From Anaerohalosphaeraceae bacterium (lineage in GTDB: Bacteria; Planctomycetota; Phycisphaerae; Sedimentisphaerales; Anaerohalosphaeraceae): a stretch of DNA of 64,000 bases. The stretch lies in contig JBNRMN010000010.1 of assembly GCA_050309605.1 (NCBI GenBank), forward strand, positions 8,936 to 72,935, read 5' to 3'. Below are positions 1 through 64,000 of the stretch, in pieces; position 1 is the first letter of the stretch; every line of letters starts with the position of its first letter. The translations under genes and the position numbers were made by a program. Under the pieces are notes generated by a model. The model saw only the letters and a program-made list of their open reading frames with translations, was not told where the DNA came from and searched no databases.

Positions 1-592
1 GAACAGCGTATCCGTCGGCGGCCGTCGAATCACACTTCAAAATATTGCGGTTAATCGCAAGGCGCGGCATCAGGGGGCTTCGCGTCCGGCGGAATTTGCT
101 CCCAACGGCAGTCAAGTTCTGCTGGATCGCTGTTCGGTCAATGCCGACAATGTTTGGTTTGTCGCCACCGGAGGCCGACTGTCCGGCCCGATTGTGGTCC
201 TCAATGGCGAATTTCGCGGCGATAGTCGTGCCGAATCTCACCAGCGATGGGCCACGGGGATGCTTTTTGACAATGTGCGAGCTCCGCAGGGCGCGATTGA
301 ATTTCGCAATCGAGGATCGATGGGATCGGGTCATGGCTGGTCGATGGGTTGGGGGGTATTATGGAATTGCGTGGCCGATCACTATATAGTTCAGCAGCCG
401 CCCGGTGCGGCCAACTGGGTCATCGGGTGTGTTGGTCGCAGTCGTCTTACCGCGAGACCTTTTGGTTCCGAGCCGCTATTGCCCGAAGGGATGCTGGATT
501 CACACAACGAGCCGGTAACGCCGCAAAGTCTGTATCTGGCGCAGTTGGCCGAGCGTTTGGGGGCTGAAGCGCTCGGACATATCGGTTACTGA
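1..592 (+). CDS. 5'-truncated (window edge) pectate-lyase-like parallel beta-helix protein, C-terminal part
   Basis: Frame is open from base 2 (NSVSVGGRRITLQNIAV...) to TGA at 590-592. Motifs SHQRWATGMLFDNV, NRGSMGSGHGWS and PQSLYLAQLAERLG match the beta-helix domain of the 13438 ORF. Confidence 0.75.
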   Translation, partial: NSVSVGGRRITLQNIAVNRKARHQGASRPAEFAPNGSQVLLDRCSVNADNVWFVATGGRLSGPIVVLNGEFRGDSRAESHQRWATGMLFDNVRAPQGAIEFRNRGSMGSGHGWSMGWGVLWNCVADHYIVQQPPGAANWVIGCVGRSRLTARPFGSEPLLPEGMLDSHNEPVTPQSLYLAQLAERLGAEALGHIGY

Positions 593-626
593 AAAACGGT
601 TACAAAGAGCGGCACAAAAAACGCGC

Positions 627-651
627 TGCCGACAGGTGCGGCATTATTTTT
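627..651 (+). terminator. Possible weak intrinsic terminator
   Basis: TGCCG-acaggtg-CGGCA stem followed by TTATTTTT, 35 nt after the stop at 592. Confidence 0.3.
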
Positions 652-663
652 ACAGAAAAAATG

Positions 664-691
664 TGTAAGATTTCGTTGCCTTATGCGAATA
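664..691 (+). promoter_or_regulatory. Putative ECF-type promoter TGTAAG-N16-CGAATA
   Basis: Bipartite motif with a 16-nt spacer that recurs upstream of several genes in the window (6591, 48801-, 49059, 40608-). Confidence 0.6.
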
Positions 692-760
692 CAATAATAA
701 GTCTGCATAAATGTGTATGTTGTTTGAATGTCAGCAAGCTGTTCGGTGTGGAGTTTCAAT

Positions 761-3088
761 ATGAAAATGAGTTCTAAATCGTTTCAAGTCAAAGTTCACC
801 TTGTTTTTGTATGGTTTTTTCTGTGTTTTCCTGTGTTCTGCGTTTCGGATGTTATTTTAGATGTTGATTGGGGTTCCTTTCTCTCTCGCAGTGACTTGGT
901 ATGGACGCAGTTGCCGACTGGCTGGAAGGACGGGGCGTTTACCGGTAACGGCATTATCGGAACGGTGTTCTGGCAAGAAGAGGACGGCTCTTTATTTTTT
1001 GAGGTCAGCCGAACGGATGCGTACGATCACCGTAACAACAGTTCGATTTACACCGGCCGGTATCGTATGCCGCACGGGAATTTTACACTTGATTTCGAGG
1101 GTGATAATCCAACCGGTCAGTTGCGATTGGACCTGTGGAATGCTGAGGTTCGCGGCCAGATCAAGACCAGCCGCGGTTCAATGACGCTTCGCACCCTGAC
1201 GCATGCGATTGACGACATCATTTTGCTGGAAATTCAACCCATCGGCGGCGAATCGCTGAATCTTGAGTGGCATCCGGATATTTGTCAGACGTCTCGTCCG
1301 GAACAACGCGGCAGGCCCGGCACAACGCCTTATCCGCCGCAAACACGCCATACGGTTGACGACGTTACAGTCAGTGTACAGGAGATGCCCGACAGCCCTG
1401 AGTATGATACACAGGGGCGCGGTCCCGGTCAGTCGGCAACCGGCTGGAAGATCGTCAACGGCGGCGACGGGACCTTTTATGTCTATATCAGTCGGACGCA
1501 TTCCTGGCCCGGCACAACGGCGAAACAGCAGGCCGCCGACAATGTCAATCGAGCGGCGGCAAGGGGGGTGAGACAGTTCATTCAGACCCACCGTCAGTGG
1601 TGGCACGACTATTATCAAAAGAGCTTTTTATCGATACCAAGCTGTCGTTTGGAAAGTTTTTACTGGATTCAGATGTACAAAATGGCCTCGGCGACGCGGG
1701 CCGACCGGCCGATTATCGATTTGGCCGGGCCGTGGTATTTACGCGGCACGCCGTGGCCGGGTATCTGGTGGAATTTAAATATTCAGGCCACGTATGCGCC
1801 ATTTTATGCGGCCAATCATAACGATACGGCCGATTCGCTGATCAATTGGATGATCAAATATAAAGACAACCTTGAATCCAACGCCGGCGGCAACGGGCGG
1901 TATGCAATTGGTCGATCAGCGCCGATTACGCTCGAACGCCGTTGTCCGACATCGGGTTATGAGTTCGGCAATCTGGGCTATGCGCTGCACAATGTGTGGC
2001 AGCAGTATCGCTGTACAATGGATGATGAACTGCTGAAGGAAAAGCTGTATCCGCTGATGCGGGGACATTATCGATTTGCGATGGATTATTATGTCGAAAA
2101 GATGGATGACGGCACATATCATCTCAAGCCGAGCGGTTCGCCGGAATATACGCGAGACGGGTATCCGCCGCCGCGAAACTGCAACTATAATCTGTCGATT
2201 TTGAAGTGGATGATGACAGCGATGGTCTATGCCGATGATCGTCTTAATCTGAACGACCCGATCATTTCGGAAGTCAAGACCGTTCTGGGCAATCTGGTCG
2301 AGTATCCGGTTCATCCTGAGGAGGGCTTTATGGTCGGTCAGGACCAGCGGTTTGCCTATTCACATCGGCATTGGTCACATCTATTTATGATTTATCCGTT
2401 TTATGAATATACATACGATGATCCGGCCCAGGGTGCGTTGATTGATAAGTCGCTTGAGCATTGGTTGTCCTATTCGCAGGCTTTCCGCGGTTATTCGTGG
2501 CTGGCGGCGGCCTCAATGGCGGCGATGAAGGGGCAAGGAGATGCGGCTTTGGATTATATTCTCCGTTCGCTGGATCATCCACGGTATCCGGCGCAGCCCA
2601 ATACATTCTATATCGAGGCCGGGCCGGTGATAGAAACGCCTCTGATGGCTGCACGGACGATTCAGGATTTGATATTGACCAGTTATAACGATGTCATTCG
2701 GGTATTTCCGGCGGTTCCTGCGGCGTGGAAAGACGCAGCATTCCACACCTTCCGAGCGGAAGGGGCCTTTTTAGTCAGCGCCAAACGTGAAAAAGGCAAA
2801 ACCGTGTTCATTCGTATCGAAAGCCTGGCCGGGGAACCGTGTCGTGTTCAAACCGGAATGACCGGTCCAATCAAAGCGTACGGGGGGCGCGAATTCACGT
2901 TGACTGATGTCGGCGATGGAGTCATAGAGGTTGATCTTCGCAAGAGTGAGGCGGTTATTCTTTATTCGGACGATCTGCCCGAACGAAGACTTCAGCCTGT
3001 GAATGTGTTCGATGCTGACAATTATTGGGGAACAATTGCCGACGGTCGTAAACCGGAGATACTCAAGATTGGTCCGGCACAGAACTGA
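761..3088 (+). CDS. GH95-like glycoside hydrolase (alpha-L-fucosidase-related, (alpha/alpha)6 barrel), secreted
   Basis: GAFTGNG N-terminal motif, WWNLNIQATY, SPEY, SHRHWSHL, VIRVFPAVPAAW and FRAEGAFLVSA. Hydrophobic N-terminus. ATG 761 follows GGAG; the ORF track starts at 728. Confidence 0.8.
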   Translation: MKMSSKSFQVKVHLVFVWFFLCFPVFCVSDVILDVDWGSFLSRSDLVWTQLPTGWKDGAFTGNGIIGTVFWQEEDGSLFFEVSRTDAYDHRNNSSIYTGRYRMPHGNFTLDFEGDNPTGQLRLDLWNAEVRGQIKTSRGSMTLRTLTHAIDDIILLEIQPIGGESLNLEWHPDICQTSRPEQRGRPGTTPYPPQTRHTVDDVTVSVQEMPDSPEYDTQGRGPGQSATGWKIVNGGDGTFYVYISRTHSWPGTTAKQQAADNVNRAAARGVRQFIQTHRQWWHDYYQKSFLSIPSCRLESFYWIQMYKMASATRADRPIIDLAGPWYLRGTPWPGIWWNLNIQATYAPFYAANHNDTADSLINWMIKYKDNLESNAGGNGRYAIGRSAPITLERRCPTSGYEFGNLGYALHNVWQQYRCTMDDELLKEKLYPLMRGHYRFAMDYYVEKMDDGTYHLKPSGSPEYTRDGYPPPRNCNYNLSILKWMMTAMVYADDRLNLNDPIISEVKTVLGNLVEYPVHPEEGFMVGQDQRFAYSHRHWSHLFMIYPFYEYTYDDPAQGALIDKSLEHWLSYSQAFRGYSWLAAASMAAMKGQGDAALDYILRSLDHPRYPAQPNTFYIEAGPVIETPLMAARTIQDLILTSYNDVIRVFPAVPAAWKDAAFHTFRAEGAFLVSAKREKGKTVFIRIESLAGEPCRVQTGMTGPIKAYGGREFTLTDVGDGVIEVDLRKSEAVILYSDDLPERRLQPVNVFDADNYWGTIADGRKPEILKIGPAQN

Positions 3089-3125
3089 AAAACGCTTTAT
3101 TGTTTTCGATTTGTGGACATTTTTT

Positions 3126-3153
3126 TGAAAGAATACTGAATCTGTGAAGATTT
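3126..3153 (+). promoter_or_regulatory. Weak match to ECF-type promoter (TGAAAG-N16-AGATTT)
   Basis: TGAAAGAAT is identical to the sequence upstream of the paralogous sigma gene (49059). The -10 element is degenerate. Confidence 0.3.
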
Positions 3154-3251
3154 TTGGGATTGTCCATACGATGTTGCAGCATTCGGGAAATTATTAAAAG
3201 AAGGTCATCGATATAAACGGCGGCGGCAATTTGCCGGCTGACGAGGCGCAA

Positions 3252-3770
3252 ATGAATGAATTTCAAAACACAGAGGAAATGACGCTTCATTGGACACAAT
3301 GTCAATCTGTTGTGTCTGCTTATATTTCTTCTGCGATTCCCAATTTTGAAGACGCCAATGATGTTCTTCAAAGCGTGGCGTTGACCATTGTTCGTGCGTA
3401 TGACAAATACGACAAACAATCGTCTTTCACGGCGTGGGCAATTGGCATTGCGCGCAACGAAATACTTCACTATTATCGCAAAGTCGGGCGCGACCGGCAT
3501 GTTTTCGATGATGATTTGGTTCAGCAGATTGCCCAGGTTTATCAGGAAAACGAAAACGAATTTTCCGAGCTTAAAAAAGCGCTGGAACAGTGTTTGTCAA
3601 AGCTTCAAGGACGATGGAAAGAAATCATTCAGTTACGATATTTGCGCGGTATGGATGCTCGCCGCATTGGTCAGAGTTTCGGGATTTCTCAGAATGCGGT
3701 GTTTGCTCTGCTGCATCGGATTCGCCAGTCGCTTCGTGAGTGTATTCAGCGGACCGTGAAATATGAATAA
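3252..3770 (+). CDS. ECF sigma-70 factor (module 1)
   Basis: Region 2 (DANDVLQ...FTAWAIGIARNEIL) and region 4 (LEQCLSKL...IQLRYLRG...LHRIRQSLRECI). GAGG precedes ATG 3252. Stop overlaps the next start. Confidence 0.92.
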   Translation: MNEFQNTEEMTLHWTQCQSVVSAYISSAIPNFEDANDVLQSVALTIVRAYDKYDKQSSFTAWAIGIARNEILHYYRKVGRDRHVFDDDLVQQIAQVYQENENEFSELKKALEQCLSKLQGRWKEIIQLRYLRGMDARRIGQSFGISQNAVFALLHRIRQSLRECIQRTVKYE

Positions 3771-5463
3771 TAACGACAAGACAAGTCCGGAGCAGTTGTT
3801 TACGATTTATTTTGACGGTAGTCTTTCTCCGGGCCAGCGTCAGCAGTTGGTGGAATGGCTCAAAGCAAACAAGTCGCATATCAAACAGTTTGTTTATGCC
3901 TCTTATATCCACCGGGGAATGTACGATATTCTCTACGGTCAAGACACCCACAAAATCATCAGCCGAGGCGTTGATACGGAGGGGGTGTGTGCGGATGATT
4001 TCTGGAAAGCGTTGCTGGAGGAAGAAAAAAACGCGCCTTCGGTTGAACTTGAACAATCCGATGAATGTAAGCCTGATGTGATTGTGCCCGACCGCAGTCA
4101 GATTCAGGTGACGCGCGGGCATATTAATCGATTTGCATGGGGCACGGCGTTTGCATCCCTGGCGGCGTTTTTTTTCCTGTTGATGTATGTCCATCTCAAT
4201 CCGAGACCGGTTTCCGAGCCGGTGGCGGCGGTCAGCGATGTCATCAAAGTTCAGTCTCATGACTGGGATCCGGCCCTTCGTCCGGGGGTGCGGTTGTTGA
4301 CGCGGGACGGTGTGTATCGCGTGGGGCAGGGACTTGCCAAAATTCAACTTGACAACGGGGTTCATGCGGTGATTGAAGGTCCCGGTGAATTTGAATTGAT
4401 CAGTTATGATGAAATCGCACTTCACTCCGGTCGGCTCTTCGCCTCTGTGCCGCGTCGGTCGGTGGGGTTTATCGTCAGTACCTCCAATGCCAAAGTCATT
4501 GATCTGGGGACTGAGTTCGGCGTATATGCAGACGGATACGGCGACACCGAGATCCATGTGCTGGATGGACGAGTGTCTCTGGTCTCAGGGATGCGGGCCG
4601 ACGTTCGACATTCACAGGTGGTTTCTGAATCTCAGGCGTGTCGTGTCAGGGGCGATTCCGAGACCATTGAGCCGATTGACTTTCATCCCACCGCATTTGC
4701 TCGGGATATCAATTCAAAGACGCGGTTTATTTGGCGAGGTCAGCCGCTGGATCTGGCGGATATAGCGGGAGGGGGTAACGGATTGGGAACCGGTCGATTG
4801 AATGTATGTATTGATGTGGCCACCGGCAGGCTCAGAGAAGATATACCGCGAGCTCGCATTCAGTTGGAAAAGCCCTATGTGGCGACGGAGCAGTTGCCTT
4901 TTGTGGACGGGCTTTTTATTCCGGACGGACGAAACGGGCCCATTGAGGTGACCTCCGAGGGACATCTTTATGAGGCGCCTGCGACGCTGGGAGAAACGTA
5001 TTACGGCGTCTTTAACGGCTCTGTACTGCCGCTGCGAACGGGCGACAATTATGTGGATCATCCCGTTCAGTTCAGAGGGACTATTTACGGGACTTCCGAA
5101 CAGCCGGCGCTGATGCTGCATTCCAATTTGGGTGTGACGTTTGATTTACAGGCCATTCGTAAGACGCTGCCGCCCGGAAGACGTATCACAGGTTTTTCGG
5201 CTCGCTGCGGAATCGCTGAAGGTCCGCTGCGTTCGCGGCGCGACGAGGATTACTCGGACTTTTTTGTGCTGGTCGATGGCGTGGAGCGATTTCGGGCGGT
5301 GGATATGAATTATCTGTCGGAGATGAGGCCGGTGAAAGTGGAGTTGACGGACAACGATCGGTTTTTGACGTTGATGACCACGGACGGCAGAGACGGAACC
5401 CTTCATTTGGGCTGGTCGTTCTTTGCCGAGCCGCAATTGACCGTCGGTTTGGAACACGAGTAA
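3763..5463 (+). CDS. FecR-family membrane anti-sigma factor with C-terminal NPCBM/NEW2-like domain (module 1)
   Basis: N-terminal anti-sigma helices, one TM segment (TAFASLAAFFFLLMYVHL), FecR core (VIEGP...VIDLGTEFGV...EIHVLDGRV), and C-terminal LHSNLGVTFDL...VLVDG...DRFLTLMTTDG...FAEPQL. Confidence 0.88.
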   Translation: MNNNDKTSPEQLFTIYFDGSLSPGQRQQLVEWLKANKSHIKQFVYASYIHRGMYDILYGQDTHKIISRGVDTEGVCADDFWKALLEEEKNAPSVELEQSDECKPDVIVPDRSQIQVTRGHINRFAWGTAFASLAAFFFLLMYVHLNPRPVSEPVAAVSDVIKVQSHDWDPALRPGVRLLTRDGVYRVGQGLAKIQLDNGVHAVIEGPGEFELISYDEIALHSGRLFASVPRRSVGFIVSTSNAKVIDLGTEFGVYADGYGDTEIHVLDGRVSLVSGMRADVRHSQVVSESQACRVRGDSETIEPIDFHPTAFARDINSKTRFIWRGQPLDLADIAGGGNGLGTGRLNVCIDVATGRLREDIPRARIQLEKPYVATEQLPFVDGLFIPDGRNGPIEVTSEGHLYEAPATLGETYYGVFNGSVLPLRTGDNYVDHPVQFRGTIYGTSEQPALMLHSNLGVTFDLQAIRKTLPPGRRITGFSARCGIAEGPLRSRRDEDYSDFFVLVDGVERFRAVDMNYLSEMRPVKVELTDNDRFLTLMTTDGRDGTLHLGWSFFAEPQLTVGLEHE

Positions 5464-5507
5464 GCGCATGGAAGAAATTGCCTGATATTCAGCGGAGAAT
5501 TGTGAAA

Positions 5508-6404
5508 ATGAAAGTTTCAAAAGGATTTACGCTGATTGAACTGCTGGTGGTGATTGCGATTATCGCGCTGCTGATGGCCATCGTGGTCCCGGGGCTGAGG
5601 GCGGCCAAGCTCAAGGCGCAGCTTGTAATTGATATGTCCAATTTGAGCGGTCTTGCCAAAGCATGGTTTATGTATTCACAGAATTTTGACGGTGAACTGA
5701 TGGGAGGAAACGCGCCGGGAAACGCCGGCGGCGGTGTGGCCGGTTCGTGGACGAGGGCGCCTTATTTTACATGGGTGGATTACCCGATATCGAAAAGCAA
5801 TCCTGCGCAGTATGCCGGTGCGGATTTTGACTATCAGGAAGAGATTCTCGGTATTGAGAACGGGCTGATGTTTGACTATGTCGGAAAAGCGGAGATGTAT
5901 CACTGTGCGGCGGACAAGCGCTATTTGAGTCCCCCGGCGCGATCCGGGGCCGCCTCTTTGCACGGGGGATATCGGTCTTATTCGATGACCGGCGGCGCAC
6001 GAGGCGGCACGTGGAATGCGACGCTGGGTCGATACGCGGCGACAGGAGCCAATTTTCAATATGTGGCGGTAACCACGTTCTCACAGATCAAATCTCCCGG
6101 CAACAAATACATTTTCGTGGAAGAAAATGACGGACGCGGTCTGAATGCCGGCCCCTGGGATCAGGATATGCGGCAGTTGACTCAGCCCAGCTCAACGTGG
6201 CGTTGGGTGGATGTGCCGGCGGTTTGGCATATGGGACGCAGCAGTTTCGGATTTGCCGACGGTCATGCGGACGCTCACAAATGGAACGATCCCGACTTGA
6301 TTCCGGCGGCCGAGGAGGGTGTGCAGTATGTCCCCGTCAGTCCGGCCGGGGTGGAGGATTTTGCCTTTATTTTGCACGGTTTTCCTTTTTTGGAATTGCC
6401 GTGA
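5508..6404 (+). CDS. Prepilin-type N-terminal cleavage/methylation protein with C-terminal H-X9-DG motif (DUF1559-like, module 1)
   Basis: [30 protein letters not shown], and H-MGRSSFGFA-DG. GGAG precedes ATG 5508. Confidence 0.9.
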   Translation: MKVSKGFTLIELLVVIAIIALLMAIVVPGLRAAKLKAQLVIDMSNLSGLAKAWFMYSQNFDGELMGGNAPGNAGGGVAGSWTRAPYFTWVDYPISKSNPAQYAGADFDYQEEILGIENGLMFDYVGKAEMYHCAADKRYLSPPARSGAASLHGGYRSYSMTGGARGGTWNATLGRYAATGANFQYVAVTTFSQIKSPGNKYIFVEENDGRGLNAGPWDQDMRQLTQPSSTWRWVDVPAVWHMGRSSFGFADGHADAHKWNDPDLIPAAEEGVQYVPVSPAGVEDFAFILHGFPFLELP

Positions 6405-6590
6405 AAGGCGATGGAAATAGAGATTGCGAGATATGATGATTTGATACATGACGGAAATTGATCATAGGGTTAAGGATTGTCGCAGACACATTCAGAAAAC
6501 AGAGAAAGGAGAGTTGAGAGATGAAATGAGAAAGGGTGATGATTCCTGATTTCGCGTGGAAAACGTGGAATGATGGTGTCAACGTCAGTG

Positions 6591-6618
6591 TGTAAGCGTG
6601 TTTTTGATTTTTCGTACA
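6591..6618 (+). promoter_or_regulatory. Putative ECF-type promoter TGTAAG-N16-CGTACA
   Basis: Same -35 and spacer as 664. Lies in the 270-bp gap before the LamG scaffold genes. Confidence 0.6.
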
Positions 6619-6675
6619 GACAGCACGTTTCTTGCAGTGAAAAGAAAACTGTAAATTTGTTTCGGAGGATGTATT

Positions 6676-8778
6676 ATGAGAAAGATGAGATTGATTTTTA
6701 TGGTCATTGCGACGGCACTGATAGGCATCGGTGCATTATCGCCCGTCCGTGCGGAGTTGGTGGCGCACTATCCCTTTGACGACGGGACCGCAACGGATAT
6801 CTCCGGCAACGCCAATCACGGTGTCCTTGTCGGGAATGTGGCTATGTCGCCCGATCCCGAACGCGGAAATGTGATGTATTTCCCCGGCGGAAACGGCAAC
6901 TATATTCGCGTGCCGGCGAGTCCCAGTTTGAACGCCGTTGCGGCATCTTATACCTTGGCGGTGTGGCTGAATCGTCCTGCCGACACCATGGGGCAGTTCA
7001 TTGAAAAAGGCGGAACCGGCCGCAGCGCGTGGTATGAGCCGCCGTGGGGCGTCCGTCTGGAGAGCGACGGTCTGCTGCGTTTGAACTGGGGCAATACTCC
7101 CTGGTACACGAATTCGGCGATTCCTCTTAATACCTGGACTCACGTGGCAATAGTCTTTGACGCTTCTCTTCCGTCGAACCAGCGAAAGGTGTACATTGAC
7201 GGCGTGCTGGATGCAGAAAGTGACTGGGCTGCCGCAAGTACGAACACCTATGATCTGTTCATTGGTACGGACTGGTATAGCGGTGTTTCGCGATGGGGTC
7301 TCAATGCGTATCTGAGTGATCTTCAAATTTTCAGTACAGCCCTGTCCGAGTCCGATATTATCAACGTGATGACTGGGACGGGAGTAACGGATATTGACCC
7401 GCCCAACGGTGCGATTCGTGTGCCGGTGGATCAGGTTCTTTCGTGGAATCCTCCAGAAATAGAGGATCCGAATTTTGTGATAACGGGGTATGATGTTTAT
7501 TTTGATCCGAATCAGGTCAAAGTGGCCGATGGCGATATTACGGTGAAAGTCGCAACCCATCAACCTGAAACCACGTATGATCCCGGATTACTGGACTATG
7601 TCAGAACCTATTACTGGCGTGTGGATGTGGTCGGCCAATACGATAATCTGCCCGATCCGAATATCTTTCCCGGGGCGGTTTTTTCCTTTACGACAATGTC
7701 CTTGTCGCCGGAAATTATCGGTCAGCCGGTCGATCAGGTGCGCGGCCCGGCCAACGGCAAGCCGGACGCCGTTCTGGCGGTCGAAGCGCTGAATGCGACC
7801 CATTATCAATGGTATAAAGACGACGCACCGATAGCCGGTTCCACGGATCCGACGCTGACGATTGCCGGCGTTCAGCCGGGCGACGAGGGGCAATACTATT
7901 GCGTCGTGTCCAATATCGACAGCCCCGATGAAATTCAATCAAATACGGTCTGGGTCGAATATGCCCGCCTGACCAGTCAGTGGGATTTCGAACAAACCCT
8001 GACGGATGCGATTGGCGACTATGACGGCATCTATTACGATCCGAACGAGTCGCCGGGCGTCTTTGCGACCGACAGCCGGTCGGGCAATTATGCGGTTCAG
8101 TTCGGCGGCGAAGACGATTGGGTTGAGCTGCCGGTGACGGCCTTGCCCAAAGCCGGCACCGAGATGACGTTTGCCTTCTGGGCCAAGAACTTCACGCCGT
8201 CGGTGGGGACGGTGACGTTGTACGCCAGTGCGGACGCCGCACCGGGTGACCGTCTGATCAACATCCATACCCCCTGGAGCAACAACAATGCTTATCTGGA
8301 TGTCTCCAACCCCGATGCGGGCGGAAGTTATGATCGGGTATCCGCCGGCGGTGCGGTAAACGGGGCAGTCGAGCCTTACTGGATTCACTGGGTCTTTACC
8401 AAAGACGCGGAAACCGGTGTGATGCGAATTTACCGAAACGGTCAGCGGGTCGGCCAGTCAACCGGTCAGACGCGACGCTACTCTGGCGCCGACCGATTCT
8501 TCCTCGGTGCCAATCGCAATGCCGACGAGCAGTTCGGTCAGTTCTTCAATGGGCTGATTGACGACCTGAGGATTTACAACTATGCTCTGGGTGAGGTTGA
8601 AACGGCGTATTTGTATTATGATATGGCCGGCGAAAAAGTATGTGTTGACCCGGCCGATCCTGTATTGGCCCTCTACGACTTTAACGGCAACTGTAAGATC
8701 GATCTGGGTGATATTGCCGAACTGGCCTCCCATTGGCTGACTTGCCAGCGGGTTCCGGATTGTATTGAACGTCCCTGA
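6676..8778 (+). CDS. Secreted LamG - FN3-like - Ig - LamG protein with Cys/EF-hand (dockerin-like) tail
   Basis: Signal peptide ending VRA; LVAHYPFDDG...WTHVAIVFD; YYWRVD; Ig YQWYKD...GQYYCVVSN; second LamG FNGLIDDLRIYNYAL; tail YDFNGNCKIDLGDIAELASHWL...CIERP. Confidence 0.85.
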   Translation: MRKMRLIFMVIATALIGIGALSPVRAELVAHYPFDDGTATDISGNANHGVLVGNVAMSPDPERGNVMYFPGGNGNYIRVPASPSLNAVAASYTLAVWLNRPADTMGQFIEKGGTGRSAWYEPPWGVRLESDGLLRLNWGNTPWYTNSAIPLNTWTHVAIVFDASLPSNQRKVYIDGVLDAESDWAAASTNTYDLFIGTDWYSGVSRWGLNAYLSDLQIFSTALSESDIINVMTGTGVTDIDPPNGAIRVPVDQVLSWNPPEIEDPNFVITGYDVYFDPNQVKVADGDITVKVATHQPETTYDPGLLDYVRTYYWRVDVVGQYDNLPDPNIFPGAVFSFTTMSLSPEIIGQPVDQVRGPANGKPDAVLAVEALNATHYQWYKDDAPIAGSTDPTLTIAGVQPGDEGQYYCVVSNIDSPDEIQSNTVWVEYARLTSQWDFEQTLTDAIGDYDGIYYDPNESPGVFATDSRSGNYAVQFGGEDDWVELPVTALPKAGTEMTFAFWAKNFTPSVGTVTLYASADAAPGDRLINIHTPWSNNNAYLDVSNPDAGGSYDRVSAGGAVNGAVEPYWIHWVFTKDAETGVMRIYRNGQRVGQSTGQTRRYSGADRFFLGANRNADEQFGQFFNGLIDDLRIYNYALGEVETAYLYYDMAGEKVCVDPADPVLALYDFNGNCKIDLGDIAELASHWLTCQRVPDCIERP

Positions 8779-8837
8779 GACGTTTCAGATCGCATCGTTC
8801 AAATAAAAGACGTTTAACGTTTGTTTGAAAGGGGATA

Positions 8838-11063
8838 ATGATGAAACGAGTAACAGGTCATATGTGGATCCTGCTGACGGTTCTGGTGATGGGAATCGCC
8901 GCCGTACAGGCGGACCTTTCTTTTGTCGATGATTTTGAGAATCGTACCGGCCACATCCACAATACGCCGACCGCCGGCGGAGACGGCACGTGGAGTACGA
9001 ACAATGGGACAACCGGCAATGTGGTGCTTGAAACGAACAGCGGCAGTACGGTGGTGCGTTTTATGACCACCACCGCCGGAGACGGTCGCGGCGTCGGGTT
9101 TGCCGACATCGACAATCCGGTTGAGAACACCGAGAAAGGGATTCTGTTCTTCCGATTCTCGGTGCGTTCTGAAAGCAACGCAGCAGATACGTATCTGGGA
9201 ATCCACGCGATGTCCGGCACAACACCGTTTGGCTCCAGCCAGCGGGCCAATCCGCAGGATTATATTGTCGCTGGGTTCCGCCTTGTCAACGGCGAGGGCA
9301 GTCTGGTCAATCTGGTGAACACAAGGGACTCCGATTCCGTCTTTTTGTCCGGGTTGTCCCGAGGGCAGTGGTATAATTGCTGGATTGAAGCGGATAATGT
9401 GGCCGATACGTTTAATCTGTTTATCAGCGAAGCGGACGGCCCGGCCGGACCGGCAACCCTTCCGACGCCCGCCGACAAAGTTGGCGATACCGTTCCCTTC
9501 GGCGTGGCGACGGATGATCCGCTGACCGGTGCGTTTTTCGGCACACCCAGTATTGGATCAACTGACAGATCAACCCAGCAGTCGGCACGTGTGTTCATTG
9601 ACGAGGTGTATTGGGACGGCGACAGGGGACTCAGTTCGCTGGTTGCGCAGAATCCCAATCCGGGCAACAATGCCGCTGGTGTGGCGCCGGAAGCGATCCT
9701 GTCGTGGGAAGCGCCGGACGATGAAAGCATCGGGCAGATACTGTGGTATGATGTGTATATGGATCCCAATGAGACAAAAGTGGCGACGGCGGATCCGGCC
9801 GCTTTACGAAGCGCTGCTCAGACCGAAACCGCTTATGATCCGGTGCCGGATATGCTGTTTGACAGCCGGTACTTCTGGCGGGTGGATACGACGGTTATTT
9901 TTGCGGCCGATCCCAATCAGGATATGGTAATCTCCGAAGGCGCTGTCTGGTCGTTTACCACCAAGACGCCCGCCCCCGAAATTGTCGGCCAGCCTGAGGA
10001 TGTGCTTGTCGGGCCGGGAGAAACGGCGGTCTTTGTGGTGGATGTCAGCAGCCCTTATGCGACGGCATCCTATCAATGGTATGCGTCAACCGACCGCGCC
10101 AACAATACGCCGGCCGATGATGTGCTGCTTGCCGGGGCAACATCGGAGACGCTGACGCTTTTGGACGTGTCAGCGGCTGACGAACGGTTTTATTACTGCG
10201 AAGTTTCCAATGTGTATAACGGGACGACCTATACGGTCTATTCCGATGCGGCGGCGCTGGGCGTCAAGCGCAAAGTCGCCCACTGGACGCTCGATGAACT
10301 CGTGAACGGACAGTACGCCGACAGCAGCGGTGAAGGCCGTCATGCCGATCCGAACGGCGTACCGGCCTTTATTCCCGGCGTCAATCCGGATTTGACCGGC
10401 AACGGTGTTGTCGTTGATCCGGACAATGGCTGGGCACATGCCGGCACGTGGGATCCATCGCTGTTTTCCGGTCAGTTGACGATTTCGATGTGGGTCAAAT
10501 GGGCCGGTCAGACCACCCCGTTCAGTTATCAGGGGTTGATCGGCAAGCGAAATGTCTATAGCAGCGATATGCGGTGGCAGTTGGAAATCGCAAACAACGC
10601 AGCCAGTCTGCTGACCTTCAAGAGCAATATCAACGGCATTACCGGACCGATTTTGCCGGTTGATGAATGGGAGCAGGTCGTTGTGACGTATGACGGGGGC
10701 ACCGCGACGATGTACCGCAATGGGACGCCGGTGGTCAGCGGGCCGGTCACGCTTAACGACGGCTTTGCAGCCAATATGATGCTTGGTGCGGTCGGCTGGG
10801 ATCCGACATCGCCGACGCCGACGTCGATTCTCAACGGTGCGCTGGATGACATTCAGCTTTTCAACTATGCCCTCGATCCGGTAACGGTGGCCTATTCTTA
10901 TACGGACATCTCCGGCGAAACGGCTTGTGTGAATCCGGATGATCCGGTTTTGCTCCGGTATGACCTGGACGGCGATTGTCAGGTCGGGTTGGGCGATCTG
11001 GTGATGTTGATAGAGCACTGGCTGGCCGGACAACTGGTGCCGGATGTTATTGATCGTCCGTAG
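8838..11063 (+). CDS. Secreted [unknown beta-rich domain] - FN3-like - Ig - LamG protein with Cys/EF-hand tail
   Basis: Signal peptide ending VQA; N-terminal domain shared with 11134; YFWRVD; FYYCEVSN; LNGALDDIQLFNYAL; YDLDGDCQVGLGDL...VIDRP. Confidence 0.82.
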   Translation: MMKRVTGHMWILLTVLVMGIAAVQADLSFVDDFENRTGHIHNTPTAGGDGTWSTNNGTTGNVVLETNSGSTVVRFMTTTAGDGRGVGFADIDNPVENTEKGILFFRFSVRSESNAADTYLGIHAMSGTTPFGSSQRANPQDYIVAGFRLVNGEGSLVNLVNTRDSDSVFLSGLSRGQWYNCWIEADNVADTFNLFISEADGPAGPATLPTPADKVGDTVPFGVATDDPLTGAFFGTPSIGSTDRSTQQSARVFIDEVYWDGDRGLSSLVAQNPNPGNNAAGVAPEAILSWEAPDDESIGQILWYDVYMDPNETKVATADPAALRSAAQTETAYDPVPDMLFDSRYFWRVDTTVIFAADPNQDMVISEGAVWSFTTKTPAPEIVGQPEDVLVGPGETAVFVVDVSSPYATASYQWYASTDRANNTPADDVLLAGATSETLTLLDVSAADERFYYCEVSNVYNGTTYTVYSDAAALGVKRKVAHWTLDELVNGQYADSSGEGRHADPNGVPAFIPGVNPDLTGNGVVVDPDNGWAHAGTWDPSLFSGQLTISMWVKWAGQTTPFSYQGLIGKRNVYSSDMRWQLEIANNAASLLTFKSNINGITGPILPVDEWEQVVVTYDGGTATMYRNGTPVVSGPVTLNDGFAANMMLGAVGWDPTSPTPTSILNGALDDIQLFNYALDPVTVAYSYTDISGETACVNPDDPVLLRYDLDGDCQVGLGDLVMLIEHWLAGQLVPDVIDRP

Positions 11064-11078
11064 CATAAGGTTTTGCAG

Positions 11079-11108
11079 AGGGAAGCGTCGCCGCGGCGGC
11101 GCTTCCCT
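11079..11108 (+). terminator. GC-rich intergenic hairpin (RNA stabiliser or attenuator; no strong U-tract)
   Basis: AGGGAAGCGTCGCC-gc-GGCGGCGCTTCCCT. The single mismatch is a U.G wobble on the transcribed strand. Confidence 0.65.
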
Positions 11109-11133
11109 GATTGTTAAGAAGAAAGGGGGCGCT

Positions 11134-13332
11134 ATGCAAAGCATAATCAAACGAATTGGTCTGGCAGTATTTTTTTTGACGGCGGCGACGGTCGGCTGCG
11201 CCGAATTACTTCGCGCGGAAGATTTTGATACCACGCCCGCCGGCAATATTGACGGTCGGGATGCGACCGGTCTGCTGAGTGGTTTTTGGGATACAGAACC
11301 CGAAAGCACCGGCAACTGTGTCGTGGAAAGCATAGACGGCAGTCAGGTGATGCGTTGTATGACCACAACCACCGGAGACCGACGCGGCGTGGCTTTGGCG
11401 GGAATTGAAAATCCGATTGAGGATACGGAATCGGGGACGTTGTTTTTTCGGTTTATGTTTCGGTCCGATTCCGAGATCATCAAGACCTATATGGGACTGC
11501 ACGCTCTGACGGGAGCAAATCCGTTGCAAACTTCCCAGACGCAGAACCCCTGGGATTATATCACCGCCGGATTTGCCGCCCTGGACAACGGGTCGGGATT
11601 TGACATTAAAACAACCGACGGCTCGGTTACGCTGAAGGCCGGTTTGATGCGCGCTCAATGGTACGATTGCTGGATTGTAGCCCATCATGCTGTTGGTACG
11701 TTTGACTTATATATCCGTCCTGCCGACGGCCCGGCCGGAGCGCCCATCCTGCCGACCGAAGAAGACATTGTGGTTCGCGCGCAGCCTTTCGGCAGTTCGA
11801 CAGCCGATCCGCTGACGGGGGCGATGTGGGTCTGTCCCGGCGTCAATAATGTTGATCCCCAGACCACACGCATGTATCTTGATGAAATCTGGTGGGACGG
11901 CGATGAGGGGCTTGTGCTCAGAACCAAAGCGGCTCGCAATCCCGTTCCCGCCCACCGTGAAACACAGGTTGCATTGGACAGCACGCTGTCATGGGATACT
12001 CCGGATGATCCGAATGTGGCCGAAGTGCTCGGCTACGATGTGTATCTGGACCCCAATGAAACAGATGTCAGGGTCGGCGCCCCATCGGCGTTGGTCAGTA
12101 CCGGGCAGTCGCTGACCTATTATGAGCCGCCTGTTGGTTTTGACTATGACACGGAGTACTTCTGGCGCGTCGAAACGACCGTTCGCATGGATGATCCGAA
12201 TCAGACGGTATGGACGGCGCCGGGTGAAGTCTGGAGCTTTACGACGATGACGGCGCTGCCGGTACTTACACAACAGCCCGTGAATGTGATCGCCTCGCCC
12301 GGCCAAACGGCGGAGTTTTCGGTTGCGGTCGAAAGCATCAAGCCGGTGTCTTTCCAGTGGTACAAATCCCCCGATCGCGCCAACGATACTTTTGATGATG
12401 ATGCGGCGGTGCCGGGTGCCGATGGACCGGCATTGATCCTGTCGAACATCTCGGCGGCGGATGAAGGTTTTTACTATTGCAGGGTGTCCAATCCGTCTGT
12501 TGCCTATTCCGAGGTTGCGGGGTTGGGAGTCAAGCGTGAATTGGCATACTGGACACTGAATAAAAGCGATTACGATGCGGTGAATGAGCTGTATCTCGAC
12601 GCGACGGGCGGTTTTCATGCTGCGGTTGCGGTTGCCGGCAGCGTGCCGGTGTTTGTTGAGGGAGCGACCGACACTGTTACCGAAGGCGCTGTTGCTTTTG
12701 ATCCGAATACCCGCGGCGTGGTCAGTTTGCTGAATCCGTCGGAGTTTACCGATCAGATGACGCTCAGCGCCTGGGTCAAGTGGGACGGCGGCCCGCTGGG
12801 CGAGTTCGGCAATGTCATCCTGCAAAAAGGCCAGACGTGGGAAACGCTGATGTGGACGTGGAAACTTCGTCAAACCGGCGATGGTCGAGCCGGCGTGAGG
12901 TTTTATAACAATTACGGCTATTCAGCGCAAACGGACAATTTGATTGAAAGCAACGTATGGACACATGTCTGTGCGACGTGGGACGGGATTGCTGGCCGTG
13001 TGTATATCAATGCGGCGTTGGCGGCAACCGATACCACAGGCGCTCTGGGGCCGGATACACTCGGCAACCTGCTGATTACGGGCACAGCCGATGACGATTT
13101 TCCGGGGGCGCTCGATGAGGTCCGCATTTACAACACGGCCTTTGATCCGGTTGAGATTGCGTATTTGTATGTTGATGTCAGCGGCATGTCGATATGTCTT
13201 GATCCGGATGATCCAATCCTGCAAATTTATGACTTCAACAATGATTGTGTTGTGAATCTGGCTGATGTTGCGGAGATGGCATCGCACTGGCTGACGTGCC
13301 TGATGGTACCCGATTGCATAGAGCGGCCGTGA
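11134..13332 (+). CDS. Secreted [unknown beta-rich domain] - FN3-like - Ig - LamG protein with Cys/EF-hand tail; paralog of 8838
   Basis: ATG 11134 follows GAAAGGGGG (the ORF-track start at 11044 overlaps the previous gene). Signal peptide; same architecture; ends YDFNNDCVVNLAD...PDCIERP. Confidence 0.85.
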   Translation: MQSIIKRIGLAVFFLTAATVGCAELLRAEDFDTTPAGNIDGRDATGLLSGFWDTEPESTGNCVVESIDGSQVMRCMTTTTGDRRGVALAGIENPIEDTESGTLFFRFMFRSDSEIIKTYMGLHALTGANPLQTSQTQNPWDYITAGFAALDNGSGFDIKTTDGSVTLKAGLMRAQWYDCWIVAHHAVGTFDLYIRPADGPAGAPILPTEEDIVVRAQPFGSSTADPLTGAMWVCPGVNNVDPQTTRMYLDEIWWDGDEGLVLRTKAARNPVPAHRETQVALDSTLSWDTPDDPNVAEVLGYDVYLDPNETDVRVGAPSALVSTGQSLTYYEPPVGFDYDTEYFWRVETTVRMDDPNQTVWTAPGEVWSFTTMTALPVLTQQPVNVIASPGQTAEFSVAVESIKPVSFQWYKSPDRANDTFDDDAAVPGADGPALILSNISAADEGFYYCRVSNPSVAYSEVAGLGVKRELAYWTLNKSDYDAVNELYLDATGGFHAAVAVAGSVPVFVEGATDTVTEGAVAFDPNTRGVVSLLNPSEFTDQMTLSAWVKWDGGPLGEFGNVILQKGQTWETLMWTWKLRQTGDGRAGVRFYNNYGYSAQTDNLIESNVWTHVCATWDGIAGRVYINAALAATDTTGALGPDTLGNLLITGTADDDFPGALDEVRIYNTAFDPVEIAYLYVDVSGMSICLDPDDPILQIYDFNNDCVVNLADVAEMASHWLTCLMVPDCIERP

Positions 13333-13347
13333 CGGACATGATTTTTG

Positions 13348-13382
13348 GCGAGGCGGTTGCCGATGCTGCGGAACTGCCTCGC
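13348..13382 (+). terminator. GC-rich hairpin after the last LamG scaffold gene of module 1
   Basis: GCGAGGCGGTT...AACTGCCTCGC (G.U wobble on the + strand), followed by GAACTTTT. Confidence 0.6.
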
Positions 13383-13437
13383 GAACTTTTGGATGTGGCG
13401 TTGAAACGTCAAGCGGGCGTGTTCTGTTGTTACTGAA

Positions 13438-16400
13438 ATGCAGAAATTTGATTATGGGGGTGTTATGTACCGGATGACGGAGTTTGAAAATAAACCATTC
13501 TGTGTTGGCCGATGGCGGGTATTATACTTATGGTGTATATTGATTTCAGGCGGTATGTCGGTTGTTTACGGGGTTCAAAGTGAGTTGGCTTACATTGGTG
13601 ATGACGGGCGGCTGACCTATGATCTTTACGCCAACGAGGGCGAAACAAATGCCGTCAATCGGCTTCCGGATTTTTCGTTTTGCGGTTATCAAGGCGGCGG
13701 CGTTGCCATTCCGGATGTGCCGGTGCGCGTGACAGTCCACCCTCAGACCGGCGACGACACGCAGCGTATTCAATCCGCCATCAATACGGTTTCGGCGTAT
13801 CCGCCCGACGCTGATGGCTTCCGGGGCGCGGTGCGGCTCAGGGCGGGACGATACCAGGTCTCATCATCGCTGAGCATCCAGGCAAGCGGGGTGGTGCTGC
13901 GAGGCGAAGGACAGGATATTCTGGGGACGGTACTGGAGGCCGTTACGCCATCGAACTATGATGTCATTATTCTTGGCAGCGGAAGCGGCAGCTACGGTGT
14001 GCAAAACGGAACGGCGCGTACGATCACCACGTCGTATGTCCCCTCCGGAGCAATCAGCTTCGAAGTGGACAATGCAACCGGTTATTCGGTGGGCGAATTG
14101 ATCATCGTTCAGCGCACCCCCAACCAGTTCTGGATTGATGACCTGGTGATGGGACAGTGGGGCTGGACGCCGAGCGGATATAATGTGGAGTATGAGCGAT
14201 ACATTACCGCTATTGCAGGCAATACGATCACTGTTGATGCACCGCTGGTTGATGTGATTCAGGACAAGTACGGCGGCGGGCGGATTTATAAACCGACGAC
14301 GATTTCCCGCATTCGCCAAAGCGGCGTTGAAAATCTGCGTATCGAGTCGTGTTACGCCGGAGATACCGATGAAGAGCATCCCTGGAATGCCGTTCGGGTG
14401 CGTTATGCCGAAGACAGCTGGGTGCGCGGCGTGACGGCGCAGTATTTTGCCTATTCCTGCGTCAATGTGTCTGCTTATGCAAGACGTATCACCGTTGAGG
14501 ATTGTGCCTATGTCGATCCGAAGTCCATCGTGACCGGCGGCCGTCGATATTCCTTTAATCTTGAAAGCACGGCCACACGCATTCTCTTTCAACGGTGTTA
14601 TTCGCATGAGTCCCGCCATGATTTTGTATTGGGTTCCAAGACGCGCGGCCCCAATGCCTTTGTCGATTGTTACGCGGATCGGTCATTTGCCGACAGCGGG
14701 CCGCATCATCGCTGGTCCACCGGTGCTTTGTTTGATAATGTGTATTCGAGTAATACGCTGGCGGTGGAAAACCGCCAAAGCAGCGGTTCCGGCCACGGCT
14801 GGTCGGGCGCCCAAATGATATTCTGGAACTGCCAGGCGACGAATCAGAAATGCGATACTCCCAAAGGTGCGATGAATTTCGCCATCGGTTCTAACGCCAA
14901 TAAACGCGAAGGCTCCTGGGCGCCGGAAGAGCCGTTCGGCTGGTGGGAACATCAATGGCAGGTGGTTGTTCCCCGTAGCTTATATTTTCAGCAGTTGGCG
15001 GACCGACAGGGGATGACAGCGGTTAATGCCGTCACATTGCCTGCGCAGAGAGAAGGGCGCATCTGGGATGCCTTGTCGGCATGGAAAGGGAAAGATCGCT
15101 TTCAGCCCAGTCCACTGAGGGAAAACCCCAAAGACCGGCCACTGGACATCGGTTCTGCGGTTCTCTTTGAAGTTGTTCCCCGGCCGGGTGCCGTGGTTGT
15201 CGAATACCAATGGTATGAAGTATCCGATTCCGATTACATTAGGGTCGGAGTCAATAGTCCGCTGCTGATCCTGCCGAACGCCCAGGCCTCTGACTTCGGA
15301 CGGACGTTTTTCTGCCGTGTGGTCACCGACAAGGGACCCTACTGGTCGGAGCGGGCGAAAATCGCGAATGTGGCCGGTCAAACCAATATCGCTTTGGCCC
15401 AGCCTACCCTTGCCAGCAGTGTGTACGGCAGCAGTTATACCGCCGACAAGGCCGTCGATGGCGCAAATAATACATTTTGGAATTCCGCAGCGTCGGATGA
15501 TTTCCCCTGGTGGGCGGTGAATTTGCAGCAACTGTATCCTGTTGCCGGTGTGACCTTTGTCAATCGAGCGACATCGACGACGTCGCTGCTGGCGCGGCTG
15601 AGCGATTTGCAGGTGGATGTATTGGACGGCCAATGGCCGGAATATGAGGTGGTTTTTACGTCCGGCCTGATCAATCCGGGCAACGTGATGAACATTCAGA
15701 ACGACGGCTCAAACGGACAGTTGACATATTATCTGCCCACACCGGCAACAGGCCGTTATGTGCGAGTATCCAAGCTGACCGGTCCGGATCGGAGTTACTC
15801 GGATACCCAGGCCAACATCGCGGAGATTCAAATCTATGCCGCGCTAACTATTCCGACAGCACCGCAGCAACTGACGGCTCAGCCGGATGATGGGAAGATT
15901 ACCCTAAGCTGGCAAGAAGTTGACGACCCTGATATTTCCGGATATGTGGTCTATCGTTCCGAGACGGAAGGCGGGGGCTATGTACGCATCGCAGAGGGGC
16001 TGGCCGAATCTGTTTATATTGACGAGGATGGATTGAACATAGACCAGCGTTATTATTATCGTATTCGTGCAGAAAACGGTGCCGGGCATTTGTCGAACTT
16101 ATCCGATGAAGTGTCTGCGATACCGCAGTTTTCTCCCGCGACGCCGAGAGGCATCGGCGCCGCCGGCGGCGACGGCGTTGTGCAGCTTGTCTGGGAGCCG
16201 AATACCCAGCCTGACTTTTCGTATTATACGTTGTATCGCAGTCGGCGTGCCGATGCTGATTTCCGTCCGATTGCCGAAGGGTTGACGGGGTGCGATTACC
16301 TGGATGAAAGCGTCGAAAATGCTAAGACGTACTATTACACGCTCACCGCCACGAACGCAGAAGGGACGGAATCGATGTTTTGTAAGCCGGTGGCGGTAAT

Positions 16401-17364
16401 TCCGAATGTCTCGGCGTTTTTTCCTGTGAACGTTGCGTTACACAAACCGACGACGGCCAGCAGTTATTACGCCGATGCAGCGCCGGCATACGTTGTCGAT
16501 GGTCAGATTCTGGATTATCCTTACATTTGGCACTCAGCGCGGTTTGACACGGATTTGCAGCCGTGGATACAGATTGATCTGGAGGCGACTTTTATAATTG
16601 AGCGCGTCTTGATTTATAACCGTGCCCACCCCGGCACCTATTCGCGCAATCGCGATTTTGATTTGGATATTCTGGATGAGCAGGGGAGATTGGTCTGGTC
16701 AAACTATGATGAAACGACCGGTCGGGGTGAATTGATCAATCAGGGCAACTGGATGAACAGTCCGGCGATGATTGATTATATCGTGCCTTATAACGCTTCG
16801 GGGCGTTATATTGTACTGACCAAACGCAGCAATTTGGCGGGGGATGCGGCCACAGCCAATATATCGGAAATTGAGGTTTGTCGGAGACTTTCAGTCTCGC
16901 CGGTCACCGGTGTGGCGGTTCAGGCCGGGGCAAGGTCGGTGCAGCTACAGTGGGACAGCCACCCCGATACGGCGGCGGATTTTCGTATTTATCGACGCAG
17001 CGAAACCGACAGCGAGTATCTGTTGCTGGGCCATAGCGGAGGGCTGAATACGTTTAGGGACGATACGGCGAAGTGGGGGGAGCTGTATTATTATATGATT
17101 ACAGCGGTGGACGGCGGGGGCAACGAGTCCGGATACTCCGAGGAGCAGCCGGCGATATGGGTTCTCGCGGCCGATTTGAACGATGATGGAAAGGTGGATA
17201 TGGAAGACTTCGCCGTTTTCAGCCGCCAATGGCTGACGGAGGATTCGATTCCTTCGGCCGATAATGCGTTTGAAGACGGCGACAGCGTTGTCGATATCGA
17301 TGATTTAATTATCTTGATAGAACAATGGTTGATGATCAATTTTATCGAAAGGACAGGTTCATGA
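13438..17364 (+). CDS. Secreted pectate-lyase-like beta-helix enzyme + Ig + 2 discoidin/F-type-lectin-like domains + 3 FN3 + dockerin-like tail
   Basis: LPDFSFCGYQGG, GDDTQRIQSAI, GVVLRGEG (beta-helix); NIALAQPT/NVALHKPT...WWAVNL/WIQIDL; FN3 GYVVYRS...YYYRIRA; tail ADLNDDGKVDMEDF...VVDIDDL. Start could be 13465. Confidence 0.8.
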   Translation: MQKFDYGGVMYRMTEFENKPFCVGRWRVLYLWCILISGGMSVVYGVQSELAYIGDDGRLTYDLYANEGETNAVNRLPDFSFCGYQGGGVAIPDVPVRVTVHPQTGDDTQRIQSAINTVSAYPPDADGFRGAVRLRAGRYQVSSSLSIQASGVVLRGEGQDILGTVLEAVTPSNYDVIILGSGSGSYGVQNGTARTITTSYVPSGAISFEVDNATGYSVGELIIVQRTPNQFWIDDLVMGQWGWTPSGYNVEYERYITAIAGNTITVDAPLVDVIQDKYGGGRIYKPTTISRIRQSGVENLRIESCYAGDTDEEHPWNAVRVRYAEDSWVRGVTAQYFAYSCVNVSAYARRITVEDCAYVDPKSIVTGGRRYSFNLESTATRILFQRCYSHESRHDFVLGSKTRGPNAFVDCYADRSFADSGPHHRWSTGALFDNVYSSNTLAVENRQSSGSGHGWSGAQMIFWNCQATNQKCDTPKGAMNFAIGSNANKREGSWAPEEPFGWWEHQWQVVVPRSLYFQQLADRQGMTAVNAVTLPAQREGRIWDALSAWKGKDRFQPSPLRENPKDRPLDIGSAVLFEVVPRPGAVVVEYQWYEVSDSDYIRVGVNSPLLILPNAQASDFGRTFFCRVVTDKGPYWSERAKIANVAGQTNIALAQPTLASSVYGSSYTADKAVDGANNTFWNSAASDDFPWWAVNLQQLYPVAGVTFVNRATSTTSLLARLSDLQVDVLDGQWPEYEVVFTSGLINPGNVMNIQNDGSNGQLTYYLPTPATGRYVRVSKLTGPDRSYSDTQANIAEIQIYAALTIPTAPQQLTAQPDDGKITLSWQEVDDPDISGYVVYRSETEGGGYVRIAEGLAESVYIDEDGLNIDQRYYYRIRAENGAGHLSNLSDEVSAIPQFSPATPRGIGAAGGDGVVQLVWEPNTQPDFSYYTLYRSRRADADFRPIAEGLTGCDYLDESVENAKTYYYTLTATNAEGTESMFCKPVAVIPNVSAFFPVNVALHKPTTASSYYADAAPAYVVDGQILDYPYIWHSARFDTDLQPWIQIDLEATFIIERVLIYNRAHPGTYSRNRDFDLDILDEQGRLVWSNYDETTGRGELINQGNWMNSPAMIDYIVPYNASGRYIVLTKRSNLAGDAATANISEIEVCRRLSVSPVTGVAVQAGARSVQLQWDSHPDTAADFRIYRRSETDSEYLLLGHSGGLNTFRDDTAKWGELYYYMITAVDGGGNESGYSEEQPAIWVLAADLNDDGKVDMEDFAVFSRQWLTEDSIPSADNAFEDGDSVVDIDDLIILIEQWLMINFIERTGS

Positions 17365-19247
17365 GGACGTTACACAGGCCAGGACGTTTATTTCTTGCGG
17401 CAATCCTTATCACATTCGGTGCGGCTGGCATCAGTGCTGCGGCGGATTATTCGATTGTCTCACCGGACGGGAATATCACAGTTACGGTGATGCACAATCA
17501 GGATGACGGGACGTTGTCCTATCGTGTTGAAAGCCGAGGCCGTGAAATTATTTCAACCAGTCCTGTCGGCATCCATACCAGCCGAGGAGATTTTCGCTCC
17601 GGATTGACGTTTGGAAACCGATCAATCGACACGATTGATGAAACCTTTACTCTGCCGCACGGGAAGGTATCAACCTATCGGAACCATGCCAACGAACAAA
17701 CCTTGCGGCTGAGCAGGGACGGGCAGGCGATCCACATTCTGTTTCGCGCCTACAATGACGGCGTCGCCTTTTGCTTCGTCATCCCCGGCAGCGGAGACAT
17801 TGAGTTTTTTGAGGAAAACAGCGTCATCCGTTTGGCCGGACGGAATTTTACATATTGGGGACAGCAGCACCCCAATCGATACGGCTACGAGGGATCGCTG
17901 GGGCCGATCGACGGCGAACGTTTGTCCATTCCGGTACTGTCCCACATGAAAGACCGCGACCACTATGTGTTGATGGGACAGGCGGCCACTTATGGGCATT
18001 ATATTCAGCCGCATTTTGAACGTTCAGGATCGGCCTTTTACTTCCGCTTTCCGCTGGATCAGTCGCGGGTCGGTCCGGTTCGCAGCACGCTCCCGTTCCA
18101 GTCGCCGTGGCGAATGATCATTATTTCGCCGAATACACCGGCTCGGATTGTGGAGTCCTGTTTGGTGGAAAATCTCAATCCTTCCACCGATCCGAGGCTG
18201 CTGAATCCTGATGGAACAGTCAAATCATGGGTTCGCCCCGGCCGGGTGATGTGGGATTTTATTGCCGGCGACAGAGACAAGCCGGCGATGTGGGTGGATT
18301 TGGCCGCCGAGATGGGCTGGGAGTACTATTTGGCTGATGCGGGGTTTGCCAATCGCTGGGGCGGCGGGCAGGCCGTTCGCCAAGCAGCCCAATACGCCGC
18401 TTCGAAGCATGTTGGTATTATCGGCTGGGCGCATACGCGCGATTATGACACCTATGAAAAGGCCGCCGCCAATATGCGCCGCTATGCCGAGTGGGGACTC
18501 AAGGGCGCCAAGATTGATTTCTTTGATCATAACACGCTCGATGAGAATTCGAGAGAGTGGCGCGATTATGAGGACACGCAGCGAAGTCTTCAGATGCGCG
18601 ACTGGATATTTGAGTTGGGCATCGAGAACCAATTTTTGCTGGAACTGCACGGCAATACCATGCCGACCGGTGAACGACGACGCTATCCTCATCTGATGAC
18701 GCTTGAAGGCGTTGACGGAATGGAGCGAAGAACCAAGCCCGCCGCCAACGACCTGACGATTCCCTATGTGCGAAATGTGATGGGACCGGTCAGTTACACC
18801 GTTATCCATTTTGACCGGTCGCCGGGGTCCCATGCCTATCAAATGGCGATGCCCATTGTTTACGAAGCCGGAATGATGATTTATGCCGAACACGGACAAA
18901 AGCTGCTTGACTGGCCCGGCAGAGAGATGATTCAGGATGTTCCGTCTGCGTGGGACGAAACCCGATTCATCGAGGGCAGGCCCGCTGAATACATTATTAT
19001 AGCCCGGCGAAAAGGACAGGACTGGTTCGTTGCCGGTATGACCGAGGAAGCACGTACGGCCGACATTTCTTTGAAGTTTCTGTCTGAGGGGCGCGACTAT
19101 GCCGCTCTTCTCTTTAAGGATGAAACGCATACCACAATGGGCAGAGAAAGACGAATCGTAAAGCAAACAACCACATTGTCTATTCCCATGCGGCAGCGGG
19201 GCGGCTTTGCCATACGCCTCAGTCCTGATACCCCTGCGGCACCTTAA
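17361..19247 (+). CDS. GH97 glycoside hydrolase (alpha-glucosidase/alpha-galactosidase family)
   Basis: SPDGNI N-terminus, FRAYNDGVAF, SPWRMI, SWVRPG, GAKIDFF, RRYPHLMTLEGV, RNVMGPVSYT and VPSAWDET. ATGA overlap with the upstream stop. Confidence 0.9.
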   Translation: MRTLHRPGRLFLAAILITFGAAGISAAADYSIVSPDGNITVTVMHNQDDGTLSYRVESRGREIISTSPVGIHTSRGDFRSGLTFGNRSIDTIDETFTLPHGKVSTYRNHANEQTLRLSRDGQAIHILFRAYNDGVAFCFVIPGSGDIEFFEENSVIRLAGRNFTYWGQQHPNRYGYEGSLGPIDGERLSIPVLSHMKDRDHYVLMGQAATYGHYIQPHFERSGSAFYFRFPLDQSRVGPVRSTLPFQSPWRMIIISPNTPARIVESCLVENLNPSTDPRLLNPDGTVKSWVRPGRVMWDFIAGDRDKPAMWVDLAAEMGWEYYLADAGFANRWGGGQAVRQAAQYAASKHVGIIGWAHTRDYDTYEKAAANMRRYAEWGLKGAKIDFFDHNTLDENSREWRDYEDTQRSLQMRDWIFELGIENQFLLELHGNTMPTGERRRYPHLMTLEGVDGMERRTKPAANDLTIPYVRNVMGPVSYTVIHFDRSPGSHAYQMAMPIVYEAGMMIYAEHGQKLLDWPGREMIQDVPSAWDETRFIEGRPAEYIIIARRKGQDWFVAGMTEEARTADISLKFLSEGRDYAALLFKDETHTTMGRERRIVKQTTTLSIPMRQRGGFAIRLSPDTPAAP

Positions 19248-19276
19248 AGAATGCGGCGGCGGAAGGGTATTTTGAG

Positions 19277-21790
19277 ATGGAAGTCTATATGCAGGAGAGA
19301 TGCAATATGTTCAAATCGGCTTTTTGTCAGTATGCGGCCTGTATCATTGCCGCGGCGGGCTTTGTTTGCGCGACCCACGCCGCGACGTATGAAGTGAATT
19401 CCATTGCCGCACTCCAGTCGCGCATCAACAGCGCCATGCCGGGCGACCGGATACTTGTTGCCGACGGGACTTATACCACGTCCGCTTCGATTACGATCAA
19501 TCGGGTCGGCACGGCGGTGCAGCCGATTGTGATTGAAGCGGAGTCCATCGGCGGCGTCGAGATCGCGGGAACGCATGGGTTTACTCTGAACAGTCCGGCT
19601 GCTTACATTCATATCCGCGGGTTTAAATTTACCCATCCGGCCGGACGAAACACCATCAACAGCGGAGCAACCCACTGTCGTTTCACGCGAAATATTTTTG
19701 AATGTACCGGTACGGGTAATTTCCTTCTTGTTGCCGGTCATGATGCCGAAATTGACCGCAATGAGTTCCGTAACAAAAGCACTGACGGCAATATGATCGA
19801 CGTACGCGGTTCAGGCAGCCAGATTGCCCGTCGCGTTTGGATTCATCACAACTATTTCCGTGATTTTTTGCCGTCCGGTTCGGGCGACGCTGAAACGATT
19901 CGCTTTGGTCTGAGCGGTTTGAGTATGTCCACCGGCGACGGACTGATCGAATACAATCTGTTTGTCAACTGCCGCGGCGAGAACGAACTGATTTCGAACA
20001 AATCCAGCGGCAATATCTACCGCTACAACACCTTCCTGAATTCGGCAGGCGCCCAACTGACCCTGCGCCACGGCAATGACTGTCTGGCGTACGGCAATTA
20101 TTTTCGCGGCACCGATGGTCTGCGGGTTTTCGGCGACCGTCACGTGATTTTCTCCAATTATTTTGAAGGCAACACGCAAGGTGTTCAGATGGGCAACGGC
20201 GGCGGTGAGGTGGCCGACGGTGATCCGCTGACGAGCCATGACCGACCCGACGATGTGGTTGTCGCCTTCAATACATTTATCAATAACAACACGCATTATC
20301 GCATGTCCGGCCGTACCAATGGTCTGGGCGCTGTAAATATCACAGTTGCCAACAATATCTTTCAGGGCGGTGGAACGGTAGCCAGCCTCAACGGTCCTTA
20401 TACCGGCTCGTGGCTCGGCAATATTCGCTGGAACACCGGCAGTGCCGGCGACATGCCGTCCAGCGGCTATCAGATTGTCAATCCGCTTCTGTCGCCCGAT
20501 GCAAACGGCGTCTATCATCTTCAGGCGGGCAGTCCGGCCATCGATGCAGCTCTTGGTGCGTTTCCGCTTGTTACGGTCGATATGGACGGCCAGCCGCGGG
20601 ACGCCAATCCTGACATCGGGGCGGACGAGTTTTCCGATGCGCCCGTGATCGCCCGGATTCTGACGGTTGCCGATGTGGGCCCCTTTTCCAATCTGCTTCC
20701 CTTCGACCCCGATACGCCGACCGATCAGCCGTTGACCGTCGGCGATGATGTGGTTTTTCGGGTTATTCCTTTGCCCGACGTCACGGTGCTGAGCGCACAA
20801 TGGTTTGAAGTAACGTCGTCAGGACAGATTGCCGTCGGCACCGATGCGCTCACACTGACCCTCCCCAAGGTGCGAAAAACGGATGCGGGAAGAAAGTTTT
20901 TCTGTCGTGTCACCACGGCCCGGGGCACGTTTACGTCCCGCACGGCGGAGATTCGTTCACCGCATACGGATTTGGTTATGCATTTGACTTTTGACGACGG
21001 CACGGCAAACGATCTTTCCGGACGTGGAAACCACGGTATCTTGATGAATGGCGCCGCCGTTGTCAATGATCCGGATCGCGGTTATGTCTTGCAATTGGAT
21101 GGGGTGGATGATTATGTTGATGCGGGGACGGCCGATTCTCTGGATCTCAGTGTTCGCGGACAGGCAACGCTGGCGGCATGGATTAAAATGACAAACAGCA
21201 AGGTTCATCATGCCGTTATCACCAAGGGCGAATGGAAGGACGCATACTCCCTGCTGATTAAAGGCGACACCGGCGATGTCCTCTGGACCGGTAATCCTGT
21301 CTCGGTTTTTTCGTCCGATCCGATTCCGACGGGTATCTGGACGCATGTGGCGGTGGTGATTACCGGCAGTCTGGCCACTTTTTATATTAACGGACAGGCC
21401 TCCGGGCCGGCCAATCAGAATCGGGGCGGCCCGATCAACAGCAATCCGCTTCATCGTCTCCAGATTGGCCGCGAGGACCGCAGTACCGACGGCACATTGG
21501 CTCGATGGTATTTTGACGGGCTTATGGATGATGTTCGACTATACGCCGCGGCGCTGACGGACTCCGATATTCGGCATATTATGAATCCTCCCCCGGCCGC
21601 CGACATCAATGGTGACGGACGGATTGATTGGAGCGACTTTTGCTATATCAGTGCTCAATGGGATACCGACGGTGCATTCAACCCTTCAGCCGACATTGCG
21701 CCCCCTCAGGGGGATGGTCGGGTGGACATGGACGATCTGAGTATATTGATTCAACAATGGCTGACAATGAATGAAAGGACATCATGGTAA
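19277..21790 (+). CDS. PL6 polysaccharide lyase (alginate lyase/chondroitinase B-like) + Ig + LamG + dockerin-like tail
   Basis: [38 protein letters not shown] and GLRVFG are PL6 motifs. C-terminal LamG, then [14 protein letters not shown]...[10 protein letters not shown]. Confidence 0.88.
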
Positions 21791-24303
21791 TTCAAAGAGG
21801 ATGGCCGGTTTATGTACTGGTATGGATGTTGCCGTTCGGTGTGGTTCATCTTTTTGCAGAGGGGAAAAATGATTTATCGGCCGGTGTTGAAGGGAATCTC
21901 GAAAATGAATCGGCGTTGCGACTTTGGTATGATCAGCCTGCGGGAAAATGGGACGAAGCACTGCCGCTCGGCAACGGGCGGCTGGGTGCGATGATGTTCG
22001 GCGGCACGACCGTCGAACGATTTCAGTTGAATGAAGAGACGCTCTATTCGGGCTATCCCGGCTATCGGGATCAGCCTTTGAAAATCGGCGAAACGCTGGA
22101 TGACGTCTCGGCCATGATTGCCCGTCGGCAATTTGCCGAGGCCGATCAGTATATAACCCGTCACTGGCTCGGCGGCGCACAGGCCTGTTATCAGCCGCTG
22201 GGTGATTTATACCTGGATTTTGTACCCTCCGGACAGGTCGTCGATTACCGTCGCGAGCTCGATCTGGCGACCGCGGTTTATCGGGTGGTGTATCGGCAGG
22301 ATGATGTCGTCTATACGCGCGAGGCGTTTATAAGTCATCCCGACCAGGTGCTGGTGGTGCGTCTGACAGCGGATACCCCCGGACGGATTTCATTTTCGGT
22401 TCGACTGACCTCGCCGCACCCGACCGCCCGGAGCACTGTCGAAGGTCCTTCCGGCTTGCGTTTGTCCGGCCAAGCGCCCGGCGCGGCGCTGCGGCGCACA
22501 CTCGAATGGGTCGAAGAAAGAAATGAAACATATAAATACCCTTTGCTCTGGGACGAGCAGGGAAATCGGCGTCATGGTGATAAAACGGTTCTTTATGGAG
22601 CCGAGGCTGACAACGAGGGGATGTTCTTCAGTGCGCATCTGCACATTCAAATGACCGGCGGCCGGCTTACCTCGCAATCCGGCATGCTGACGATACATAA
22701 TGCCGATGCGGCGGAACTTCGTCTGGCCGCTGCAACAAGTTTCAACGGGTTTAACAAAAACCCTGTCCGTGAGGGCATCGATCCTTCGGCGATAACGAAT
22801 CAACGACTTCAGGCTGCCAGCCGCTATTCGTATGCCGGTCTGCGACAGCGCCACATTCAGGATTACAAGCCATTATTTGATCGCGTCGCACTCCGAATCG
22901 GCCAAGTCGGTTCGGAGGCTTCTTTGCCGACCGATCAACGTATTGCACTGGCCGGGCAGGGTCGAGATCCGGGCCTGATGGTTCTGTATTTTCAGTTCGG
23001 TCGTTATCTGATGATTGCCGGCTCGCGTTCGGGAACGCAGCCGCTTAATCTTCAGGGCATCTGGAATCCGCACATCATTCCTCCCTGGGCCAGCGCTTAT
23101 ACGATGAATATCAACACCCAGATGAATTACTGGCCAGCGGAGGTAACCAATCTTTCAGAGTGTTTTGAACCGCTGCTTCGGCTGACGCGCGAGTTGGCCG
23201 TTGACGGACGACAAGTCGCCCGCGAGGTGTACGGGATGAACGGCTGGGCAGCACATCACAACACGAGTATTTGGCGATGCGCCCAACCTGTGGATTTTGT
23301 CGCACGCACGGCTTATTGGCCGCTGAGTTCCGGCTGGCTGTGTCAGCATTTATATGATCATTATCTGTTTAACGGCGATCTAGACTATTTGCGTAAACAG
23401 GCCTGGCCGCTGATGAAGGGCGCCTGTGCCTTTTATCTGGACTGGCTTGTTGAAGATGACGACGGAGCCTTGGTCACGCCCGTCAGCACGTCGCCCGAAA
23501 ATGTATTTTCCTATATCGACGCTGACGGAAGCCGCCGGCAAGCCAGTGTGAGTCAGGGGGCAACGATGGATATGACCATTATTCGGGAGCTGTTTACCAA
23601 TACGCTGCAAGCCGCTGAGCAGCTTAATGTTGAGCCGCAGTTTCGCCGCAGGCTTCGCCAAGTCCTGCCCTTGCTGAAACCCATTCAGATCGGCAGACAG
23701 GGGCAGATTCTTGAATGGCAGGAAGAGTTCGACGAACCCAGCCCGACGCACCGTCATATCTCACATTTATACGGTCTTCATCCCGGCAATCAGATTACGC
23801 CGCGTCACACACCTGAGTTGGTCGCGGCGGCACGAAAAACGCTTGAGACTCGAGGCGACGGCGGCACCGGCTGGAGCAAAGCATGGAAGGTTAATTTCTG
23901 GGCGCGTCTGGAAGACGGCGACCATGCGTATAAGATGCTCTGTGAACTGTTGGCCGGCTCTACAATGCCGAATCTGTTCGATACGCATCCACCGTTCCAG
24001 ATCGACGGCAATTTCGGCGGTACAGCGGGCATCGCAGAAATGCTGCTGCATAGTCATGCCGGAGAAGTTGTTCTGCTGCCGGCATTGCCCTCAGCGTGGC
24101 CTGCAGGTTCGTTCAAGGGGCTGCGTGCCCGCGGCGGTTTTGAAATAAATATCGACTGGCAAGCCGGTAAAATGACATCGGCTCGCATTGTTTCGCTTCT
24201 GGGCAATTCGTTGACGCTCCGTTACGGCGATGTTGTTGTTACCTGCGATACCAAGCCCGGCCAGACAATGACGTTCGATGCAAATCTGAAATACATCCCG
24301 TGA
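21784..24303 (+). CDS. GH95 alpha-L-fucosidase (canonical)
   Basis: [65 protein letters not shown] and PFQIDGNFG. Confidence 0.95.
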
Positions 24304-24372
24304 TTTCGTGTTGCACGAAACACGGTTTGATAAACGAATCAAGAATCAACGAGACAAGAGAAAGGCAAATCG

Positions 24373-27300
24373 ATGAACAGGACGGTAGGTATTTTTCTGA
24401 GTATGTTAACGGTCTTGATTGTGTATGGCGGAACTGTTAAAGCGGCTTCGAATACCTCTCTACGGCTGACGGATAACTGGGAATTTGTACGCGGCGATTT
24501 GGGCGGCGTATGGGAGGCGCTTCGCAGCGACCGGTTAAGCAACAGCCTGCCGGTCTGGCAAAAAGTCTCTCTGCCGCATTGTTATAACGCTTTCGATTCG
24601 GTCGATCCGGATGGGCCCTATTATCAGGGACCGGCCTGGTATCGCACGCAATTAACAATTGACAACCCCTGGCCCGATGGACGCACGCTGCTTGTGTTTG
24701 AAGGCGCCGGCCAAAAGACCGAGGTCTATATTGACACCCAAAAAGTCGGCGATCATATCGGCGGATATGATGCCTTTACACTTGATATTACCGATGCCGT
24801 CAACACGTATCAACAATCGCCGCATTATCAACAGGCCTCCGCCGACCGATACATCCGTCCGGGCCTGATTCCGCTGACGGTACGCTGTGAGAACACCCGC
24901 GATCTGGAAATGATTCCGTCCGATCTGAGCGACTTCAATCTCTACGGCGGGCTGTATCGCCACGTTCACCTGGTCTATGAACCGGCGATCTCATTGGAAC
25001 AGATACACATCAAAACCGAACGACAGCCTTCGGACAATGAATGGCTCGTCAGCGTCGAAGGACGGGTGTACAATCCTCTGCGATTTAACAAGAAGACGAC
25101 GGCAACCGTTCGCCTCTTTGCTCCGGACGGTGAGCTGGTTTTTACGACGCAGACCGATGTTTCGTCTTTACAAAGCACCCAGATACTTGCCCGATCAAAA
25201 CTGATCGATCCGGCGCTATGGTCCACACAGAAGCCGCATCTGTATCGGTGTGAGGTCGTGCTGCAAAGCCCGCGCAGTCACTCCATCATCAACGAGCGAT
25301 TCGGTTTTCGCTGGTTTGAGTTTGCCGAAAAGGGACCTTTTTATCTGAATGGTGAGCGTCTGCTGCTTCGGGGGACTCATCGCCACGAAGATCATGCGGG
25401 TCTGGCCGCTGCAATGACGGACGACTTGATGGAAAAAGAAATCCGTCTGATGAAAGCCATGGGCGTCAACTTCCTCCGACTGGGGCACTATCCGCAGTCG
25501 CGTCATGTGCTGCATCTGTGCGACGAGCTGGGTATCCTCGTCTGGGAGGAAATTCCCTGGTGTCGCGGCGGTCTCGGCGGTGAGCGTTATCAACAGCAGG
25601 CGCGCGACATGCTGCGGGCGATGATCGATCAGCATCGCAACCATCCGTCTGTGATCATCTGGGGGCTGGGCAATGAGAACGACTGGCCCGGTGATTTTGA
25701 AACATTCGACCGGGAGCAGATACGCGGCTTTATGCGCGAGCTGCATGAACTGGCACACCGGTTGGATCCGCAGCGCAAAACCGCGATTCGGCGATGCGCC
25801 TTTTGCAGCGATATTGTGGATGTCTATTCGCCGTCCATCTGGGCGGGCTGGTATCGGGGTCGATTCATCGAATACAAAGACGTCTCCGAAAGCGAAATGC
25901 AGAAGGTCAATCATTTTCTGCATGTCGAATGGGGCGGCGACAGCCACGCAGGCCGACACGCCGAAAATCCGTATATTTATCTGGCGGACGTGGCCGCGAC
26001 CGGACAGGCCGACGAACGCGGCATGGATTTTATGATGACCGGCGGACAGGCCCGCGCCTCCCGCGACGGCGACTGGTCGGAAAGCTACATCTGCGATCTG
26101 ATTGATTGGCACCTGAAGGAGCAGGAAACGATGGACTGGCTGACGGGTACGGCGTTCTGGATCTTCAAGGATTTCTCCACGCCGCTGCGACCGGATAACC
26201 CGGTGCCGTTTATGAACCAAAAAGGCGCTGTCGAACGCGATCTGACGCCGAAAGAGGCGTATTACGTTTATCAATCCTACTGGACCGAGACGCCGATGGT
26301 CCATCTCTATGCCCATAACTGGCCGGTGCGGTGGGGGGCTTCGAACGAGCGCAAGACGGTTAAAGTCTATTCCAATTGTCCGAACGTTGAGCTGTTTGTC
26401 AACGGCCGATCCGCAGGCGTAAAACAGCGAAACAGTCAGGATTATCCCGCCGCCGGGCTGCGATGGTCGGTTGCTTTCCGAAGCGGGATGAACCATTTAC
26501 GAGCCGTCGCCCGAAAGGATGGGGTTAACGTGTCCGATGAGATCGTCTTTCGTTATGAAACGCGGCGCTGGGGGGACCCGGCGCGTTTGACGCTGAAGAT
26601 CGTTGACCGCTCGGATGATCATGCGGTAATTGAAACCACTTTGCTGGATGAAAATGGCGTCATCTGTCTGGACAGCCGTCAGTTCGTGCGATTGGGTCTG
26701 ACCGGCGACGGCACGTTGCTGGATAATCTCGGCACCTCCCGCGGTGCACGTAAGGTTCAGTTGTATAACGGCCGGGCGCAAATCAGTGTGCGTCTCAACG
26801 GCGGACAGTCTGTCGCCTCGGTATCCACCGACGGATGCCCAACGACGTTTCTGGAGATCGGTCCTGATCCGATGAACACGACATTGAAAGAGACGCCGCG
26901 AGCGGAACGGGCCTCGGCGGCGGCGCGCATAGACCGTGAACGTATCCTGAAATTGGCCGAATCCTATATGTCGATTGAACCGATTTCGTTGCGCGATTAT
27001 CCGGCTCCAGCCGATTATGTCGGCCCCGGCGACTTTTATTCGATGGGAGATTACTGGTGGCCCAATCCCGATACCGAAGACGGATTGCCTTATGTCCAGC
27101 GAGACGGCCAGTCCAATCCCGATAATTTTACCGAACATCGGATGGCGGTTCGGAGACTTCGCGATGCGGTTGCGGCGCTGGCGGCGGCGTATGCATTGGA
27201 CGGCAACGAGCGTTTTGCGCAGAAAGCGGTATCGTTGTTAAACACCTTTTTTGTGGATAAAGACAAACGGATGAATCCTCATTTGCTTTATGCGCAAGCG

Positions 27301-28041
27301 ATTCCCGGAAGAACCCAAGGACGCGGCATCGGGATTATCGACACACTGCATCTGGCGGAAGTGCCGCTGGCGATTGAGGCACTGAAAAACTCGGATGCGA
27401 TGACATTAGAAACTCTGGACGGCCTGAAACAGTGGTTTGCCGACTATGCCGATTGGATGACCACTCATCCGCAGGGCATTGATGAAATGAATACGGAGAA
27501 TAATCACGCTGTGGCCTATTTTGTTCAGGTGACAACCTTTGCCCGCTTGGTCGGCGACGAGGAAAAGCTGGAGTTGGCACGGCGCCGGCTTAAAGAGGTC
27601 ATTATGCCGTCTCAGATGGCGCAGGACGGCAGCTTCCCGCGCGAGCTGACCCGCACCAAACCCTACGGCTATTCCATATTCCAGTTGGACAATATGAGTC
27701 TGTTGTGTGAACTGCTTTCGACTGAGCAGGACAATCTCTGGGTATTCACACTTCCCGACGGACGAAATATGCAAAAAGCGATGGAATTATTATTTCCCTA
27801 TTTGAAGGACAAGTCGCAATGGCCGTATCGCGCGGACATTGAGCATTTCGAAGATTGGCCTGTTCGTCAGCCTTGCCTGCTTCTGGCCGGATACGCCTTC
27901 GGACGGCCGGATTATCTGTCGCTGTGGAAGACGCTGGATCCCGACCCGACGAATTTGGAAGTGCAGCGGAATATGGCGGTTACCCAGCCGCTGCTGTGGC
28001 TGCTCAGAGCCGAGGATGTACCGCTGCTGAAAGCCAACTAA
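24373..28041 (+). CDS. GH2 glycoside hydrolase fused to a C-terminal alginate-lyase-fold (PF05426, PL38-like) domain
   Basis: GH2: [44 protein letters not shown]. Lyase from about 26930: [42 protein letters not shown]. Confidence 0.88.
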
Positions 28042-28097
28042 AAAACAAAGGTGTGCAGAAACCCAAGAAATCAAAGAGTCTGCGAAGGGTATTTCAG

Positions 28098-28957
28098 ATG
28101 ACTTACAGAATTGCGCATTCTGCTCGAGTATCCGTTCTGCTGAGTGTGGTTTTCATAGCAGTCATTCAGACTTGTGCGACTGCCGATACACTGCCGGACG
28201 ACCTTCAATTAACAGAACGTCAGAAGAAGCCTGACTTGGTGTGGTGGCGTGAATCGATGAAAACCCGCGACCAGCGGCTGGCGTGGTGGGAGGATGCACG
28301 TTTCGGCATGTTCATTCACTGGGGTGTTTATTCCGAACCCGGCGGCGAATGGAAGGGAAGACCGGTCGGCGGTTACGCTGAACACCTGATGCGCAAGTGC
28401 AAAATTCCCCGCGCCGAGTAGATCGAACGACAAAAATCGAACTGGCCGCAGAGCGCATAGACGGCCCGGATGTTCGGATTGTCATCCCGGCTCAGATGCC
28501 GCATCCCGCCGACAGTGTCATTGAGGTGATTTTTGAGGGCGAACCAGTCGTTTCAAAATCTCGACTTCTTGATCCGGCGGCTCCGCTTAACCGGCTGCAC
28601 GTGTTTGACAGCGACCACCACGACGGTGTACGCTTTATGGATGGCAAGGCCAACCGCGATTGTACGCTGGGATGGAATAATCCCGACACGGCCATTATCT
28701 GGAATGTCCGTCTCGATACTCCCGCTTTATTTGATCTTCAGGCGGTCGGCATTCATGGGGCACAGGGCGGCGGAACTATCGAACTTAAGATAGGTGAACA
28801 TCTTTTTTTCGGCACGCTTAATGGTAACAATGCAGATATTCCGCTTGGCCGAATTGATCTTGCGGCCGGAACACATTATATTCGTCTTCGTCCCTTAACG
28901 ACGGACGGCACTGATGCAATCCAACTGCGTTGCGTCGATCTGATAACCGTACGATAA
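28098..28957 (+). pseudogene. GH29 alpha-L-fucosidase with a large internal deletion
   Basis: 28098-28421 encodes a signal peptide plus [17 protein letters not shown]...GYAEHLM and stops at TAG. A second frame from about 28420 to 28957 encodes a C-terminal beta region (DVRIVIP...DSVIEV, CBM-like tail). The catalytic barrel between them is absent. Confidence 0.8.
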
Positions 28958-28986
28958 TCCGCTGATTGGCGTCTCACGGCAAGGGG

Positions 28987-30030
28987 TCAGCGTTCAACGA
29001 CGGCTTTGCCGATTGTTTTTAATTGGTCCAGATAGGGTTCGGGTATCAACCCGTCGGGCCGGACGGGAACGTCCCAGGTCACGCAGCCGCCGACGTCGAT
29101 GATCCGGCGAGTCCAGGGAATGACGACGGCTTCAAGGTCCTCGTAACGCGGCTTGCCGGTGCCCCATTTTTGACCGAGATAGCTGAGTTTATGGACGCGC
29201 GCACCATCGACCCGGCCGTCCGCTTCAATACGCCACAATCGGGAAGTCTCAATCTCGTTGATTTCACCACCTATATAATCCTCATGGGGCGTAATGGAAA
29301 GGACGCGGTCAATGACGCCGCGGTTGAAGGCTACCGCGCTGCGGGAATTTCCTGCACGTGCCGCAGCGGCGAAACTTTCGAAGTTGGGCGCATCGGGATG
29401 GCGATACATCGCATTGGGCCAGTAGCAGCCGTCAAACCACCAGCCGGCCACATGCTCGCCCCAGCGCAGCGACCATTCCCGGATGACCTGTTCCCATTTA
29501 AGCTGAAATTCCCGGTTGCGATGGGGGCCGGAATGGTACTCCAGGGCTTCCACGGCAACCCGATCGCGTCCCGGCGCCCCGGAAGGCAGATAGGCGATGA
29601 GTTTGATGTTGTATTTTTGCAGAGCCTTGGCCGTGTCAAGTATTAAGTCGCGTCGTGAGCACTTGCTTGGATGAATACCGACAAGTCTGTCATACGTTGT
29701 GTTGGGCGAAAGGGTGTAGCCCGAATTTTGTCCCACGGTCAGGATCAGATAGCCTGCTCCGGTGGAGTGGATTTGCTCGGCCAGCCCTTCGACGTCGAAG
29801 TTGTCGATCATTTCATTCCATTTTTCGACGTTCATATCAATCGTGTATTGTCGCGCCATCCAGTCGGCCAGGTAATGGGTCATCACGCCCCATTGGGCCT
29901 CTTTCATCCACACGGTGCGGTCTTCTTCAGCGTTGGCACAAATTGGCGCTGAGGCAAGGATAAGCAGTGTCATACAGAGAAGCAATGACGATCCGGAATG
30001 GGGTACAGGAAACTGCGGTTTCATAGTCAA
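28987..30030 (-). CDS. Small GH29-related (alpha-L-fucosidase-like TIM barrel) glycoside hydrolase
   Basis: WGVMTHYL, FDVEGLAEQI..GAGYLILT, RRDLI, GWWFDG (GH29-type nucleophile context) and VTWDVPVRPDG.IP. Signal peptide. No C-terminal beta domain. Confidence 0.7.
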   Translation of the reverse strand: MTMKPQFPVPHSGSSLLLCMTLLILASAPICANAEEDRTVWMKEAQWGVMTHYLADWMARQYTIDMNVEKWNEMIDNFDVEGLAEQIHSTGAGYLILTVGQNSGYTLSPNTTYDRLVGIHPSKCSRRDLILDTAKALQKYNIKLIAYLPSGAPGRDRVAVEALEYHSGPHRNREFQLKWEQVIREWSLRWGEHVAGWWFDGCYWPNAMYRHPDAPNFESFAAAARAGNSRSAVAFNRGVIDRVLSITPHEDYIGGEINEIETSRLWRIEADGRVDGARVHKLSYLGQKWGTGKPRYEDLEAVVIPWTRRIIDVGGCVTWDVPVRPDGLIPEPYLDQLKTIGKAVVER

Positions 30031-30049
30031 TATCTCCCGATTGTAAGGA

Positions 30050-32632
30050 TTAGCGGCTTGTCGGTACTATCTGTTTGAATTGTTCGGGCGTTGTCTCGGT
30101 GCGAATGATAACAAGGCTCTCTTTCTGCGCGGTGTCAAATTTCAGCAGATCGCCGGAAAGGGTTTCAGAACGGCTGCCCTTGCGAAACACAATCACGTCC
30201 TGTTCGTGCCATGGATTGCGCAGCCGACATTCGCCGCCGTATTGCGAATGTATTTCGACAAACTCAACTTGGCCGTCTTTCATGGCGGAGCTGACAAGAA
30301 ACCCGCCTCGACACAACAGCGTGTAGTGGGCATCCCATTCAGCGGGCCAGGCGGGAAAGACGCGAATAACAGGGGGTTTTCCGGGGGACGGGGGAACGCT
30401 CTGGATCAGCGCGTTATGCAGGGTGTCGGCGGCTCGACCAAGACGCTGGGCGCTGGTGGTTTGCCGGCCTTCCCGCTGATCCATACGATTGGCCATTACC
30501 GGTGCTCGATCAGGAAAAGAAAGCTGGTTCGGAAGCAGGTATCGGACATGGTCAGCTCGTCCCATCATAGCGGAAGTAACTCCAAGCTTGGACAGAACAC
30601 CAATTCGGGTATCTTCATTGATACGGCCACGTCCGTAACCGTTGTAGGTTGCATGTGCAATCTTCATTGTTTCCGGATTCTCGTTTTCGAGTGTGCACAG
30701 ATCAAAGAACCACATCGGCATGGTGTTGCCGTCAGGGCGTCCGGTCCCGCTGCCCTGGACAATCGGCGGCAGCGCCCGAATCCAGTAGGGGGCCTCGTCA
30801 GCACGCCGATCGGATGCTCGTACATCCGGATGGTCGCTGGTCGGCAGCGGCGATAAATGATCGAGCAGCTCCTGCCAGAGTGGACGCATATCGGTGTCTC
30901 TGTCAAGGATTTCAGAAGCTCTGATGACCACCGGAAGAATCCCCATCATCGAGGCGATTTCTTCATCGGTGTTGCGTCCGCCCCAGATAGACTCGTTGCT
31001 GTTGACATGATGAATATGGTATTTGCCGTCCGCTTCTTTGCGGAGATTGGGATAATGCCGATAGAACTCGGCGACCCCTTTCAGTACTGGGTACGCACGA
31101 TCGGCCAGCCATTTTTCGTCCTGCGTGTATTCATAGCGCAGCCAGTATTGATACGCGATTTTTGCACCGCGGGAAAAAATATGCGTTACATGGCCGAAGG
31201 GACCGCCTCCCTTTTCCGGATAAATCCAGTACCCGTCTTGCCAGTGTCCGTTTGCTTTCCAGTTCCAGCGGCTGGCGTGGGGCAACCGATGACGGGCATA
31301 GGCGAGAAATGGCTCGGATTTCTGCTGCCAGGGTTTGCGCAACAGGTAAAGTTCCTGCATTTCTTCGGCAATGTCGTCGGGAAGCTGCGCCAATCCGTCA
31401 AAGGAGAGCGTTTCCGGGATGAAAATGCCTTGACTGCCCCATTGCTGGCGGGCGGCCAGCGCGCAGGATTCCAACATCGACGAATACATATCAAAATGGG
31501 GAGCCAGCAACTCCGTATGATTGGCGGCCAAAAGAGCGCTGTTGTACAGACAGCTTTGATTGGCGCCCCAGTATTGTCCGCCCCACTGGCGCGTATCGCC
31601 GCCGGTCGTCCACAGCATCCCGTTGAATTTAGCGGGGAATGTGCCGCGTGAGGTACAAGCCATGAGATAGAGATAGAAAGTGTAATGCGCTTCAATCATC
31701 TCGGCCGTGCCGTCATCACTGGACAAATGCACAAATGAACGGCTCCAGAAATCATGCCACCACACCTTGTTTGACGCCGCCAATTGAAGAAATTCCCGCT
31801 CGGCGGCATAGTCCAATTGCGTCAGGGCCGCAGAAGTCAGATCGTCTTCGCGATTGAAGCCGGCCGCAGAGGCGATCAAAACAGTAAACGTTCCCCGGCC
31901 CGGCTGTGCCACCAGTTGCCACCGGCGCTCATCCGCCTGCCTGATTTCAGAGTGGCGTCCATAGACGCCGACGGCAACCGCAGAACCGCAATAGTAGTCC
32001 TCTTCTTCGAATCGTTGGGTCAGGATAATCGCTCCGTCGCGGCTGTTCAGAGTGGAGCGGGCGACATGTCCGGCGGTTCGTCTATCCGGATTGCGCAGCA
32101 TCCTTAAATTCACGCTGACGGGACCGGGCTGTTTGCGCTGGTCGGTCACGTGCAGGGCGATGACATCCTGTTCGTGCCAGGCCAGCGCCTGAATCTGTAT
32201 ATCCTTGCCTTCGACCCGTGCCAGCCCGTCATAACAGGAAAGATGCTGTTGTGTCTGTTCATCGGTGAAAACAGCGTCTCCGTATTCAATAAACTCCACA
32301 TCCACAAAACCGGCGCCGCCGCAATAATCGGTGTGGCGCTGGGGGAAATTGCCTGTGGCGCTGCCGTTGGCGAAGATGTCCACTCGGTTGATCTGCATCT
32401 TCAGTGTGGTCGGCGTTGTCCACAACAAGGTCCCCATACGCCCGTTACCGATAGGCATACCCGCCTCGCTTTGTTCGACGGGTTTGTCGTATCTCAAGTC
32501 TGCTCGCGCAACAAGTCGGGCATAGTCCGGCTGAAGCATCCGTGATTCGGCTTGAACGGGTGTCAGCGATAAGGTCGAGCCGAAAAGCAAAACGATGCAC
32601 GAATAAATGAGGCGCAGGGCGATTTCATTCAT
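30050..32632 (-). CDS. GH95-like glycoside hydrolase (divergent)
   Basis: GMPIGNGRMG, WWHDFWSRS, PAKFNG, AYPVLKGVAEFY, IRVFPAWPAEW and LLCRGGFLVSS. Signal peptide. Confidence 0.72.
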   Translation of the reverse strand: MNEIALRLIYSCIVLLFGSTLSLTPVQAESRMLQPDYARLVARADLRYDKPVEQSEAGMPIGNGRMGTLLWTTPTTLKMQINRVDIFANGSATGNFPQRHTDYCGGAGFVDVEFIEYGDAVFTDEQTQQHLSCYDGLARVEGKDIQIQALAWHEQDVIALHVTDQRKQPGPVSVNLRMLRNPDRRTAGHVARSTLNSRDGAIILTQRFEEEDYYCGSAVAVGVYGRHSEIRQADERRWQLVAQPGRGTFTVLIASAAGFNREDDLTSAALTQLDYAAEREFLQLAASNKVWWHDFWSRSFVHLSSDDGTAEMIEAHYTFYLYLMACTSRGTFPAKFNGMLWTTGGDTRQWGGQYWGANQSCLYNSALLAANHTELLAPHFDMYSSMLESCALAARQQWGSQGIFIPETLSFDGLAQLPDDIAEEMQELYLLRKPWQQKSEPFLAYARHRLPHASRWNWKANGHWQDGYWIYPEKGGGPFGHVTHIFSRGAKIAYQYWLRYEYTQDEKWLADRAYPVLKGVAEFYRHYPNLRKEADGKYHIHHVNSNESIWGGRNTDEEIASMMGILPVVIRASEILDRDTDMRPLWQELLDHLSPLPTSDHPDVRASDRRADEAPYWIRALPPIVQGSGTGRPDGNTMPMWFFDLCTLENENPETMKIAHATYNGYGRGRINEDTRIGVLSKLGVTSAMMGRADHVRYLLPNQLSFPDRAPVMANRMDQREGRQTTSAQRLGRAADTLHNALIQSVPPSPGKPPVIRVFPAWPAEWDAHYTLLCRGGFLVSSAMKDGQVEFVEIHSQYGGECRLRNPWHEQDVIVFRKGSRSETLSGDLLKFDTAQKESLVIIRTETTPEQFKQIVPTSR

Positions 32633-32664
32633 AGCATTGTTCTCATTGAGTATTCGATCTCGTT

Positions 32665-34986
32665 TCAGTTAAAGCGGATAGTCCATTGAACCGGTCGATT
32701 TTCTTTTGATTCAACGACGACTCTTATGTAAGGGCCGTCCTGATCGACCAATTGAATGCGGACTCCCGCGGCGTCATCGGCTGCGGATACGGCAGTATCA
32801 GCCGCCCGCCAAACGCCTTTGTCTTTCATTGCAACAATTCGCAATTCATACGGATCGCCGCCGACCACCTCGCTGATTCCGTGAAGGGCGTTGGCTGTGC
32901 TGTCCCACCGTTCCTCCTTGACATCAATAATGCCCTGGGTGATATGACGGGAGGTACTGAGCAGCCGAGGTGTATTGCCGGCCGGAGACAGTGAGATAAT
33001 ACGGCATTGAGCCTGTCCAAGCTCGGCTTGGATCATGCCCTTGAATGGCTCGATAAAACGATTGCCCCAATAGTCGAATCCGACATACGTTGTCTCGCCG
33101 TCCAATCCGATTTGTTCCATAGGATACTCAATGGTTGCGGTCTTTTGGTCGTCCCAGTTATACAAGGCAACAATATCACGGCGCACTCCGGACGCATCAT
33201 CGCTCAGCAGCCAAATACGGGGAATTTTCTGTTCAAACAAATCGACCGGTCGCGGCGTTAGGGTATGTGTGGGCATAGTGCGCTTCAAAATATCCAGCCG
33301 TTCTTCGCTCAGCTTCGTATAGTCGGTGCTGCTGGCGTTAAGCTGGCCGGCAATGGTGACCCAGGAACAGAGTGTTCGAGCCTGCTCCAGCGGTACATCA
33401 TTCTGACGAACGTAAATCGGGTCGGGGTCATTGTGCCACACGCGCCGATGCAGGAAATAAACCCGGCTGCCGTAATCCGGTCCGCGAAGTATTCTGTCCC
33501 AGTTACGATTGTTGTCCGGACCGATTCGCATGGCATCCACCAGTCCCATGGCTGGTGCAAACGACCGCATATTCTGAGGAATACAGCAGCCCAGGAAATA
33601 GACCTCTTTGCCGGCCGCCTGCCGAACGATTTGCAGACCCTTTCGATAGGCCTGAATGTGCGTCATGGTCGGATCATACAATGTTGACTCGCCGAGTTCA
33701 TCATCCCGATAGCGGTCATTGACATACATCAGGCGAGTGGCGGTGCCGGTAAACAATCCATCCATTTTGAAGTATTCATATCCCCATTCGTTAGCCAGTC
33801 GGTCGGCGATGCGATAGACATAACGCTGGGTCGCCGGATTCGTTAAATCCAGCGATGTGCCGCCCCATCGCGTGTCGAACGGCTCACCGTCTTTTGTGGC
33901 GAACAGATGCTGCTTGTCGGCGAAATAAGGGTCATCATACGTTCCCGCAAACGGCATGTACCAGATGCCCGGCACCAGTCCGAGCGATTTGATTTTATCG
34001 GCGGTGGCTTTCATCCCCGACGGATAAGGCCCGTCCGGTTTATGGCGTTCAAAAATCTTCTGGGGGCCGTTGGAACGCACGCCGTCCTGCCACCGGTCGT
34101 CAATCTGAACAACGGAGAATCCGTAGGGTTTAAGATGTCTTTCGGCAAATTCCGCATTGGTAATCAAATCTCTTTCATTCGAGGCGCCGGCGTGATACCA
34201 CGTGCAATAGACGACCGGAAGCGGCGGCAGGGCGATGGCGTACCATTCGGCTACGGCGTCGGCATACGCCTCCAGCCCCAGCCGCGTATCGTCAAATCCG
34301 CCGAAGATGAAGGTTTCGAGGGCCTCGGTCTGTCCGGCGTCAAGCTGGAGGCGACCGTAGTCGATGCGGGCCTCAAGAGAAAGGGTGTTATCTTGAATGT
34401 CGCTGAAGACAACGCCGCTGCCGCGTTCATTGCTCAGCCACGCCGCGGTGATGCCGCGGCGGGTTTTCGGGTCGGCAACCGCCAAGAAGGCGTAGCTGCC
34501 CGAATTGGACTGTTTATCCACACCGCTCAGTCCGCCGGTGCCGAGAGCTTTGAGCTGATCAGCGACAAAAGGCAGTTCTGCGGTAAGGGTAAAAGGTGTG
34601 TACCGTTTATAGAGTGTCTGCTCCGGCTCGGCGTTTTCAAGTGTTGTCTGAAGAAAAACAAACGGACTGCCGCGGTAGAGCGTCAATGTATGTATATTTC
34701 CGTCTTGGCCGCCCACTTCAATCGTTCGGCCCCTTCCGAACACAGAGTCTTCCGTCCCGCGGACACGCGCCGTCGCGGGCGGATCGGTGAAATGAACCGC
34801 ATAAACGGTATCCGCCCACCCCTCGCTGAACCGAATCGAAATCGCTCCGGTTGCCGGACTGTAGCTGACCGTTGCATGGGCGTTTTCGATCTGAAGATCA
34901 GCATCTTGTGCGGCGACAAACGAGCTGGCGAAAAAGGCAACACTTAAGATAAACCCCTGAATTCCGTAACGGCGATACGTTCTCAT
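32665..34986 (-). CDS. GH36-like alpha-galactosidase (clan GH-D)
   Basis: VYCTWY, VVQIDDRWQ, GLVPGIW, LDLTNP, YFKMDG, AMRIGPD and WHNDPD. Confidence 0.8.
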   Translation of the reverse strand: MRTYRRYGIQGFILSVAFFASSFVAAQDADLQIENAHATVSYSPATGAISIRFSEGWADTVYAVHFTDPPATARVRGTEDSVFGRGRTIEVGGQDGNIHTLTLYRGSPFVFLQTTLENAEPEQTLYKRYTPFTLTAELPFVADQLKALGTGGLSGVDKQSNSGSYAFLAVADPKTRRGITAAWLSNERGSGVVFSDIQDNTLSLEARIDYGRLQLDAGQTEALETFIFGGFDDTRLGLEAYADAVAEWYAIALPPLPVVYCTWYHAGASNERDLITNAEFAERHLKPYGFSVVQIDDRWQDGVRSNGPQKIFERHKPDGPYPSGMKATADKIKSLGLVPGIWYMPFAGTYDDPYFADKQHLFATKDGEPFDTRWGGTSLDLTNPATQRYVYRIADRLANEWGYEYFKMDGLFTGTATRLMYVNDRYRDDELGESTLYDPTMTHIQAYRKGLQIVRQAAGKEVYFLGCCIPQNMRSFAPAMGLVDAMRIGPDNNRNWDRILRGPDYGSRVYFLHRRVWHNDPDPIYVRQNDVPLEQARTLCSWVTIAGQLNASSTDYTKLSEERLDILKRTMPTHTLTPRPVDLFEQKIPRIWLLSDDASGVRRDIVALYNWDDQKTATIEYPMEQIGLDGETTYVGFDYWGNRFIEPFKGMIQAELGQAQCRIISLSPAGNTPRLLSTSRHITQGIIDVKEERWDSTANALHGISEVVGGDPYELRIVAMKDKGVWRAADTAVSAADDAAGVRIQLVDQDGPYIRVVVESKENRPVQWTIRFN

Positions 34987-35148
34987 GCCAAAAAATCCTT
35001 TCCGTTAAGTTAAAAAATTTGCTTCGACCGATAGTCGGATTCCTGTTTGTTTACGGATTGTATAGAAAATCATTTTTACGGTATGACCTTTTTGGTCGTG
35101 CCGCGTTGCTCTCTGTTTATCCGGCGCCCGGGGTTGCTTGGGGTTGAT

Positions 35149-37383
35149 TTAATTCGAAGTTACACTCCAGCGAATCGCCTGTCGTACGAGCGTCCTGTAG
35201 GCCGGATGGGCGTAAGCGTCAGGGCCATGCCCAAGTTGAAGATAACAGATATTAGCGTTTTTGTATCGGCGCACCCAGCCGATCTCTCGGCGATTCGTTT
35301 GTGCGTCTGTTGTCAGCAGCAGATGATTATCCGGCTCTACGGCGTAATGATTGTAGGTCTCGTCGATAAGCTGAAAATCTCCAACGCCGACTGTCACCGG
35401 ATGTGATGCGTCCGTTACATAGATGTTCATCTGCACATCATGCTGATATGTTCCGGCCGGATAGACGACGTCGTCCACCTTGGTCGGTTCTTGATAATAC
35501 TGCCCGCCGATGATGCGGCGATATTCCGGCCATGTCTGGAAACTGCACAAACTATGATGCAGCGCCACCACGCCGACGCCCTGTTCAAGCAGACGAATGA
35601 AATTGGCCTGTCGGTGCGGAGAGATCGATTGTGTCATATTATACAACACAAACCCGTCGTATTTCCAATCATCAATGGATTCGAATATTTCGCTGTCATC
35701 GTGTAGCTCGATGTGGGTATAACGTACTCCCTCCATCTCATCAAACATCGCAAAAAACGGTTCTTTGCTGAAGCCGTGTCCGCCGGTTACCAGCAATACA
35801 TGAACCGGCTCACGTGCGGGTCGAATGCGGACTAATTCGGCGCCGTGAGGCGCAACGGTCATTTGAAACTGTGAGCCAAACTGCCCCAGTTCTTTCTGAC
35901 GCCACACGTCGCGGACGGCCTGCGTTCCCGACAGCGTTAAGTCCGCCCATCGAACCGTTACGACTGCGGCCTGCTCGCCGAGATTAAACAATCCCACGGC
36001 CTTTGAACCGTCTTCGAGGTCTTTGGCATAGACGCGCAAGGTGTTGTCCGGCCCTTCGCGGGATACCGTGACTCCCTGCTGTCCAAGGGCATCCTGGCTG
36101 ACGGCCAGCACTTCGTCATTGGTCAATAGATTAAGCGTGAATTCGTCCAGCCGTTCCAGATCACATCCCAGCAGCAGGGGCGCCGACACCATACACCACA
36201 ATGTTACGTGCGTATATTGTTCATCCGGCGTCAAACCGGTCGGCTTGGGTTCGCGGCCGCCCCAGCCGCCGGTCATGCCGACCACCATCATATCCGGATC
36301 GTTCCAGTGTCCCGGACTTTGGTAACGTGCCCACCTGTCCAGACCAAAGCCAAAACCACTCATCCGCTCCCAATTGTCGCGAATATCACCGCTGGTGCGC
36401 CAGGCGTTGAGCATATGTCGTACCTTCGGGATTTCGCTGTACTGCATACTGTTGGAATAGCTATAGACGATATCACGTCCGCTGCGGCGAAGAGCGTCCG
36501 CCATATCCCGGATCTGCTTGTCAAACGGTGCAAAATCCACCTGCGGGGCGCTGCGCGGATTCCAGTCGTATTTCAGATAGTCAATACCCCACGCCGCCCA
36601 CTGTGCGGCGTCGTTATCGGCAAAAACATAACGCCCGTCGCGTCGAAATTCACGTCCTTTCATCTGTTCGGTCCATAGACCATCCGGATTGTCGGAACTG
36701 CCGCCCACATAGCCGGCGTACGTGGTAATCCAGGGCGATGAGTATATCCCCACTTTCAATCCCATCTCATGAATAGCACTGCAGAGTCCTTCCATGTCGG
36801 GAAAACGTTCATTGCCCTGAATCGCATTATAATGGCCGCCGCGTTTTCCCTGCCAGGCATCGTCGATATTGATATAGGTCCAGCCGTGATTAACCAGGCC
36901 GGACGACGCCATCGCGCGGGCGGCGCGGAGAATTTTATCCGCATCAATCATCGGCCCCCAGCAGTTCCAACTGTTCCAGCCCATCGGCGGCGTCAATGCA
37001 ATTGTTTCCCCGACGACGATCCTGAAGGGTCGTTCATCGGTACCCAGAGCGTTTTTTGCATGCAGCGTAACACGATATTCGCCGGGCGTTCTCAGCGTGC
37101 CGGTGATCCGCCCCGTTTGAGTGTCCACGCGCAACTCGTCAGGCAGCCCTTCAGCAGAAAACTCCATCGGTCGGCTGCCCGTGGCCGGAATCTGATACAG
37201 AAAAGGATGGTCCGGACGCACGCCGAAAATCGACGGCCCGTTGATTCGCGGTGTCGCCGGCGGTTTCGGAGTGCGTATTTCCGGCCCGGTCTGTGCGTCG
37301 CCGTATATTAGGCTTGCAGTTGCCATCATACTTATCGCCAAGAACCACAAGCGAACCCGAACGATTTTGTGAATATACTTCAT
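35149..37383 (-). CDS. GH27 alpha-galactosidase with N-terminal putative Ig domain and C-terminal ThuA-like domain
   Basis: ALTPPMGWNSWN, YINIDDAWQ, WGIDYLKYDW, WRTSGDI, WNDPDMM; then VLLVTGGHGF...GVVALH...QLGHG (ThuA). ATG 37383 preferred over TTG 37413. Confidence 0.9.
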   Translation of the reverse strand: MKYIHKIVRVRLWFLAISMMATASLIYGDAQTGPEIRTPKPPATPRINGPSIFGVRPDHPFLYQIPATGSRPMEFSAEGLPDELRVDTQTGRITGTLRTPGEYRVTLHAKNALGTDERPFRIVVGETIALTPPMGWNSWNCWGPMIDADKILRAARAMASSGLVNHGWTYINIDDAWQGKRGGHYNAIQGNERFPDMEGLCSAIHEMGLKVGIYSSPWITTYAGYVGGSSDNPDGLWTEQMKGREFRRDGRYVFADNDAAQWAAWGIDYLKYDWNPRSAPQVDFAPFDKQIRDMADALRRSGRDIVYSYSNSMQYSEIPKVRHMLNAWRTSGDIRDNWERMSGFGFGLDRWARYQSPGHWNDPDMMVVGMTGGWGGREPKPTGLTPDEQYTHVTLWCMVSAPLLLGCDLERLDEFTLNLLTNDEVLAVSQDALGQQGVTVSREGPDNTLRVYAKDLEDGSKAVGLFNLGEQAAVVTVRWADLTLSGTQAVRDVWRQKELGQFGSQFQMTVAPHGAELVRIRPAREPVHVLLVTGGHGFSKEPFFAMFDEMEGVRYTHIELHDDSEIFESIDDWKYDGFVLYNMTQSISPHRQANFIRLLEQGVGVVALHHSLCSFQTWPEYRRIIGGQYYQEPTKVDDVVYPAGTYQHDVQMNIYVTDASHPVTVGVGDFQLIDETYNHYAVEPDNHLLLTTDAQTNRREIGWVRRYKNANICYLQLGHGPDAYAHPAYRTLVRQAIRWSVTSN

Positions 37384-37417
37384 TAATGATCCTGTCATTG
37401 AAAGAAAGAACAAAGTG

Positions 37418-38212
37418 CTATCGTTTGCTCGGGGCGGGCTGGGGTGGGGTGACGGTGAAATCCGGCTCGGCGCCTCGATGCCACGCCAGCGTCCATAGGT
37501 CGGCGTGTGGTATGATTTTGACTTGACCGTCCACGAACACCCCGTGGGTTTCAGGACCGTGTCGATCCATCACATAACGCCCGATCATGGTGTTGACTGT
37601 GGAATTGCCGCCGGCTCCGTCTCCCAAATCATAACGATAACCGGTTGCCGGCAGCCGGTTGGTATTTTTCGGCCAACCATCGACCCAGTTGGCGTCCAAA
37701 ATAAAGGGCGTATTCATCGGGTTTCTTACGGAGGCAATTTTCCCGTAGAGCTTGGGTTGATCCGCATCGACAACCAACCCGACCGATCTGTATAACCAGC
37801 CGTTGAGTCCGTAACTGCCAAAGTAATAAGGCTCGGCAGGATCATTCGGTTTGGGCCAGCGCCACGGCCTTGTGGATTCACCCCATTGATCATTGGCGGT
37901 GTCTTCGGCCTCCGGCAGCCGAGCGATGGTCTCCGGACAATATCGAACGTCATTGATGTTGTCAACGTAATAGCCGACTCGTTCCATCCACAGATGGCCT
38001 CCGCCGTAGGTGAAAAACTCGCCGTTGTTCTCGTTGACGTAAAGCATACACGCCATACTCAGACTTCTGAGGTTGGTATGGTCGATGACCTTTCTGGCGT
38101 GGGCACGGGCTTTTCGCAGCGAGGGGACTACAATGCTCAGCAGAAGTGCAATAATTGCAATGACCACCAGCAGCTCAATCAGCGTAAATCCTTTGTCTCG
38201 CTTGTGCTTCAT
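37418..38212 (-). CDS. Prepilin-type N-terminal cleavage/methylation protein with H-X9-DG motif (module 2)
   Basis: [35 protein letters not shown] and H-GPETHGVFV-DG. GGAG RBS. Confidence 0.9.
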   Translation of the reverse strand: MKHKRDKGFTLIELLVVIAIIALLLSIVVPSLRKARAHARKVIDHTNLRSLSMACMLYVNENNGEFFTYGGGHLWMERVGYYVDNINDVRYCPETIARLPEAEDTANDQWGESTRPWRWPKPNDPAEPYYFGSYGLNGWLYRSVGLVVDADQPKLYGKIASVRNPMNTPFILDANWVDGWPKNTNRLPATGYRYDLGDGAGGNSTVNTMIGRYVMDRHGPETHGVFVDGQVKIIPHADLWTLAWHRGAEPDFTVTPPQPAPSKR

Positions 38213-38281
38213 AATCAGTTCTCCAAATGTGTTCGGTTGCTGCTTTTTGTTATCACGGGTTCTATCGATAGGTTAATCGAT

Positions 38282-38316
38282 ACGAGTTCAGCCGACGCTG
38301 AGTCGGCCGAACCCGT
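38282..38316 (-). terminator. 15-bp hairpin between the LamG scaffold and prepilin genes (module 2)
   Basis: Minus strand ACGGGTTCGGCCGAC-tcagc-GTCGGCTGAACTCGT. Both imperfections are G.U wobbles only on the minus (transcribed) strand. Confidence 0.65.
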
Positions 38317-38331
38317 TTAGTCAATCACACT

Positions 38332-40491
38332 TTATTCAATGACATCAACACATTCCGGGAAGAGATTGCAATCCAGCCACGATTGAGCAAAAATAGCCAA
38401 GTCGCTGATGTCCACTCGGCAGTTGCCGCTCAGATCCAGCGCCGGATTGCTCACACAGAACGGCTCCTCGTACTCGACATACAAGTAGCCGATGTCCGTC
38501 TGTGTCAAGGGATAGTTCCAGACCCGCACATCGTCCAGCAGACCGTCATACGGAATGATGCTGTCCGTAAGGGCATCACCCGTCATCGGATCGATGGTCA
38601 GCTCATTACCGAAAATGAACGGCTGACGGGTCTGTTCGTCTGTTGTCGGATTGACCGGCGCGGTGAGACCCGTTCGGGTGACGCGCACCCTGCCATCGAC
38701 ATACAGCCGAGCGACCTGCGCCTCGGCGTCATACGTTGCCGCCACGTGGCGCCACTGACCGTTGTTGATCGCCAGCGCCGACGAGGCGGTCAGATCGCCG
38801 GTTGTGCCGCGAAGCTGCAATCGCGTGTCGCCGCCGTTGTGCGCCATGCAAACCCCTTGCCAGGCGTCCATCTCGCCCTCAATGCTGCGCGTCGATTTGG
38901 ACAGATAGGTGCCCCAGCCGGTCTGTGTGCTCTTCGTCCAGAACGACAGCGTAAAGCCGCGAGTCAGAAAGCCGAATCCCTGTGTGCTGCCGAGAATATC
39001 GACGAACACATCGTCTTCGGCGGTGAACGAGAGCGATTTGCCGCTGATACCATCGTCATCAAAACTCGGCTCGATAGGTTCGACGAGGAGCGTTTCTCGG
39101 TCAACAACGCGCTTGGCCACGCCGTTCCAGCCGTTGCCGGTTATATCTTCGAGGCTGTCTTCAAACTCCCAGCGGGCAATCTGCCGATTGACCGTCAAGT
39201 AGGCCGACGCCGACTGAACCTCGGCCGGGTTACTCAGGATGCAGTAATAGTATCCCTCGTCGTCAATCTGCACATTTTCAATGATCAATGTCGGGTCGTC
39301 CGTTTTTTCTGATACGAGGACATCCGCATCATCGCCGACTTGATACCAACGGTAAACAATGGGTGTCGGGCTGGTAGCGGTAACCGTCAACTCGGCGGTA
39401 TCACCGGGCAACACCCATGTCGGTTGAGGGCCGCCAAGGATAAACGGAGAAAGCGGAATCGTCGTAAAGGACCAGATTTTGCCGGCGACCGTTATTGGCG
39501 TTAGATTGGGGTCGTCATCGATTACCAGCATCGTATCCACACGCCAGAAATACGGTGTGTTGTGTTCCAGGCCACTGACGGCGATGCTGTTGTCTTCCTG
39601 TTCAGCGCTGAGCAGAGTCGCCGGATCGCCTTCGGCGACCTTTGCCTCATTCGGATCCAGATAAAGGGTATAGCCGACGACCTCTGCGATATTGGGGTCG
39701 TCGCCCGGTTCCCATGAAAGCGTCGTATCCACCGGCACGGCAATTGCGCCATTGGCGGGAATGGGATTCATCGCCTGGCGGGTGGTCAGTTCCATCAAAC
39801 CGGGAACCTCGGAGGCCGGAATCGCCACATTGAAGAGCTGGACATCGTCAATGCGTCCGGCGAAAATCCACCGTAAATCTCCTGGACTGGTGCTTCTCCA
39901 CTCTCTTCCGATTCCGCTGCCGGGAGCGGCCGGGCTTCCGAGGGCATGGCTTCGCACTCCCGTACCGACAAGTTCGCCGTTGATATAGATGGAAACATCA
40001 TAATTATCCGAAACCGTTACGGCCACATGCGTCCATTGACCAACAGGGACAGGCTCGTCGGACAAGATAGTATCCCGGCCGCCGGTCCAAATCTGGTTAG
40101 GCGGATTGGTGTCGCCTTTGATTGAAATACCAATACCGTCTCGCCATTCACCCTGTGCAAAAACCTGGTTGTGATTCTTCTGAACGGCCATATTGATCCA
40201 TGCCGCCACGGTGGCGTTGCCCCCGACAGAAAAATCCAGTTCGGGAGGATTGCCAAGGTTGATGTAAGACGACGAGCCGTCCAGTTCGATCACCGTCCCG
40301 CCGCGCTCTTCGTCATAAACAAATTGCACCGGCCCAATGACCTCGCCGTGTAATCCGTTTCCGGAAGCATCGGCGGCGGTGCCGTCCTCGAAGGTATAGA
40401 GGGCGACCAATTCCGCACGAACCGCCGGTGTCGCGCCAAAACAGATCAACGCGACCACTGCACTTAGGGTCCACAGTTTTGCATGTTTCAT
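38332..40491 (-). CDS. Secreted LamG - FN3-like - Ig - LamG protein with Cys/EF-hand tail (module 2)
   Basis: ATG 40491 follows GGAGG. Signal peptide ending VRA; LVALYTFEDG; YFWRVD; GYYYCILSN; YDGLLDDVRVWNYPL; tail LDLSGNCRVDISDLAIFAQSWLDC...EC. Confidence 0.85.
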   Translation of the reverse strand: MKHAKLWTLSAVVALICFGATPAVRAELVALYTFEDGTAADASGNGLHGEVIGPVQFVYDEERGGTVIELDGSSSYINLGNPPELDFSVGGNATVAAWINMAVQKNHNQVFAQGEWRDGIGISIKGDTNPPNQIWTGGRDTILSDEPVPVGQWTHVAVTVSDNYDVSIYINGELVGTGVRSHALGSPAAPGSGIGREWRSTSPGDLRWIFAGRIDDVQLFNVAIPASEVPGLMELTTRQAMNPIPANGAIAVPVDTTLSWEPGDDPNIAEVVGYTLYLDPNEAKVAEGDPATLLSAEQEDNSIAVSGLEHNTPYFWRVDTMLVIDDDPNLTPITVAGKIWSFTTIPLSPFILGGPQPTWVLPGDTAELTVTATSPTPIVYRWYQVGDDADVLVSEKTDDPTLIIENVQIDDEGYYYCILSNPAEVQSASAYLTVNRQIARWEFEDSLEDITGNGWNGVAKRVVDRETLLVEPIEPSFDDDGISGKSLSFTAEDDVFVDILGSTQGFGFLTRGFTLSFWTKSTQTGWGTYLSKSTRSIEGEMDAWQGVCMAHNGGDTRLQLRGTTGDLTASSALAINNGQWRHVAATYDAEAQVARLYVDGRVRVTRTGLTAPVNPTTDEQTRQPFIFGNELTIDPMTGDALTDSIIPYDGLLDDVRVWNYPLTQTDIGYLYVEYEEPFCVSNPALDLSGNCRVDISDLAIFAQSWLDCNLFPECVDVIE

Positions 40492-40580
40492 GATACTGCC
40501 TCCAAATTCTTCTAAGGTTGCGGGTTTACGGGTTTTTGATACCACGGACTTTTTTTCAGTTCGCATCATTTGTTCCTCAG

Positions 40581-40608
40581 GGTTCGACCGATTTTGCGCC
40601 GGCTTAAA
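40581..40608 (-). promoter_or_regulatory. Putative ECF-type promoter TTTAAG-N16-CGAACC
   Basis: AAG-N16-CGAAC directly upstream of the module-2 scaffold gene, mirroring 6591 in module 1. Confidence 0.5.
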
Positions 40609-40624
40609 CCTCAATTGAAAGGTT

Positions 40625-42301
40625 TTACTCAATCAGAAGAACAGGTTCAGCAACGATCAGCCAGTCATTGTCAATGTCATCTCCGCCGTCGGTTGTCGTC
40701 AGCGTCAAAAACCTGTCCGTCGGTCCCAATTTCACAACAATTCGTTTGGTCTGTCGGCGGTTGTCCTGAACGTTGTAGTGTGCTCTGAGTTGTCCGTCCA
40801 CCAGAATCCACATATCGGCATCGGCATCTTTTCGGCCGGAGGCTTCCGATATACCCCATAATGCCGACAGCCCGGTAATTTGGGTGCCCGGCACATAACT
40901 GCGGATCACATCCAGGTCAAAGGTGATTCCGATGTTGGTGTGCAGCGTCAAAGCGGGTCGTCCGTTTGGCGTACCGAAAAGATGATTCTCCAAAATGGTA
41001 GGCCGCGCCCCTCGACGAATAAGACCGTCCTCGCTTTCGAATTCCGCCTGCTCAATGGATTCGGTCAGTATGGGCATAAACCACCGCCCGCTGGTGGGCG
41101 GGCATTCCTCAAACAGATGTCCCATTGACGATATCTGAACCGGACTGTCTGTTTTGTTGGGAACAAAAACGCCGTCAACTGCCGGTAATGCCGGAACGGG
41201 CAAATAGCGCGAAGAGTCGGAAACAAAGTACTCAAGCCGAGTGCTGCGGTTATGTTCAACGTGTCCGGTGACCGGATTGATCATACAGAACGGCGATTGG
41301 CTGCCGTCGCCGCGTCCGCCTTTGGCAATATCGACCAAATCCAGCGGCTCCCCCTTCCAGACAAATCCTTTCTCTGAAGAGATTTCGCGTATAAAACCGG
41401 TTGCGTTGTAGGGGATGGGGCGGACGGCAGCCCCGTCATACGATACCCGCATCGCAGTTTGTTCTTGTACCACCTGGCTGGATTCGCCTTTTCCTGTACC
41501 GGCGGCCAGATTGACCGACCCTTTCATCACGTGGACGGAGGTGGCGCCGCTGATATCCACCTGAACACCAAAGCTTGTACCAATATCGATCACGCGGGAG
41601 GTATATGAAGAAATCGTAAATCCCGACGCTTCCGGGGGAATCCGTGCAAACAATCGACCTTCATACAGCTTGATTTCATTGACGGAAATAATCTCAAATT
41701 TGGCCGGTGCTTCAGCAATGATGCGTGCGTCGTTATTGAACAGGAACTTGACCGTTCCTTTTTCAAGCACCACGGGGCCTTGTCGCGTCAGATACCGGCT
41801 GTTTTGTTCAAGCGACAAGCTCGCATTGCTCCACTGGGCTTCGATACTGTCTTCGAGGACGGCCACTTCCAGCGGTGCGAAATGGGCACAAACCGCCCAC
41901 AACACCAGCGCAGCAAAACTTGCGACAGCGGCTGCCAGTGAGGCGCGATTGACCTTTCGCGGGGGACGGGCCACTTTCTGAATCGGAACCGGCAACGGGC
42001 GGACGACAGGACGGGGCGTCTTAATAATGGCCGGTTCGGCGTGTTTTTCATCGTCGGCAAGCTGATGCAAGGCAACATTCAGGTAATCGACCACCTCTTT
42101 CGGGTTGTCAAGCTGAAGGTTGATTTCATTGGCATACAGATTTTTCAAAATGACCTGCATGTTGACATAGTCGAGGTAATACTTTCGGATGCAGGTATCG
42201 CTTCGCAACAGTGCATTAAGCTGAGCGACGCCTTCTTCCGTAATGATTCCCTCAATCGATTCGTGGACCAACAATCGCAGTTGGGACAGTTGTTCTATCA
42301 T
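40625..42301 (-). CDS. FecR-family anti-sigma factor with C-terminal NPCBM-like domain (module 2)
   Basis: TM segment LAAAVASFAALVLWAV; VIDIGTSFGV..SVHVMKGSV; LHTNIGITFDL...ILVDG...DRFLTLTTTDG...DWLIVAEPVL. Confidence 0.88.
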   Translation of the reverse strand: MIEQLSQLRLLVHESIEGIITEEGVAQLNALLRSDTCIRKYYLDYVNMQVILKNLYANEINLQLDNPKEVVDYLNVALHQLADDEKHAEPAIIKTPRPVVRPLPVPIQKVARPPRKVNRASLAAAVASFAALVLWAVCAHFAPLEVAVLEDSIEAQWSNASLSLEQNSRYLTRQGPVVLEKGTVKFLFNNDARIIAEAPAKFEIISVNEIKLYEGRLFARIPPEASGFTISSYTSRVIDIGTSFGVQVDISGATSVHVMKGSVNLAAGTGKGESSQVVQEQTAMRVSYDGAAVRPIPYNATGFIREISSEKGFVWKGEPLDLVDIAKGGRGDGSQSPFCMINPVTGHVEHNRSTRLEYFVSDSSRYLPVPALPAVDGVFVPNKTDSPVQISSMGHLFEECPPTSGRWFMPILTESIEQAEFESEDGLIRRGARPTILENHLFGTPNGRPALTLHTNIGITFDLDVIRSYVPGTQITGLSALWGISEASGRKDADADMWILVDGQLRAHYNVQDNRRQTKRIVVKLGPTDRFLTLTTTDGGDDIDNDWLIVAEPVLLIE

Positions 42302-42309
42302 AATTCGTG

Positions 42310-42846
42310 TTATCCAACTGATAAAATACGTTGAACACAGCCTAACAACAGGGCATTGAGTCGGGCGTTAACCCGATAGACAGCGGCCAGTGAAACGCCG
42401 ATTCGATGCGATATTTTTTTGGCTGTTAATCCCTCGGAATATTTTAATTTAAGAAAATCACGGTCTTTTTTAGGTAGTTTTTGGAGACACTGTCGAAGCG
42501 CACGTGTACGTTGTTCAGTGTCATCAAAAAGACGTTGACTGTCTTTTTCAAGAAGAGACAAGACGGTTTCATCTAATTGAAGATGTCTTGCCTTGTTTTT
42601 TCTTCGAAATTCCAAGATTTTATATTTTGCAATCGTAACGGCCCACGCTACAAAATCCGTACCATGTTTATAAGCGTCGAATTTTTGCCACATGGTCATG
42701 GTCGTTTCCTGCATAATATCCTCTGCATCCGATTCATTAGGGACCATGCAGAAGATAAACGAGTTGATGCGAGAACTGTTCGCGGCAAACAGACCGATAA
42801 AATCGGCTTTTTGGCCAAAGTCATCTTTTATTTCACTTTGATTCAT
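42310..42846 (-). CDS. ECF sigma-70 factor (module 2)
   Basis: DAEDIMQE...FVAWAVTIAKYKIL and ALRQCLQKLP..DRDFLKLKYSEG. Start is ATG 42846 or slightly upstream (ORF track 42870). Confidence 0.92.
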   Translation of the reverse strand: MNQSEIKDDFGQKADFIGLFAANSSRINSFIFCMVPNESDAEDIMQETTMTMWQKFDAYKHGTDFVAWAVTIAKYKILEFRRKNKARHLQLDETVLSLLEKDSQRLFDDTEQRTRALRQCLQKLPKKDRDFLKLKYSEGLTAKKISHRIGVSLAAVYRVNARLNALLLGCVQRILSVG

Positions 42847-43002
42847 AACAGAAATTCGTGCCATACCCAATCAACCAAAATGCCAGGGAGAGAATTTAAC
42901 CGTGAACCTAATAAGCAATGATAGGGGGTGCTAAATTTTTTCAAAATAATACAAGACAAAGTTTACCCTTTCTTCAAACAAAGGCATAAGCGGAACGTGT
43001 TT

Positions 43003-46000
43003 TTACCAAGCATCCACTGAAAGCGGATCAACCGTGTAGAGGGCCTCATTCAAAGCCGACCACTGCCCTCCTGATAAGGCACGTGCTTTGACGGTTTGTG
43101 TTTCGGTCAAGGCGATAGGACCGGCATACACCATTGCTTCGGGGCAAACTTCGCCACCCGGACGTCGCGGATCGGGTCCGTCGAGGGTAAACCAAATCAC
43201 GGCTCCGGGCACGGATGATTCCATCGTCAGTTCGGCCCCGGAGGGGATTGGTCCGTCGTGTCGGGCTGTGCCGTTGATGTGGAAAACAGGGGCGTCAACG
43301 GATGGATACAATCCGTAATGGATCAATTGCTGCAGGACAATACCGGGGCGCTGAGGTAAATAGGTCATCAGAATATAATCACGTTCCGTCCGCCAATGGG
43401 CCTGTGTCCATGGTGTTGTCGCATGTTGATCGCCCCAACGGGCCGATTCCGCAACGATGGCCGATTCAACCTGGTCGGCCAGATCTCGGTATAAGGCCGA
43501 GGCCGAATCAGTCGTCATGACTCCGTTATTAAACAGGTGCTTATGAGCGTGGTCACCAAATCGAAGACGGTATTCGGTGTTGGACATCAGCCGATTATGA
43601 AGTCGTCCGAGTGTTCGGTCGTTGGTATAAACCTTGCCGATCATATCCAGTGTCACCGGGGAACGCGGGGAGTTCAGAATATCTTCAATGTCCCAGCAGT
43701 AAAACTTAAAACCGGTGCTGCCGTCAAGCCGATAGCGCCCGAACCAGTAATTGTTGTCATTCCAGCCCCAATCCTGATTGCCGGTCCAGAAGTTCACCAG
43801 CATATAGTTAATAAAATTATCCATATCCAGCAGAACAGCAAGGGCGGGATTGCGTGTGCCGTCGGCGTTGCACCCCTGAAGTTTCCAATAAGCGTCGTTG
43901 GAAAGAATGGTTGTATCGCGCGGGTTATGGTAGTCAGCGGTCTCCAGCATCTGATTGAGAGCGTCTCGTGTCCCTTCACTCAGCTCGTAGTTTTTATGTT
44001 TGAAGACATCCCATTCTCGTTTCTCTCCGCCGTAATACGCGGCTGAAAACGCGGCGTCAGGGCGCTCCACCAGATTATACAATCCCCAGTAAAGTCCGTT
44101 GACATAAAGATGAACGAAAATGCCGTGCGCCGCGGCCGCACCGTGGTCGCTTCCCGCCGCGGCCTGCAACCGACGTCCGAATTCATCCCGGATATACTGC
44201 GCTTTGCCGCCCATCGAAGCCCAGGAGTAGCCGTCATTCCCCTGGGCGCGGAGGACAAGGGTGTTGTGGCGGGTCGCCGCCTCTTGATCGTACTCAAAAA
44301 ACGGAAAATCCAGCGCACCAGGACCGTATTCGCGTTTGAACAGCAGCCGGAAAGAATGTTTGGCCGTGGCGCTTGGCCGACGAAAATAGCCGCCCTGAAT
44401 ACGAAGACCGCAGTTGACCTGAAGTTTCTTGTCGGAGTCGGTTTCAAAGTATTCCATCGACGCGGGAACTTCCCATAGCGGTAACCCGTCATCGACTGGA
44501 ATGGCGGTTTGTGTTGGATTGGCATAAATTCCGTAAGACGGATCAAACAGATTGCCCTGATCGGTAACCAGCGAGATGACCGGCAGCGATTGCAGCGACT
44601 CGACCATCTGCCCGCTGTAGTTCGGATGCTCCACGATGCGGGGATCCATTTCATAGTCGGCCGCGTAACTGGTATTCGACACATCTTTCCAAACCGCGGG
44701 AAAACCGTCGGGAAGTGTCGGCTGATGGATGACATCGGCCGGAAAAATGTATGTATGGGTTTCAATGTCGGATGACAAATAACCGCTTTTGACCGCGACC
44801 GCTCGCAGACACGTGGTTCGAGTAATCGGAACTGGTCCGGAATACAGGATGCCGTCTTCAGGCGTTGGCCTGCCGCCGTCGATGGTGTAATAAATGGCGG
44901 CCTCCTGTGTTTTGGTGGATAAGAGGACGTCAAATGGCTGGTCGTAATAGCCGCGGGAATGACTGAACTGAATCTTCTCGACGCGCCCCGGAAAGGCATG
45001 CGGGCTGTTGACTTGCCCCGGTGTAGGCTGCTTGAAATAGCCCGACGGCCCGCATTCGGCGACCACGCCGATCAGTTCAACATCCATTAAAAAATCCTCG
45101 TCGTCCGCTGACATATTCAATCCATGAATCGCCAGTACATTCCGACCTTCACGCAGCAAATACGCGTAGGGCGTCAGGTTGATCGTTTCATACAAAATGG
45201 CCTGTGGTTTGGGGTTCTCGGCGGTTGACGCTGCGTTCCAAAGGGACGGATTCCAGACCAGATCCGCCGGCGCATTTCGGCGGGCTGCCAGAACGCCGTT
45301 CAAATAAACCGCAAAGCCATCGTCATAGCGTGCCTTGAGATACAAAAAATCGAAGGGGCGTTCGGTTGCAACGGTGAACGGAATTCGCAAAAAGATCGAA
45401 CTGTTTCTGTGCTGCATGGCGTTGCGCACGTTCGTCTCAATCAGTGAAGAATAGGTATTGTTCAGCGACGCACTTGCGAGAACGTCCACTTCCGCCAGTG
45501 TCAGTGTGTTGCGGTCGCTGTTGCTGCCCGGATCATCGGGATCGGCGGTGCGATGCACGCGCACGATACCGCCGAGTATCGGTTCCGATGAAAAATCCAC
45601 CGAAAGAAACGTCGGGTCATTCAGGATGTTGTGAGGGTTCAGCAACTCGGAGACATAGATATCGGTAGTGTCCTCCGGGTCGCGAATCGAGACGGTAATA
45701 TCACGAAGCCGTGCCCAGCAGCAGTTCAGACGGTTATAAAGGACAATCTCCGAAATATAATACGCGCCGCCCAGGTTCACCTGCCAGGTCGAGTTTGTAT
45801 CCCAACCGGCGGTATGACTAAATGTATTCAGCAGGCCATCGACGGCGTTTGAGGCAGGGTAACTTACGCTGTAGTCAGACGATTGCGCCGCCGGTTTGCC
45901 AAGGGCGAGATTTTCTGGTGTTGCGCCCCATCCGCTTGCATCGTATCCCACGCCCATGACAGCGCTGTCCCAATGGGCGTCATCAAAGGATACCGTGTGC

Positions 46001-46713
46001 CAGCCAGCCGGCAAATCAGCCGCCCCGGCGGGAACCCGGTAACGACAGAATGCGCCGCTCGTAACGAGGGTATCGCTGTGTCCGGTAATCGGAACGCCGT
46101 AAGACATATCTGTAAACTGTTCGGGGAATTCGGGTTTGTACTCATGGACAATCGTCTTTCCGTCCGGTTTGACCAGTGCCAAATATTCCCCTTCTTTATC
46201 AAGTGCAAAATTGGTATGAAGCGGCCCGGACGGGTCCCGCCGATCTTTGCCGGAGGCCAGAACAACCATGACATCCCCGGCGTCGATGCTTATGCTTGGA
46301 AACATCCACTTTGTCAGATTGCCCGCTTTGTCGGTCAAATACCAGCCGTGCAGATTCACCGGCCCGGCCGTCATATTGTACAACTCAATCCAGTCGGACG
46401 CATCGCCGTCCTCATCCTGGAGATCATTTTTGTTCGAAGCCAAAAACTCGCTGATGATCAGCCGATTGACCTTTTTTTGCCAGTTTTCGGAAAGATGATG
46501 ATAATCGTGTAAATCGACTATCCGATCTTGATTGATGTCCGCCTCAGGGCCGTCGGTAAGCCATTGTTCAGCCATCAGGGCCAAATCCGCCATATCGACT
46601 CGACAATCCTTATTCACGTCTCCGAGCGGACAAATCGCCCCACTCGTGCACCATGAAAAATGGAACAATGTGACCATGAAACAGACATAGCCAATATGAC
46701 GATAGCATTTCAT
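43003..46713 (-). CDS. Secreted dockerin-like + lamin-tail domain + F-type lectin + CotH kinase-like multidomain protein
   Basis: CPLGDVNKDCRVD (dockerin-like); LIISEFLASN...DWIELYN (LTD); NLALGKP...RLNCCWAR; FSHSRGYY; CotH KHSFRL, VHLYVNGLYWGLYNLVE, NQDW, WDIE, AESARWGD. ATG 46713 preferred. Confidence 0.85.
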   Translation of the reverse strand: MKCYRHIGYVCFMVTLFHFSWCTSGAICPLGDVNKDCRVDMADLALMAEQWLTDGPEADINQDRIVDLHDYHHLSENWQKKVNRLIISEFLASNKNDLQDEDGDASDWIELYNMTAGPVNLHGWYLTDKAGNLTKWMFPSISIDAGDVMVVLASGKDRRDPSGPLHTNFALDKEGEYLALVKPDGKTIVHEYKPEFPEQFTDMSYGVPITGHSDTLVTSGAFCRYRVPAGAADLPAGWHTVSFDDAHWDSAVMGVGYDASGWGATPENLALGKPAAQSSDYSVSYPASNAVDGLLNTFSHTAGWDTNSTWQVNLGGAYYISEIVLYNRLNCCWARLRDITVSIRDPEDTTDIYVSELLNPHNILNDPTFLSVDFSSEPILGGIVRVHRTADPDDPGSNSDRNTLTLAEVDVLASASLNNTYSSLIETNVRNAMQHRNSSIFLRIPFTVATERPFDFLYLKARYDDGFAVYLNGVLAARRNAPADLVWNPSLWNAASTAENPKPQAILYETINLTPYAYLLREGRNVLAIHGLNMSADDEDFLMDVELIGVVAECGPSGYFKQPTPGQVNSPHAFPGRVEKIQFSHSRGYYDQPFDVLLSTKTQEAAIYYTIDGGRPTPEDGILYSGPVPITRTTCLRAVAVKSGYLSSDIETHTYIFPADVIHQPTLPDGFPAVWKDVSNTSYAADYEMDPRIVEHPNYSGQMVESLQSLPVISLVTDQGNLFDPSYGIYANPTQTAIPVDDGLPLWEVPASMEYFETDSDKKLQVNCGLRIQGGYFRRPSATAKHSFRLLFKREYGPGALDFPFFEYDQEAATRHNTLVLRAQGNDGYSWASMGGKAQYIRDEFGRRLQAAAGSDHGAAAAHGIFVHLYVNGLYWGLYNLVERPDAAFSAAYYGGEKREWDVFKHKNYELSEGTRDALNQMLETADYHNPRDTTILSNDAYWKLQGCNADGTRNPALAVLLDMDNFINYMLVNFWTGNQDWGWNDNNYWFGRYRLDGSTGFKFYCWDIEDILNSPRSPVTLDMIGKVYTNDRTLGRLHNRLMSNTEYRLRFGDHAHKHLFNNGVMTTDSASALYRDLADQVESAIVAESARWGDQHATTPWTQAHWRTERDYILMTYLPQRPGIVLQQLIHYGLYPSVDAPVFHINGTARHDGPIPSGAELTMESSVPGAVIWFTLDGPDPRRPGGEVCPEAMVYAGPIALTETQTVKARALSGGQWSALNEALYTVDPLSVDAW

Positions 46714-46784
46714 AATTCTTGTCTCGCAACATAGGGAACATCGCCCATCAGTCAATCGCAAATAATGACAGCCTCTCGATATGG

Positions 46785-46811
46785 ATTTCCCGTAAAACAC
46801 TATTTCTTTCA
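46785..46811 (-). promoter_or_regulatory. Variant promoter TGAAAG-N15-GGAAAT
   Basis: Shares the extended context ACTTCAAAA..TGAAAGAAAT..GTTTTA with the element at 48774-48814. Confidence 0.4.
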
Positions 46812-46987
46812 CGAACTTTTTGAAGTCAATCGTTTTTAATCCGGAACAGATGGAAAACCAGACAATATCTTACTTAAAGAAGGAGTAAAAACTTAAGGTC
46901 GAGATATTTTGTACGGCTGCGACAGCAGGGGGGCGAAAGCCGTTTAATATCATTTTTGGAAAGCTGTTTTCAGTATTGAAAACGCAG

Positions 46988-48733
46988 TCATCTAAAGGTT
47001 AAGAAATGGACTGCATCAGGCAGCAATGGGCTATCATAATAGCTCAAATAAGGTTCATGTTGGTCGGATTTCGAAAAACGAATTTTCGAATCATAACCGG
47101 ACGAACGTACGCCGGTCCCCGTGATGCGCCCTGCCGGGGGCGGGGCGTTTGAGATGTATTTGACATGTTCTGAGTCGGAAACGGTATAGGGTCCGGCGCT
47201 GTCGTTGATCAGGGTATCCTCAAAGGTAACATTCTCGCAATATTTGACGGTACAGCCATTGCCGGCGTTGATGTGAACGTTCTTAAACACAACATCCTGA
47301 ATGCGGCTTTCGGGCAGCCCGGTACACTGAATGGCGGTTCTTACTCCGCCTTCTGACCGGATGTTCTCATAACGAATATTTCTGAATACAGGCGGTCTCG
47401 GCGCCGGTGTACCATCATTATTGACACTGTAATCCATTGTCAGTCGAATGCCGAGCCGCATTCGGGACAGGGTAATATCCCGAAACACAATGTTTTCCAC
47501 CGTCCCGCCGCGAACGACGTTGGATTTAATATCCAGACCTTCCCAGGAGATTCCGCTGATTGTGCAGTCGGAAACAAACACGTTTCTGACGCCGCCGGAC
47601 ATTTCACTTCCGATGACAATGCCCCCCATCGATCCATCAATCACATTATCGGTAATCCGGATGTCCGTTGATGGTCTGCCAACCTCATATCCAATCAGGT
47701 TTTTACCCGATTTTACGGCGATGGAATCGTCTCCCGTTTTGAAATAATTATCGAAAATATAGACATGGCTGGACGAATCAATGCCGATGCCGTCTCCGTT
47801 CCTGATCCGGTATTCCGGATTTCGGGAGATGACTTTTAACTGGCTGAATGTCAGCTTTTTGCTGTAAATCGCGTGGTTGGTCCAGCCCGGTCCATAACTG
47901 AGGGTCAGTCCATGGACATAGACATCTTCTGTGTTGATTAAGTGAATCAAACGTCCGCGAGATCGAATGCCCGCTTCACGTGCCTGAGCGCGGTCCAAAA
48001 CACCCCCTGACCCATCAATGGTTCCCTGTCCGATAATTTTTATGTTGAATACATTGGGCGGGCCGTGGGTATCACGCTGGCCGGCATTTAACAGGCTTGC
48101 AAAACACATCAAGTCCCATCCTTCAAAACGCGATTCAATAAAGGGTTTATAGTCGTCCAGATTGGTCGTGCCCTTGAGTGTGCCTCCCTCAGCGACGTTA
48201 AGCGTCATATTGCTTTTCAGAAACAACGCTCCGCTCAAAAAAGTGCCTTTCGGGATCAATACCGTTCCCCCTTCGGTGCAGGCGTCGATTGCCTTTTGGA
48301 TGGCTTGGGTATTGACGGTTTCCCCGTCGCCGACAGCACCGTATCGGGTAATATCGAATATCTCCCCCTTCGGTTCAGTTGTGACCTGTAGCGCATGACT
48401 CGCGGCAGAAAGTACGCCGCTTGTGTCTTTTGATTTTACTGTAAACGTATAGGAAGTGTCGGGTTCAAGCCCTGTCACATTGAAGCCGCCTTTGGTTGTT
48501 TCACCAATCAGCTTGCCATCCTGATAGATACAGTAACTGGAAAAGGATGCTTGAACCCAATTGTCCGGCTTGTCCCAGAGCAGCAGAATCATTGAATCCG
48601 TCACGGCCGCCGGCGGAGACATTAGGTTTTGAGGGGGAACAAGAGTGTCTGCATTGAGATTGCCCGCAATGACAGAACCAAGGATGGTTCCCGTTACTGC
48701 CAGTATGAGTAATGACGATTGTCTTTTCAGCAT
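46988..48733 (-). CDS. GH28 exo-poly-alpha-galacturonosidase-like enzyme with N-terminal FN3 domain
   Basis: FN3 (LLWDKP...GLEPDTSYTFTV), YGAVGDG..NTQAIQKAID, SGALFLKSN, NGDGI, GDDSIAVKSG, IGSEMSGG. ATG 48733 follows GGAAAGGA. Confidence 0.9.
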   Translation of the reverse strand: MLKRQSSLLILAVTGTILGSVIAGNLNADTLVPPQNLMSPPAAVTDSMILLLWDKPDNWVQASFSSYCIYQDGKLIGETTKGGFNVTGLEPDTSYTFTVKSKDTSGVLSAASHALQVTTEPKGEIFDITRYGAVGDGETVNTQAIQKAIDACTEGGTVLIPKGTFLSGALFLKSNMTLNVAEGGTLKGTTNLDDYKPFIESRFEGWDLMCFASLLNAGQRDTHGPPNVFNIKIIGQGTIDGSGGVLDRAQAREAGIRSRGRLIHLINTEDVYVHGLTLSYGPGWTNHAIYSKKLTFSQLKVISRNPEYRIRNGDGIGIDSSSHVYIFDNYFKTGDDSIAVKSGKNLIGYEVGRPSTDIRITDNVIDGSMGGIVIGSEMSGGVRNVFVSDCTISGISWEGLDIKSNVVRGGTVENIVFRDITLSRMRLGIRLTMDYSVNNDGTPAPRPPVFRNIRYENIRSEGGVRTAIQCTGLPESRIQDVVFKNVHINAGNGCTVKYCENVTFEDTLINDSAGPYTVSDSEHVKYISNAPPPAGRITGTGVRSSGYDSKIRFSKSDQHEPYLSYYDSPLLPDAVHFLTFR

Positions 48734-48773
48734 TGTAATCATCCTTTCCAAACAGTGTCGGTTTATTATTGAC

Positions 48774-48801
48774 TGTTCGCATAAAACGGGAATTTCTTTC
48801 A
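48774..48801 (-). promoter_or_regulatory. Putative ECF-type promoter TGAAAG-N16-CGAACA
   Basis: Near-identical -10 context to 664 (TTATGCGAAcAgtCAATAATAA versus TTATGCGAAtACAATAATAA). Confidence 0.65.
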
Positions 48802-49058
48802 ATAATTTTGAAGTTCGAATTAGTTTTTGACTCGCCCACGTCACAACAGGTGGATCGTCCGGACTTTTGCTTTCGGCTGAACGGCATCGGACGGCGTGCG
48901 GATACTGATTGTCTTAGATGAGGTGCGGTTTTATCTACATTAGTGTGTCCTTGGGTTTCTTGTGCCTGTTTCTCCAATATCAGAGGACATTATTGATGCC
49001 AAGAATCTGAACATTTTTCCTTCGGCTCACAAAAAAAGCGTGCAATTTCAGGAAATCC

Positions 49059-49086
49059 TGAAAGAATCTCAGCCTTTCTGAGAATA
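49059..49086 (+). promoter_or_regulatory. Putative ECF-type promoter TGAAAG-N16-AGAATA
   Basis: Same spacing as the other sites; about 40 nt upstream of the module-3 sigma start. Confidence 0.55.
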
Positions 49087-49125
49087 TAGCAGTAAATCAA
49101 ACGCGCTTTTGCGGAGTTAAAGATA

Positions 49126-49662
49126 TTGGATAATCAAGAGAACACGAAATCATTGACCCTGAACTGGACCTCGGCACAGCCGACGGTCCTGGCGTATATC
49201 TCATCCATGGTGCCTAATTTTCAGGATGCTGAGGATATCCTGCAAACCGTTGCGTTGACCATTGCGGAAAAGTACGATACGTTTGACCCGTCTTGTTCCT
49301 TTCTTTCGTGGGCGCTGGGCATTGCACAAAATAAAATTTATGATTATTTCCGAAAACAGTCGAAACAGCGTAAAATTAAAATACTGGACACCCACACCGT
49401 AGCTCAAATCGCCGAGATTTTTGAAAAAGAAAGCTCTCATCTTAACGAGATGCGCTACGCATTGGAATTTTGTCTTGGCAAACTGTCAGGGCATTGGCGG
49501 CAGATTCTTGAATTGCGGTACATTCGGGAGTTGAGCACCCAGCGCATCGCCCAGCAGTTAGGGATGTCCAAAAACGCAATTTTCATCACCCTCCATCGTG
49601 TCCGCATAGCCTTGCAGGAGTGCATTCAAAAACGATTGTCCGCGGAGCGAAATCCTCTATGA
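49126..49662 (+). CDS. ECF sigma-70 factor (module 3)
   Basis: TTG start after GGAG; DAEDILQ...FLSWALGIAQNKI and LELRYIRE...LHRVRIALQECI. Close paralog of 3252. Confidence 0.92.
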   Translation: MDNQENTKSLTLNWTSAQPTVLAYISSMVPNFQDAEDILQTVALTIAEKYDTFDPSCSFLSWALGIAQNKIYDYFRKQSKQRKIKILDTHTVAQIAEIFEKESSHLNEMRYALEFCLGKLSGHWRQILELRYIRELSTQRIAQQLGMSKNAIFITLHRVRIALQECIQKRLSAERNPL

Positions 49663-51404
49663 GATACGATCCGGAAATTCTGTTAAGTCTTTACCTGAAC
49701 GACAACGAAGAAATGACAGACGAACAGTTTGAATGCCTTCGGTCATGGATTAACGCATCCGAGGCGCATGCTCTTCAATTTGTTCGCGCCTCTTATATGC
49801 ATCGATTGGTTCATGACCATATGACGGGAAATGATTTGCAGAAGCGCTTTATGATGCCTGTCGAGCAGCAGGATGCAGAGTATCGACGCAAAGACGGGTA
49901 TTGTGAAGCAGCATTTTGGGACGCCCTCTCACAGCACGAAAAAGTTGCCGAAACGCTGGTGCTGCCGAATGAGTCGTCTGAACAGCAGAAAGAATTGATT
50001 TCCGATGTTCGCCGGCGCAAAGCCATGCTGAAAACCGGACAAAAAAAAATCCCTTTCAGTCTATGGCTGTCGCTGGGTTCTTTGGCGGCCTTGTTTATGA
50101 TGGTGGCGTATGTCATGCTCAATCCCCGCGTTGCCGAGCCGATCGCAACACTGACAGACAGCCATCAGGCCCAATGGCAGTGGAAGTCGCTGGAAATCGG
50201 CGCGCGATTGACCAACGCACAGTATCCGATATCGCTGCTTTCCGGCTATGCAAAATTGCAGTTTGATAACGGGGCGGATGTCATTCTTGAAGGTCCCGTC
50301 GAATTTCAGCTTGTCAGCGCCGAACAAATGCGTGTTTCCCACGGTAAACTGACAGCCGTCGTTCCTCCCTCGGCGTCCGGCTTTCGTGTGGATGCTCCGG
50401 AGATGAGCATCATTGACTTGGGGACCGAATTTTCGGTCGGCATCGACCGGAACGGCTTTTCGGCGGTCCACTTGTACGAGGGCAGCGCTTCGCTCCAGGT
50501 CGGCGAGGTCGGCAATCGCAAAACCAGCCATTTACTAACCGCCGGACAAGCTCGACGAGTGGAGGCCGCCACTGGACGGATTGAGGTGATTCCGCTGGAG
50601 CAGAACACATTTGTCCGACGTCTTGATTCTGAAAAACAGTTTCTCTGGCGGGGTGAATCGGTTGATCTGGCCGCGATTGTGGCAGGAGGAGACGGGTTCA
50701 GCCCGGTCCGCGGAATCGCCGGCATTAATCCCAAAACCGGTCAGCCGGTTACGGGATACAGGTTTACAGTTCACTATTCGACGGCGACGTACCGCCCTGT
50801 TCCCGACAATCCCTTTGTGGACGGCGTGTTTATTCCGGACGGCGGGCTGGGGGAGACGATCATTTCCTCAGCCGGTCATATTTTTAAGGATTGCCCCGAT
50901 ACCGCCGGCAGAAGTGACAATCCCGTCGGAGCGACCAGTCACGATATTTTGACTTTTTGCGATTATGATGAGGATGTGATTCCCGAAGCGCGGCGAAATA
51001 AAATGGCCGTCTTCAATGGAGTTGCCAGGGGGACCGTCGAGGAGCCGGCGGTTTTGATGCACAGCAATGTAGGGATTACGTTTGATTTGCAAGCCATACG
51101 AAGCCGGCTGTCGGGAGCCGAAATCAGCCAGTTTGACTGCTTCATTGGGTTGCCGGGAAGTTTGAGAGGTGCAACGTCCCGGTCGGATGTGTGGGTATTG
51201 ATAGATGGACAGCTCAGATACAGTAAACACGAATTGATGCCCGAAGCCGGGTTGCTGGACATAACGATGGATCTGGCCGCTTCAGATCGGTTCCTGACGA
51301 TTGCCGTGACAGATGCCGCCCACACCTATGAGCCGGGCGAAGGAACATATGCCGATGATTATGTCTATCTGGTCAATCCGAAACTGGTCTTAAAGGGGCG
51401 TTAA
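49659..51404 (+). CDS. FecR-family anti-sigma factor with C-terminal NPCBM-like domain (module 3)
   Basis: ATGA overlap with the sigma gene; TM segment LWLSLGSLAALFMMVAYVML; ILEGP, IIDLGTEFSV; MHSNVGITFDL...VLIDG...DRFLTIAVTD. Confidence 0.88.
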   Translation: MRYDPEILLSLYLNDNEEMTDEQFECLRSWINASEAHALQFVRASYMHRLVHDHMTGNDLQKRFMMPVEQQDAEYRRKDGYCEAAFWDALSQHEKVAETLVLPNESSEQQKELISDVRRRKAMLKTGQKKIPFSLWLSLGSLAALFMMVAYVMLNPRVAEPIATLTDSHQAQWQWKSLEIGARLTNAQYPISLLSGYAKLQFDNGADVILEGPVEFQLVSAEQMRVSHGKLTAVVPPSASGFRVDAPEMSIIDLGTEFSVGIDRNGFSAVHLYEGSASLQVGEVGNRKTSHLLTAGQARRVEAATGRIEVIPLEQNTFVRRLDSEKQFLWRGESVDLAAIVAGGDGFSPVRGIAGINPKTGQPVTGYRFTVHYSTATYRPVPDNPFVDGVFIPDGGLGETIISSAGHIFKDCPDTAGRSDNPVGATSHDILTFCDYDEDVIPEARRNKMAVFNGVARGTVEEPAVLMHSNVGITFDLQAIRSRLSGAEISQFDCFIGLPGSLRGATSRSDVWVLIDGQLRYSKHELMPEAGLLDITMDLAASDRFLTIAVTDAAHTYEPGEGTYADDYVYLVNPKLVLKGR

Positions 51405-51469
51405 AAGTTTAACCAAAGTTCCCAATGACGGGATGAATAAATCGTTATTTTATTTACGGAGGTTTTGTT

Positions 51470-53497
51470 ATGAAAAAGTTGTTGGTGTTAAGTATGATGT
51501 GGGCAGCGTGCTTATCTGCTGTCTCTGCGGCGGTGATTGTTAATGTCGAGCGTACCAACGGGTATGGGCCGGACAATCGAGCTCCAATCGGCGCGTATGA
51601 ACCGGACACGCCGCCGCTGCCGTGGCCGGAAGGGGGTCTGCAGACCGGAGTCAGCAGAGCGTTAACCCCTTATGTGTATTCAGATCGGACGTTTTGGTGG
51701 AACAACGTACCCGACGAGATGGTCGGTTGGGAACACGTTCGTACCTTTAATAATGACAAAGAGCCGGAAGCAGCCGATGTGAAGTACACGGTGACGACAT
51801 CTAAAGCCGCTGCCATTTGGATTGCGTTTGAAAGTCGTCTTGCCACCAGTACAGATTACTGGCGTCCGCTCGAGGAGCCCATCACTCCGTGGGGGCAAAA
51901 CGCTCCTGAGTCGCCTCAGGTTTTAGTGGATTGGCTGACGCGCCATGTAGGCCCGCCCGGCACATTTACTGATACGGGTATGACCGTAAACGTTCAAGAG
52001 GGCGATCCCGGTACGACACGGACGTTTTTAGTCTATTCTGCGCAACTTCCTGCCGGTTCGTATGAGTTTACCTGGCAAGCCAATCGAAACATAAGTAATT
52101 ACATCATAGGGTCCGCTCCTCCGCCGAGCAAGGCCTGGGGTCCGAATCCGTATGACGGCGAGGAGCTGGTGGAAATTGAAAGGGTACTGTCCTGGGAAGC
52201 TCCGGAAGATCCGAACCTGACGATCTACGGCTATGATCTCTATCTGGATCCCAACGAAACCAAAGTCACAGCCGGCGACCCGACGGTTTTGAAGGCCGAA
52301 GGCTTGACGGAAACCAGCTACCCAGCCGATTTGCTGTATGACACGCAGTTCTTCTGGAGAGTGGATGTCGCGGGTTTGTATGACGATGACCCGAATCAGA
52401 TGACGGTGGTCAACCAGGGACCGGTCTGGCGTTTCTCGACGGCCCCCGAGGCGCCTGTGATCGTGACCCAGCCGGTCGGACAGTCGCGCGGCCCCGCTGC
52501 CGGCAGACCGGACGCCCTGCTCGCGGTTGAAGCCACCAATGCGACCGATTATCAGTGGTATAAGGACGGCGTCGAGATTCCGGGGGCCACCGAAGCGACC
52601 CTGTCGATTCCCGGCGTTACGCTCGAAGACGAAGGATTGTATTACTGCGTTGCGTCCAATGCCATCGATGCGGTGGTGTCGGATGAGGTGTGGCTGGAGT
52701 ATGCCCGTCTGACCAGTCATTGGACCTTTGATGACACGTATGGGGATGCCGTTGGCGGATATGACATCATACCGGCCGCTGAACCGAACGCTCCGACGTT
52801 TGCAGAGGGCAAAATCGGTAATGCCCTTGCACTTGACGGGATCAGCCAGTTTGCACGTATTCCGGCTGAAGCGCTGCCGAAGAATCAGCACGCTTTGACG
52901 ATTGCGTTCTGGGCCAGAAATGATATCGGTACGGCCTCTGCAACGACGGCCTTTTACGCCAATACGATTGAAGAACCGGGCAATCGCCTGATCAGTGCGC
53001 AGATTCCGTTTACCAATGGCAATGCTCAGTTTGATCTCGGCAATGCCGACAGCGGAGGAGGCTATGATCGTGCCAGTGCCTCTATGCGGCCCGCGGACGA
53101 TTGGGTATTCTGGGTAATTTCCAAAGATGTCGAAACCGGCGCTATGACGGTCTATCAGAACGGTTCTGAACTGGGTCGGAATGCCAATGCACAACGGCTG
53201 TTTTACGGCGTTGAAGAGTTCTTCGTCGGTGCCAGGAATTTTGATGACGGACTGGGACAGTTTTTCGGCGGAGCGATAGACGATCTGAAAATCTACAACT
53301 ATGCCCTGGATCCGGTCGAAATCGCCTATCAGTATCATGACGTAACCGGCGATCCGGTATGTGTCAATCCGGACGATCCGGTCCTTCAGCAGTTTGATTA
53401 CGACGGCAATTGTATCGTGGACATTGGCGATCTGGCGGTCTTTGCATCGAATTGGCTCTCCTGCCAGAGAGTGCCCGACTGTTTTGAGCGTCCGTGA
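51470..53497 (+). CDS. Secreted [novel ~190-aa domain] - FN3-like - Ig - LamG protein with Cys/EF-hand tail (module 3)
   Basis: GGAGG RBS and signal peptide; FFWRVD; YQWYKDG...LYYCVASN; FGGAIDDLKIYNYAL; FDYDGNCIVDIGDL...PDCFERP. Confidence 0.85.
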   Translation: MKKLLVLSMMWAACLSAVSAAVIVNVERTNGYGPDNRAPIGAYEPDTPPLPWPEGGLQTGVSRALTPYVYSDRTFWWNNVPDEMVGWEHVRTFNNDKEPEAADVKYTVTTSKAAAIWIAFESRLATSTDYWRPLEEPITPWGQNAPESPQVLVDWLTRHVGPPGTFTDTGMTVNVQEGDPGTTRTFLVYSAQLPAGSYEFTWQANRNISNYIIGSAPPPSKAWGPNPYDGEELVEIERVLSWEAPEDPNLTIYGYDLYLDPNETKVTAGDPTVLKAEGLTETSYPADLLYDTQFFWRVDVAGLYDDDPNQMTVVNQGPVWRFSTAPEAPVIVTQPVGQSRGPAAGRPDALLAVEATNATDYQWYKDGVEIPGATEATLSIPGVTLEDEGLYYCVASNAIDAVVSDEVWLEYARLTSHWTFDDTYGDAVGGYDIIPAAEPNAPTFAEGKIGNALALDGISQFARIPAEALPKNQHALTIAFWARNDIGTASATTAFYANTIEEPGNRLISAQIPFTNGNAQFDLGNADSGGGYDRASASMRPADDWVFWVISKDVETGAMTVYQNGSELGRNANAQRLFYGVEEFFVGARNFDDGLGQFFGGAIDDLKIYNYALDPVEIAYQYHDVTGDPVCVNPDDPVLQQFDYDGNCIVDIGDLAVFASNWLSCQRVPDCFERP

Positions 53498-53535
53498 TTA
53501 AATTGTATAGAGTGTTGAAATTGTCAATCGTACTG

Positions 53536-53564
53536 ATCCGGGGTCCGCTCGGCGGACTCCGGAT
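53536..53564 (+). terminator. 13-bp hairpin between the LamG scaffold and prepilin genes (module 3)
   Basis: ATCCGGGGTCCGC-tcg-GCGGACTCCGGAT with a G.U wobble on the + strand. Confidence 0.65.
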
Positions 53565-53633
53565 ATATGTCTATAATGTAAAAGCGGCGCCAATGACGGC
53601 CGTCGATCAAAATGACCATAATGGAGAATACGT

Positions 53634-54422
53634 ATGAAACAGACAGGATTGTGCAAGAAAGGATTTACGCTGATCGAATTACTGGTGGTCATTGCCATTA
53701 TCGCACTGCTGATGTCGATCGTAACCCCGGCAATGCGAAAGGCCAAAGAGTATGCCCGAAAGATCATGTGTCAGTCCAACTACAAACAGTTGGGCCTTGC
53801 ACTCGGCTCGTACGAGGCTCACACAGGTTATAATTTCCGAAATTACAATTCCGCCGCTGATGTAGATGACTTGTCGCGCCACTGGTTCTGGTATAACGGT
53901 ACCGGCGACTATGCTCACGAAGCGTCGCCCTACGCCATCCGGCATTTGCGAAATTCCGGCGTGCTGCCTTCCTCTGAGGTTCTGTTTTGTCCGGGCGTCA
54001 GGAACCTGTCGTTTGATCAAAACTATCCGGCCAGCAAAGTGGTTGCGGGGGATTATGCGCCTCAGAACACAGATAATATCTATGCAAGCGTGGAAAACGG
54101 CGCGTTGCCTTCAAACGACAGACCGTTGTTTTGGAGTACTCATACATGGATTTGGAAAAAAGAGATTCGGGGAGATGTCGTCTCGGTCAATAATATGTCT
54201 TCCGGTGCGATGATGTGCGATATGACCGAAGGCAGTTGGCAATTCGCTGCGGAGACCAATTCTACATTTCGAAATTTCTTTAATGCCGTCGGCGTTTCCC
54301 GGATGTTTCAGCACTGCAATGTTTTAATGAACGATATGAGTGTCAAGAATCCGACCGATAAGGATGAAGAATTGGTTCAATGGCTGTGGAATTCAGATCG
54401 CTGGGCCGGATCGGGATATTAA
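53634..54422 (+). CDS. Prepilin-type N-terminal cleavage/methylation protein (module 3), degenerate C-terminal motif
   Basis: [34 protein letters not shown] and LFCPG. The C-terminal region reads [11 protein letters not shown] instead of H-X9-DG. Confidence 0.9.
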
Positions 54423-54567
54423 CGGTATTCTGTGTGGGATAAACCATCCGCGGTTTTGGGAATGTATGGAATGTCGGCGATAGGGATTTCGTACCGAGTT
54501 TGGAAGCCGGCATACTTGTCGCCGGTCATCTATCTGACAACGTTATTGTTTGGGATATTGTTGAATT

Positions 54568-56385
54568 ATGCTTTGTATGACTCGCAAGAATCCAATCGTG
54601 TGGGTAACGTATTGTATTATCCTGGTTATGTCTTTGGACACGGCGGCAAAATCAGCCCAGCCGCAGCCGTTGTCCGCCGCGCAGTCTGTTCGCGGGTGGA
54701 TGCTGCTGTCCAACCGAGTGGACGACGGCCTGCGCGTTATTGAACGGGCGAAAGATTACGACATCAACCACCTCCAATTGTCTCACCATATCATTCATGA
54801 TTTACGTCATGTGCGCGACGAAAGCCGGCTTGCACGGGTCCACCGACTGACGGAAGCGGCGCATCAGGCCGGTATTCAGGAAGTCGTGCTTTGGGATCGC
54901 ACGCTCTATTCGCTCAGCTACTACCCTGATGAGTTTCGATCCGGCCCGAACAATACGATTGACTTGGACAATCCGGCGTTCTGGGAATGGTTTAAGAACG
55001 ATTATCGGGACATGCTCGACAAAGTTCCGGATATTCAGGGACTGATTCTGACCTTTATTGAAACCGGTGCACGGGTCGAGCGCCAGCATTCCGACCAGCT
55101 CAAAACCGCTGCGGAAAAGCTCGCCGCGGCTGTCAACGCCGTGGCGGATGTGGTCATCGGCGAACGCGGCTTGAATCTGTATGCCCGCACGTTTGCTTAT
55201 GACCATCAGGAATACGAACGGATCACCGGCGCCATTGAGCTGTTCAAATATGATCAGATTCGGTTAATGATGAAAGAATCGCCGCATGATTTTCTGCTGC
55301 TCCATCCGCAGGACTTCTATGCGGGTAAATTCGATCGTCCCACCCTGATGGAGTATGACGCCGCCGGCGAATTCAATGGCCAGGGGATTATCCTCAACAC
55401 CTGGCCGCAGTATATTCTCGACCGCGCCAGAGATTACCTTCAGCGCGATCATATCGTCGGCTATGTCGCCCGAACCGATCGTTATGGAACGACCCGCATC
55501 ATCGACCGTCCGTCGGAAATCAATCTCTGGGCGCTGAAGTGTGTGCATGAAACATGTGATGTAACAGTCGATGAGGTTTATCAACAGTTCATCAGTCAGC
55601 GCTATACGCCCGAGGTCGTCCCTTATCTGCAGGCGGCGTTTTCGAATGCTTTTGAGATCGTCACGGGCGTGCTCTACACGCTGGGGACCAGCACGGCCAA
55701 TCACTCTCAACTTGACTATGACCCGTATAATTCACACTGGGCGCGGCATGTGTCGGGCAAATGGCTGACCCCGCCCATCGCCCGGATCGGTCACGGCGTC
55801 AACAAGGAATTCCACTACTGGCGCGATGTGATCAACACGCTGGCGCCCGTGTGGGCCAAAGCCGGCGGTACCCAGCTTGGAGAGATTCCCTGGGTCGTTG
55901 AAAAAGGCTGGCTGGATCAGGAAAACGATCTGATGAACGAACACTATCTGCGTGATATCCTGACGCAACGCGATTACGCCATTGATTTGATTCGTCAATC
56001 GCTTCAGCATCTCGAAGATGCCCGGCCATGGCTTTCGAAGACCGATTTTTCGGACCTTTATCATCACCTGAAGCATACGCTGCTGACCGCCCGGCTGCAT
56101 CGCGCCGTCAGCGCGGCCTATTGGGGATTTCGCGTCTATGCCCGCGGCCCGGAGCATCGCAGTTCTTACGTGATGGCCGAAACCCGCAGGGGACTGCTTG
56201 ATATTGAACGTGTGGCGGCAGAGATTGAAGCTTATCCGGTTAGACCGCCGTCGGGCCAATGGAACTGGAACCGGGATGCGGATGCCGCACGCCGCTACTA
56301 TCGCTGGATTGTCGAAGAAGGCTGGCCGGAACAAACACGCGGACGCAGAAATCCCTATGGCGGGATGAAATTTCCACTGGAATGA
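54568..56385 (+). CDS. Secreted hypothetical protein, possibly a TIM-barrel glycoside hydrolase of unassigned family
   Basis: 605-aa ORF with a signal-like N-terminus and alternating beta/alpha pattern (VVLWD, GLILTFIE, LYARTF, LMMKE, LMEYDAAGEFNGQG). Located in a CAZyme run. Confidence 0.6.
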   Translation: MLCMTRKNPIVWVTYCIILVMSLDTAAKSAQPQPLSAAQSVRGWMLLSNRVDDGLRVIERAKDYDINHLQLSHHIIHDLRHVRDESRLARVHRLTEAAHQAGIQEVVLWDRTLYSLSYYPDEFRSGPNNTIDLDNPAFWEWFKNDYRDMLDKVPDIQGLILTFIETGARVERQHSDQLKTAAEKLAAAVNAVADVVIGERGLNLYARTFAYDHQEYERITGAIELFKYDQIRLMMKESPHDFLLLHPQDFYAGKFDRPTLMEYDAAGEFNGQGIILNTWPQYILDRARDYLQRDHIVGYVARTDRYGTTRIIDRPSEINLWALKCVHETCDVTVDEVYQQFISQRYTPEVVPYLQAAFSNAFEIVTGVLYTLGTSTANHSQLDYDPYNSHWARHVSGKWLTPPIARIGHGVNKEFHYWRDVINTLAPVWAKAGGTQLGEIPWVVEKGWLDQENDLMNEHYLRDILTQRDYAIDLIRQSLQHLEDARPWLSKTDFSDLYHHLKHTLLTARLHRAVSAAYWGFRVYARGPEHRSSYVMAETRRGLLDIERVAAEIEAYPVRPPSGQWNWNRDADAARRYYRWIVEEGWPEQTRGRRNPYGGMKFPLE

Positions 56386-56479
56386 TTGTATGCATTATAT
56401 TATGTCGTCATTAACGGCGCAAATACGGCTTCGCCGTAAATAAACAGACTCGTTCATTCGCGATCAAAAAACTGTTCTT

Positions 56480-58795
56480 ATGGGGGTAACGATTATGATG
56501 GCGCAGGCGTTTTTTACCAAAACACAACGATATGAAAGGGTGCATGCAGGCTTATTCTTGTTTATGACGGTGTTGTTTGCGATAAGCACTTATGCGCCGG
56601 GGGCGATAATCACCCAAGTTGCCCGCACCAATGGTCAACCCGGTGAACGAGACCCTATCGGCGCCTACGACGGCGACACGCCCCCGCTGCCGATGCCGGA
56701 CGGCGGCCTAAAAGAAGGGGATTTAATCTATTCGGATCGAACATTTTGGTGGGTCAACCTACCACAGTCGCTGCTCGGTTCGGACTATATTCGTGTGTTC
56801 AATAACGACAAGGCGACCGATGAGATCGATGTGACCTATACCGTGACGACTTCGGCGTCGGCGACCGTTTGGGTGGCGATTGACACGCGCGCCGCCGATT
56901 CGTCCAACTGGGGCGAAACCTGTCCCTGGGGAGCGGCGGCGCCCGGTTCGCTGCAGCCGGTCGTGGATTGGATCACGTCCGAGTTTGCGGAAGCGGGGAC
57001 GTTTCGGGATACCGGCCTGACGGTGGGCATTCGCGAGAGTGCTTCTACCCTGCGCACTGCCGGAGTGTTTTCAGCGGTGCTTGAGGCCGGGACGTATGTC
57101 TTTGGTGCGATGCCGAACAACAGTATCTGTATGTACACGATTGGCGCTATTCCTGCGATCCATTCACGGGTCATACTGTCCGCCGACGGACCAGGCAATA
57201 CCTATGAGCTGATTGCAAGTGTTTTGGGGGGCAATCCGATGGAAGTGCCCGATTGCGGCCATCCGGAATTCGGCAGGCATATTACCGAGCAGTGGGATGA
57301 CGAGTTGGGCAAATATGTTTTTGTTTTTCACATCCACGTTGAAGAGGATGACGACCGTTGTGTAAATTTTGATCGCCAGCGCAACGAGATCAAAACCTAT
57401 GGTCCTTCGCCTGAGTACGTCAAGGGAAGATACAACGACATTCATACGTATCGATGGAAATTCAAGCTGGATGAGGGGTTCCAGCCCTCTCCGAATTTCA
57501 CCCACATTTTTCAGATCAAAGCCGGCGACGGTTCCGACAGCGGCGCACCGATTATTACCATAACTCCCCGGTATGGCAGCCCCCAGAGGATGCAGCTTAT
57601 CTTTACCCCCTCAAGCGGTACCGGCGGCGGCGGCACAAAGACCAGTCCGTTGTTGGATCCGTTTAAGGGCGAATGGATCGAAGCCTATGTCAGGGCGCTG
57701 TACGCGGAAAACGGCGCTATTGAAGTTGTTCTCACACGGATTCGAGACGGCGCCGTGCTGATGTCCTATACCCATGACAATCTCGATATGTGGCGCGACA
57801 ACGCCACATTCAATCGGCCCAAGTGGGGCATCTACCGCAGTCTGAACAGTCCGCAGTACCTCCGAGACGAACAAGTGCGTTTTGCCGACTTTTGCATTGC
57901 CAAAGGCGATGACATTTGTCCGAGTGATGTTCCGACGTATTGTCCGACGGGACTGACCGCCGTACCTGATACCGAACAAGTCAAGCTGAGCTGGATAGCG
58001 GACCCCAAAGCCTCCCGCTATAATGTAAAACGTGCTGCCCAAAGCGGCGGACCGTATGCGATCATTGCCGCCGGCGTAACAGCTACAGAGTTTACCGATA
58101 CTGAAGTGCGCAACGGGACGACTTATTACTATGTGGTTTCTTCGGTCGGTCCTTCCGGAGAAACGGGGACTTCCAATGAAGTGCGCACGATACCCCGTTT
58201 GACGTTTTTTTTTGAAGCTGAAGAGGTTATGCGTTCCGCGGTCGGTGCCGGCACGTCGCTTCAAAGCGATTCGCAAAACAGCGGCGGCATCTGGGTTGCA
58301 CTGGAGGCCGCCGGTGCCGGCCCGTCTATTGCATATCTCCTGCCGAGTATCCCGGCCGGGACGTATTTGTTGAAAATGGGATATAAAGGCCATCCGAATC
58401 GCGGTATCCTTCAGGCCGCCGTTAACGGGGTGCTTGTCGGTGAGCCGCTGGATCAGTATTTTTTTCCTTCGAGTTATCCCGAACACACGTTCGGCAATGT
58501 GATGTTCGCTTCCGGAGGCGATCAAATGATCCGGCTGACCGTCATCGGCAAAAATCCGTCAGCCGGAGCGTACACATTGTCATCTGACACATTTAAGCTG
58601 ATACGCTTGAATCATTCGGTCGATCTGGACGGCGATGGTCGGGTGGATTATGCAGATTTTGCGATGTTGAGTGCTCAATGGCTGACGGATGGCACATTGG
58701 TTCCGTCCGCCGATATGGCCCCCGACAGCGGAGACGGCTTGGTGAATTTGGCCGACCTGATTAAGCTCTGTGAAGAATGGCTGATGGTGTATTAA
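56480..58795 (+). CDS. Secreted [novel ~190-aa domain] + jelly-roll polysaccharide-lyase-like domain + FN3 + CBM-like + dockerin-like tail
   Basis: DRQRNEIK, YRWKFKL, FTHIFQIK and RPKWGIYR resemble jelly-roll lyase motifs (R-x-E, QI, KxGxY). FN3 YNVKR...TYYYVVS; FEAE CBM-like domain; DLDGDGRVDYADF...GDGLVNLADL. Confidence 0.75.
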   Translation: MGVTIMMAQAFFTKTQRYERVHAGLFLFMTVLFAISTYAPGAIITQVARTNGQPGERDPIGAYDGDTPPLPMPDGGLKEGDLIYSDRTFWWVNLPQSLLGSDYIRVFNNDKATDEIDVTYTVTTSASATVWVAIDTRAADSSNWGETCPWGAAAPGSLQPVVDWITSEFAEAGTFRDTGLTVGIRESASTLRTAGVFSAVLEAGTYVFGAMPNNSICMYTIGAIPAIHSRVILSADGPGNTYELIASVLGGNPMEVPDCGHPEFGRHITEQWDDELGKYVFVFHIHVEEDDDRCVNFDRQRNEIKTYGPSPEYVKGRYNDIHTYRWKFKLDEGFQPSPNFTHIFQIKAGDGSDSGAPIITITPRYGSPQRMQLIFTPSSGTGGGGTKTSPLLDPFKGEWIEAYVRALYAENGAIEVVLTRIRDGAVLMSYTHDNLDMWRDNATFNRPKWGIYRSLNSPQYLRDEQVRFADFCIAKGDDICPSDVPTYCPTGLTAVPDTEQVKLSWIADPKASRYNVKRAAQSGGPYAIIAAGVTATEFTDTEVRNGTTYYYVVSSVGPSGETGTSNEVRTIPRLTFFFEAEEVMRSAVGAGTSLQSDSQNSGGIWVALEAAGAGPSIAYLLPSIPAGTYLLKMGYKGHPNRGILQAAVNGVLVGEPLDQYFFPSSYPEHTFGNVMFASGGDQMIRLTVIGKNPSAGAYTLSSDTFKLIRLNHSVDLDGDGRVDYADFAMLSAQWLTDGTLVPSADMAPDSGDGLVNLADLIKLCEEWLMVY

Positions 58796-58812
58796 AATGG
58801 GGCGGATTTAAG

Positions 58813-61800
58813 ATGAAATTACGATTATTTTGTCTGCTGTTATTGATGGCCGGCGCCGCTGTACCGGCAGCGGTGATAACCCAGGTCGAGCGCGCCAACG
58901 GGGCGTCAGGCGACAAACCTCCCATCGGCAAGTTTGGTCCGAGTACGTCCCCGCTGCCATGGCCGGAAGGGGGATTGCAGACCGGTATTAGCAGGGCATT
59001 AACTCCTTATGTGCACTCGGATCGGACCTTTTGGTGGAATAATGTGCCCGAAGAAATGATCGGCTGGGAACATGTCCGTACTTTCAATGACGACAAAGAA
59101 CCTGATGCACTCAATGTAACGTACACGATGACCACGTCCGCCGCGGCGACCATTTGGATTGCGTTTGACGATCGCCTTGTCACGTCCACCCAATGGCTTC
59201 CGACCGATGCCCCCCTCACGCCGTGGGGCGATGGGACTCCGGAATCGAGACAGACGCTGGTGGATTGGCTGACGCGATTCATTGCACCGACCGGAACGTT
59301 TACCGATACCGGTCTGACGCTGAATGTCCAGGAAGGCGACCCCGGTACGACGCGTACGTATGAGGTATTTTCCGCTGTACTTCCCGCCGGTTCGTATATT
59401 TTCGCAAGCCAGGCTAATCGCAACATCAGCAATTATGTCATGGGCGCGGTCCCGTTACCGCTCGCGAATGAAGACTTCAGGGCCTTTAACGATTGCATAC
59501 GAGCAGACGATGATCAAACGGCGGATAACGTCACCAACTGGACGGTTTATAATGGGTTTACCTCGACTATGTCAGGTCCGCTGATCGATTTTGAAACCGG
59601 TCGGCAAACCCCTGTTACGGCAACCTTTACATGGGATTCATCCAAAGGGCTGGCCGTCAGCGAAACCAGCGGCTCAGAGGACGGCGTCAGCCAGCCCCGA
59701 CCGGGGACGCCGGCGTATGAGATTTTTGGAGATATTGTCGATTTTTCAGATCGAATCATTTATTACGGCAGCGCCGGATGGTGGGTGGAAGTGTCGTTTA
59801 CAGGGCTTGACCCCGAAAAAAAATACACCTTTGCCACCACGGCGATTCGCGCAAAACATTATACAGACCGCTTGACGCTGTTTACCTTGACGGGGCACAC
59901 AAGTGCTGTCAATAACAGTTCCGATGGAATTTACTTGAAAGATGACGACCGGACGGTATTGGTGGCAGGCGGGAATCATCTCGATACAACAGGATATGTG
60001 GTCCGGTGGGACGATATTCGCGTCCCCGACCGGGGAGACGGAACCGGTCAGTTTTCAGTTCGCGCCGAGGCCTATGGCGCCAATTATCGAGCTTATCCTT
60101 TTGGCGGATTTATGCTTGAACAGGTCAGGAATTCGCCTCCGACTGTCAACGCCGGCGATGATCAGACGATTTATCGTCCCTTGTCCTATTTGACGCTGGA
60201 CGGGACGGTCACTGATGACGGACATGGTGTTCCGAATGGTTTTCTCAAGAGTACATGGTCGCAACTATCCGGGCCGGCATCGGTGTCATTTGTCGGCGAT
60301 ATTCATCAGCCTCAAGTGATGGCGCATTTTCCGGAAACAGGGGTTTATCGGCTTCAGCTCTCGGCGACGGACGGTGAATTGTCGGCCTCGCAAGAGGTCA
60401 CAATCACTGTAGAACCGCCTCTATGTCCGGTTGGTGATCTGGACGGGGATTGTAAGGTAACGCCGGCCGACTTGGTCTTGCTGGCGACCGGATGGTTGGA
60501 TGACGGCATCTGGCCGGCAGCGGATTTGACGGGAAATTGGCGCGTGGATATGGAGGAATTGAGTCTTGTAGCGCAAAGCTGGCAGGACGACTGGACAGGC
60601 GCGCTTCAGGTAACGATCAGTCCGGCCGAAGCGCTTTGGGCCGGCGCCCGCTGGAAACTGAATGATGGACCGTGGCGGTCGTCGGGAGAGGTGGTTGAAT
60701 CGCTGGCAGAGGGGACATATCGTGTGGACTATGCGGTCACGCCGCCATGGGTGCGTCCGGATGCGCAGGATATTGAAATACGGCGCCAGGAGACCGCTTC
60801 TGTATCGGCCGAGTATGTGATTCCCACGCAGACACTGGCCATCAGCGAATTTATGGCGGTCAATTCAAATGTCGGCAATTTGCGTCCGACGGTGTCGCTG
60901 GACTTATCGACCGTTATTGACGGCGTGCCGGTATATGAAGATTGGATTGAATTGCAGAATTTAACGGATGAGGCAATAAGTCTTGAGGGATGGTATTTAA
61001 CGGACAATGCCGACAATCTGACCAAGTGGCGATTTCCGCAGGGATACAGTATTGAGCCAAGAGGGTGCTTGGTGGTGTACGCGTCCAGAAAGGAACCCGA
61101 AAAATACGGCTATCCGTTTGTGGACGATCAGGGTCATCTGCATACCAACTTCGCCTTGGCGCGGGAAGGTGAATATCTGGCGCTGGTGCGTCCCGACGGC
61201 GAATCCATTGAACATACCTATGGTATTTTTCCGGAGCAGCGGGGTTTGGTATCATACGGCGTCGGCTCGGACGGGTGCGTCGGTTATCTGACAAGTGTGA
61301 CGCGCGGCACGGCAAACACGGGGATTTACGACGGTATTGCAGCCGATCCGTCATTCAGCGCCGCGCGCGGTTTTTATGAGGAGCCGTTCACGGTGTATCT
61401 TACATGCGCGACGCCGGATGCACAGATTCGTTATACGACGGATACCTCGGAGCCGACGGCCGAGAAGGGCAGGTTGTATGACCCGGTCAATCCAATTCCG
61501 ATTACGACAACCACAACTCTGCGGGCTGCGGCATACAAAGACGGACACCTGCAATCCAATACCGTGACCCAAACTTATGTTTTTTTGGATGATGTGCTTG
61601 TACAGGCGACCGATCCGGACACCGGTGCACAGGGGGTTCCGGAAGGCTATCCGACGACGTGGCCGGGCGGGTCCTATAGCGGTGCGATTGCCGGCGATTA
61701 CCAGATGGATCCTGATATTGCCTCACCGACGGGACAATTCGGCCATTTGTACGCAGCAACACTGAAAAATGACTTGCAAGCCGTTCCGTCAATGTCAGTG

Positions 61801-64000
61801 GTGGTGCCGCTTGAGCATTTCTTTTCAATTCCGGCGGGAATTTATCCCAACCAGTCGCAGGACGGCACCGAACGGGCCGGGTCGGTCGAATTTATCGACC
61901 CGCTGACGGGCGAAAGTTTTCATACCAATTGTGCTGTCAGGATGCAGGGCGGCGTCGGAAGCGGCGGAACATCACTGCATCGCTGGAAGTATGACAAATT
62001 GTCGATGCGACTGCGATTTCGCGGCATGTACGGCGGTTCGCTGGCATATCCGGTCTTTGGCCCGACAGGGGCGGACAGTTTCGACAACTTGGTGCTCAAC
62101 GCCCGTTCGAACAATACATGGTTGCATCCGGACCAGATACAGCGCATCAGGGGGGATTATGTGCGCGAGCAGGTCGCATCGGACCTGCAGCTTGCAATGG
62201 GCGGATACGCTCCTCGCGGACGTCCCGTACATGTCTATCTGAACGGGATGTACTGGGGGTTGTATTGGCTTCAGGAGCGGCCGGATCATGCTTTTGCGGC
62301 CTCGTATCTGGGCGGCCAGAAGGACGATTATGACGTGATCAAACACGGTCTCGGCGATGTGGTCAGCGGAAGCGACAGGGAGTATATTGCCTTGTTCAAT
62401 ATCTCTGCCGCCTCGCCGGACCCTGTGACGGCGTTTGAAAATCTCAATCAAAAACTCGATGTGACGGACTTCATTGATTATCTCATTGCAAATTATTATC
62501 TCGGTAACACGGATTGGGACAACAAGAACTGGTATGCCTCATTCAACCGATTTGATCCGCAGGGGCGATGGCGATGGCATATGTGGGATGCCGAGCATGT
62601 TATCGCCGCTCCTGAAGCGGATGTAACGGGCAAAAACAACAGTATGGCGCCAACGGGGCTGCATCGCCGATGGATCGCCAATACGGAATACCGTACCCTG
62701 TTCGGCGACCGCGTGCATAAGCATTTTTTCAACGACGGACTATTGACGCCGACGGCGTTTGCGGCGCTGTTTGCGAATGTGGCCGAGCAAATCGACCGGG
62801 CCATCGTGGGCGAATCGGCCCGATGGGGCGATAACCGTCGGCCTGAGCTGCCTTATACACGTGACGCCGATTGGCTTGCCGAATGCAATCGAATCCTGAA
62901 TGACATTATCCCCGGTCGCAGAGATGTGGTTCTCAGCCAGTTTAACGCGAAGAATCCATCTTGGTATCCGACGGTTGCCGCACCGGTCTTTTACATCAAC
63001 AGTGCTTATCAACACGGCGGTGATGTATCAAAGAATGATGCTCTGGCGATGCTCAATCCGAACGCATCGGGAACGGTGTATTATACGCTGGAGGGTACCG
63101 ATCCGCGACTGCCCGGCGGAGGCGTTCATTCTTCGGCGACAGCCTACACCGGTGCGCTGGCCGTCACAGCGCGAACCGTTCCGGTCAAGGCTCGTGTGCT
63201 GAGCAATGGCGTATGGAGTGCCATGAACGAGGCGATCTTTACCCTTGGCCCTCCGGCGCTGCTGCATTACTGGCATTTTAACAACCTGCCGGATCCGACG
63301 ATAGCATCCGCGGCGGCTGATTATACGATTTTGGGCGATGCCCTGATTATTTATCCCGGCGACGGTGATGGCTATATGGATACCGCCGACGGTTCGGACA
63401 TCAATATCCGGCTGGGTCAGGACGCCGGCAGGAGCCTGCGCGTCCGCAACCCCTCCGATACACGGCAATTGCTTTTGACATTGCCGACCACCGGCTATGA
63501 GGCCGTCCAGCTCAGTTACGCCGTGCGGCGAACGACCAGCGGTGCGCAGACTCAAATCGTTGAATATCGCACCGAAATCGGCGGTTCCTGGCAATACTTT
63601 GATCAAATCACCGTGCCCGATGAGTACACCCTGTTTACGTTTGATTTTTCAGCGATACCGCAAGCCGACAACAATCCGGAGTTTGCGGTACGCATTCTGT
63701 TCAGCGGCGAGGCGGCCTCCGGCACATCCGGCAACAACCGCTTTGACAATATCGTCCTGGACGGCGTGCCGCTGGCCGGGACCAATCAGCCGCCGCAGTT
63801 GACCGCGCCGCTGCCGTTTACCGAGGCGATTGAGGACGCGCCCGTTCAGATTGACTTGTCGGCTTATTTTACTGATCCGGACGGCGACGTGTTAAGCTTT
63901 ATCGCTGAAGCGGACAAGCCCTTCGTCCTGGAACCGACGGTCGCCGGTGACATTCTGACCCTGACGCCGCTGTATCGAGGCGAATCGGTCATTACGATCA
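58813..64000 (+). CDS. Very large secreted multidomain CotH kinase-like protein (novel domain + PKD/Ig + dockerin-like + lamin-tail + CotH), runs off the window
   Basis: Absent from the ORF track because there is no stop in the window. Manual translation from ATG 58813: MKLRLFCLLLLMAGAAVPAAVITQVERANG...; NSPPTVNAGDDQ; CPVGDLDGDCKV; LAISEFMAVN..DWIELQN; VHVYLNGMYWGLYWLQERPD; GNTDWD; WDAE; GESARWGD. Confidence 0.85.
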   Translation, partial: MKLRLFCLLLLMAGAAVPAAVITQVERANGASGDKPPIGKFGPSTSPLPWPEGGLQTGISRALTPYVHSDRTFWWNNVPEEMIGWEHVRTFNDDKEPDALNVTYTMTTSAAATIWIAFDDRLVTSTQWLPTDAPLTPWGDGTPESRQTLVDWLTRFIAPTGTFTDTGLTLNVQEGDPGTTRTYEVFSAVLPAGSYIFASQANRNISNYVMGAVPLPLANEDFRAFNDCIRADDDQTADNVTNWTVYNGFTSTMSGPLIDFETGRQTPVTATFTWDSSKGLAVSETSGSEDGVSQPRPGTPAYEIFGDIVDFSDRIIYYGSAGWWVEVSFTGLDPEKKYTFATTAIRAKHYTDRLTLFTLTGHTSAVNNSSDGIYLKDDDRTVLVAGGNHLDTTGYVVRWDDIRVPDRGDGTGQFSVRAEAYGANYRAYPFGGFMLEQVRNSPPTVNAGDDQTIYRPLSYLTLDGTVTDDGHGVPNGFLKSTWSQLSGPASVSFVGDIHQPQVMAHFPETGVYRLQLSATDGELSASQEVTITVEPPLCPVGDLDGDCKVTPADLVLLATGWLDDGIWPAADLTGNWRVDMEELSLVAQSWQDDWTGALQVTISPAEALWAGARWKLNDGPWRSSGEVVESLAEGTYRVDYAVTPPWVRPDAQDIEIRRQETASVSAEYVIPTQTLAISEFMAVNSNVGNLRPTVSLDLSTVIDGVPVYEDWIELQNLTDEAISLEGWYLTDNADNLTKWRFPQGYSIEPRGCLVVYASRKEPEKYGYPFVDDQGHLHTNFALAREGEYLALVRPDGESIEHTYGIFPEQRGLVSYGVGSDGCVGYLTSVTRGTANTGIYDGIAADPSFSAARGFYEEPFTVYLTCATPDAQIRYTTDTSEPTAEKGRLYDPVNPIPITTTTTLRAAAYKDGHLQSNTVTQTYVFLDDVLVQATDPDTGAQGVPEGYPTTWPGGSYSGAIAGDYQMDPDIASPTGQFGHLYAATLKNDLQAVPSMSVVVPLEHFFSIPAGIYPNQSQDGTERAGSVEFIDPLTGESFHTNCAVRMQGGVGSGGTSLHRWKYDKLSMRLRFRGMYGGSLAYPVFGPTGADSFDNLVLNARSNNTWLHPDQIQRIRGDYVREQVASDLQLAMGGYAPRGRPVHVYLNGMYWGLYWLQERPDHAFAASYLGGQKDDYDVIKHGLGDVVSGSDREYIALFNISAASPDPVTAFENLNQKLDVTDFIDYLIANYYLGNTDWDNKNWYASFNRFDPQGRWRWHMWDAEHVIAAPEADVTGKNNSMAPTGLHRRWIANTEYRTLFGDRVHKHFFNDGLLTPTAFAALFANVAEQIDRAIVGESARWGDNRRPELPYTRDADWLAECNRILNDIIPGRRDVVLSQFNAKNPSWYPTVAAPVFYINSAYQHGGDVSKNDALAMLNPNASGTVYYTLEGTDPRLPGGGVHSSATAYTGALAVTARTVPVKARVLSNGVWSAMNEAIFTLGPPALLHYWHFNNLPDPTIASAAADYTILGDALIIYPGDGDGYMDTADGSDINIRLGQDAGRSLRVRNPSDTRQLLLTLPTTGYEAVQLSYAVRRTTSGAQTQIVEYRTEIGGSWQYFDQITVPDEYTLFTFDFSAIPQADNNPEFAVRILFSGEAASGTSGNNRFDNIVLDGVPLAGTNQPPQLTAPLPFTEAIEDAPVQIDLSAYFTDPDGDVLSFIAEADKPFVLEPTVAGDILTLTPLYRGESVITI

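Follow-up and report, generated by a model that had tools for sequence, protein, structure and literature searches.

In the genome of an anaerobic planctomycete, Anaerohalosphaeraceae bacterium (GCA_050309605.1), a gene cassette recurs about twenty times; its fixed core is an ECF sigma factor, a FecR-type anti-sigma factor, and a secreted LamG scaffold. Three of these copies lie in the window analyzed here, a 64-kb stretch of DNA (JBNRMN010000010.1:8936-72935). On balance, the cassette is probably a self-contained, glycan-responsive sigma/anti-sigma module resembling FecI/FecR, which operates without a TonB transducer and in which a lectin-type protein acts as a co-receptor and a pilin as an optional accessory. 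The cassettes are concrete candidates for polysaccharide sensing in these bacteria without the usual outer-membrane receptors, and no description of such cassettes was found in our literature searches.

A Pfam scan of 32 ORFs tiling the window recovered all three cassettes with the four components that an earlier note on this DNA had assigned to them, together with the co-oriented CAZymes behind each (Table 1). The sigma gene of cassette 1 has an alternative ATG start at about nt 3252, and translation and alignment suggest that the scaffold of cassette 2 likely starts at Met48 (about nt 40491), with a signal peptide directly after it. The gene order varies, since the pilin gene precedes the LamG genes in cassette 1 and follows the LamG gene in cassettes 2 and 3; the prepilin gene of cassette 3 is collinear in the orthologous locus L014. 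Small intergenic gaps, i.e., 15 nt between the end of the FecR gene and the prepilin start in cassette 1 and 5 nt between the prepilin gene of cassette 2 and the GH27-like+ThuA gene downstream, were counted in favor of operon structure. A shared ECF-type promoter was not found upstream of 98 sigma genes, where motif searches returned A/T runs only. The GH28/CotH genes at 43003..48844 are probably a separate or preceding transcription unit. The FecR proteins of the three cassettes share 34% identity and the pilins 24-34%, values that mark the copies as old paralogues by sequence comparison and agree with their earlier description as divergent.

Table 1. Features of the three cassettes and neighboring genes, in positions of the window; the cut-off for TIGR02989 is 124.55 bits.
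Feature	Position	Strand	Evidence or content
Cassette 1 ECF sigma factor, TIGR02989 type	3231..3770	+	Pfam Sigma70_r2/r4; TIGR02989 150.3 bits
Cassette 1 anti-sigma factor, FecR+NPCBM	3763..5463	+	Pfam FecR, NPCBM; family alignment; model of a paralogue
Cassette 1 prepilin-type protein	5478..6404	+	Pfam N_methyl; leader and H-X9-DG motifs
Cassette 1 LamG/Ig/LamG scaffolds, three in tandem	6676-8778, 8838-11063, 11044-13332	+	Pfam Laminin_G_3, Ig_3; signal peptides, tails
Cassette 1 enzyme run	13438..28041	+	F5/8-C/FN3 protein, GH97, PL6-like with LamG and dockerin, GH95, GH2-alginate lyase fusion; Pfam
Cassette 2 enzyme run	28987..37413	-	GH27-like+ThuA, weak melibiase-like protein, GH95-like protein, GH29 fucosidase; Pfam
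Cassette 2 prepilin-type protein, H-X9-DG motif	37418..38212	-	Pfam N_methyl; structure model
Cassette 2 LamG/Ig/LamG scaffold	38332..40632	-	Pfam; translation; alignment
Cassette 2 FecR-type anti-sigma factor with CBM51-like module	40625..42301	-	Pfam NPCBM; AF2, Foldseek, hhalign
Cassette 2 ECF sigma factor, TIGR02989 type	42310..42870	-	Pfam; TIGR02989 141 bits
GH28 and CotH/F5/8-C protein	43003..48844	-	Pfam; co-oriented, upstream of cassette 2 sigma gene
Cassette 3 ECF sigma factor, TIGR02989 type	49126..49662	+	Pfam; TIGR02989 139.6 bits
Cassette 3 FecR-type anti-sigma factor	49620..51404	+	Pfam FecR; full-length alignment with other copies
Cassette 3 Ig/LamG scaffold, signal peptide, dockerin-like tail	51470..53497	+	Pfam; tail/signal search
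Cassette 3 prepilin-type protein	53634..54422	+	Pfam DUF1559/SBP_bac_10; H-X9-DG degenerate
Cassette 3 downstream run	54568..63999	+	605-aa protein, polysaccharide lyase, giant CotH/LTD protein; Pfam

The linkage of these genes goes far beyond chance. Each of the 22 TIGR02989-type ECF sigma genes in the genome adjoins a FecR-type anti-sigma gene (22/22), often overlapping it, and 19 of the 32 LamG scaffold genes have a FecR gene within 8 kb, compared with 3.2 on average and never more than 10 when the genes were placed at random 2000 times. Similarly, 9 of the 28 DUF1559-like pilin genes have a LamG scaffold gene no more than 3 kb away (random mean, 1.6), a number that none of 2000 trials reached. 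Across 58 loci from 28 related Phycisphaerae assemblies, the sigma gene is adjacent to the anti-sigma gene in 54; a co-oriented LamG-Ig-LamG scaffold gene is present within 8 kb downstream in 51/58 and upstream in 13/52, and a co-oriented pilin gene in 30/58 and 6/52, respectively, although the loci are kin, so that Fisher p-values overstate the contrast between the two sides. These neighborhood statistics show enrichment of sigma/FecR/LamG and of pilin-LamG pairs over random, but the pilin is not obligate: it is missing in 28 of the 58 related loci and sits inside only about 6 of the 22 cassettes of this genome.

This bears on the model of the earlier note, in which pilin and scaffold fill the susC/susD slot. 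Taken to its full extent, the model would make them part of an obligate four-gene unit, and a locus-specific pilin in a shared T4P-/T2SS-like fiber and its cognate scaffold would capture the glycan and pass it via a secretin to the periplasm. The absence of a TonB-dependent receptor, SusD, and ABC transporter was borne out in the 32 window ORFs by Pfam, and with 0 SusD, 2 TonB-dependent receptor, and 4 ABC permease matches in the whole genome, the loci are indeed SusCD-free and PUL-like, headed by an ECF sigma/anti-sigma pair. Uptake through such a fiber would fit this scarcity as well as the 7 secretins, at least 8 full-length GspE/PilB-type ATPase matches, and 1 prepilin peptidase of the genome; it would also fit the position of pilin genes downstream of sigma/FecR pairs and near LamG scaffolds. 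DUF1559-type pilins are enriched beside LamG scaffolds and glycan-degrading genes, in line with the earlier note; outside the cassettes, they occur beside LamG scaffold genes, or else at the head of or next to GH38, sulfatase, BNR, GH2/GH43, and SSF-symporter genes. The pilins conserve Gly-1/Phe+1/Glu+5 and, strongly, the alpha1 helix, while the head is variable, which also speaks for the fiber model. However, the cassette 1 pilin gene is deleted in orthologue L001 (95% nt identity), where its first 26 codons remain, and absent from orthologue L002, both of which retain the sigma, FecR, LamG, and enzyme genes. Moreover, no assembly ATPase, platform, or secretin gene was detected by Pfam among the 32 window ORFs, and a pilin is not a channel. 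Glycan uptake by a pilin fiber is thus quite unlikely, and the pilin as a replacement of SusC is unsupported.

The pilins carry a leader (11 residues, not shown) and an H-X9-DG motif, which is intact in cassettes 1 and 2. The model of the cassette 2 pilin, with an alpha1 helix at residues 11-61, points to a pilin fold and not to that of a periplasmic-binding protein, since pilins and pseudopilins make up 20 of the 21 top rows of a VIA search (Z at most 5.3). PF07596 matches 17 of 46 cassette-linked pilins, including that of cassette 3, and the nearest 30 ESM-Atlas clusters combine N_methyl with SBP_bac_10 in 30/30. The best NCBIfam match of all three pilins is GspG, over the N-terminal ~55 residues and below the GspG cut-off, and EpsG and PulG are among the structural neighbors of the cassette 2 pilin. 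These resemblances, along with several T2SS-like gene clusters in the genome and a C-terminal dockerin-like tag shared by many locus products, would suit cassette-specific T2SS pseudopilins that have no part in capture or uptake and instead act as secretion adaptors, recruiting the locus-encoded enzymes and LamG proteins to a shared T2SS, perhaps via the tag. Yet half of the cassettes do without a pilin, a link between tail and pilin has no support among the analyses made, and we know of no substrate-specific major-type pseudopilin; such a role appears unlikely.

The tag in question is widespread, with 88 regular-expression matches in 83 ORFs of the genome (71 of them C-terminal), and no cohesin that could receive it was found in the genome. 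It occurs at 13438-17364 and 19277-21790 in the enzyme run of cassette 1, on the polysaccharide lyase behind cassette 3, and on the scaffolds, which end in a single dockerin-like repeat with conserved cysteines and begin with a Sec signal peptide, two features missed in the earlier note. Among 65 scaffolds, Pfam detected Laminin_G_3 in 65 and Ig_3 in 63, with diverse N-terminal modules (F5/8-C in 12, X25 in 2, CBM48 in 2, and CBM96 in 1); sequence variation is greatest in the N-terminal third and smallest in the C-terminal tail. No catalytic family was detected in them by Pfam, save a weak GH131_N match in 2/65; as LamG folds also occur in enzymes, the scaffolds may yet be catalytic.

In the anti-sigma factor of cassette 1, a cytoplasmic anti-sigma domain is followed by one TM helix, a FecR domain with a Gly-Thr site, and a C-terminal CBM51/NPCBM-like module. 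The AF2 model of the cassette 2 copy (pLDDT 87.3) predicts a helical N-terminal domain (1-86), a TM helix (119-141), a beta domain (145-300), and a beta-sandwich (320-558). The best Foldseek matches of this model are CBM51 modules (2vmg, TMt 0.67, E 3.4e-6) and 4m0n, a putative anti-sigma factor of Parabacteroides (TMt 0.50). Across 75 family members, Pfam reports FecR in 73 and NPCBM in 64 (best E-value 6.8e-14), although in the window the NPCBM scores of 24.3 and 24.7 bits barely pass the cut-off of 23.9, and the Pfam scan gave no such match for cassette 3. G241 and T242 are invariant in all 75 sequences and align by hhalign to G181-T182 of E. coli FecR, the self-cleavage site according to PMC12036975; as judged from this alignment, the anti-sigma factor retains the Gly-Thr self-cleavage site. 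The cytoplasmic domain is the most variable part (entropy 2.78, compared with 1.98 for the FecR domain and 2.16 for the CBM51-like module), which fits insulated paralogous sigma/anti-sigma pairs. Through its NPCBM part, the anti-sigma factor becomes a candidate glycan sensor in its own right, a point absent from the earlier note. However, the module is rather conserved among paralogues that are expected to sense different glycans, and it may therefore bind a common partner instead of a glycan.

From gene content, architecture, folds, conserved motifs, and linkage statistics, we infer a possible ligand, signaling step, regulon, and pilin localization and role. Each cassette would be dedicated to sensing and responding to one glycan. 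The single-pass anti-sigma factor would hold the ECF sigma factor at the inner membrane and expose to the periplasm its FecR beta-domain with the Gly-Thr site, followed by the CBM51-like module. The same operon would produce the secreted, non-catalytic lectin protein, whose cassette-variable N-terminal binding module may set substrate specificity, while its conserved C-terminal half (Ig, LamG, and dockerin-like tail) may serve as an anchor or as a link to the sensor. Glycan bound by the CBM51-like module, either directly or via the LamG protein, would trigger a FecR-type cleavage cascade, and the freed sigma factor would then transcribe its own operon, i.e., the LamG protein, the pilin if present, and the downstream enzymes. 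Maturation of the DUF1559-type prepilin would fall to the only prepilin peptidase of the genome, and the protein would then serve one of the T2SS/T4P-like machines, most likely for export or display of locus products.

CAZymes or sulfatases lie behind the window cassettes and behind those on contigs C4, C6, C33 (119 kb), C56, C64, and C96, while no recognizable CAZyme follows about one-third of the cassettes having enough downstream sequence, among them those on C45, C59, and C89 (71 kb); the output of the cassettes is therefore not always glycan degradation. The cassettes might instead mainly control surface architecture or adhesion, the sigma/FecR/LamG set switching on LamG, PKD, CotH/LTD, and PEP-CTERM adhesins upon a surface or glycan cue, with enzymes as one output among several. 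The cassettes without CAZymes speak for this reading, as do the CotH/LTD giants headed by the cassettes on C33 (21 kb) and C89 (53 kb), the two CotH giants in the window, one of which extends past the window end behind cassette 3, the PEP-CTERM proteins encoded directly after FecR or pilin on C85 and C64, and the two exosortases of the genome. It is nevertheless very unlikely, given that GH, PL, or sulfatase genes follow at short distance and without interruption in the window cassettes, all three of them, and in at least six others, and that the scaffolds have CBM-type modules at the N-terminus. The 605-aa protein behind cassette 3 has a weak GH67M match only.

The glycan-responsive module proposed here shares with FecI/FecR/FecA (Fec of E. 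coli; FoxR and PupR of Pseudomonas) an ECF sigma gene adjoining that of a single-pass anti-sigma factor with a periplasmic FecR domain, the conserved Gly-Thr site, and many paralogous pairs per genome. Unlike Fec, it has no TonB-dependent transducer (the two such receptors genome-wide face 22 cassettes), its anti-sigma factor ends in a CBM51-like part, a secreted LamG protein takes the partner position, its output is CAZymes rather than iron uptake, and its sigma factor is of the PVC-type TIGR02989 family. According to PMC11557425 (citing Nataf 2010 and Kahel-Raifer 2010), the SigI/RsgI pairs of Clostridium thermocellum and other cellulosome producers involve polysaccharide-sensing anti-sigma factors. 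Like the cassettes, they are multiple paralogous pairs, carry an extracytoplasmic carbohydrate-binding module on the anti-sigma factor, and target polysaccharide-degrading proteins, many of them dockerin-tagged. The families are unrelated, since the cassettes encode ECF sigma and FecR-type anti-sigma factors and no RsgI family match was obtained in Pfam scans of the window ORFs and the anti-sigma family; the cassettes also differ in the diderm host, the additional co-encoded LamG partner, the optional pilin, and the lack of a detected cohesin.

Analogous to the ECF-regulated PULs of Bacteroidota, the cassettes place sigma factor, anti-sigma factor, and binding proteins before CAZymes, presumably with one glycan per locus. 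Contrary to PULs with SusC-like transducers, they contain no susC/susD, and the slot is occupied by a lectin-type protein, either soluble or anchored, and at times also by a pilin; an outer-membrane channel could be formed by neither. With the DUF1559/SBP_bac_10 (PF07596) H-X9-DG prepilins of the PVC superphylum, a family that to our knowledge has no established function, the cassette pilins share the leader, PF07596 (cassette 3), and H-X9-DG (cassettes 1 and 2), and they differ from the family at large in their placement within sigma/FecR/LamG operons. The scaffolds resemble the SGBPs of PULs and the non-catalytic CBM proteins of cellulosomes in being secreted, multi-domain, non-catalytic proteins with CBM-type modules that head enzyme runs; unlike SGBPs, they are not lipoproteins, bear the dockerin-like repeat, and are tightly linked to the anti-sigma gene.

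Planctomycetota and related bacteria play a major part in degrading complex glycans, which are often sulfated or fucosylated. We know of no SusCD machinery in them, the system that accounts for how Bacteroidota sense and capture glycans. The three cassettes of the window, each a unit of ECF sigma factor, FecR-type anti-sigma factor, secreted LamG/Ig/LamG protein (the scaffold) and prepilin with co-oriented downstream genes, are, on sequence and a predicted structure, best supported as a glycan-dedicated variant of FecI/FecR cell-surface signalling that lacks a transducer. In the proposed working, the anti-sigma factor would bear its own carbohydrate-binding module and be partnered by a secreted lectin, probably the source of specificity, and signal-dependent cleavage would free the sigma factor, whereupon the operon would be transcribed. 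This working is likened to that of ECF-regulated Bacteroidota PULs and to that of the clostridial SigI/RsgI system (cited in PMC11557425).

An ORF listing with a Pfam scan of 32 tiling ORFs, in which ORF calling was mechanical, places the three cassettes where the earlier note had drawn them. All three sigma factors pass the NCBIfam cut-off of TIGR02989, the Rhodopirellula/Verrucomicrobium ECF family. The window's FecR proteins share 34% identity and its pilins 24-34%, and the copies are read as old paralogues. With small gaps, cassette 1 is followed by co-oriented genes for GH97, a PL6-like protein, GH95 and a GH2 fused to an alginate lyase, cassette 2 by a GH27-like protein with ThuA, a GH95-like protein and GH29, and cassette 3 by a polysaccharide lyase and a CotH giant. 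The families of TonB-dependent receptors, SusD and ABC transporters, which had been reported as not visible, indeed have no Pfam match in any of the 32 ORFs, and no Rfam family reached its gathering score in the window.

Positions of cassette genes and associated features. C-numbers are contigs of the window's own genome (G000); families in brackets are those found downstream of the cassette.
Feature	Location	Strand	Basis
Cassette 1 ECF sigma	window 3231-3770	+	ORF listing, Pfam
Cassette 1 FecR/NPCBM protein	window 3763-5463	+	Pfam
Cassette 1 prepilin	window 5478-6404	+	Pfam
Cassette 1 three tandem LamG/Ig/LamG proteins	window 6676-8778, 8838-11063, 11044-13332	+	Pfam
Cassette 2 sigma	window 42310-42870	-	Pfam
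Cassette 2 FecR-type protein	window 40625-42301	-	Pfam
Cassette 2 LamG protein	window 38332-40632	-	Pfam
Cassette 2 prepilin	window 37418-38212	-	Pfam
Cassette 3 sigma	window 49126-49662	+	Pfam
Cassette 3 FecR	window 49620-51404	+	Pfam
Cassette 3 LamG protein	window 51470-53497	+	Pfam
Cassette 3 prepilin	window 53634-54422	+	Pfam
Dockerin-like repeats	window 11000-11063, 13240-13332, 17200-17364, 21700-21790, 58700-58795		Regular expression
CotH giant	window 43003-46812	-	Pfam
CotH giant	window 58777-63999	+	Pfam
CotH giants	C33:25855-30069, C89:43322-49345		Pfam
PEP-CTERM proteins	C64:60078-60953, C85:23423-24076, C87:12614-13642		Pfam
Cassettes followed by CAZymes/sulfatases	C4 (GH115), C6 (GH88, SSF symporter, PL1), C33-119 kb (GH3), C56 (GH98), C64 (sulfatase), C96 (PL11, GH2)		Pfam

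Giant CotH-kinase-like proteins, which bear LTD, CHB_HEX_C and Fn3_assoc domains, are found repeatedly in or beside cassettes, four of them in the regions examined. Where the operons of cassettes 1 and 2 converge, beside 28987-30030 (-), short plus-strand ORFs lie at 27855-28957, of which one matches only the first ~40 positions of the GH29 alpha-L-fucosidase profile and a second gives a weak DUF5077 match; both may be remnants of genes, next to the intact GH29 on the opposite strand.

The AlphaFold2 model of the anti-sigma factor, built from 75 family members (pLDDT 87.3), comprises a helical cytoplasmic domain (1-86), one transmembrane helix (119-141), a beta-rich FecR domain (145-300) and a C-terminal beta-sandwich (320-558). 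Foldseek ranks CBM51 modules highest, such as 2vmg, the galactose-binding CBM51 of Clostridium perfringens GH95 (TMt 0.67, E 3.4e-6), and 4m0n, a putative anti-sigma factor of Parabacteroides, is also matched. Pfam finds NPCBM, its name for CBM51, in 64 of the 75 members, the window copies giving marginal matches. Analogous to FecI/FecR signalling, the cytoplasmic N-terminal domain and single transmembrane helix of the model are joined to a periplasmic FecR domain (PF04773, 73/75 members in Pfam; 4m0n), and this domain includes a predicted autoproteolytic Gly-Thr site: Gly241 and Thr242 are invariant in 75/75 sequences and align, albeit weakly (hhalign, E 0.0017), with Gly181-Thr182 of E. coli FecR. 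According to PMC12036975, self-cleavage at that bond sets off the FecR cleavage cascade. The FecR-type Gly-Thr site is thus, by alignment, kept in the anti-sigma factor. The FecR profile had no match among solved-structure sequences. Within the family alignment, variability peaks in the cytoplasmic anti-sigma domain, as would be expected if the 22 sigma/anti-sigma pairs of the genome must stay insulated from one another.

These 22 TIGR02989-type sigma genes lie in a 3.4-Mb genome of 97 contigs (99.7% complete), and a FecR-type gene adjoins every one of them (22/22), the arrangement also known from FecI/FecR systems and seen in 54/58 related loci. Unlike FecI/FecR signalling, the cassettes have no TonB-dependent outer-membrane transducer among the window ORFs; the two PF00593 receptor matches in the genome are on contigs without a sigma gene above the TIGR02989 cut-off. 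A LamG scaffold stands directly after sigma/FecR in most of the 22 cassettes; several cassettes are cut by contig ends, and the three without a scaffold (C4, C61, C85) each have no more than 5 kb of contig left downstream. The linkage proposed in the earlier note exceeds random placement (2000 trials in the window's genome): 19 of 32 scaffolds have a FecR gene within 8 kb (random mean 3.2, maximum 10), 9 of 28 DUF1559-like pilins a scaffold within 3 kb (mean 1.6; 9 reached in 0/2000) and 8 of 28 pilins a FecR gene within 5 kb (mean 2.0; 8 reached in 1/2000), counts that may miss divergent pilins and scaffolds since the family HMMs were made from the window's own copies.

Related genomes separate the constant from the optional components. 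A pattern scan gave 511 stretches encoding relatives of the FecR-type protein, from which 78 loci in 28 assemblies were kept, and gene content was counted over the 58 FecR genes that have 8 kb or more of downstream sequence. A co-oriented LamG scaffold is present in 51/58 and a co-oriented prepilin gene in 30/58; the gene orders are FecR-LamG-pilin (15), FecR-pilin-LamG (10), FecR-LamG only (26), FecR-pilin only (5) and neither (2). On the upstream flank, used as internal control, a co-oriented pilin occurs in 6/52 loci and a scaffold in 13/52; because the loci are kin, these upstream/downstream contrasts are descriptive and not independent tests. In a 401-genome sample of the phylum that includes the window's genome, the full-length architecture was found in 5/6 further genomes from the window's family and in a few lineages beyond it, three candidates being scored per genome, so that no copy numbers follow; the C-terminal module was also found there in ~1000-aa proteins of another family.

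Three orthologous loci were compared with the window by blastn. L001, an orthologue of cassette 1 with ~95% nucleotide identity, lacks window 5556-6475, i.e., the pilin gene minus its first 26 codons, and L002, a second orthologue (77-87% identity), has an 87-bp spacer where the pilin stands; both loci run collinear with the window over the sigma, FecR, LamG and downstream genes. The pilin of cassette 3 is retained in its orthologue L014. Thus, an obligate four-gene unit is not supported, with the prepilin in only 30 of the 58 related loci: the fixed unit is sigma/FecR/LamG, and the pilin is, on this comparative record, evolutionarily dispensable and a frequent accessory.

Laminin_G_3 is found in 65/65 aligned scaffolds and an Ig domain in 63/65, and the N-terminal modules vary, including a second LamG, F5/8-C (12/65), X25 (2/65), CBM48 (2/65) and CBM96 (1/65). 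Among the 65, the only catalytic family is a weak GH131_N match in two. Variability is highest in the N-terminal third and lowest in the Ig region and C-terminal tail, and the proteins carry Sec signal peptides. On the basis of domain content, variability pattern, signal peptides and tail, the scaffolds are best interpreted as lectins that are secreted and non-catalytic, in which the head gives substrate specificity and the constant half serves anchoring or coupling. Against solved-structure sequences, they matched generic Ig and LamG domains only. Below-cut-off NCBIfam matches of scaffolds to TafC, a haloarchaeal Tat-fimbria subunit, reflect the shared LamG domain and do not show a pilus link. 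In L001 (4539-5138, against window 6811-7339), the coding segment of the first scaffold's N-terminal LamG module has given way to sequence with 92.7% identity to the cassette 2 scaffold (window 40422-39823), which points either to recombination exchanging lectin heads between cassettes or to a chimeric metagenome assembly.

The scaffold C-terminus, like that of many enzymes, is a single dockerin-like repeat with conserved cysteines and the consensus D-x-N-x-D-C-x-V-D-L-x-D-F-A-x-F-A-x-x-W-L-x-C, for which a regular expression gave 88 matches in 83 genome ORFs, 71 of them C-terminal. Four non-scaffold window proteins also carry it, namely an F5/8-C protein (13438-17364), the PL6-like lyase, the polysaccharide lyase and the minus-strand CotH protein (43003-46812), where it lies near the N-terminus; Pfam Dockerin_1 matches only the PL6 (19277-21790) and this CotH protein among the window ORFs. 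A cellulosome was considered and rejected, as no cohesin-bearing scaffoldin was found (PF00963, zero matches in the 99.7%-complete genome). The tail looks instead like a lineage-wide sorting or anchoring tag. In the C64 cassette a small PEP-CTERM protein comes after the pilin, and in the C85 cassette one comes after the FecR gene; a third lies a few genes downstream of an orphan pilin on C87, and one of the three has a LamG domain. With two exosortases in the genome, two different C-terminal sorting tags would thus occur at the same cassette position.

All three window pilins have a class III signal peptide (Gly-1, Phe+1, Glu+5) with a hydrophobic alpha1 helix, match PF07963 and TIGR02532, and share an invariant 10-letter stretch in their alignment. 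The pilin model (pLDDT 73.5) combines a long alpha1 helix (11-61) with a small beta head; Foldseek returned nothing significant for it (E at least 0.4), 20 of the top 21 rows of a VIA search were type IV pilins or pseudopilins (ComP, PilA4, EpsG, PulG) with Z of only 5.3 or less, and the match to solved-structure sequences is limited to the alpha1 helix. PF07596 (DUF1559/SBP_bac_10) is found in the window only in the cassette 3 pilin (27.2 bits, cut-off 23.3) and in 17/46 cassette-linked pilins; the H-X9-DG motif is present in the pilins of cassettes 1 and 2 and not in that of cassette 3, and TIGR04294 is not among the NCBIfam matches of the window pilins. As a lead only, 30/30 nearest ESM-Atlas clusters belong to N_methyl/SBP_bac_10 families. 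To our knowledge, the DUF1559 pilin family is large and has no assigned function. Outside the sigma cassettes, the genome's DUF1559-like pilins often stand beside LamG scaffolds or head genes for GH38, sulfatase, BNR, GH2/GH43 or SSF symporters, and others have polysaccharide-biosynthesis, glycosyltransferase or efflux-pump surroundings. Metagenome contigs from three sequencing runs, placed on cassette 2, show a depth spike over the pilin N-terminal helix (window 37937-38203), with many contigs diverging on both sides, so the leader and helix nucleotide sequence is common to many other genes or organisms in the samples.

Conservation among the pilins is strong along the helix, and the head varies greatly. 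In one alternative, which develops the earlier suggestion that pilin and scaffold fill the susC/susD slot, locus-specific pilins and tailed LamG lectins would give a shared type IV-filament machine, retractile or piston-like, its substrate-specific heads, the machine fishing polysaccharide through a secretin into the periplasm, where the CBM51-bearing anti-sigma factor would report its arrival. The genome has seven secretin matches and thirteen T2SSE ATPase matches (eight full-length GspE/PilB-like), an unusually rich type IV-filament machine set for 3.4 Mb, and one Peptidase_A24 prepilin peptidase; Pfam finds none of the three kinds among the window ORFs. Such a pilus-based SusCD replacement is weakened by the optional and evolutionarily labile pilin, and we consider it improbable; pilins serving as secretion adaptors are about as likely. 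If it were true, it would be the molecular basis of the fibre-mediated polysaccharide uptake that has been proposed for planctomycetes. Short GspG-like pilins (136-164 aa) are encoded on four contigs that have both secretin and ATPase (C2, C3, C43, C67).

The transducer-free signalling favoured here can be set beside other glycan systems. Like Bacteroidota PULs, the cassettes of the window and six further ones combine co-localised, co-oriented CAZymes with a dedicated regulator; unlike them, they have no susC/susD pair, with zero SusD matches (PF07980) in the 99.7%-complete genome and no TonB-dependent receptor in the window. Four ABC permease matches were found genome-wide. In Pfam scans, the 19 cassettes that lie beyond the window had mixed downstream content: CotH/LTD giants follow the C33-21 kb and C89-53 kb cassettes, no recognisable enzyme lies downstream of C45, C59 and C89-71 kb, and C61, C70, C85 and C94 reach the contig end within ~4 kb. 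The claim that the cassettes head CAZyme runs is thus limited to the window and about half of the informative cassettes, and does not extend to all. As in SigI/RsgI, the anti-sigma factor has a predicted extracytoplasmic CBM51-like module (fold; NPCBM in 64/75); unlike there, the sigma factor is an ECF of TIGR02989, and no RsgI family is among the Pfam matches of window ORFs and family members. Without RsgI/SigI and without SusC/SusD, the cassettes belong to neither system. Full-text literature searches, which covered few subscription journals and left out Sedimentisphaerales genome papers there, turned up neither a described FecR-CBM51 anti-sigma factor nor an account of this cassette.

The cassettes supply candidate parts for how Planctomycetota recognise individual polysaccharides: one 3.4-Mb genome holds 22 sigma/anti-sigma switches with putative CBM51-like sensors, most paired with a variable-headed secreted lectin and often with a DUF1559 pilin. 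If the model is true, regulons, and hence substrates, would be predictable from sequence in uncultured Phycisphaerae, and the cassettes would represent a TonB-independent form of FecR-type signalling, the first catabolic context for DUF1559 proteins and a convergent counterpart of the clostridial RsgI system.

A promoter search by k-mer enrichment, visual inspection and Gibbs sampling upstream of 22 and then 98 sigma genes found no ECF-type bipartite motif, only A/T-run elements (11.3-11.6 bits versus 8.1-8.3 for shuffles); the word TT[GCT]AAAAA occurs in 17/87 AT-rich sigma upstream regions versus 45/360 AT-rich controls. Upstream of the cassette 1 sigma gene (window 3140-3190), a three-way footprint revealed two short conserved blocks, TTGTCCATAYGAT and TTCGGGAAAT. 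They are kept in an orthologue that has diverged in the intergenic sequence around them, and could be promoter or operator elements. Among the sequencing runs listed for cassette 2 none is an RNA run; the single one labelled transcriptomic is probably DNA and yielded short, scattered contigs. Finally, DNA near-identical to window 37418-42870 occurs in sequencing runs of 12 studies, labelled, with two possible-source rows excluded, as poultry litter, soil, gut, sludge, anaerobic digester, biogas fermenter, compost and plain metagenomes.

Follow-up and report, generated by a model that had tools for sequence, protein, structure and literature searches.

A mobile, putatively glycan-binding domain at the N-termini of three secreted proteins in a Phycisphaerae ECF/FecR/prepilin locus

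A module with three copies of one domain

The window, that is, the whole 64,000-nucleotide stretch of DNA analyzed here, comes from a Phycisphaerae genome, where it is part of a 73-kb contig. It includes a module that encodes, in this order, an ECF sigma factor, a FecR-like anti-sigma factor, a scaffold, a prepilin, a probable glycoside hydrolase (the 54568 protein), a lyase-like protein and a CotH-family protein:

46988..48844, minus strand: fn3-GH28 gene, divergent, upstream neighbour of the module
49126..49662, plus strand: ECF sigma factor
49620..51404, plus strand: FecR-like anti-sigma factor with one predicted membrane segment
51470..53497, plus strand: secreted scaffold of 675 aa (signal peptide, domain, Ig, LamG)
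51530..52120, plus strand: copy A of the domain, aa 21-217 of ORF 51470 (197 aa), N-terminal on the Ig/LamG scaffold
53634..54422, plus strand: prepilin with an N-methyl motif and a weak DUF1559 match, 76% identical to the pilin of a pectin locus on contig C6
54568..56385, plus strand: candidate unclassified, probable glycoside hydrolase, modeled as a TIM barrel plus helical domain near GH67/GH138/GH84/GH20
56480..58795, plus strand: secreted protein of 771 aa (domain, PF14099 polysaccharide-lyase-like, weak dockerin-like tail)
56603..57157, plus strand: copy B, 185 aa, at the N-terminus of the PF14099 lyase-like protein (ORF 56480)
58813..64000, plus strand: CotH-family multidomain protein of at least 1729 aa (domain, PKD, LTD, Fn3-associated, CotH), its 3' part lost at the contig end
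58870..59454, plus strand: copy C, 195 aa, at the N-terminus of the PKD/LTD/CotH protein (ORF 58813)

Each copy lies immediately downstream of a hydrophobic N-terminus or signal region; ORF 58813 has an alternative in-frame ATG at 58777 that overlaps the upstream stop. An earlier note on this DNA had described one N-terminal domain common to a scaffold, a lyase and a CotH protein of the same module. Tblastn inside the window bears this out, with identities of 70.6% for A-C (E 7e-91), 46.9% for A-B (E 6e-51) and 47.7% for B-C (E 7e-56), that is, 47-71% at E < 1e-50 throughout, and the motifs quoted in that note agree with the alignment of the three copies. The host labels hold by Pfam domain content, the PF14099 match scoring 31.1 bits against a cutoff of 29.9. 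A search for a fourth copy within the window yielded nothing better than E 0.19. The proposed purifying selection with many synonymous differences is supported by NG86 estimates, which gave dN/dS of 0.19 (A-C), 0.35 (A-B) and 0.26 (B-C) at dS 1.15-1.73; the same ranges, 0.19-0.35 and 1.15-1.73, cover the four close copies once copy D, encoded elsewhere in the genome, is included. Different codons are used at 64 of the 139 residues identical between copies A and C.

A widespread family with solved structural relatives

We found no Pfam and no NCBIfam model covering the domain, so in this sense the term "unannotated" of the earlier note stands; it does not extend to structures, homologous domains being already present in the solved entries 6HPD and 6HZE. 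The searches gave no match to a characterized non-glycan family. Searched against 1.84 billion cluster representatives, a profile of the three copies matched 448 at E 0.001 and 160 at 1e-10, and the best 150 of the 448 were analyzed. Within these 150, 146 hold a full copy, 45 carry two to five copies and 16 are stand-alone PEP-CTERM proteins; of the proteins with a single copy and no PEP tail, 33 have it at the N-terminus and 31 at the C-terminus. These stand-alone and tandem forms, together with a confident predicted model of copy A (pLDDT 92.1, pTM 0.89), characterize a discrete, contiguous module that folds independently. Its core spans ~140 aa, and the window copies are longer through inserts near positions 15-36 and 105-129, which in copy A are clade-specific.

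Conservation was scored over 230 homologous copies, leaving out P0001 and P0002, near-copies of the genes under study. The description of the module as Trp-rich does not survive this comparison: the 6-9 Trp of each window copy are a trait of the local clade, the family median is 2, and most of the nine Trp of copy A are private. Only W57 (80/230) and W135 (143/230) are common, W32, W56, W67, W121 and W182 occurring in 0-3 of the 230 copies, and the domain lacks the conserved Trp platform of type A/B CBMs. What is conserved is a polar set formed by D52, R53, N74, D76, K/R77, D101, R103 and Y191, of which all eight residues are kept in 158 copies and at least seven in 217.

Profile comparison relates the domain to the group formed by the 6HPD C-terminal domain and domain 4 of GH138 (E 3.8e-14; probability 93.9, E 1.6e-7), and the predicted model has the same fold as this group over its entire length. 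6HPD is a GH2 beta-glucuronidase, which we take to be P17_GH2 of the Formosa agariphila ulvan locus. Its related part, the C-terminal domain 849-988, is a single tail on one enzyme and lacks R53, K77, R103 and the inserts; the deepest-conserved residues in common with it, D52, N74, D76 and D101, are acidic or amide. The other relative, domain 4 (732-871) of the GH138 alpha-galacturonidase BPa0997 (PDB 6HZE/6HZF/6HZG), is 8% identical by structure, has lost the N-D-K motif and is a fixed part of one enzyme family. In size and all-beta core the domain also resembles beta-sandwich CBMs (CBM32, CBM27, NPCBM and kin), which are likewise terminal or tandem on secreted CAZymes and distal on anti-sigma factors.

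Across the family, the domain is appended to carbohydrate-active enzymes and other proteins (PF14099 lyase, GH2, GH138, GH28, PL9-like and other beta-helix proteins, BNR proteins and a sulfatase), to SASA and GDSL esterases, and to scaffolds with LamG, PA14, CBM9, PKD or malectin domains. In three FecR-like proteins and two Ser/Thr kinases it is terminal, past a predicted membrane segment, the distal position at which two anti-sigma-position proteins of the window carry NPCBM. This genomic and host context appears compatible with glycan binding. M14 and S8 peptidases, CAP, thioredoxin and cytochrome c proteins are also among the hosts, which speaks against a purely glycan story.

Copies elsewhere in the genome and apparent segment exchange

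Copy D, 65% identical to A, is the whole cargo of a protein on contig C60 with the features of a PEP-CTERM protein, namely a signal peptide and a C-terminal PEP motif, membrane helix and basic tail (TIGR02595, 22.5 bits; cutoff 16). A distant fifth copy (family profile E 2.6e-14) stands N-terminally on a scaffold encoded by C6, where the locus combines ECF/FecR/prepilin genes with PL10, GH88/105, a sodium symporter and two pectate lyases. With a broader profile the domain was detected in 60 of the 201 genomes of the order, and with a narrow one in 11 of the 301 genomes of the phylum. The earlier suggestion of an address specific to this one module finds no support, given the PEP-CTERM and pectin-locus copies, the spread of the domain through the order and hosts that include peptidases, cytochromes and kinases. 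Using one domain repeatedly within a locus is local grammar, a general layout of PEP-CTERM loci here, because 8 of 52 PEP-CTERM ORFs of the genome (pattern matches, some spurious) share their cargo domain with non-anchored secreted neighbours, on six contigs (C15, C52, C53, C64, C85 and C87). Phycisphaerae loci with ECF sigma, FecR-like, prepilin, scaffold and PEP-CTERM genes have the same layout and the same reuse of one passenger on anchor and scaffold. Unlike in those loci, the PEP-CTERM copy here is on a separate contig, between a repeated IS end upstream and an integrase downstream (L001:1-115 and L001:2391-3665); this IS end also occurs at the ends of 11 other contigs.

All four close copies recur in a congeneric genome, G435, where the PEP-CTERM copy lies downstream of a gene that is GH28-like by eye and has no Pfam match at 1e-4. 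Between the two genomes, the scaffold domain differs synonymously at 50 of 197 codons, whereas the remainder of the gene does so at 49 of 423 (p 3e-5). This excess is patchy (51530-52120 versus L087:2232-2822), copies B and C have none, and one block of the G435 scaffold domain is 85-86% identical to the PEP-CTERM copy versus 75% to its orthologue. The patchy excess and this block suggest that segments were exchanged among copies. In sum, the four close copies appear to have arisen by local duplication, with apparent segment exchange.

Proposed role and competing explanations

We lean towards a lectin-like module in which a single polar pocket would receive a short glycan; its copies would co-locate their hosts on the substrate, and the anchored copy would hold this substrate at the surface. 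As read from sequence, it would work like a CBM and is best called a putative binder, its ligand likely being a short, perhaps acidic, sugar chain. The mobile, predicted beta-sandwich would hold scaffold, lyase-like enzyme and CotH-family protein on one sugar chain outside the cell. D52/R53, N74/D76/K77, D101/R103 and Y191 may form a single pocket at the loop end of the sandwich, placed there by strand order rather than coordinates. This pocket would read sugar hydroxyls, and possibly a uronate carboxylate, through hydrogen bonds and salt bridges rather than Trp stacking. The PEP-CTERM copy would capture the same ligand at the cell surface, and FecR and kinase fusions would use the domain as a sensor.

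The same residues could instead make up an internal salt-bridge or Ca2+ network, the domain being a structural accessory, a spacer or stabilizer without a specific ligand. The acidic or amide character of the residues shared with 6HPD, the ion-pair-like alternation of acidic and basic residues and the non-CAZyme hosts fit such a role; a spacer would be unexpected, however, as the only cargo of PEP-CTERM proteins (16/150) or in distal position on anti-sigma factors and kinases, and we regard this explanation as unlikely.

Less probable still is a protein-docking tag, by which the copies would bind one another or a common partner and the PEP-CTERM copy would anchor scaffold, lyase and CotH protein, in the manner of cohesin and dockerin. 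In a quick tree (71 rows from P0003-P0060 plus five own copies), copies A-D and two near orthologues form one clade (SH-aLRT 98), which together with the patchy exchange is what co-adapted partners might leave, and one copy is membrane-anchored. Yet the eight other PEP-CTERM genes achieve the same anchor-plus-scaffold reuse with unrelated domains, and the occurrence in tandem arrays, or as a single tail of GH2 and GH138 enzymes, suits ligand binding better. A small cryptic enzyme, with the invariant Asp/Arg/Lys/Tyr as a lyase-, epimerase- or esterase-like active site on an acidic sugar, would accommodate the near-invariance of eight polar residues over 230 copies and the stand-alone surface forms, but catalysts seldom occur in arrays of up to five copies or in sensor positions, and 6HPD and GH138 keep the polar set only in part, making this reading very improbable.

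Equally remote is the idea that the domain binds the prepilin subfamily of the window, joining scaffolds to a pilus-like fibre. The sole close paralogue of the window pilin (76%) among 29 prepilin-like ORFs is in the C6 locus, the only other pilin module of the genome that carries the domain, and the domain occurs, within the fetched stretches, at 21 of 34 loci of this subfamily, although most of these 21 are one orthologous pectin locus and thus not independent. The remaining 13 loci lack the domain, several having other scaffolds; the window and C6 domains are only ~20% identical, and the domain is found in 60 of the 201 genomes of the order versus 30 for the pilin. We would explain this co-occurrence by a common history or a common substrate and not by obligate binding. 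A G435 locus with a C6-type anti-sigma gene has a pilin 91% identical to that of the window (53634-54422; L002:3388-4293; L088:1-834), suggesting that the pilin was swapped between the two modules.

Returning to the lectin-like module, its neighbours lean towards uronic acids, with GH28, the PF14099 lyase domain and the 54568 protein, whose model lies near GH84, GH67, GH20 and GH138 and whose sequence remotely matches GH67 (E 0.007); both solved relatives of the domain are uronidase tails. Uronate specificity is still a tentative lead, because 6HPD lacks the three basic residues and a scan of 104 of 116 neighbours at E 1e-15 found clear uronate genes at no more than 2 of 20 other loci; the family may cover several ligands. 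More doubtful is the fuller proposal of a new CBM family for uronate-containing oligosaccharides, in which one pocket would serve four roles as the specificity element of a SusC/D-independent, pilin-associated glycan capture in Phycisphaerae, the copies of the locus being kept alike by segment exchange. If true, these roles would be enzyme targeting (GH2, GH138, lyases), surface capture by PEP-CTERM proteins, scaffold display and transmembrane sensing by FecR-like proteins and Ser/Thr kinases.

The family itself is real, unnamed and testable. Should the domain bind glycan, at least 448 cluster representatives would gain a family name and the tail domains of two enzyme structures a function, and the domain would provide a probe for what ECF/FecR/prepilin loci of anaerobic planctomycetes sense and capture. 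New CBM families are regularly found, and one more would be of use but no surprise, unless sensing and surface capture have a common ligand.

Several observations concern neighbouring genes. The 54568 protein is a candidate for a new glycoside hydrolase family with a predicted GH67/GH138/GH84-like fold; it has at least 800 relatives (800 matches among 7997 scored candidates), some fused to GH28, SGNH or papain domains, and its best 120 are 53-96% identical, the named ones being hypothetical proteins or SGNH fusions. LTD/CotH genes adjoin domain-bearing scaffolds at 4 of the 20 other loci (L151, L155, L157 and L158), and P0276 is a further CotH protein with the domain at its N-terminus. Between domain and PKD, the CotH protein of the window holds ~230 aa without a Pfam match (59455-60150), and a related stretch occurs, there only further downstream, in proteins on C33 (25828-30066) and C89. 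Elsewhere in the window, 24373-28041 encodes a GH2 fused to a C-terminal PF05426 alginate-lyase domain, and 6676-13332 a tandem of three LamG/Ig scaffolds, two of which have N-terminal domains without a firm Pfam match, one of them weakly GH131-like.
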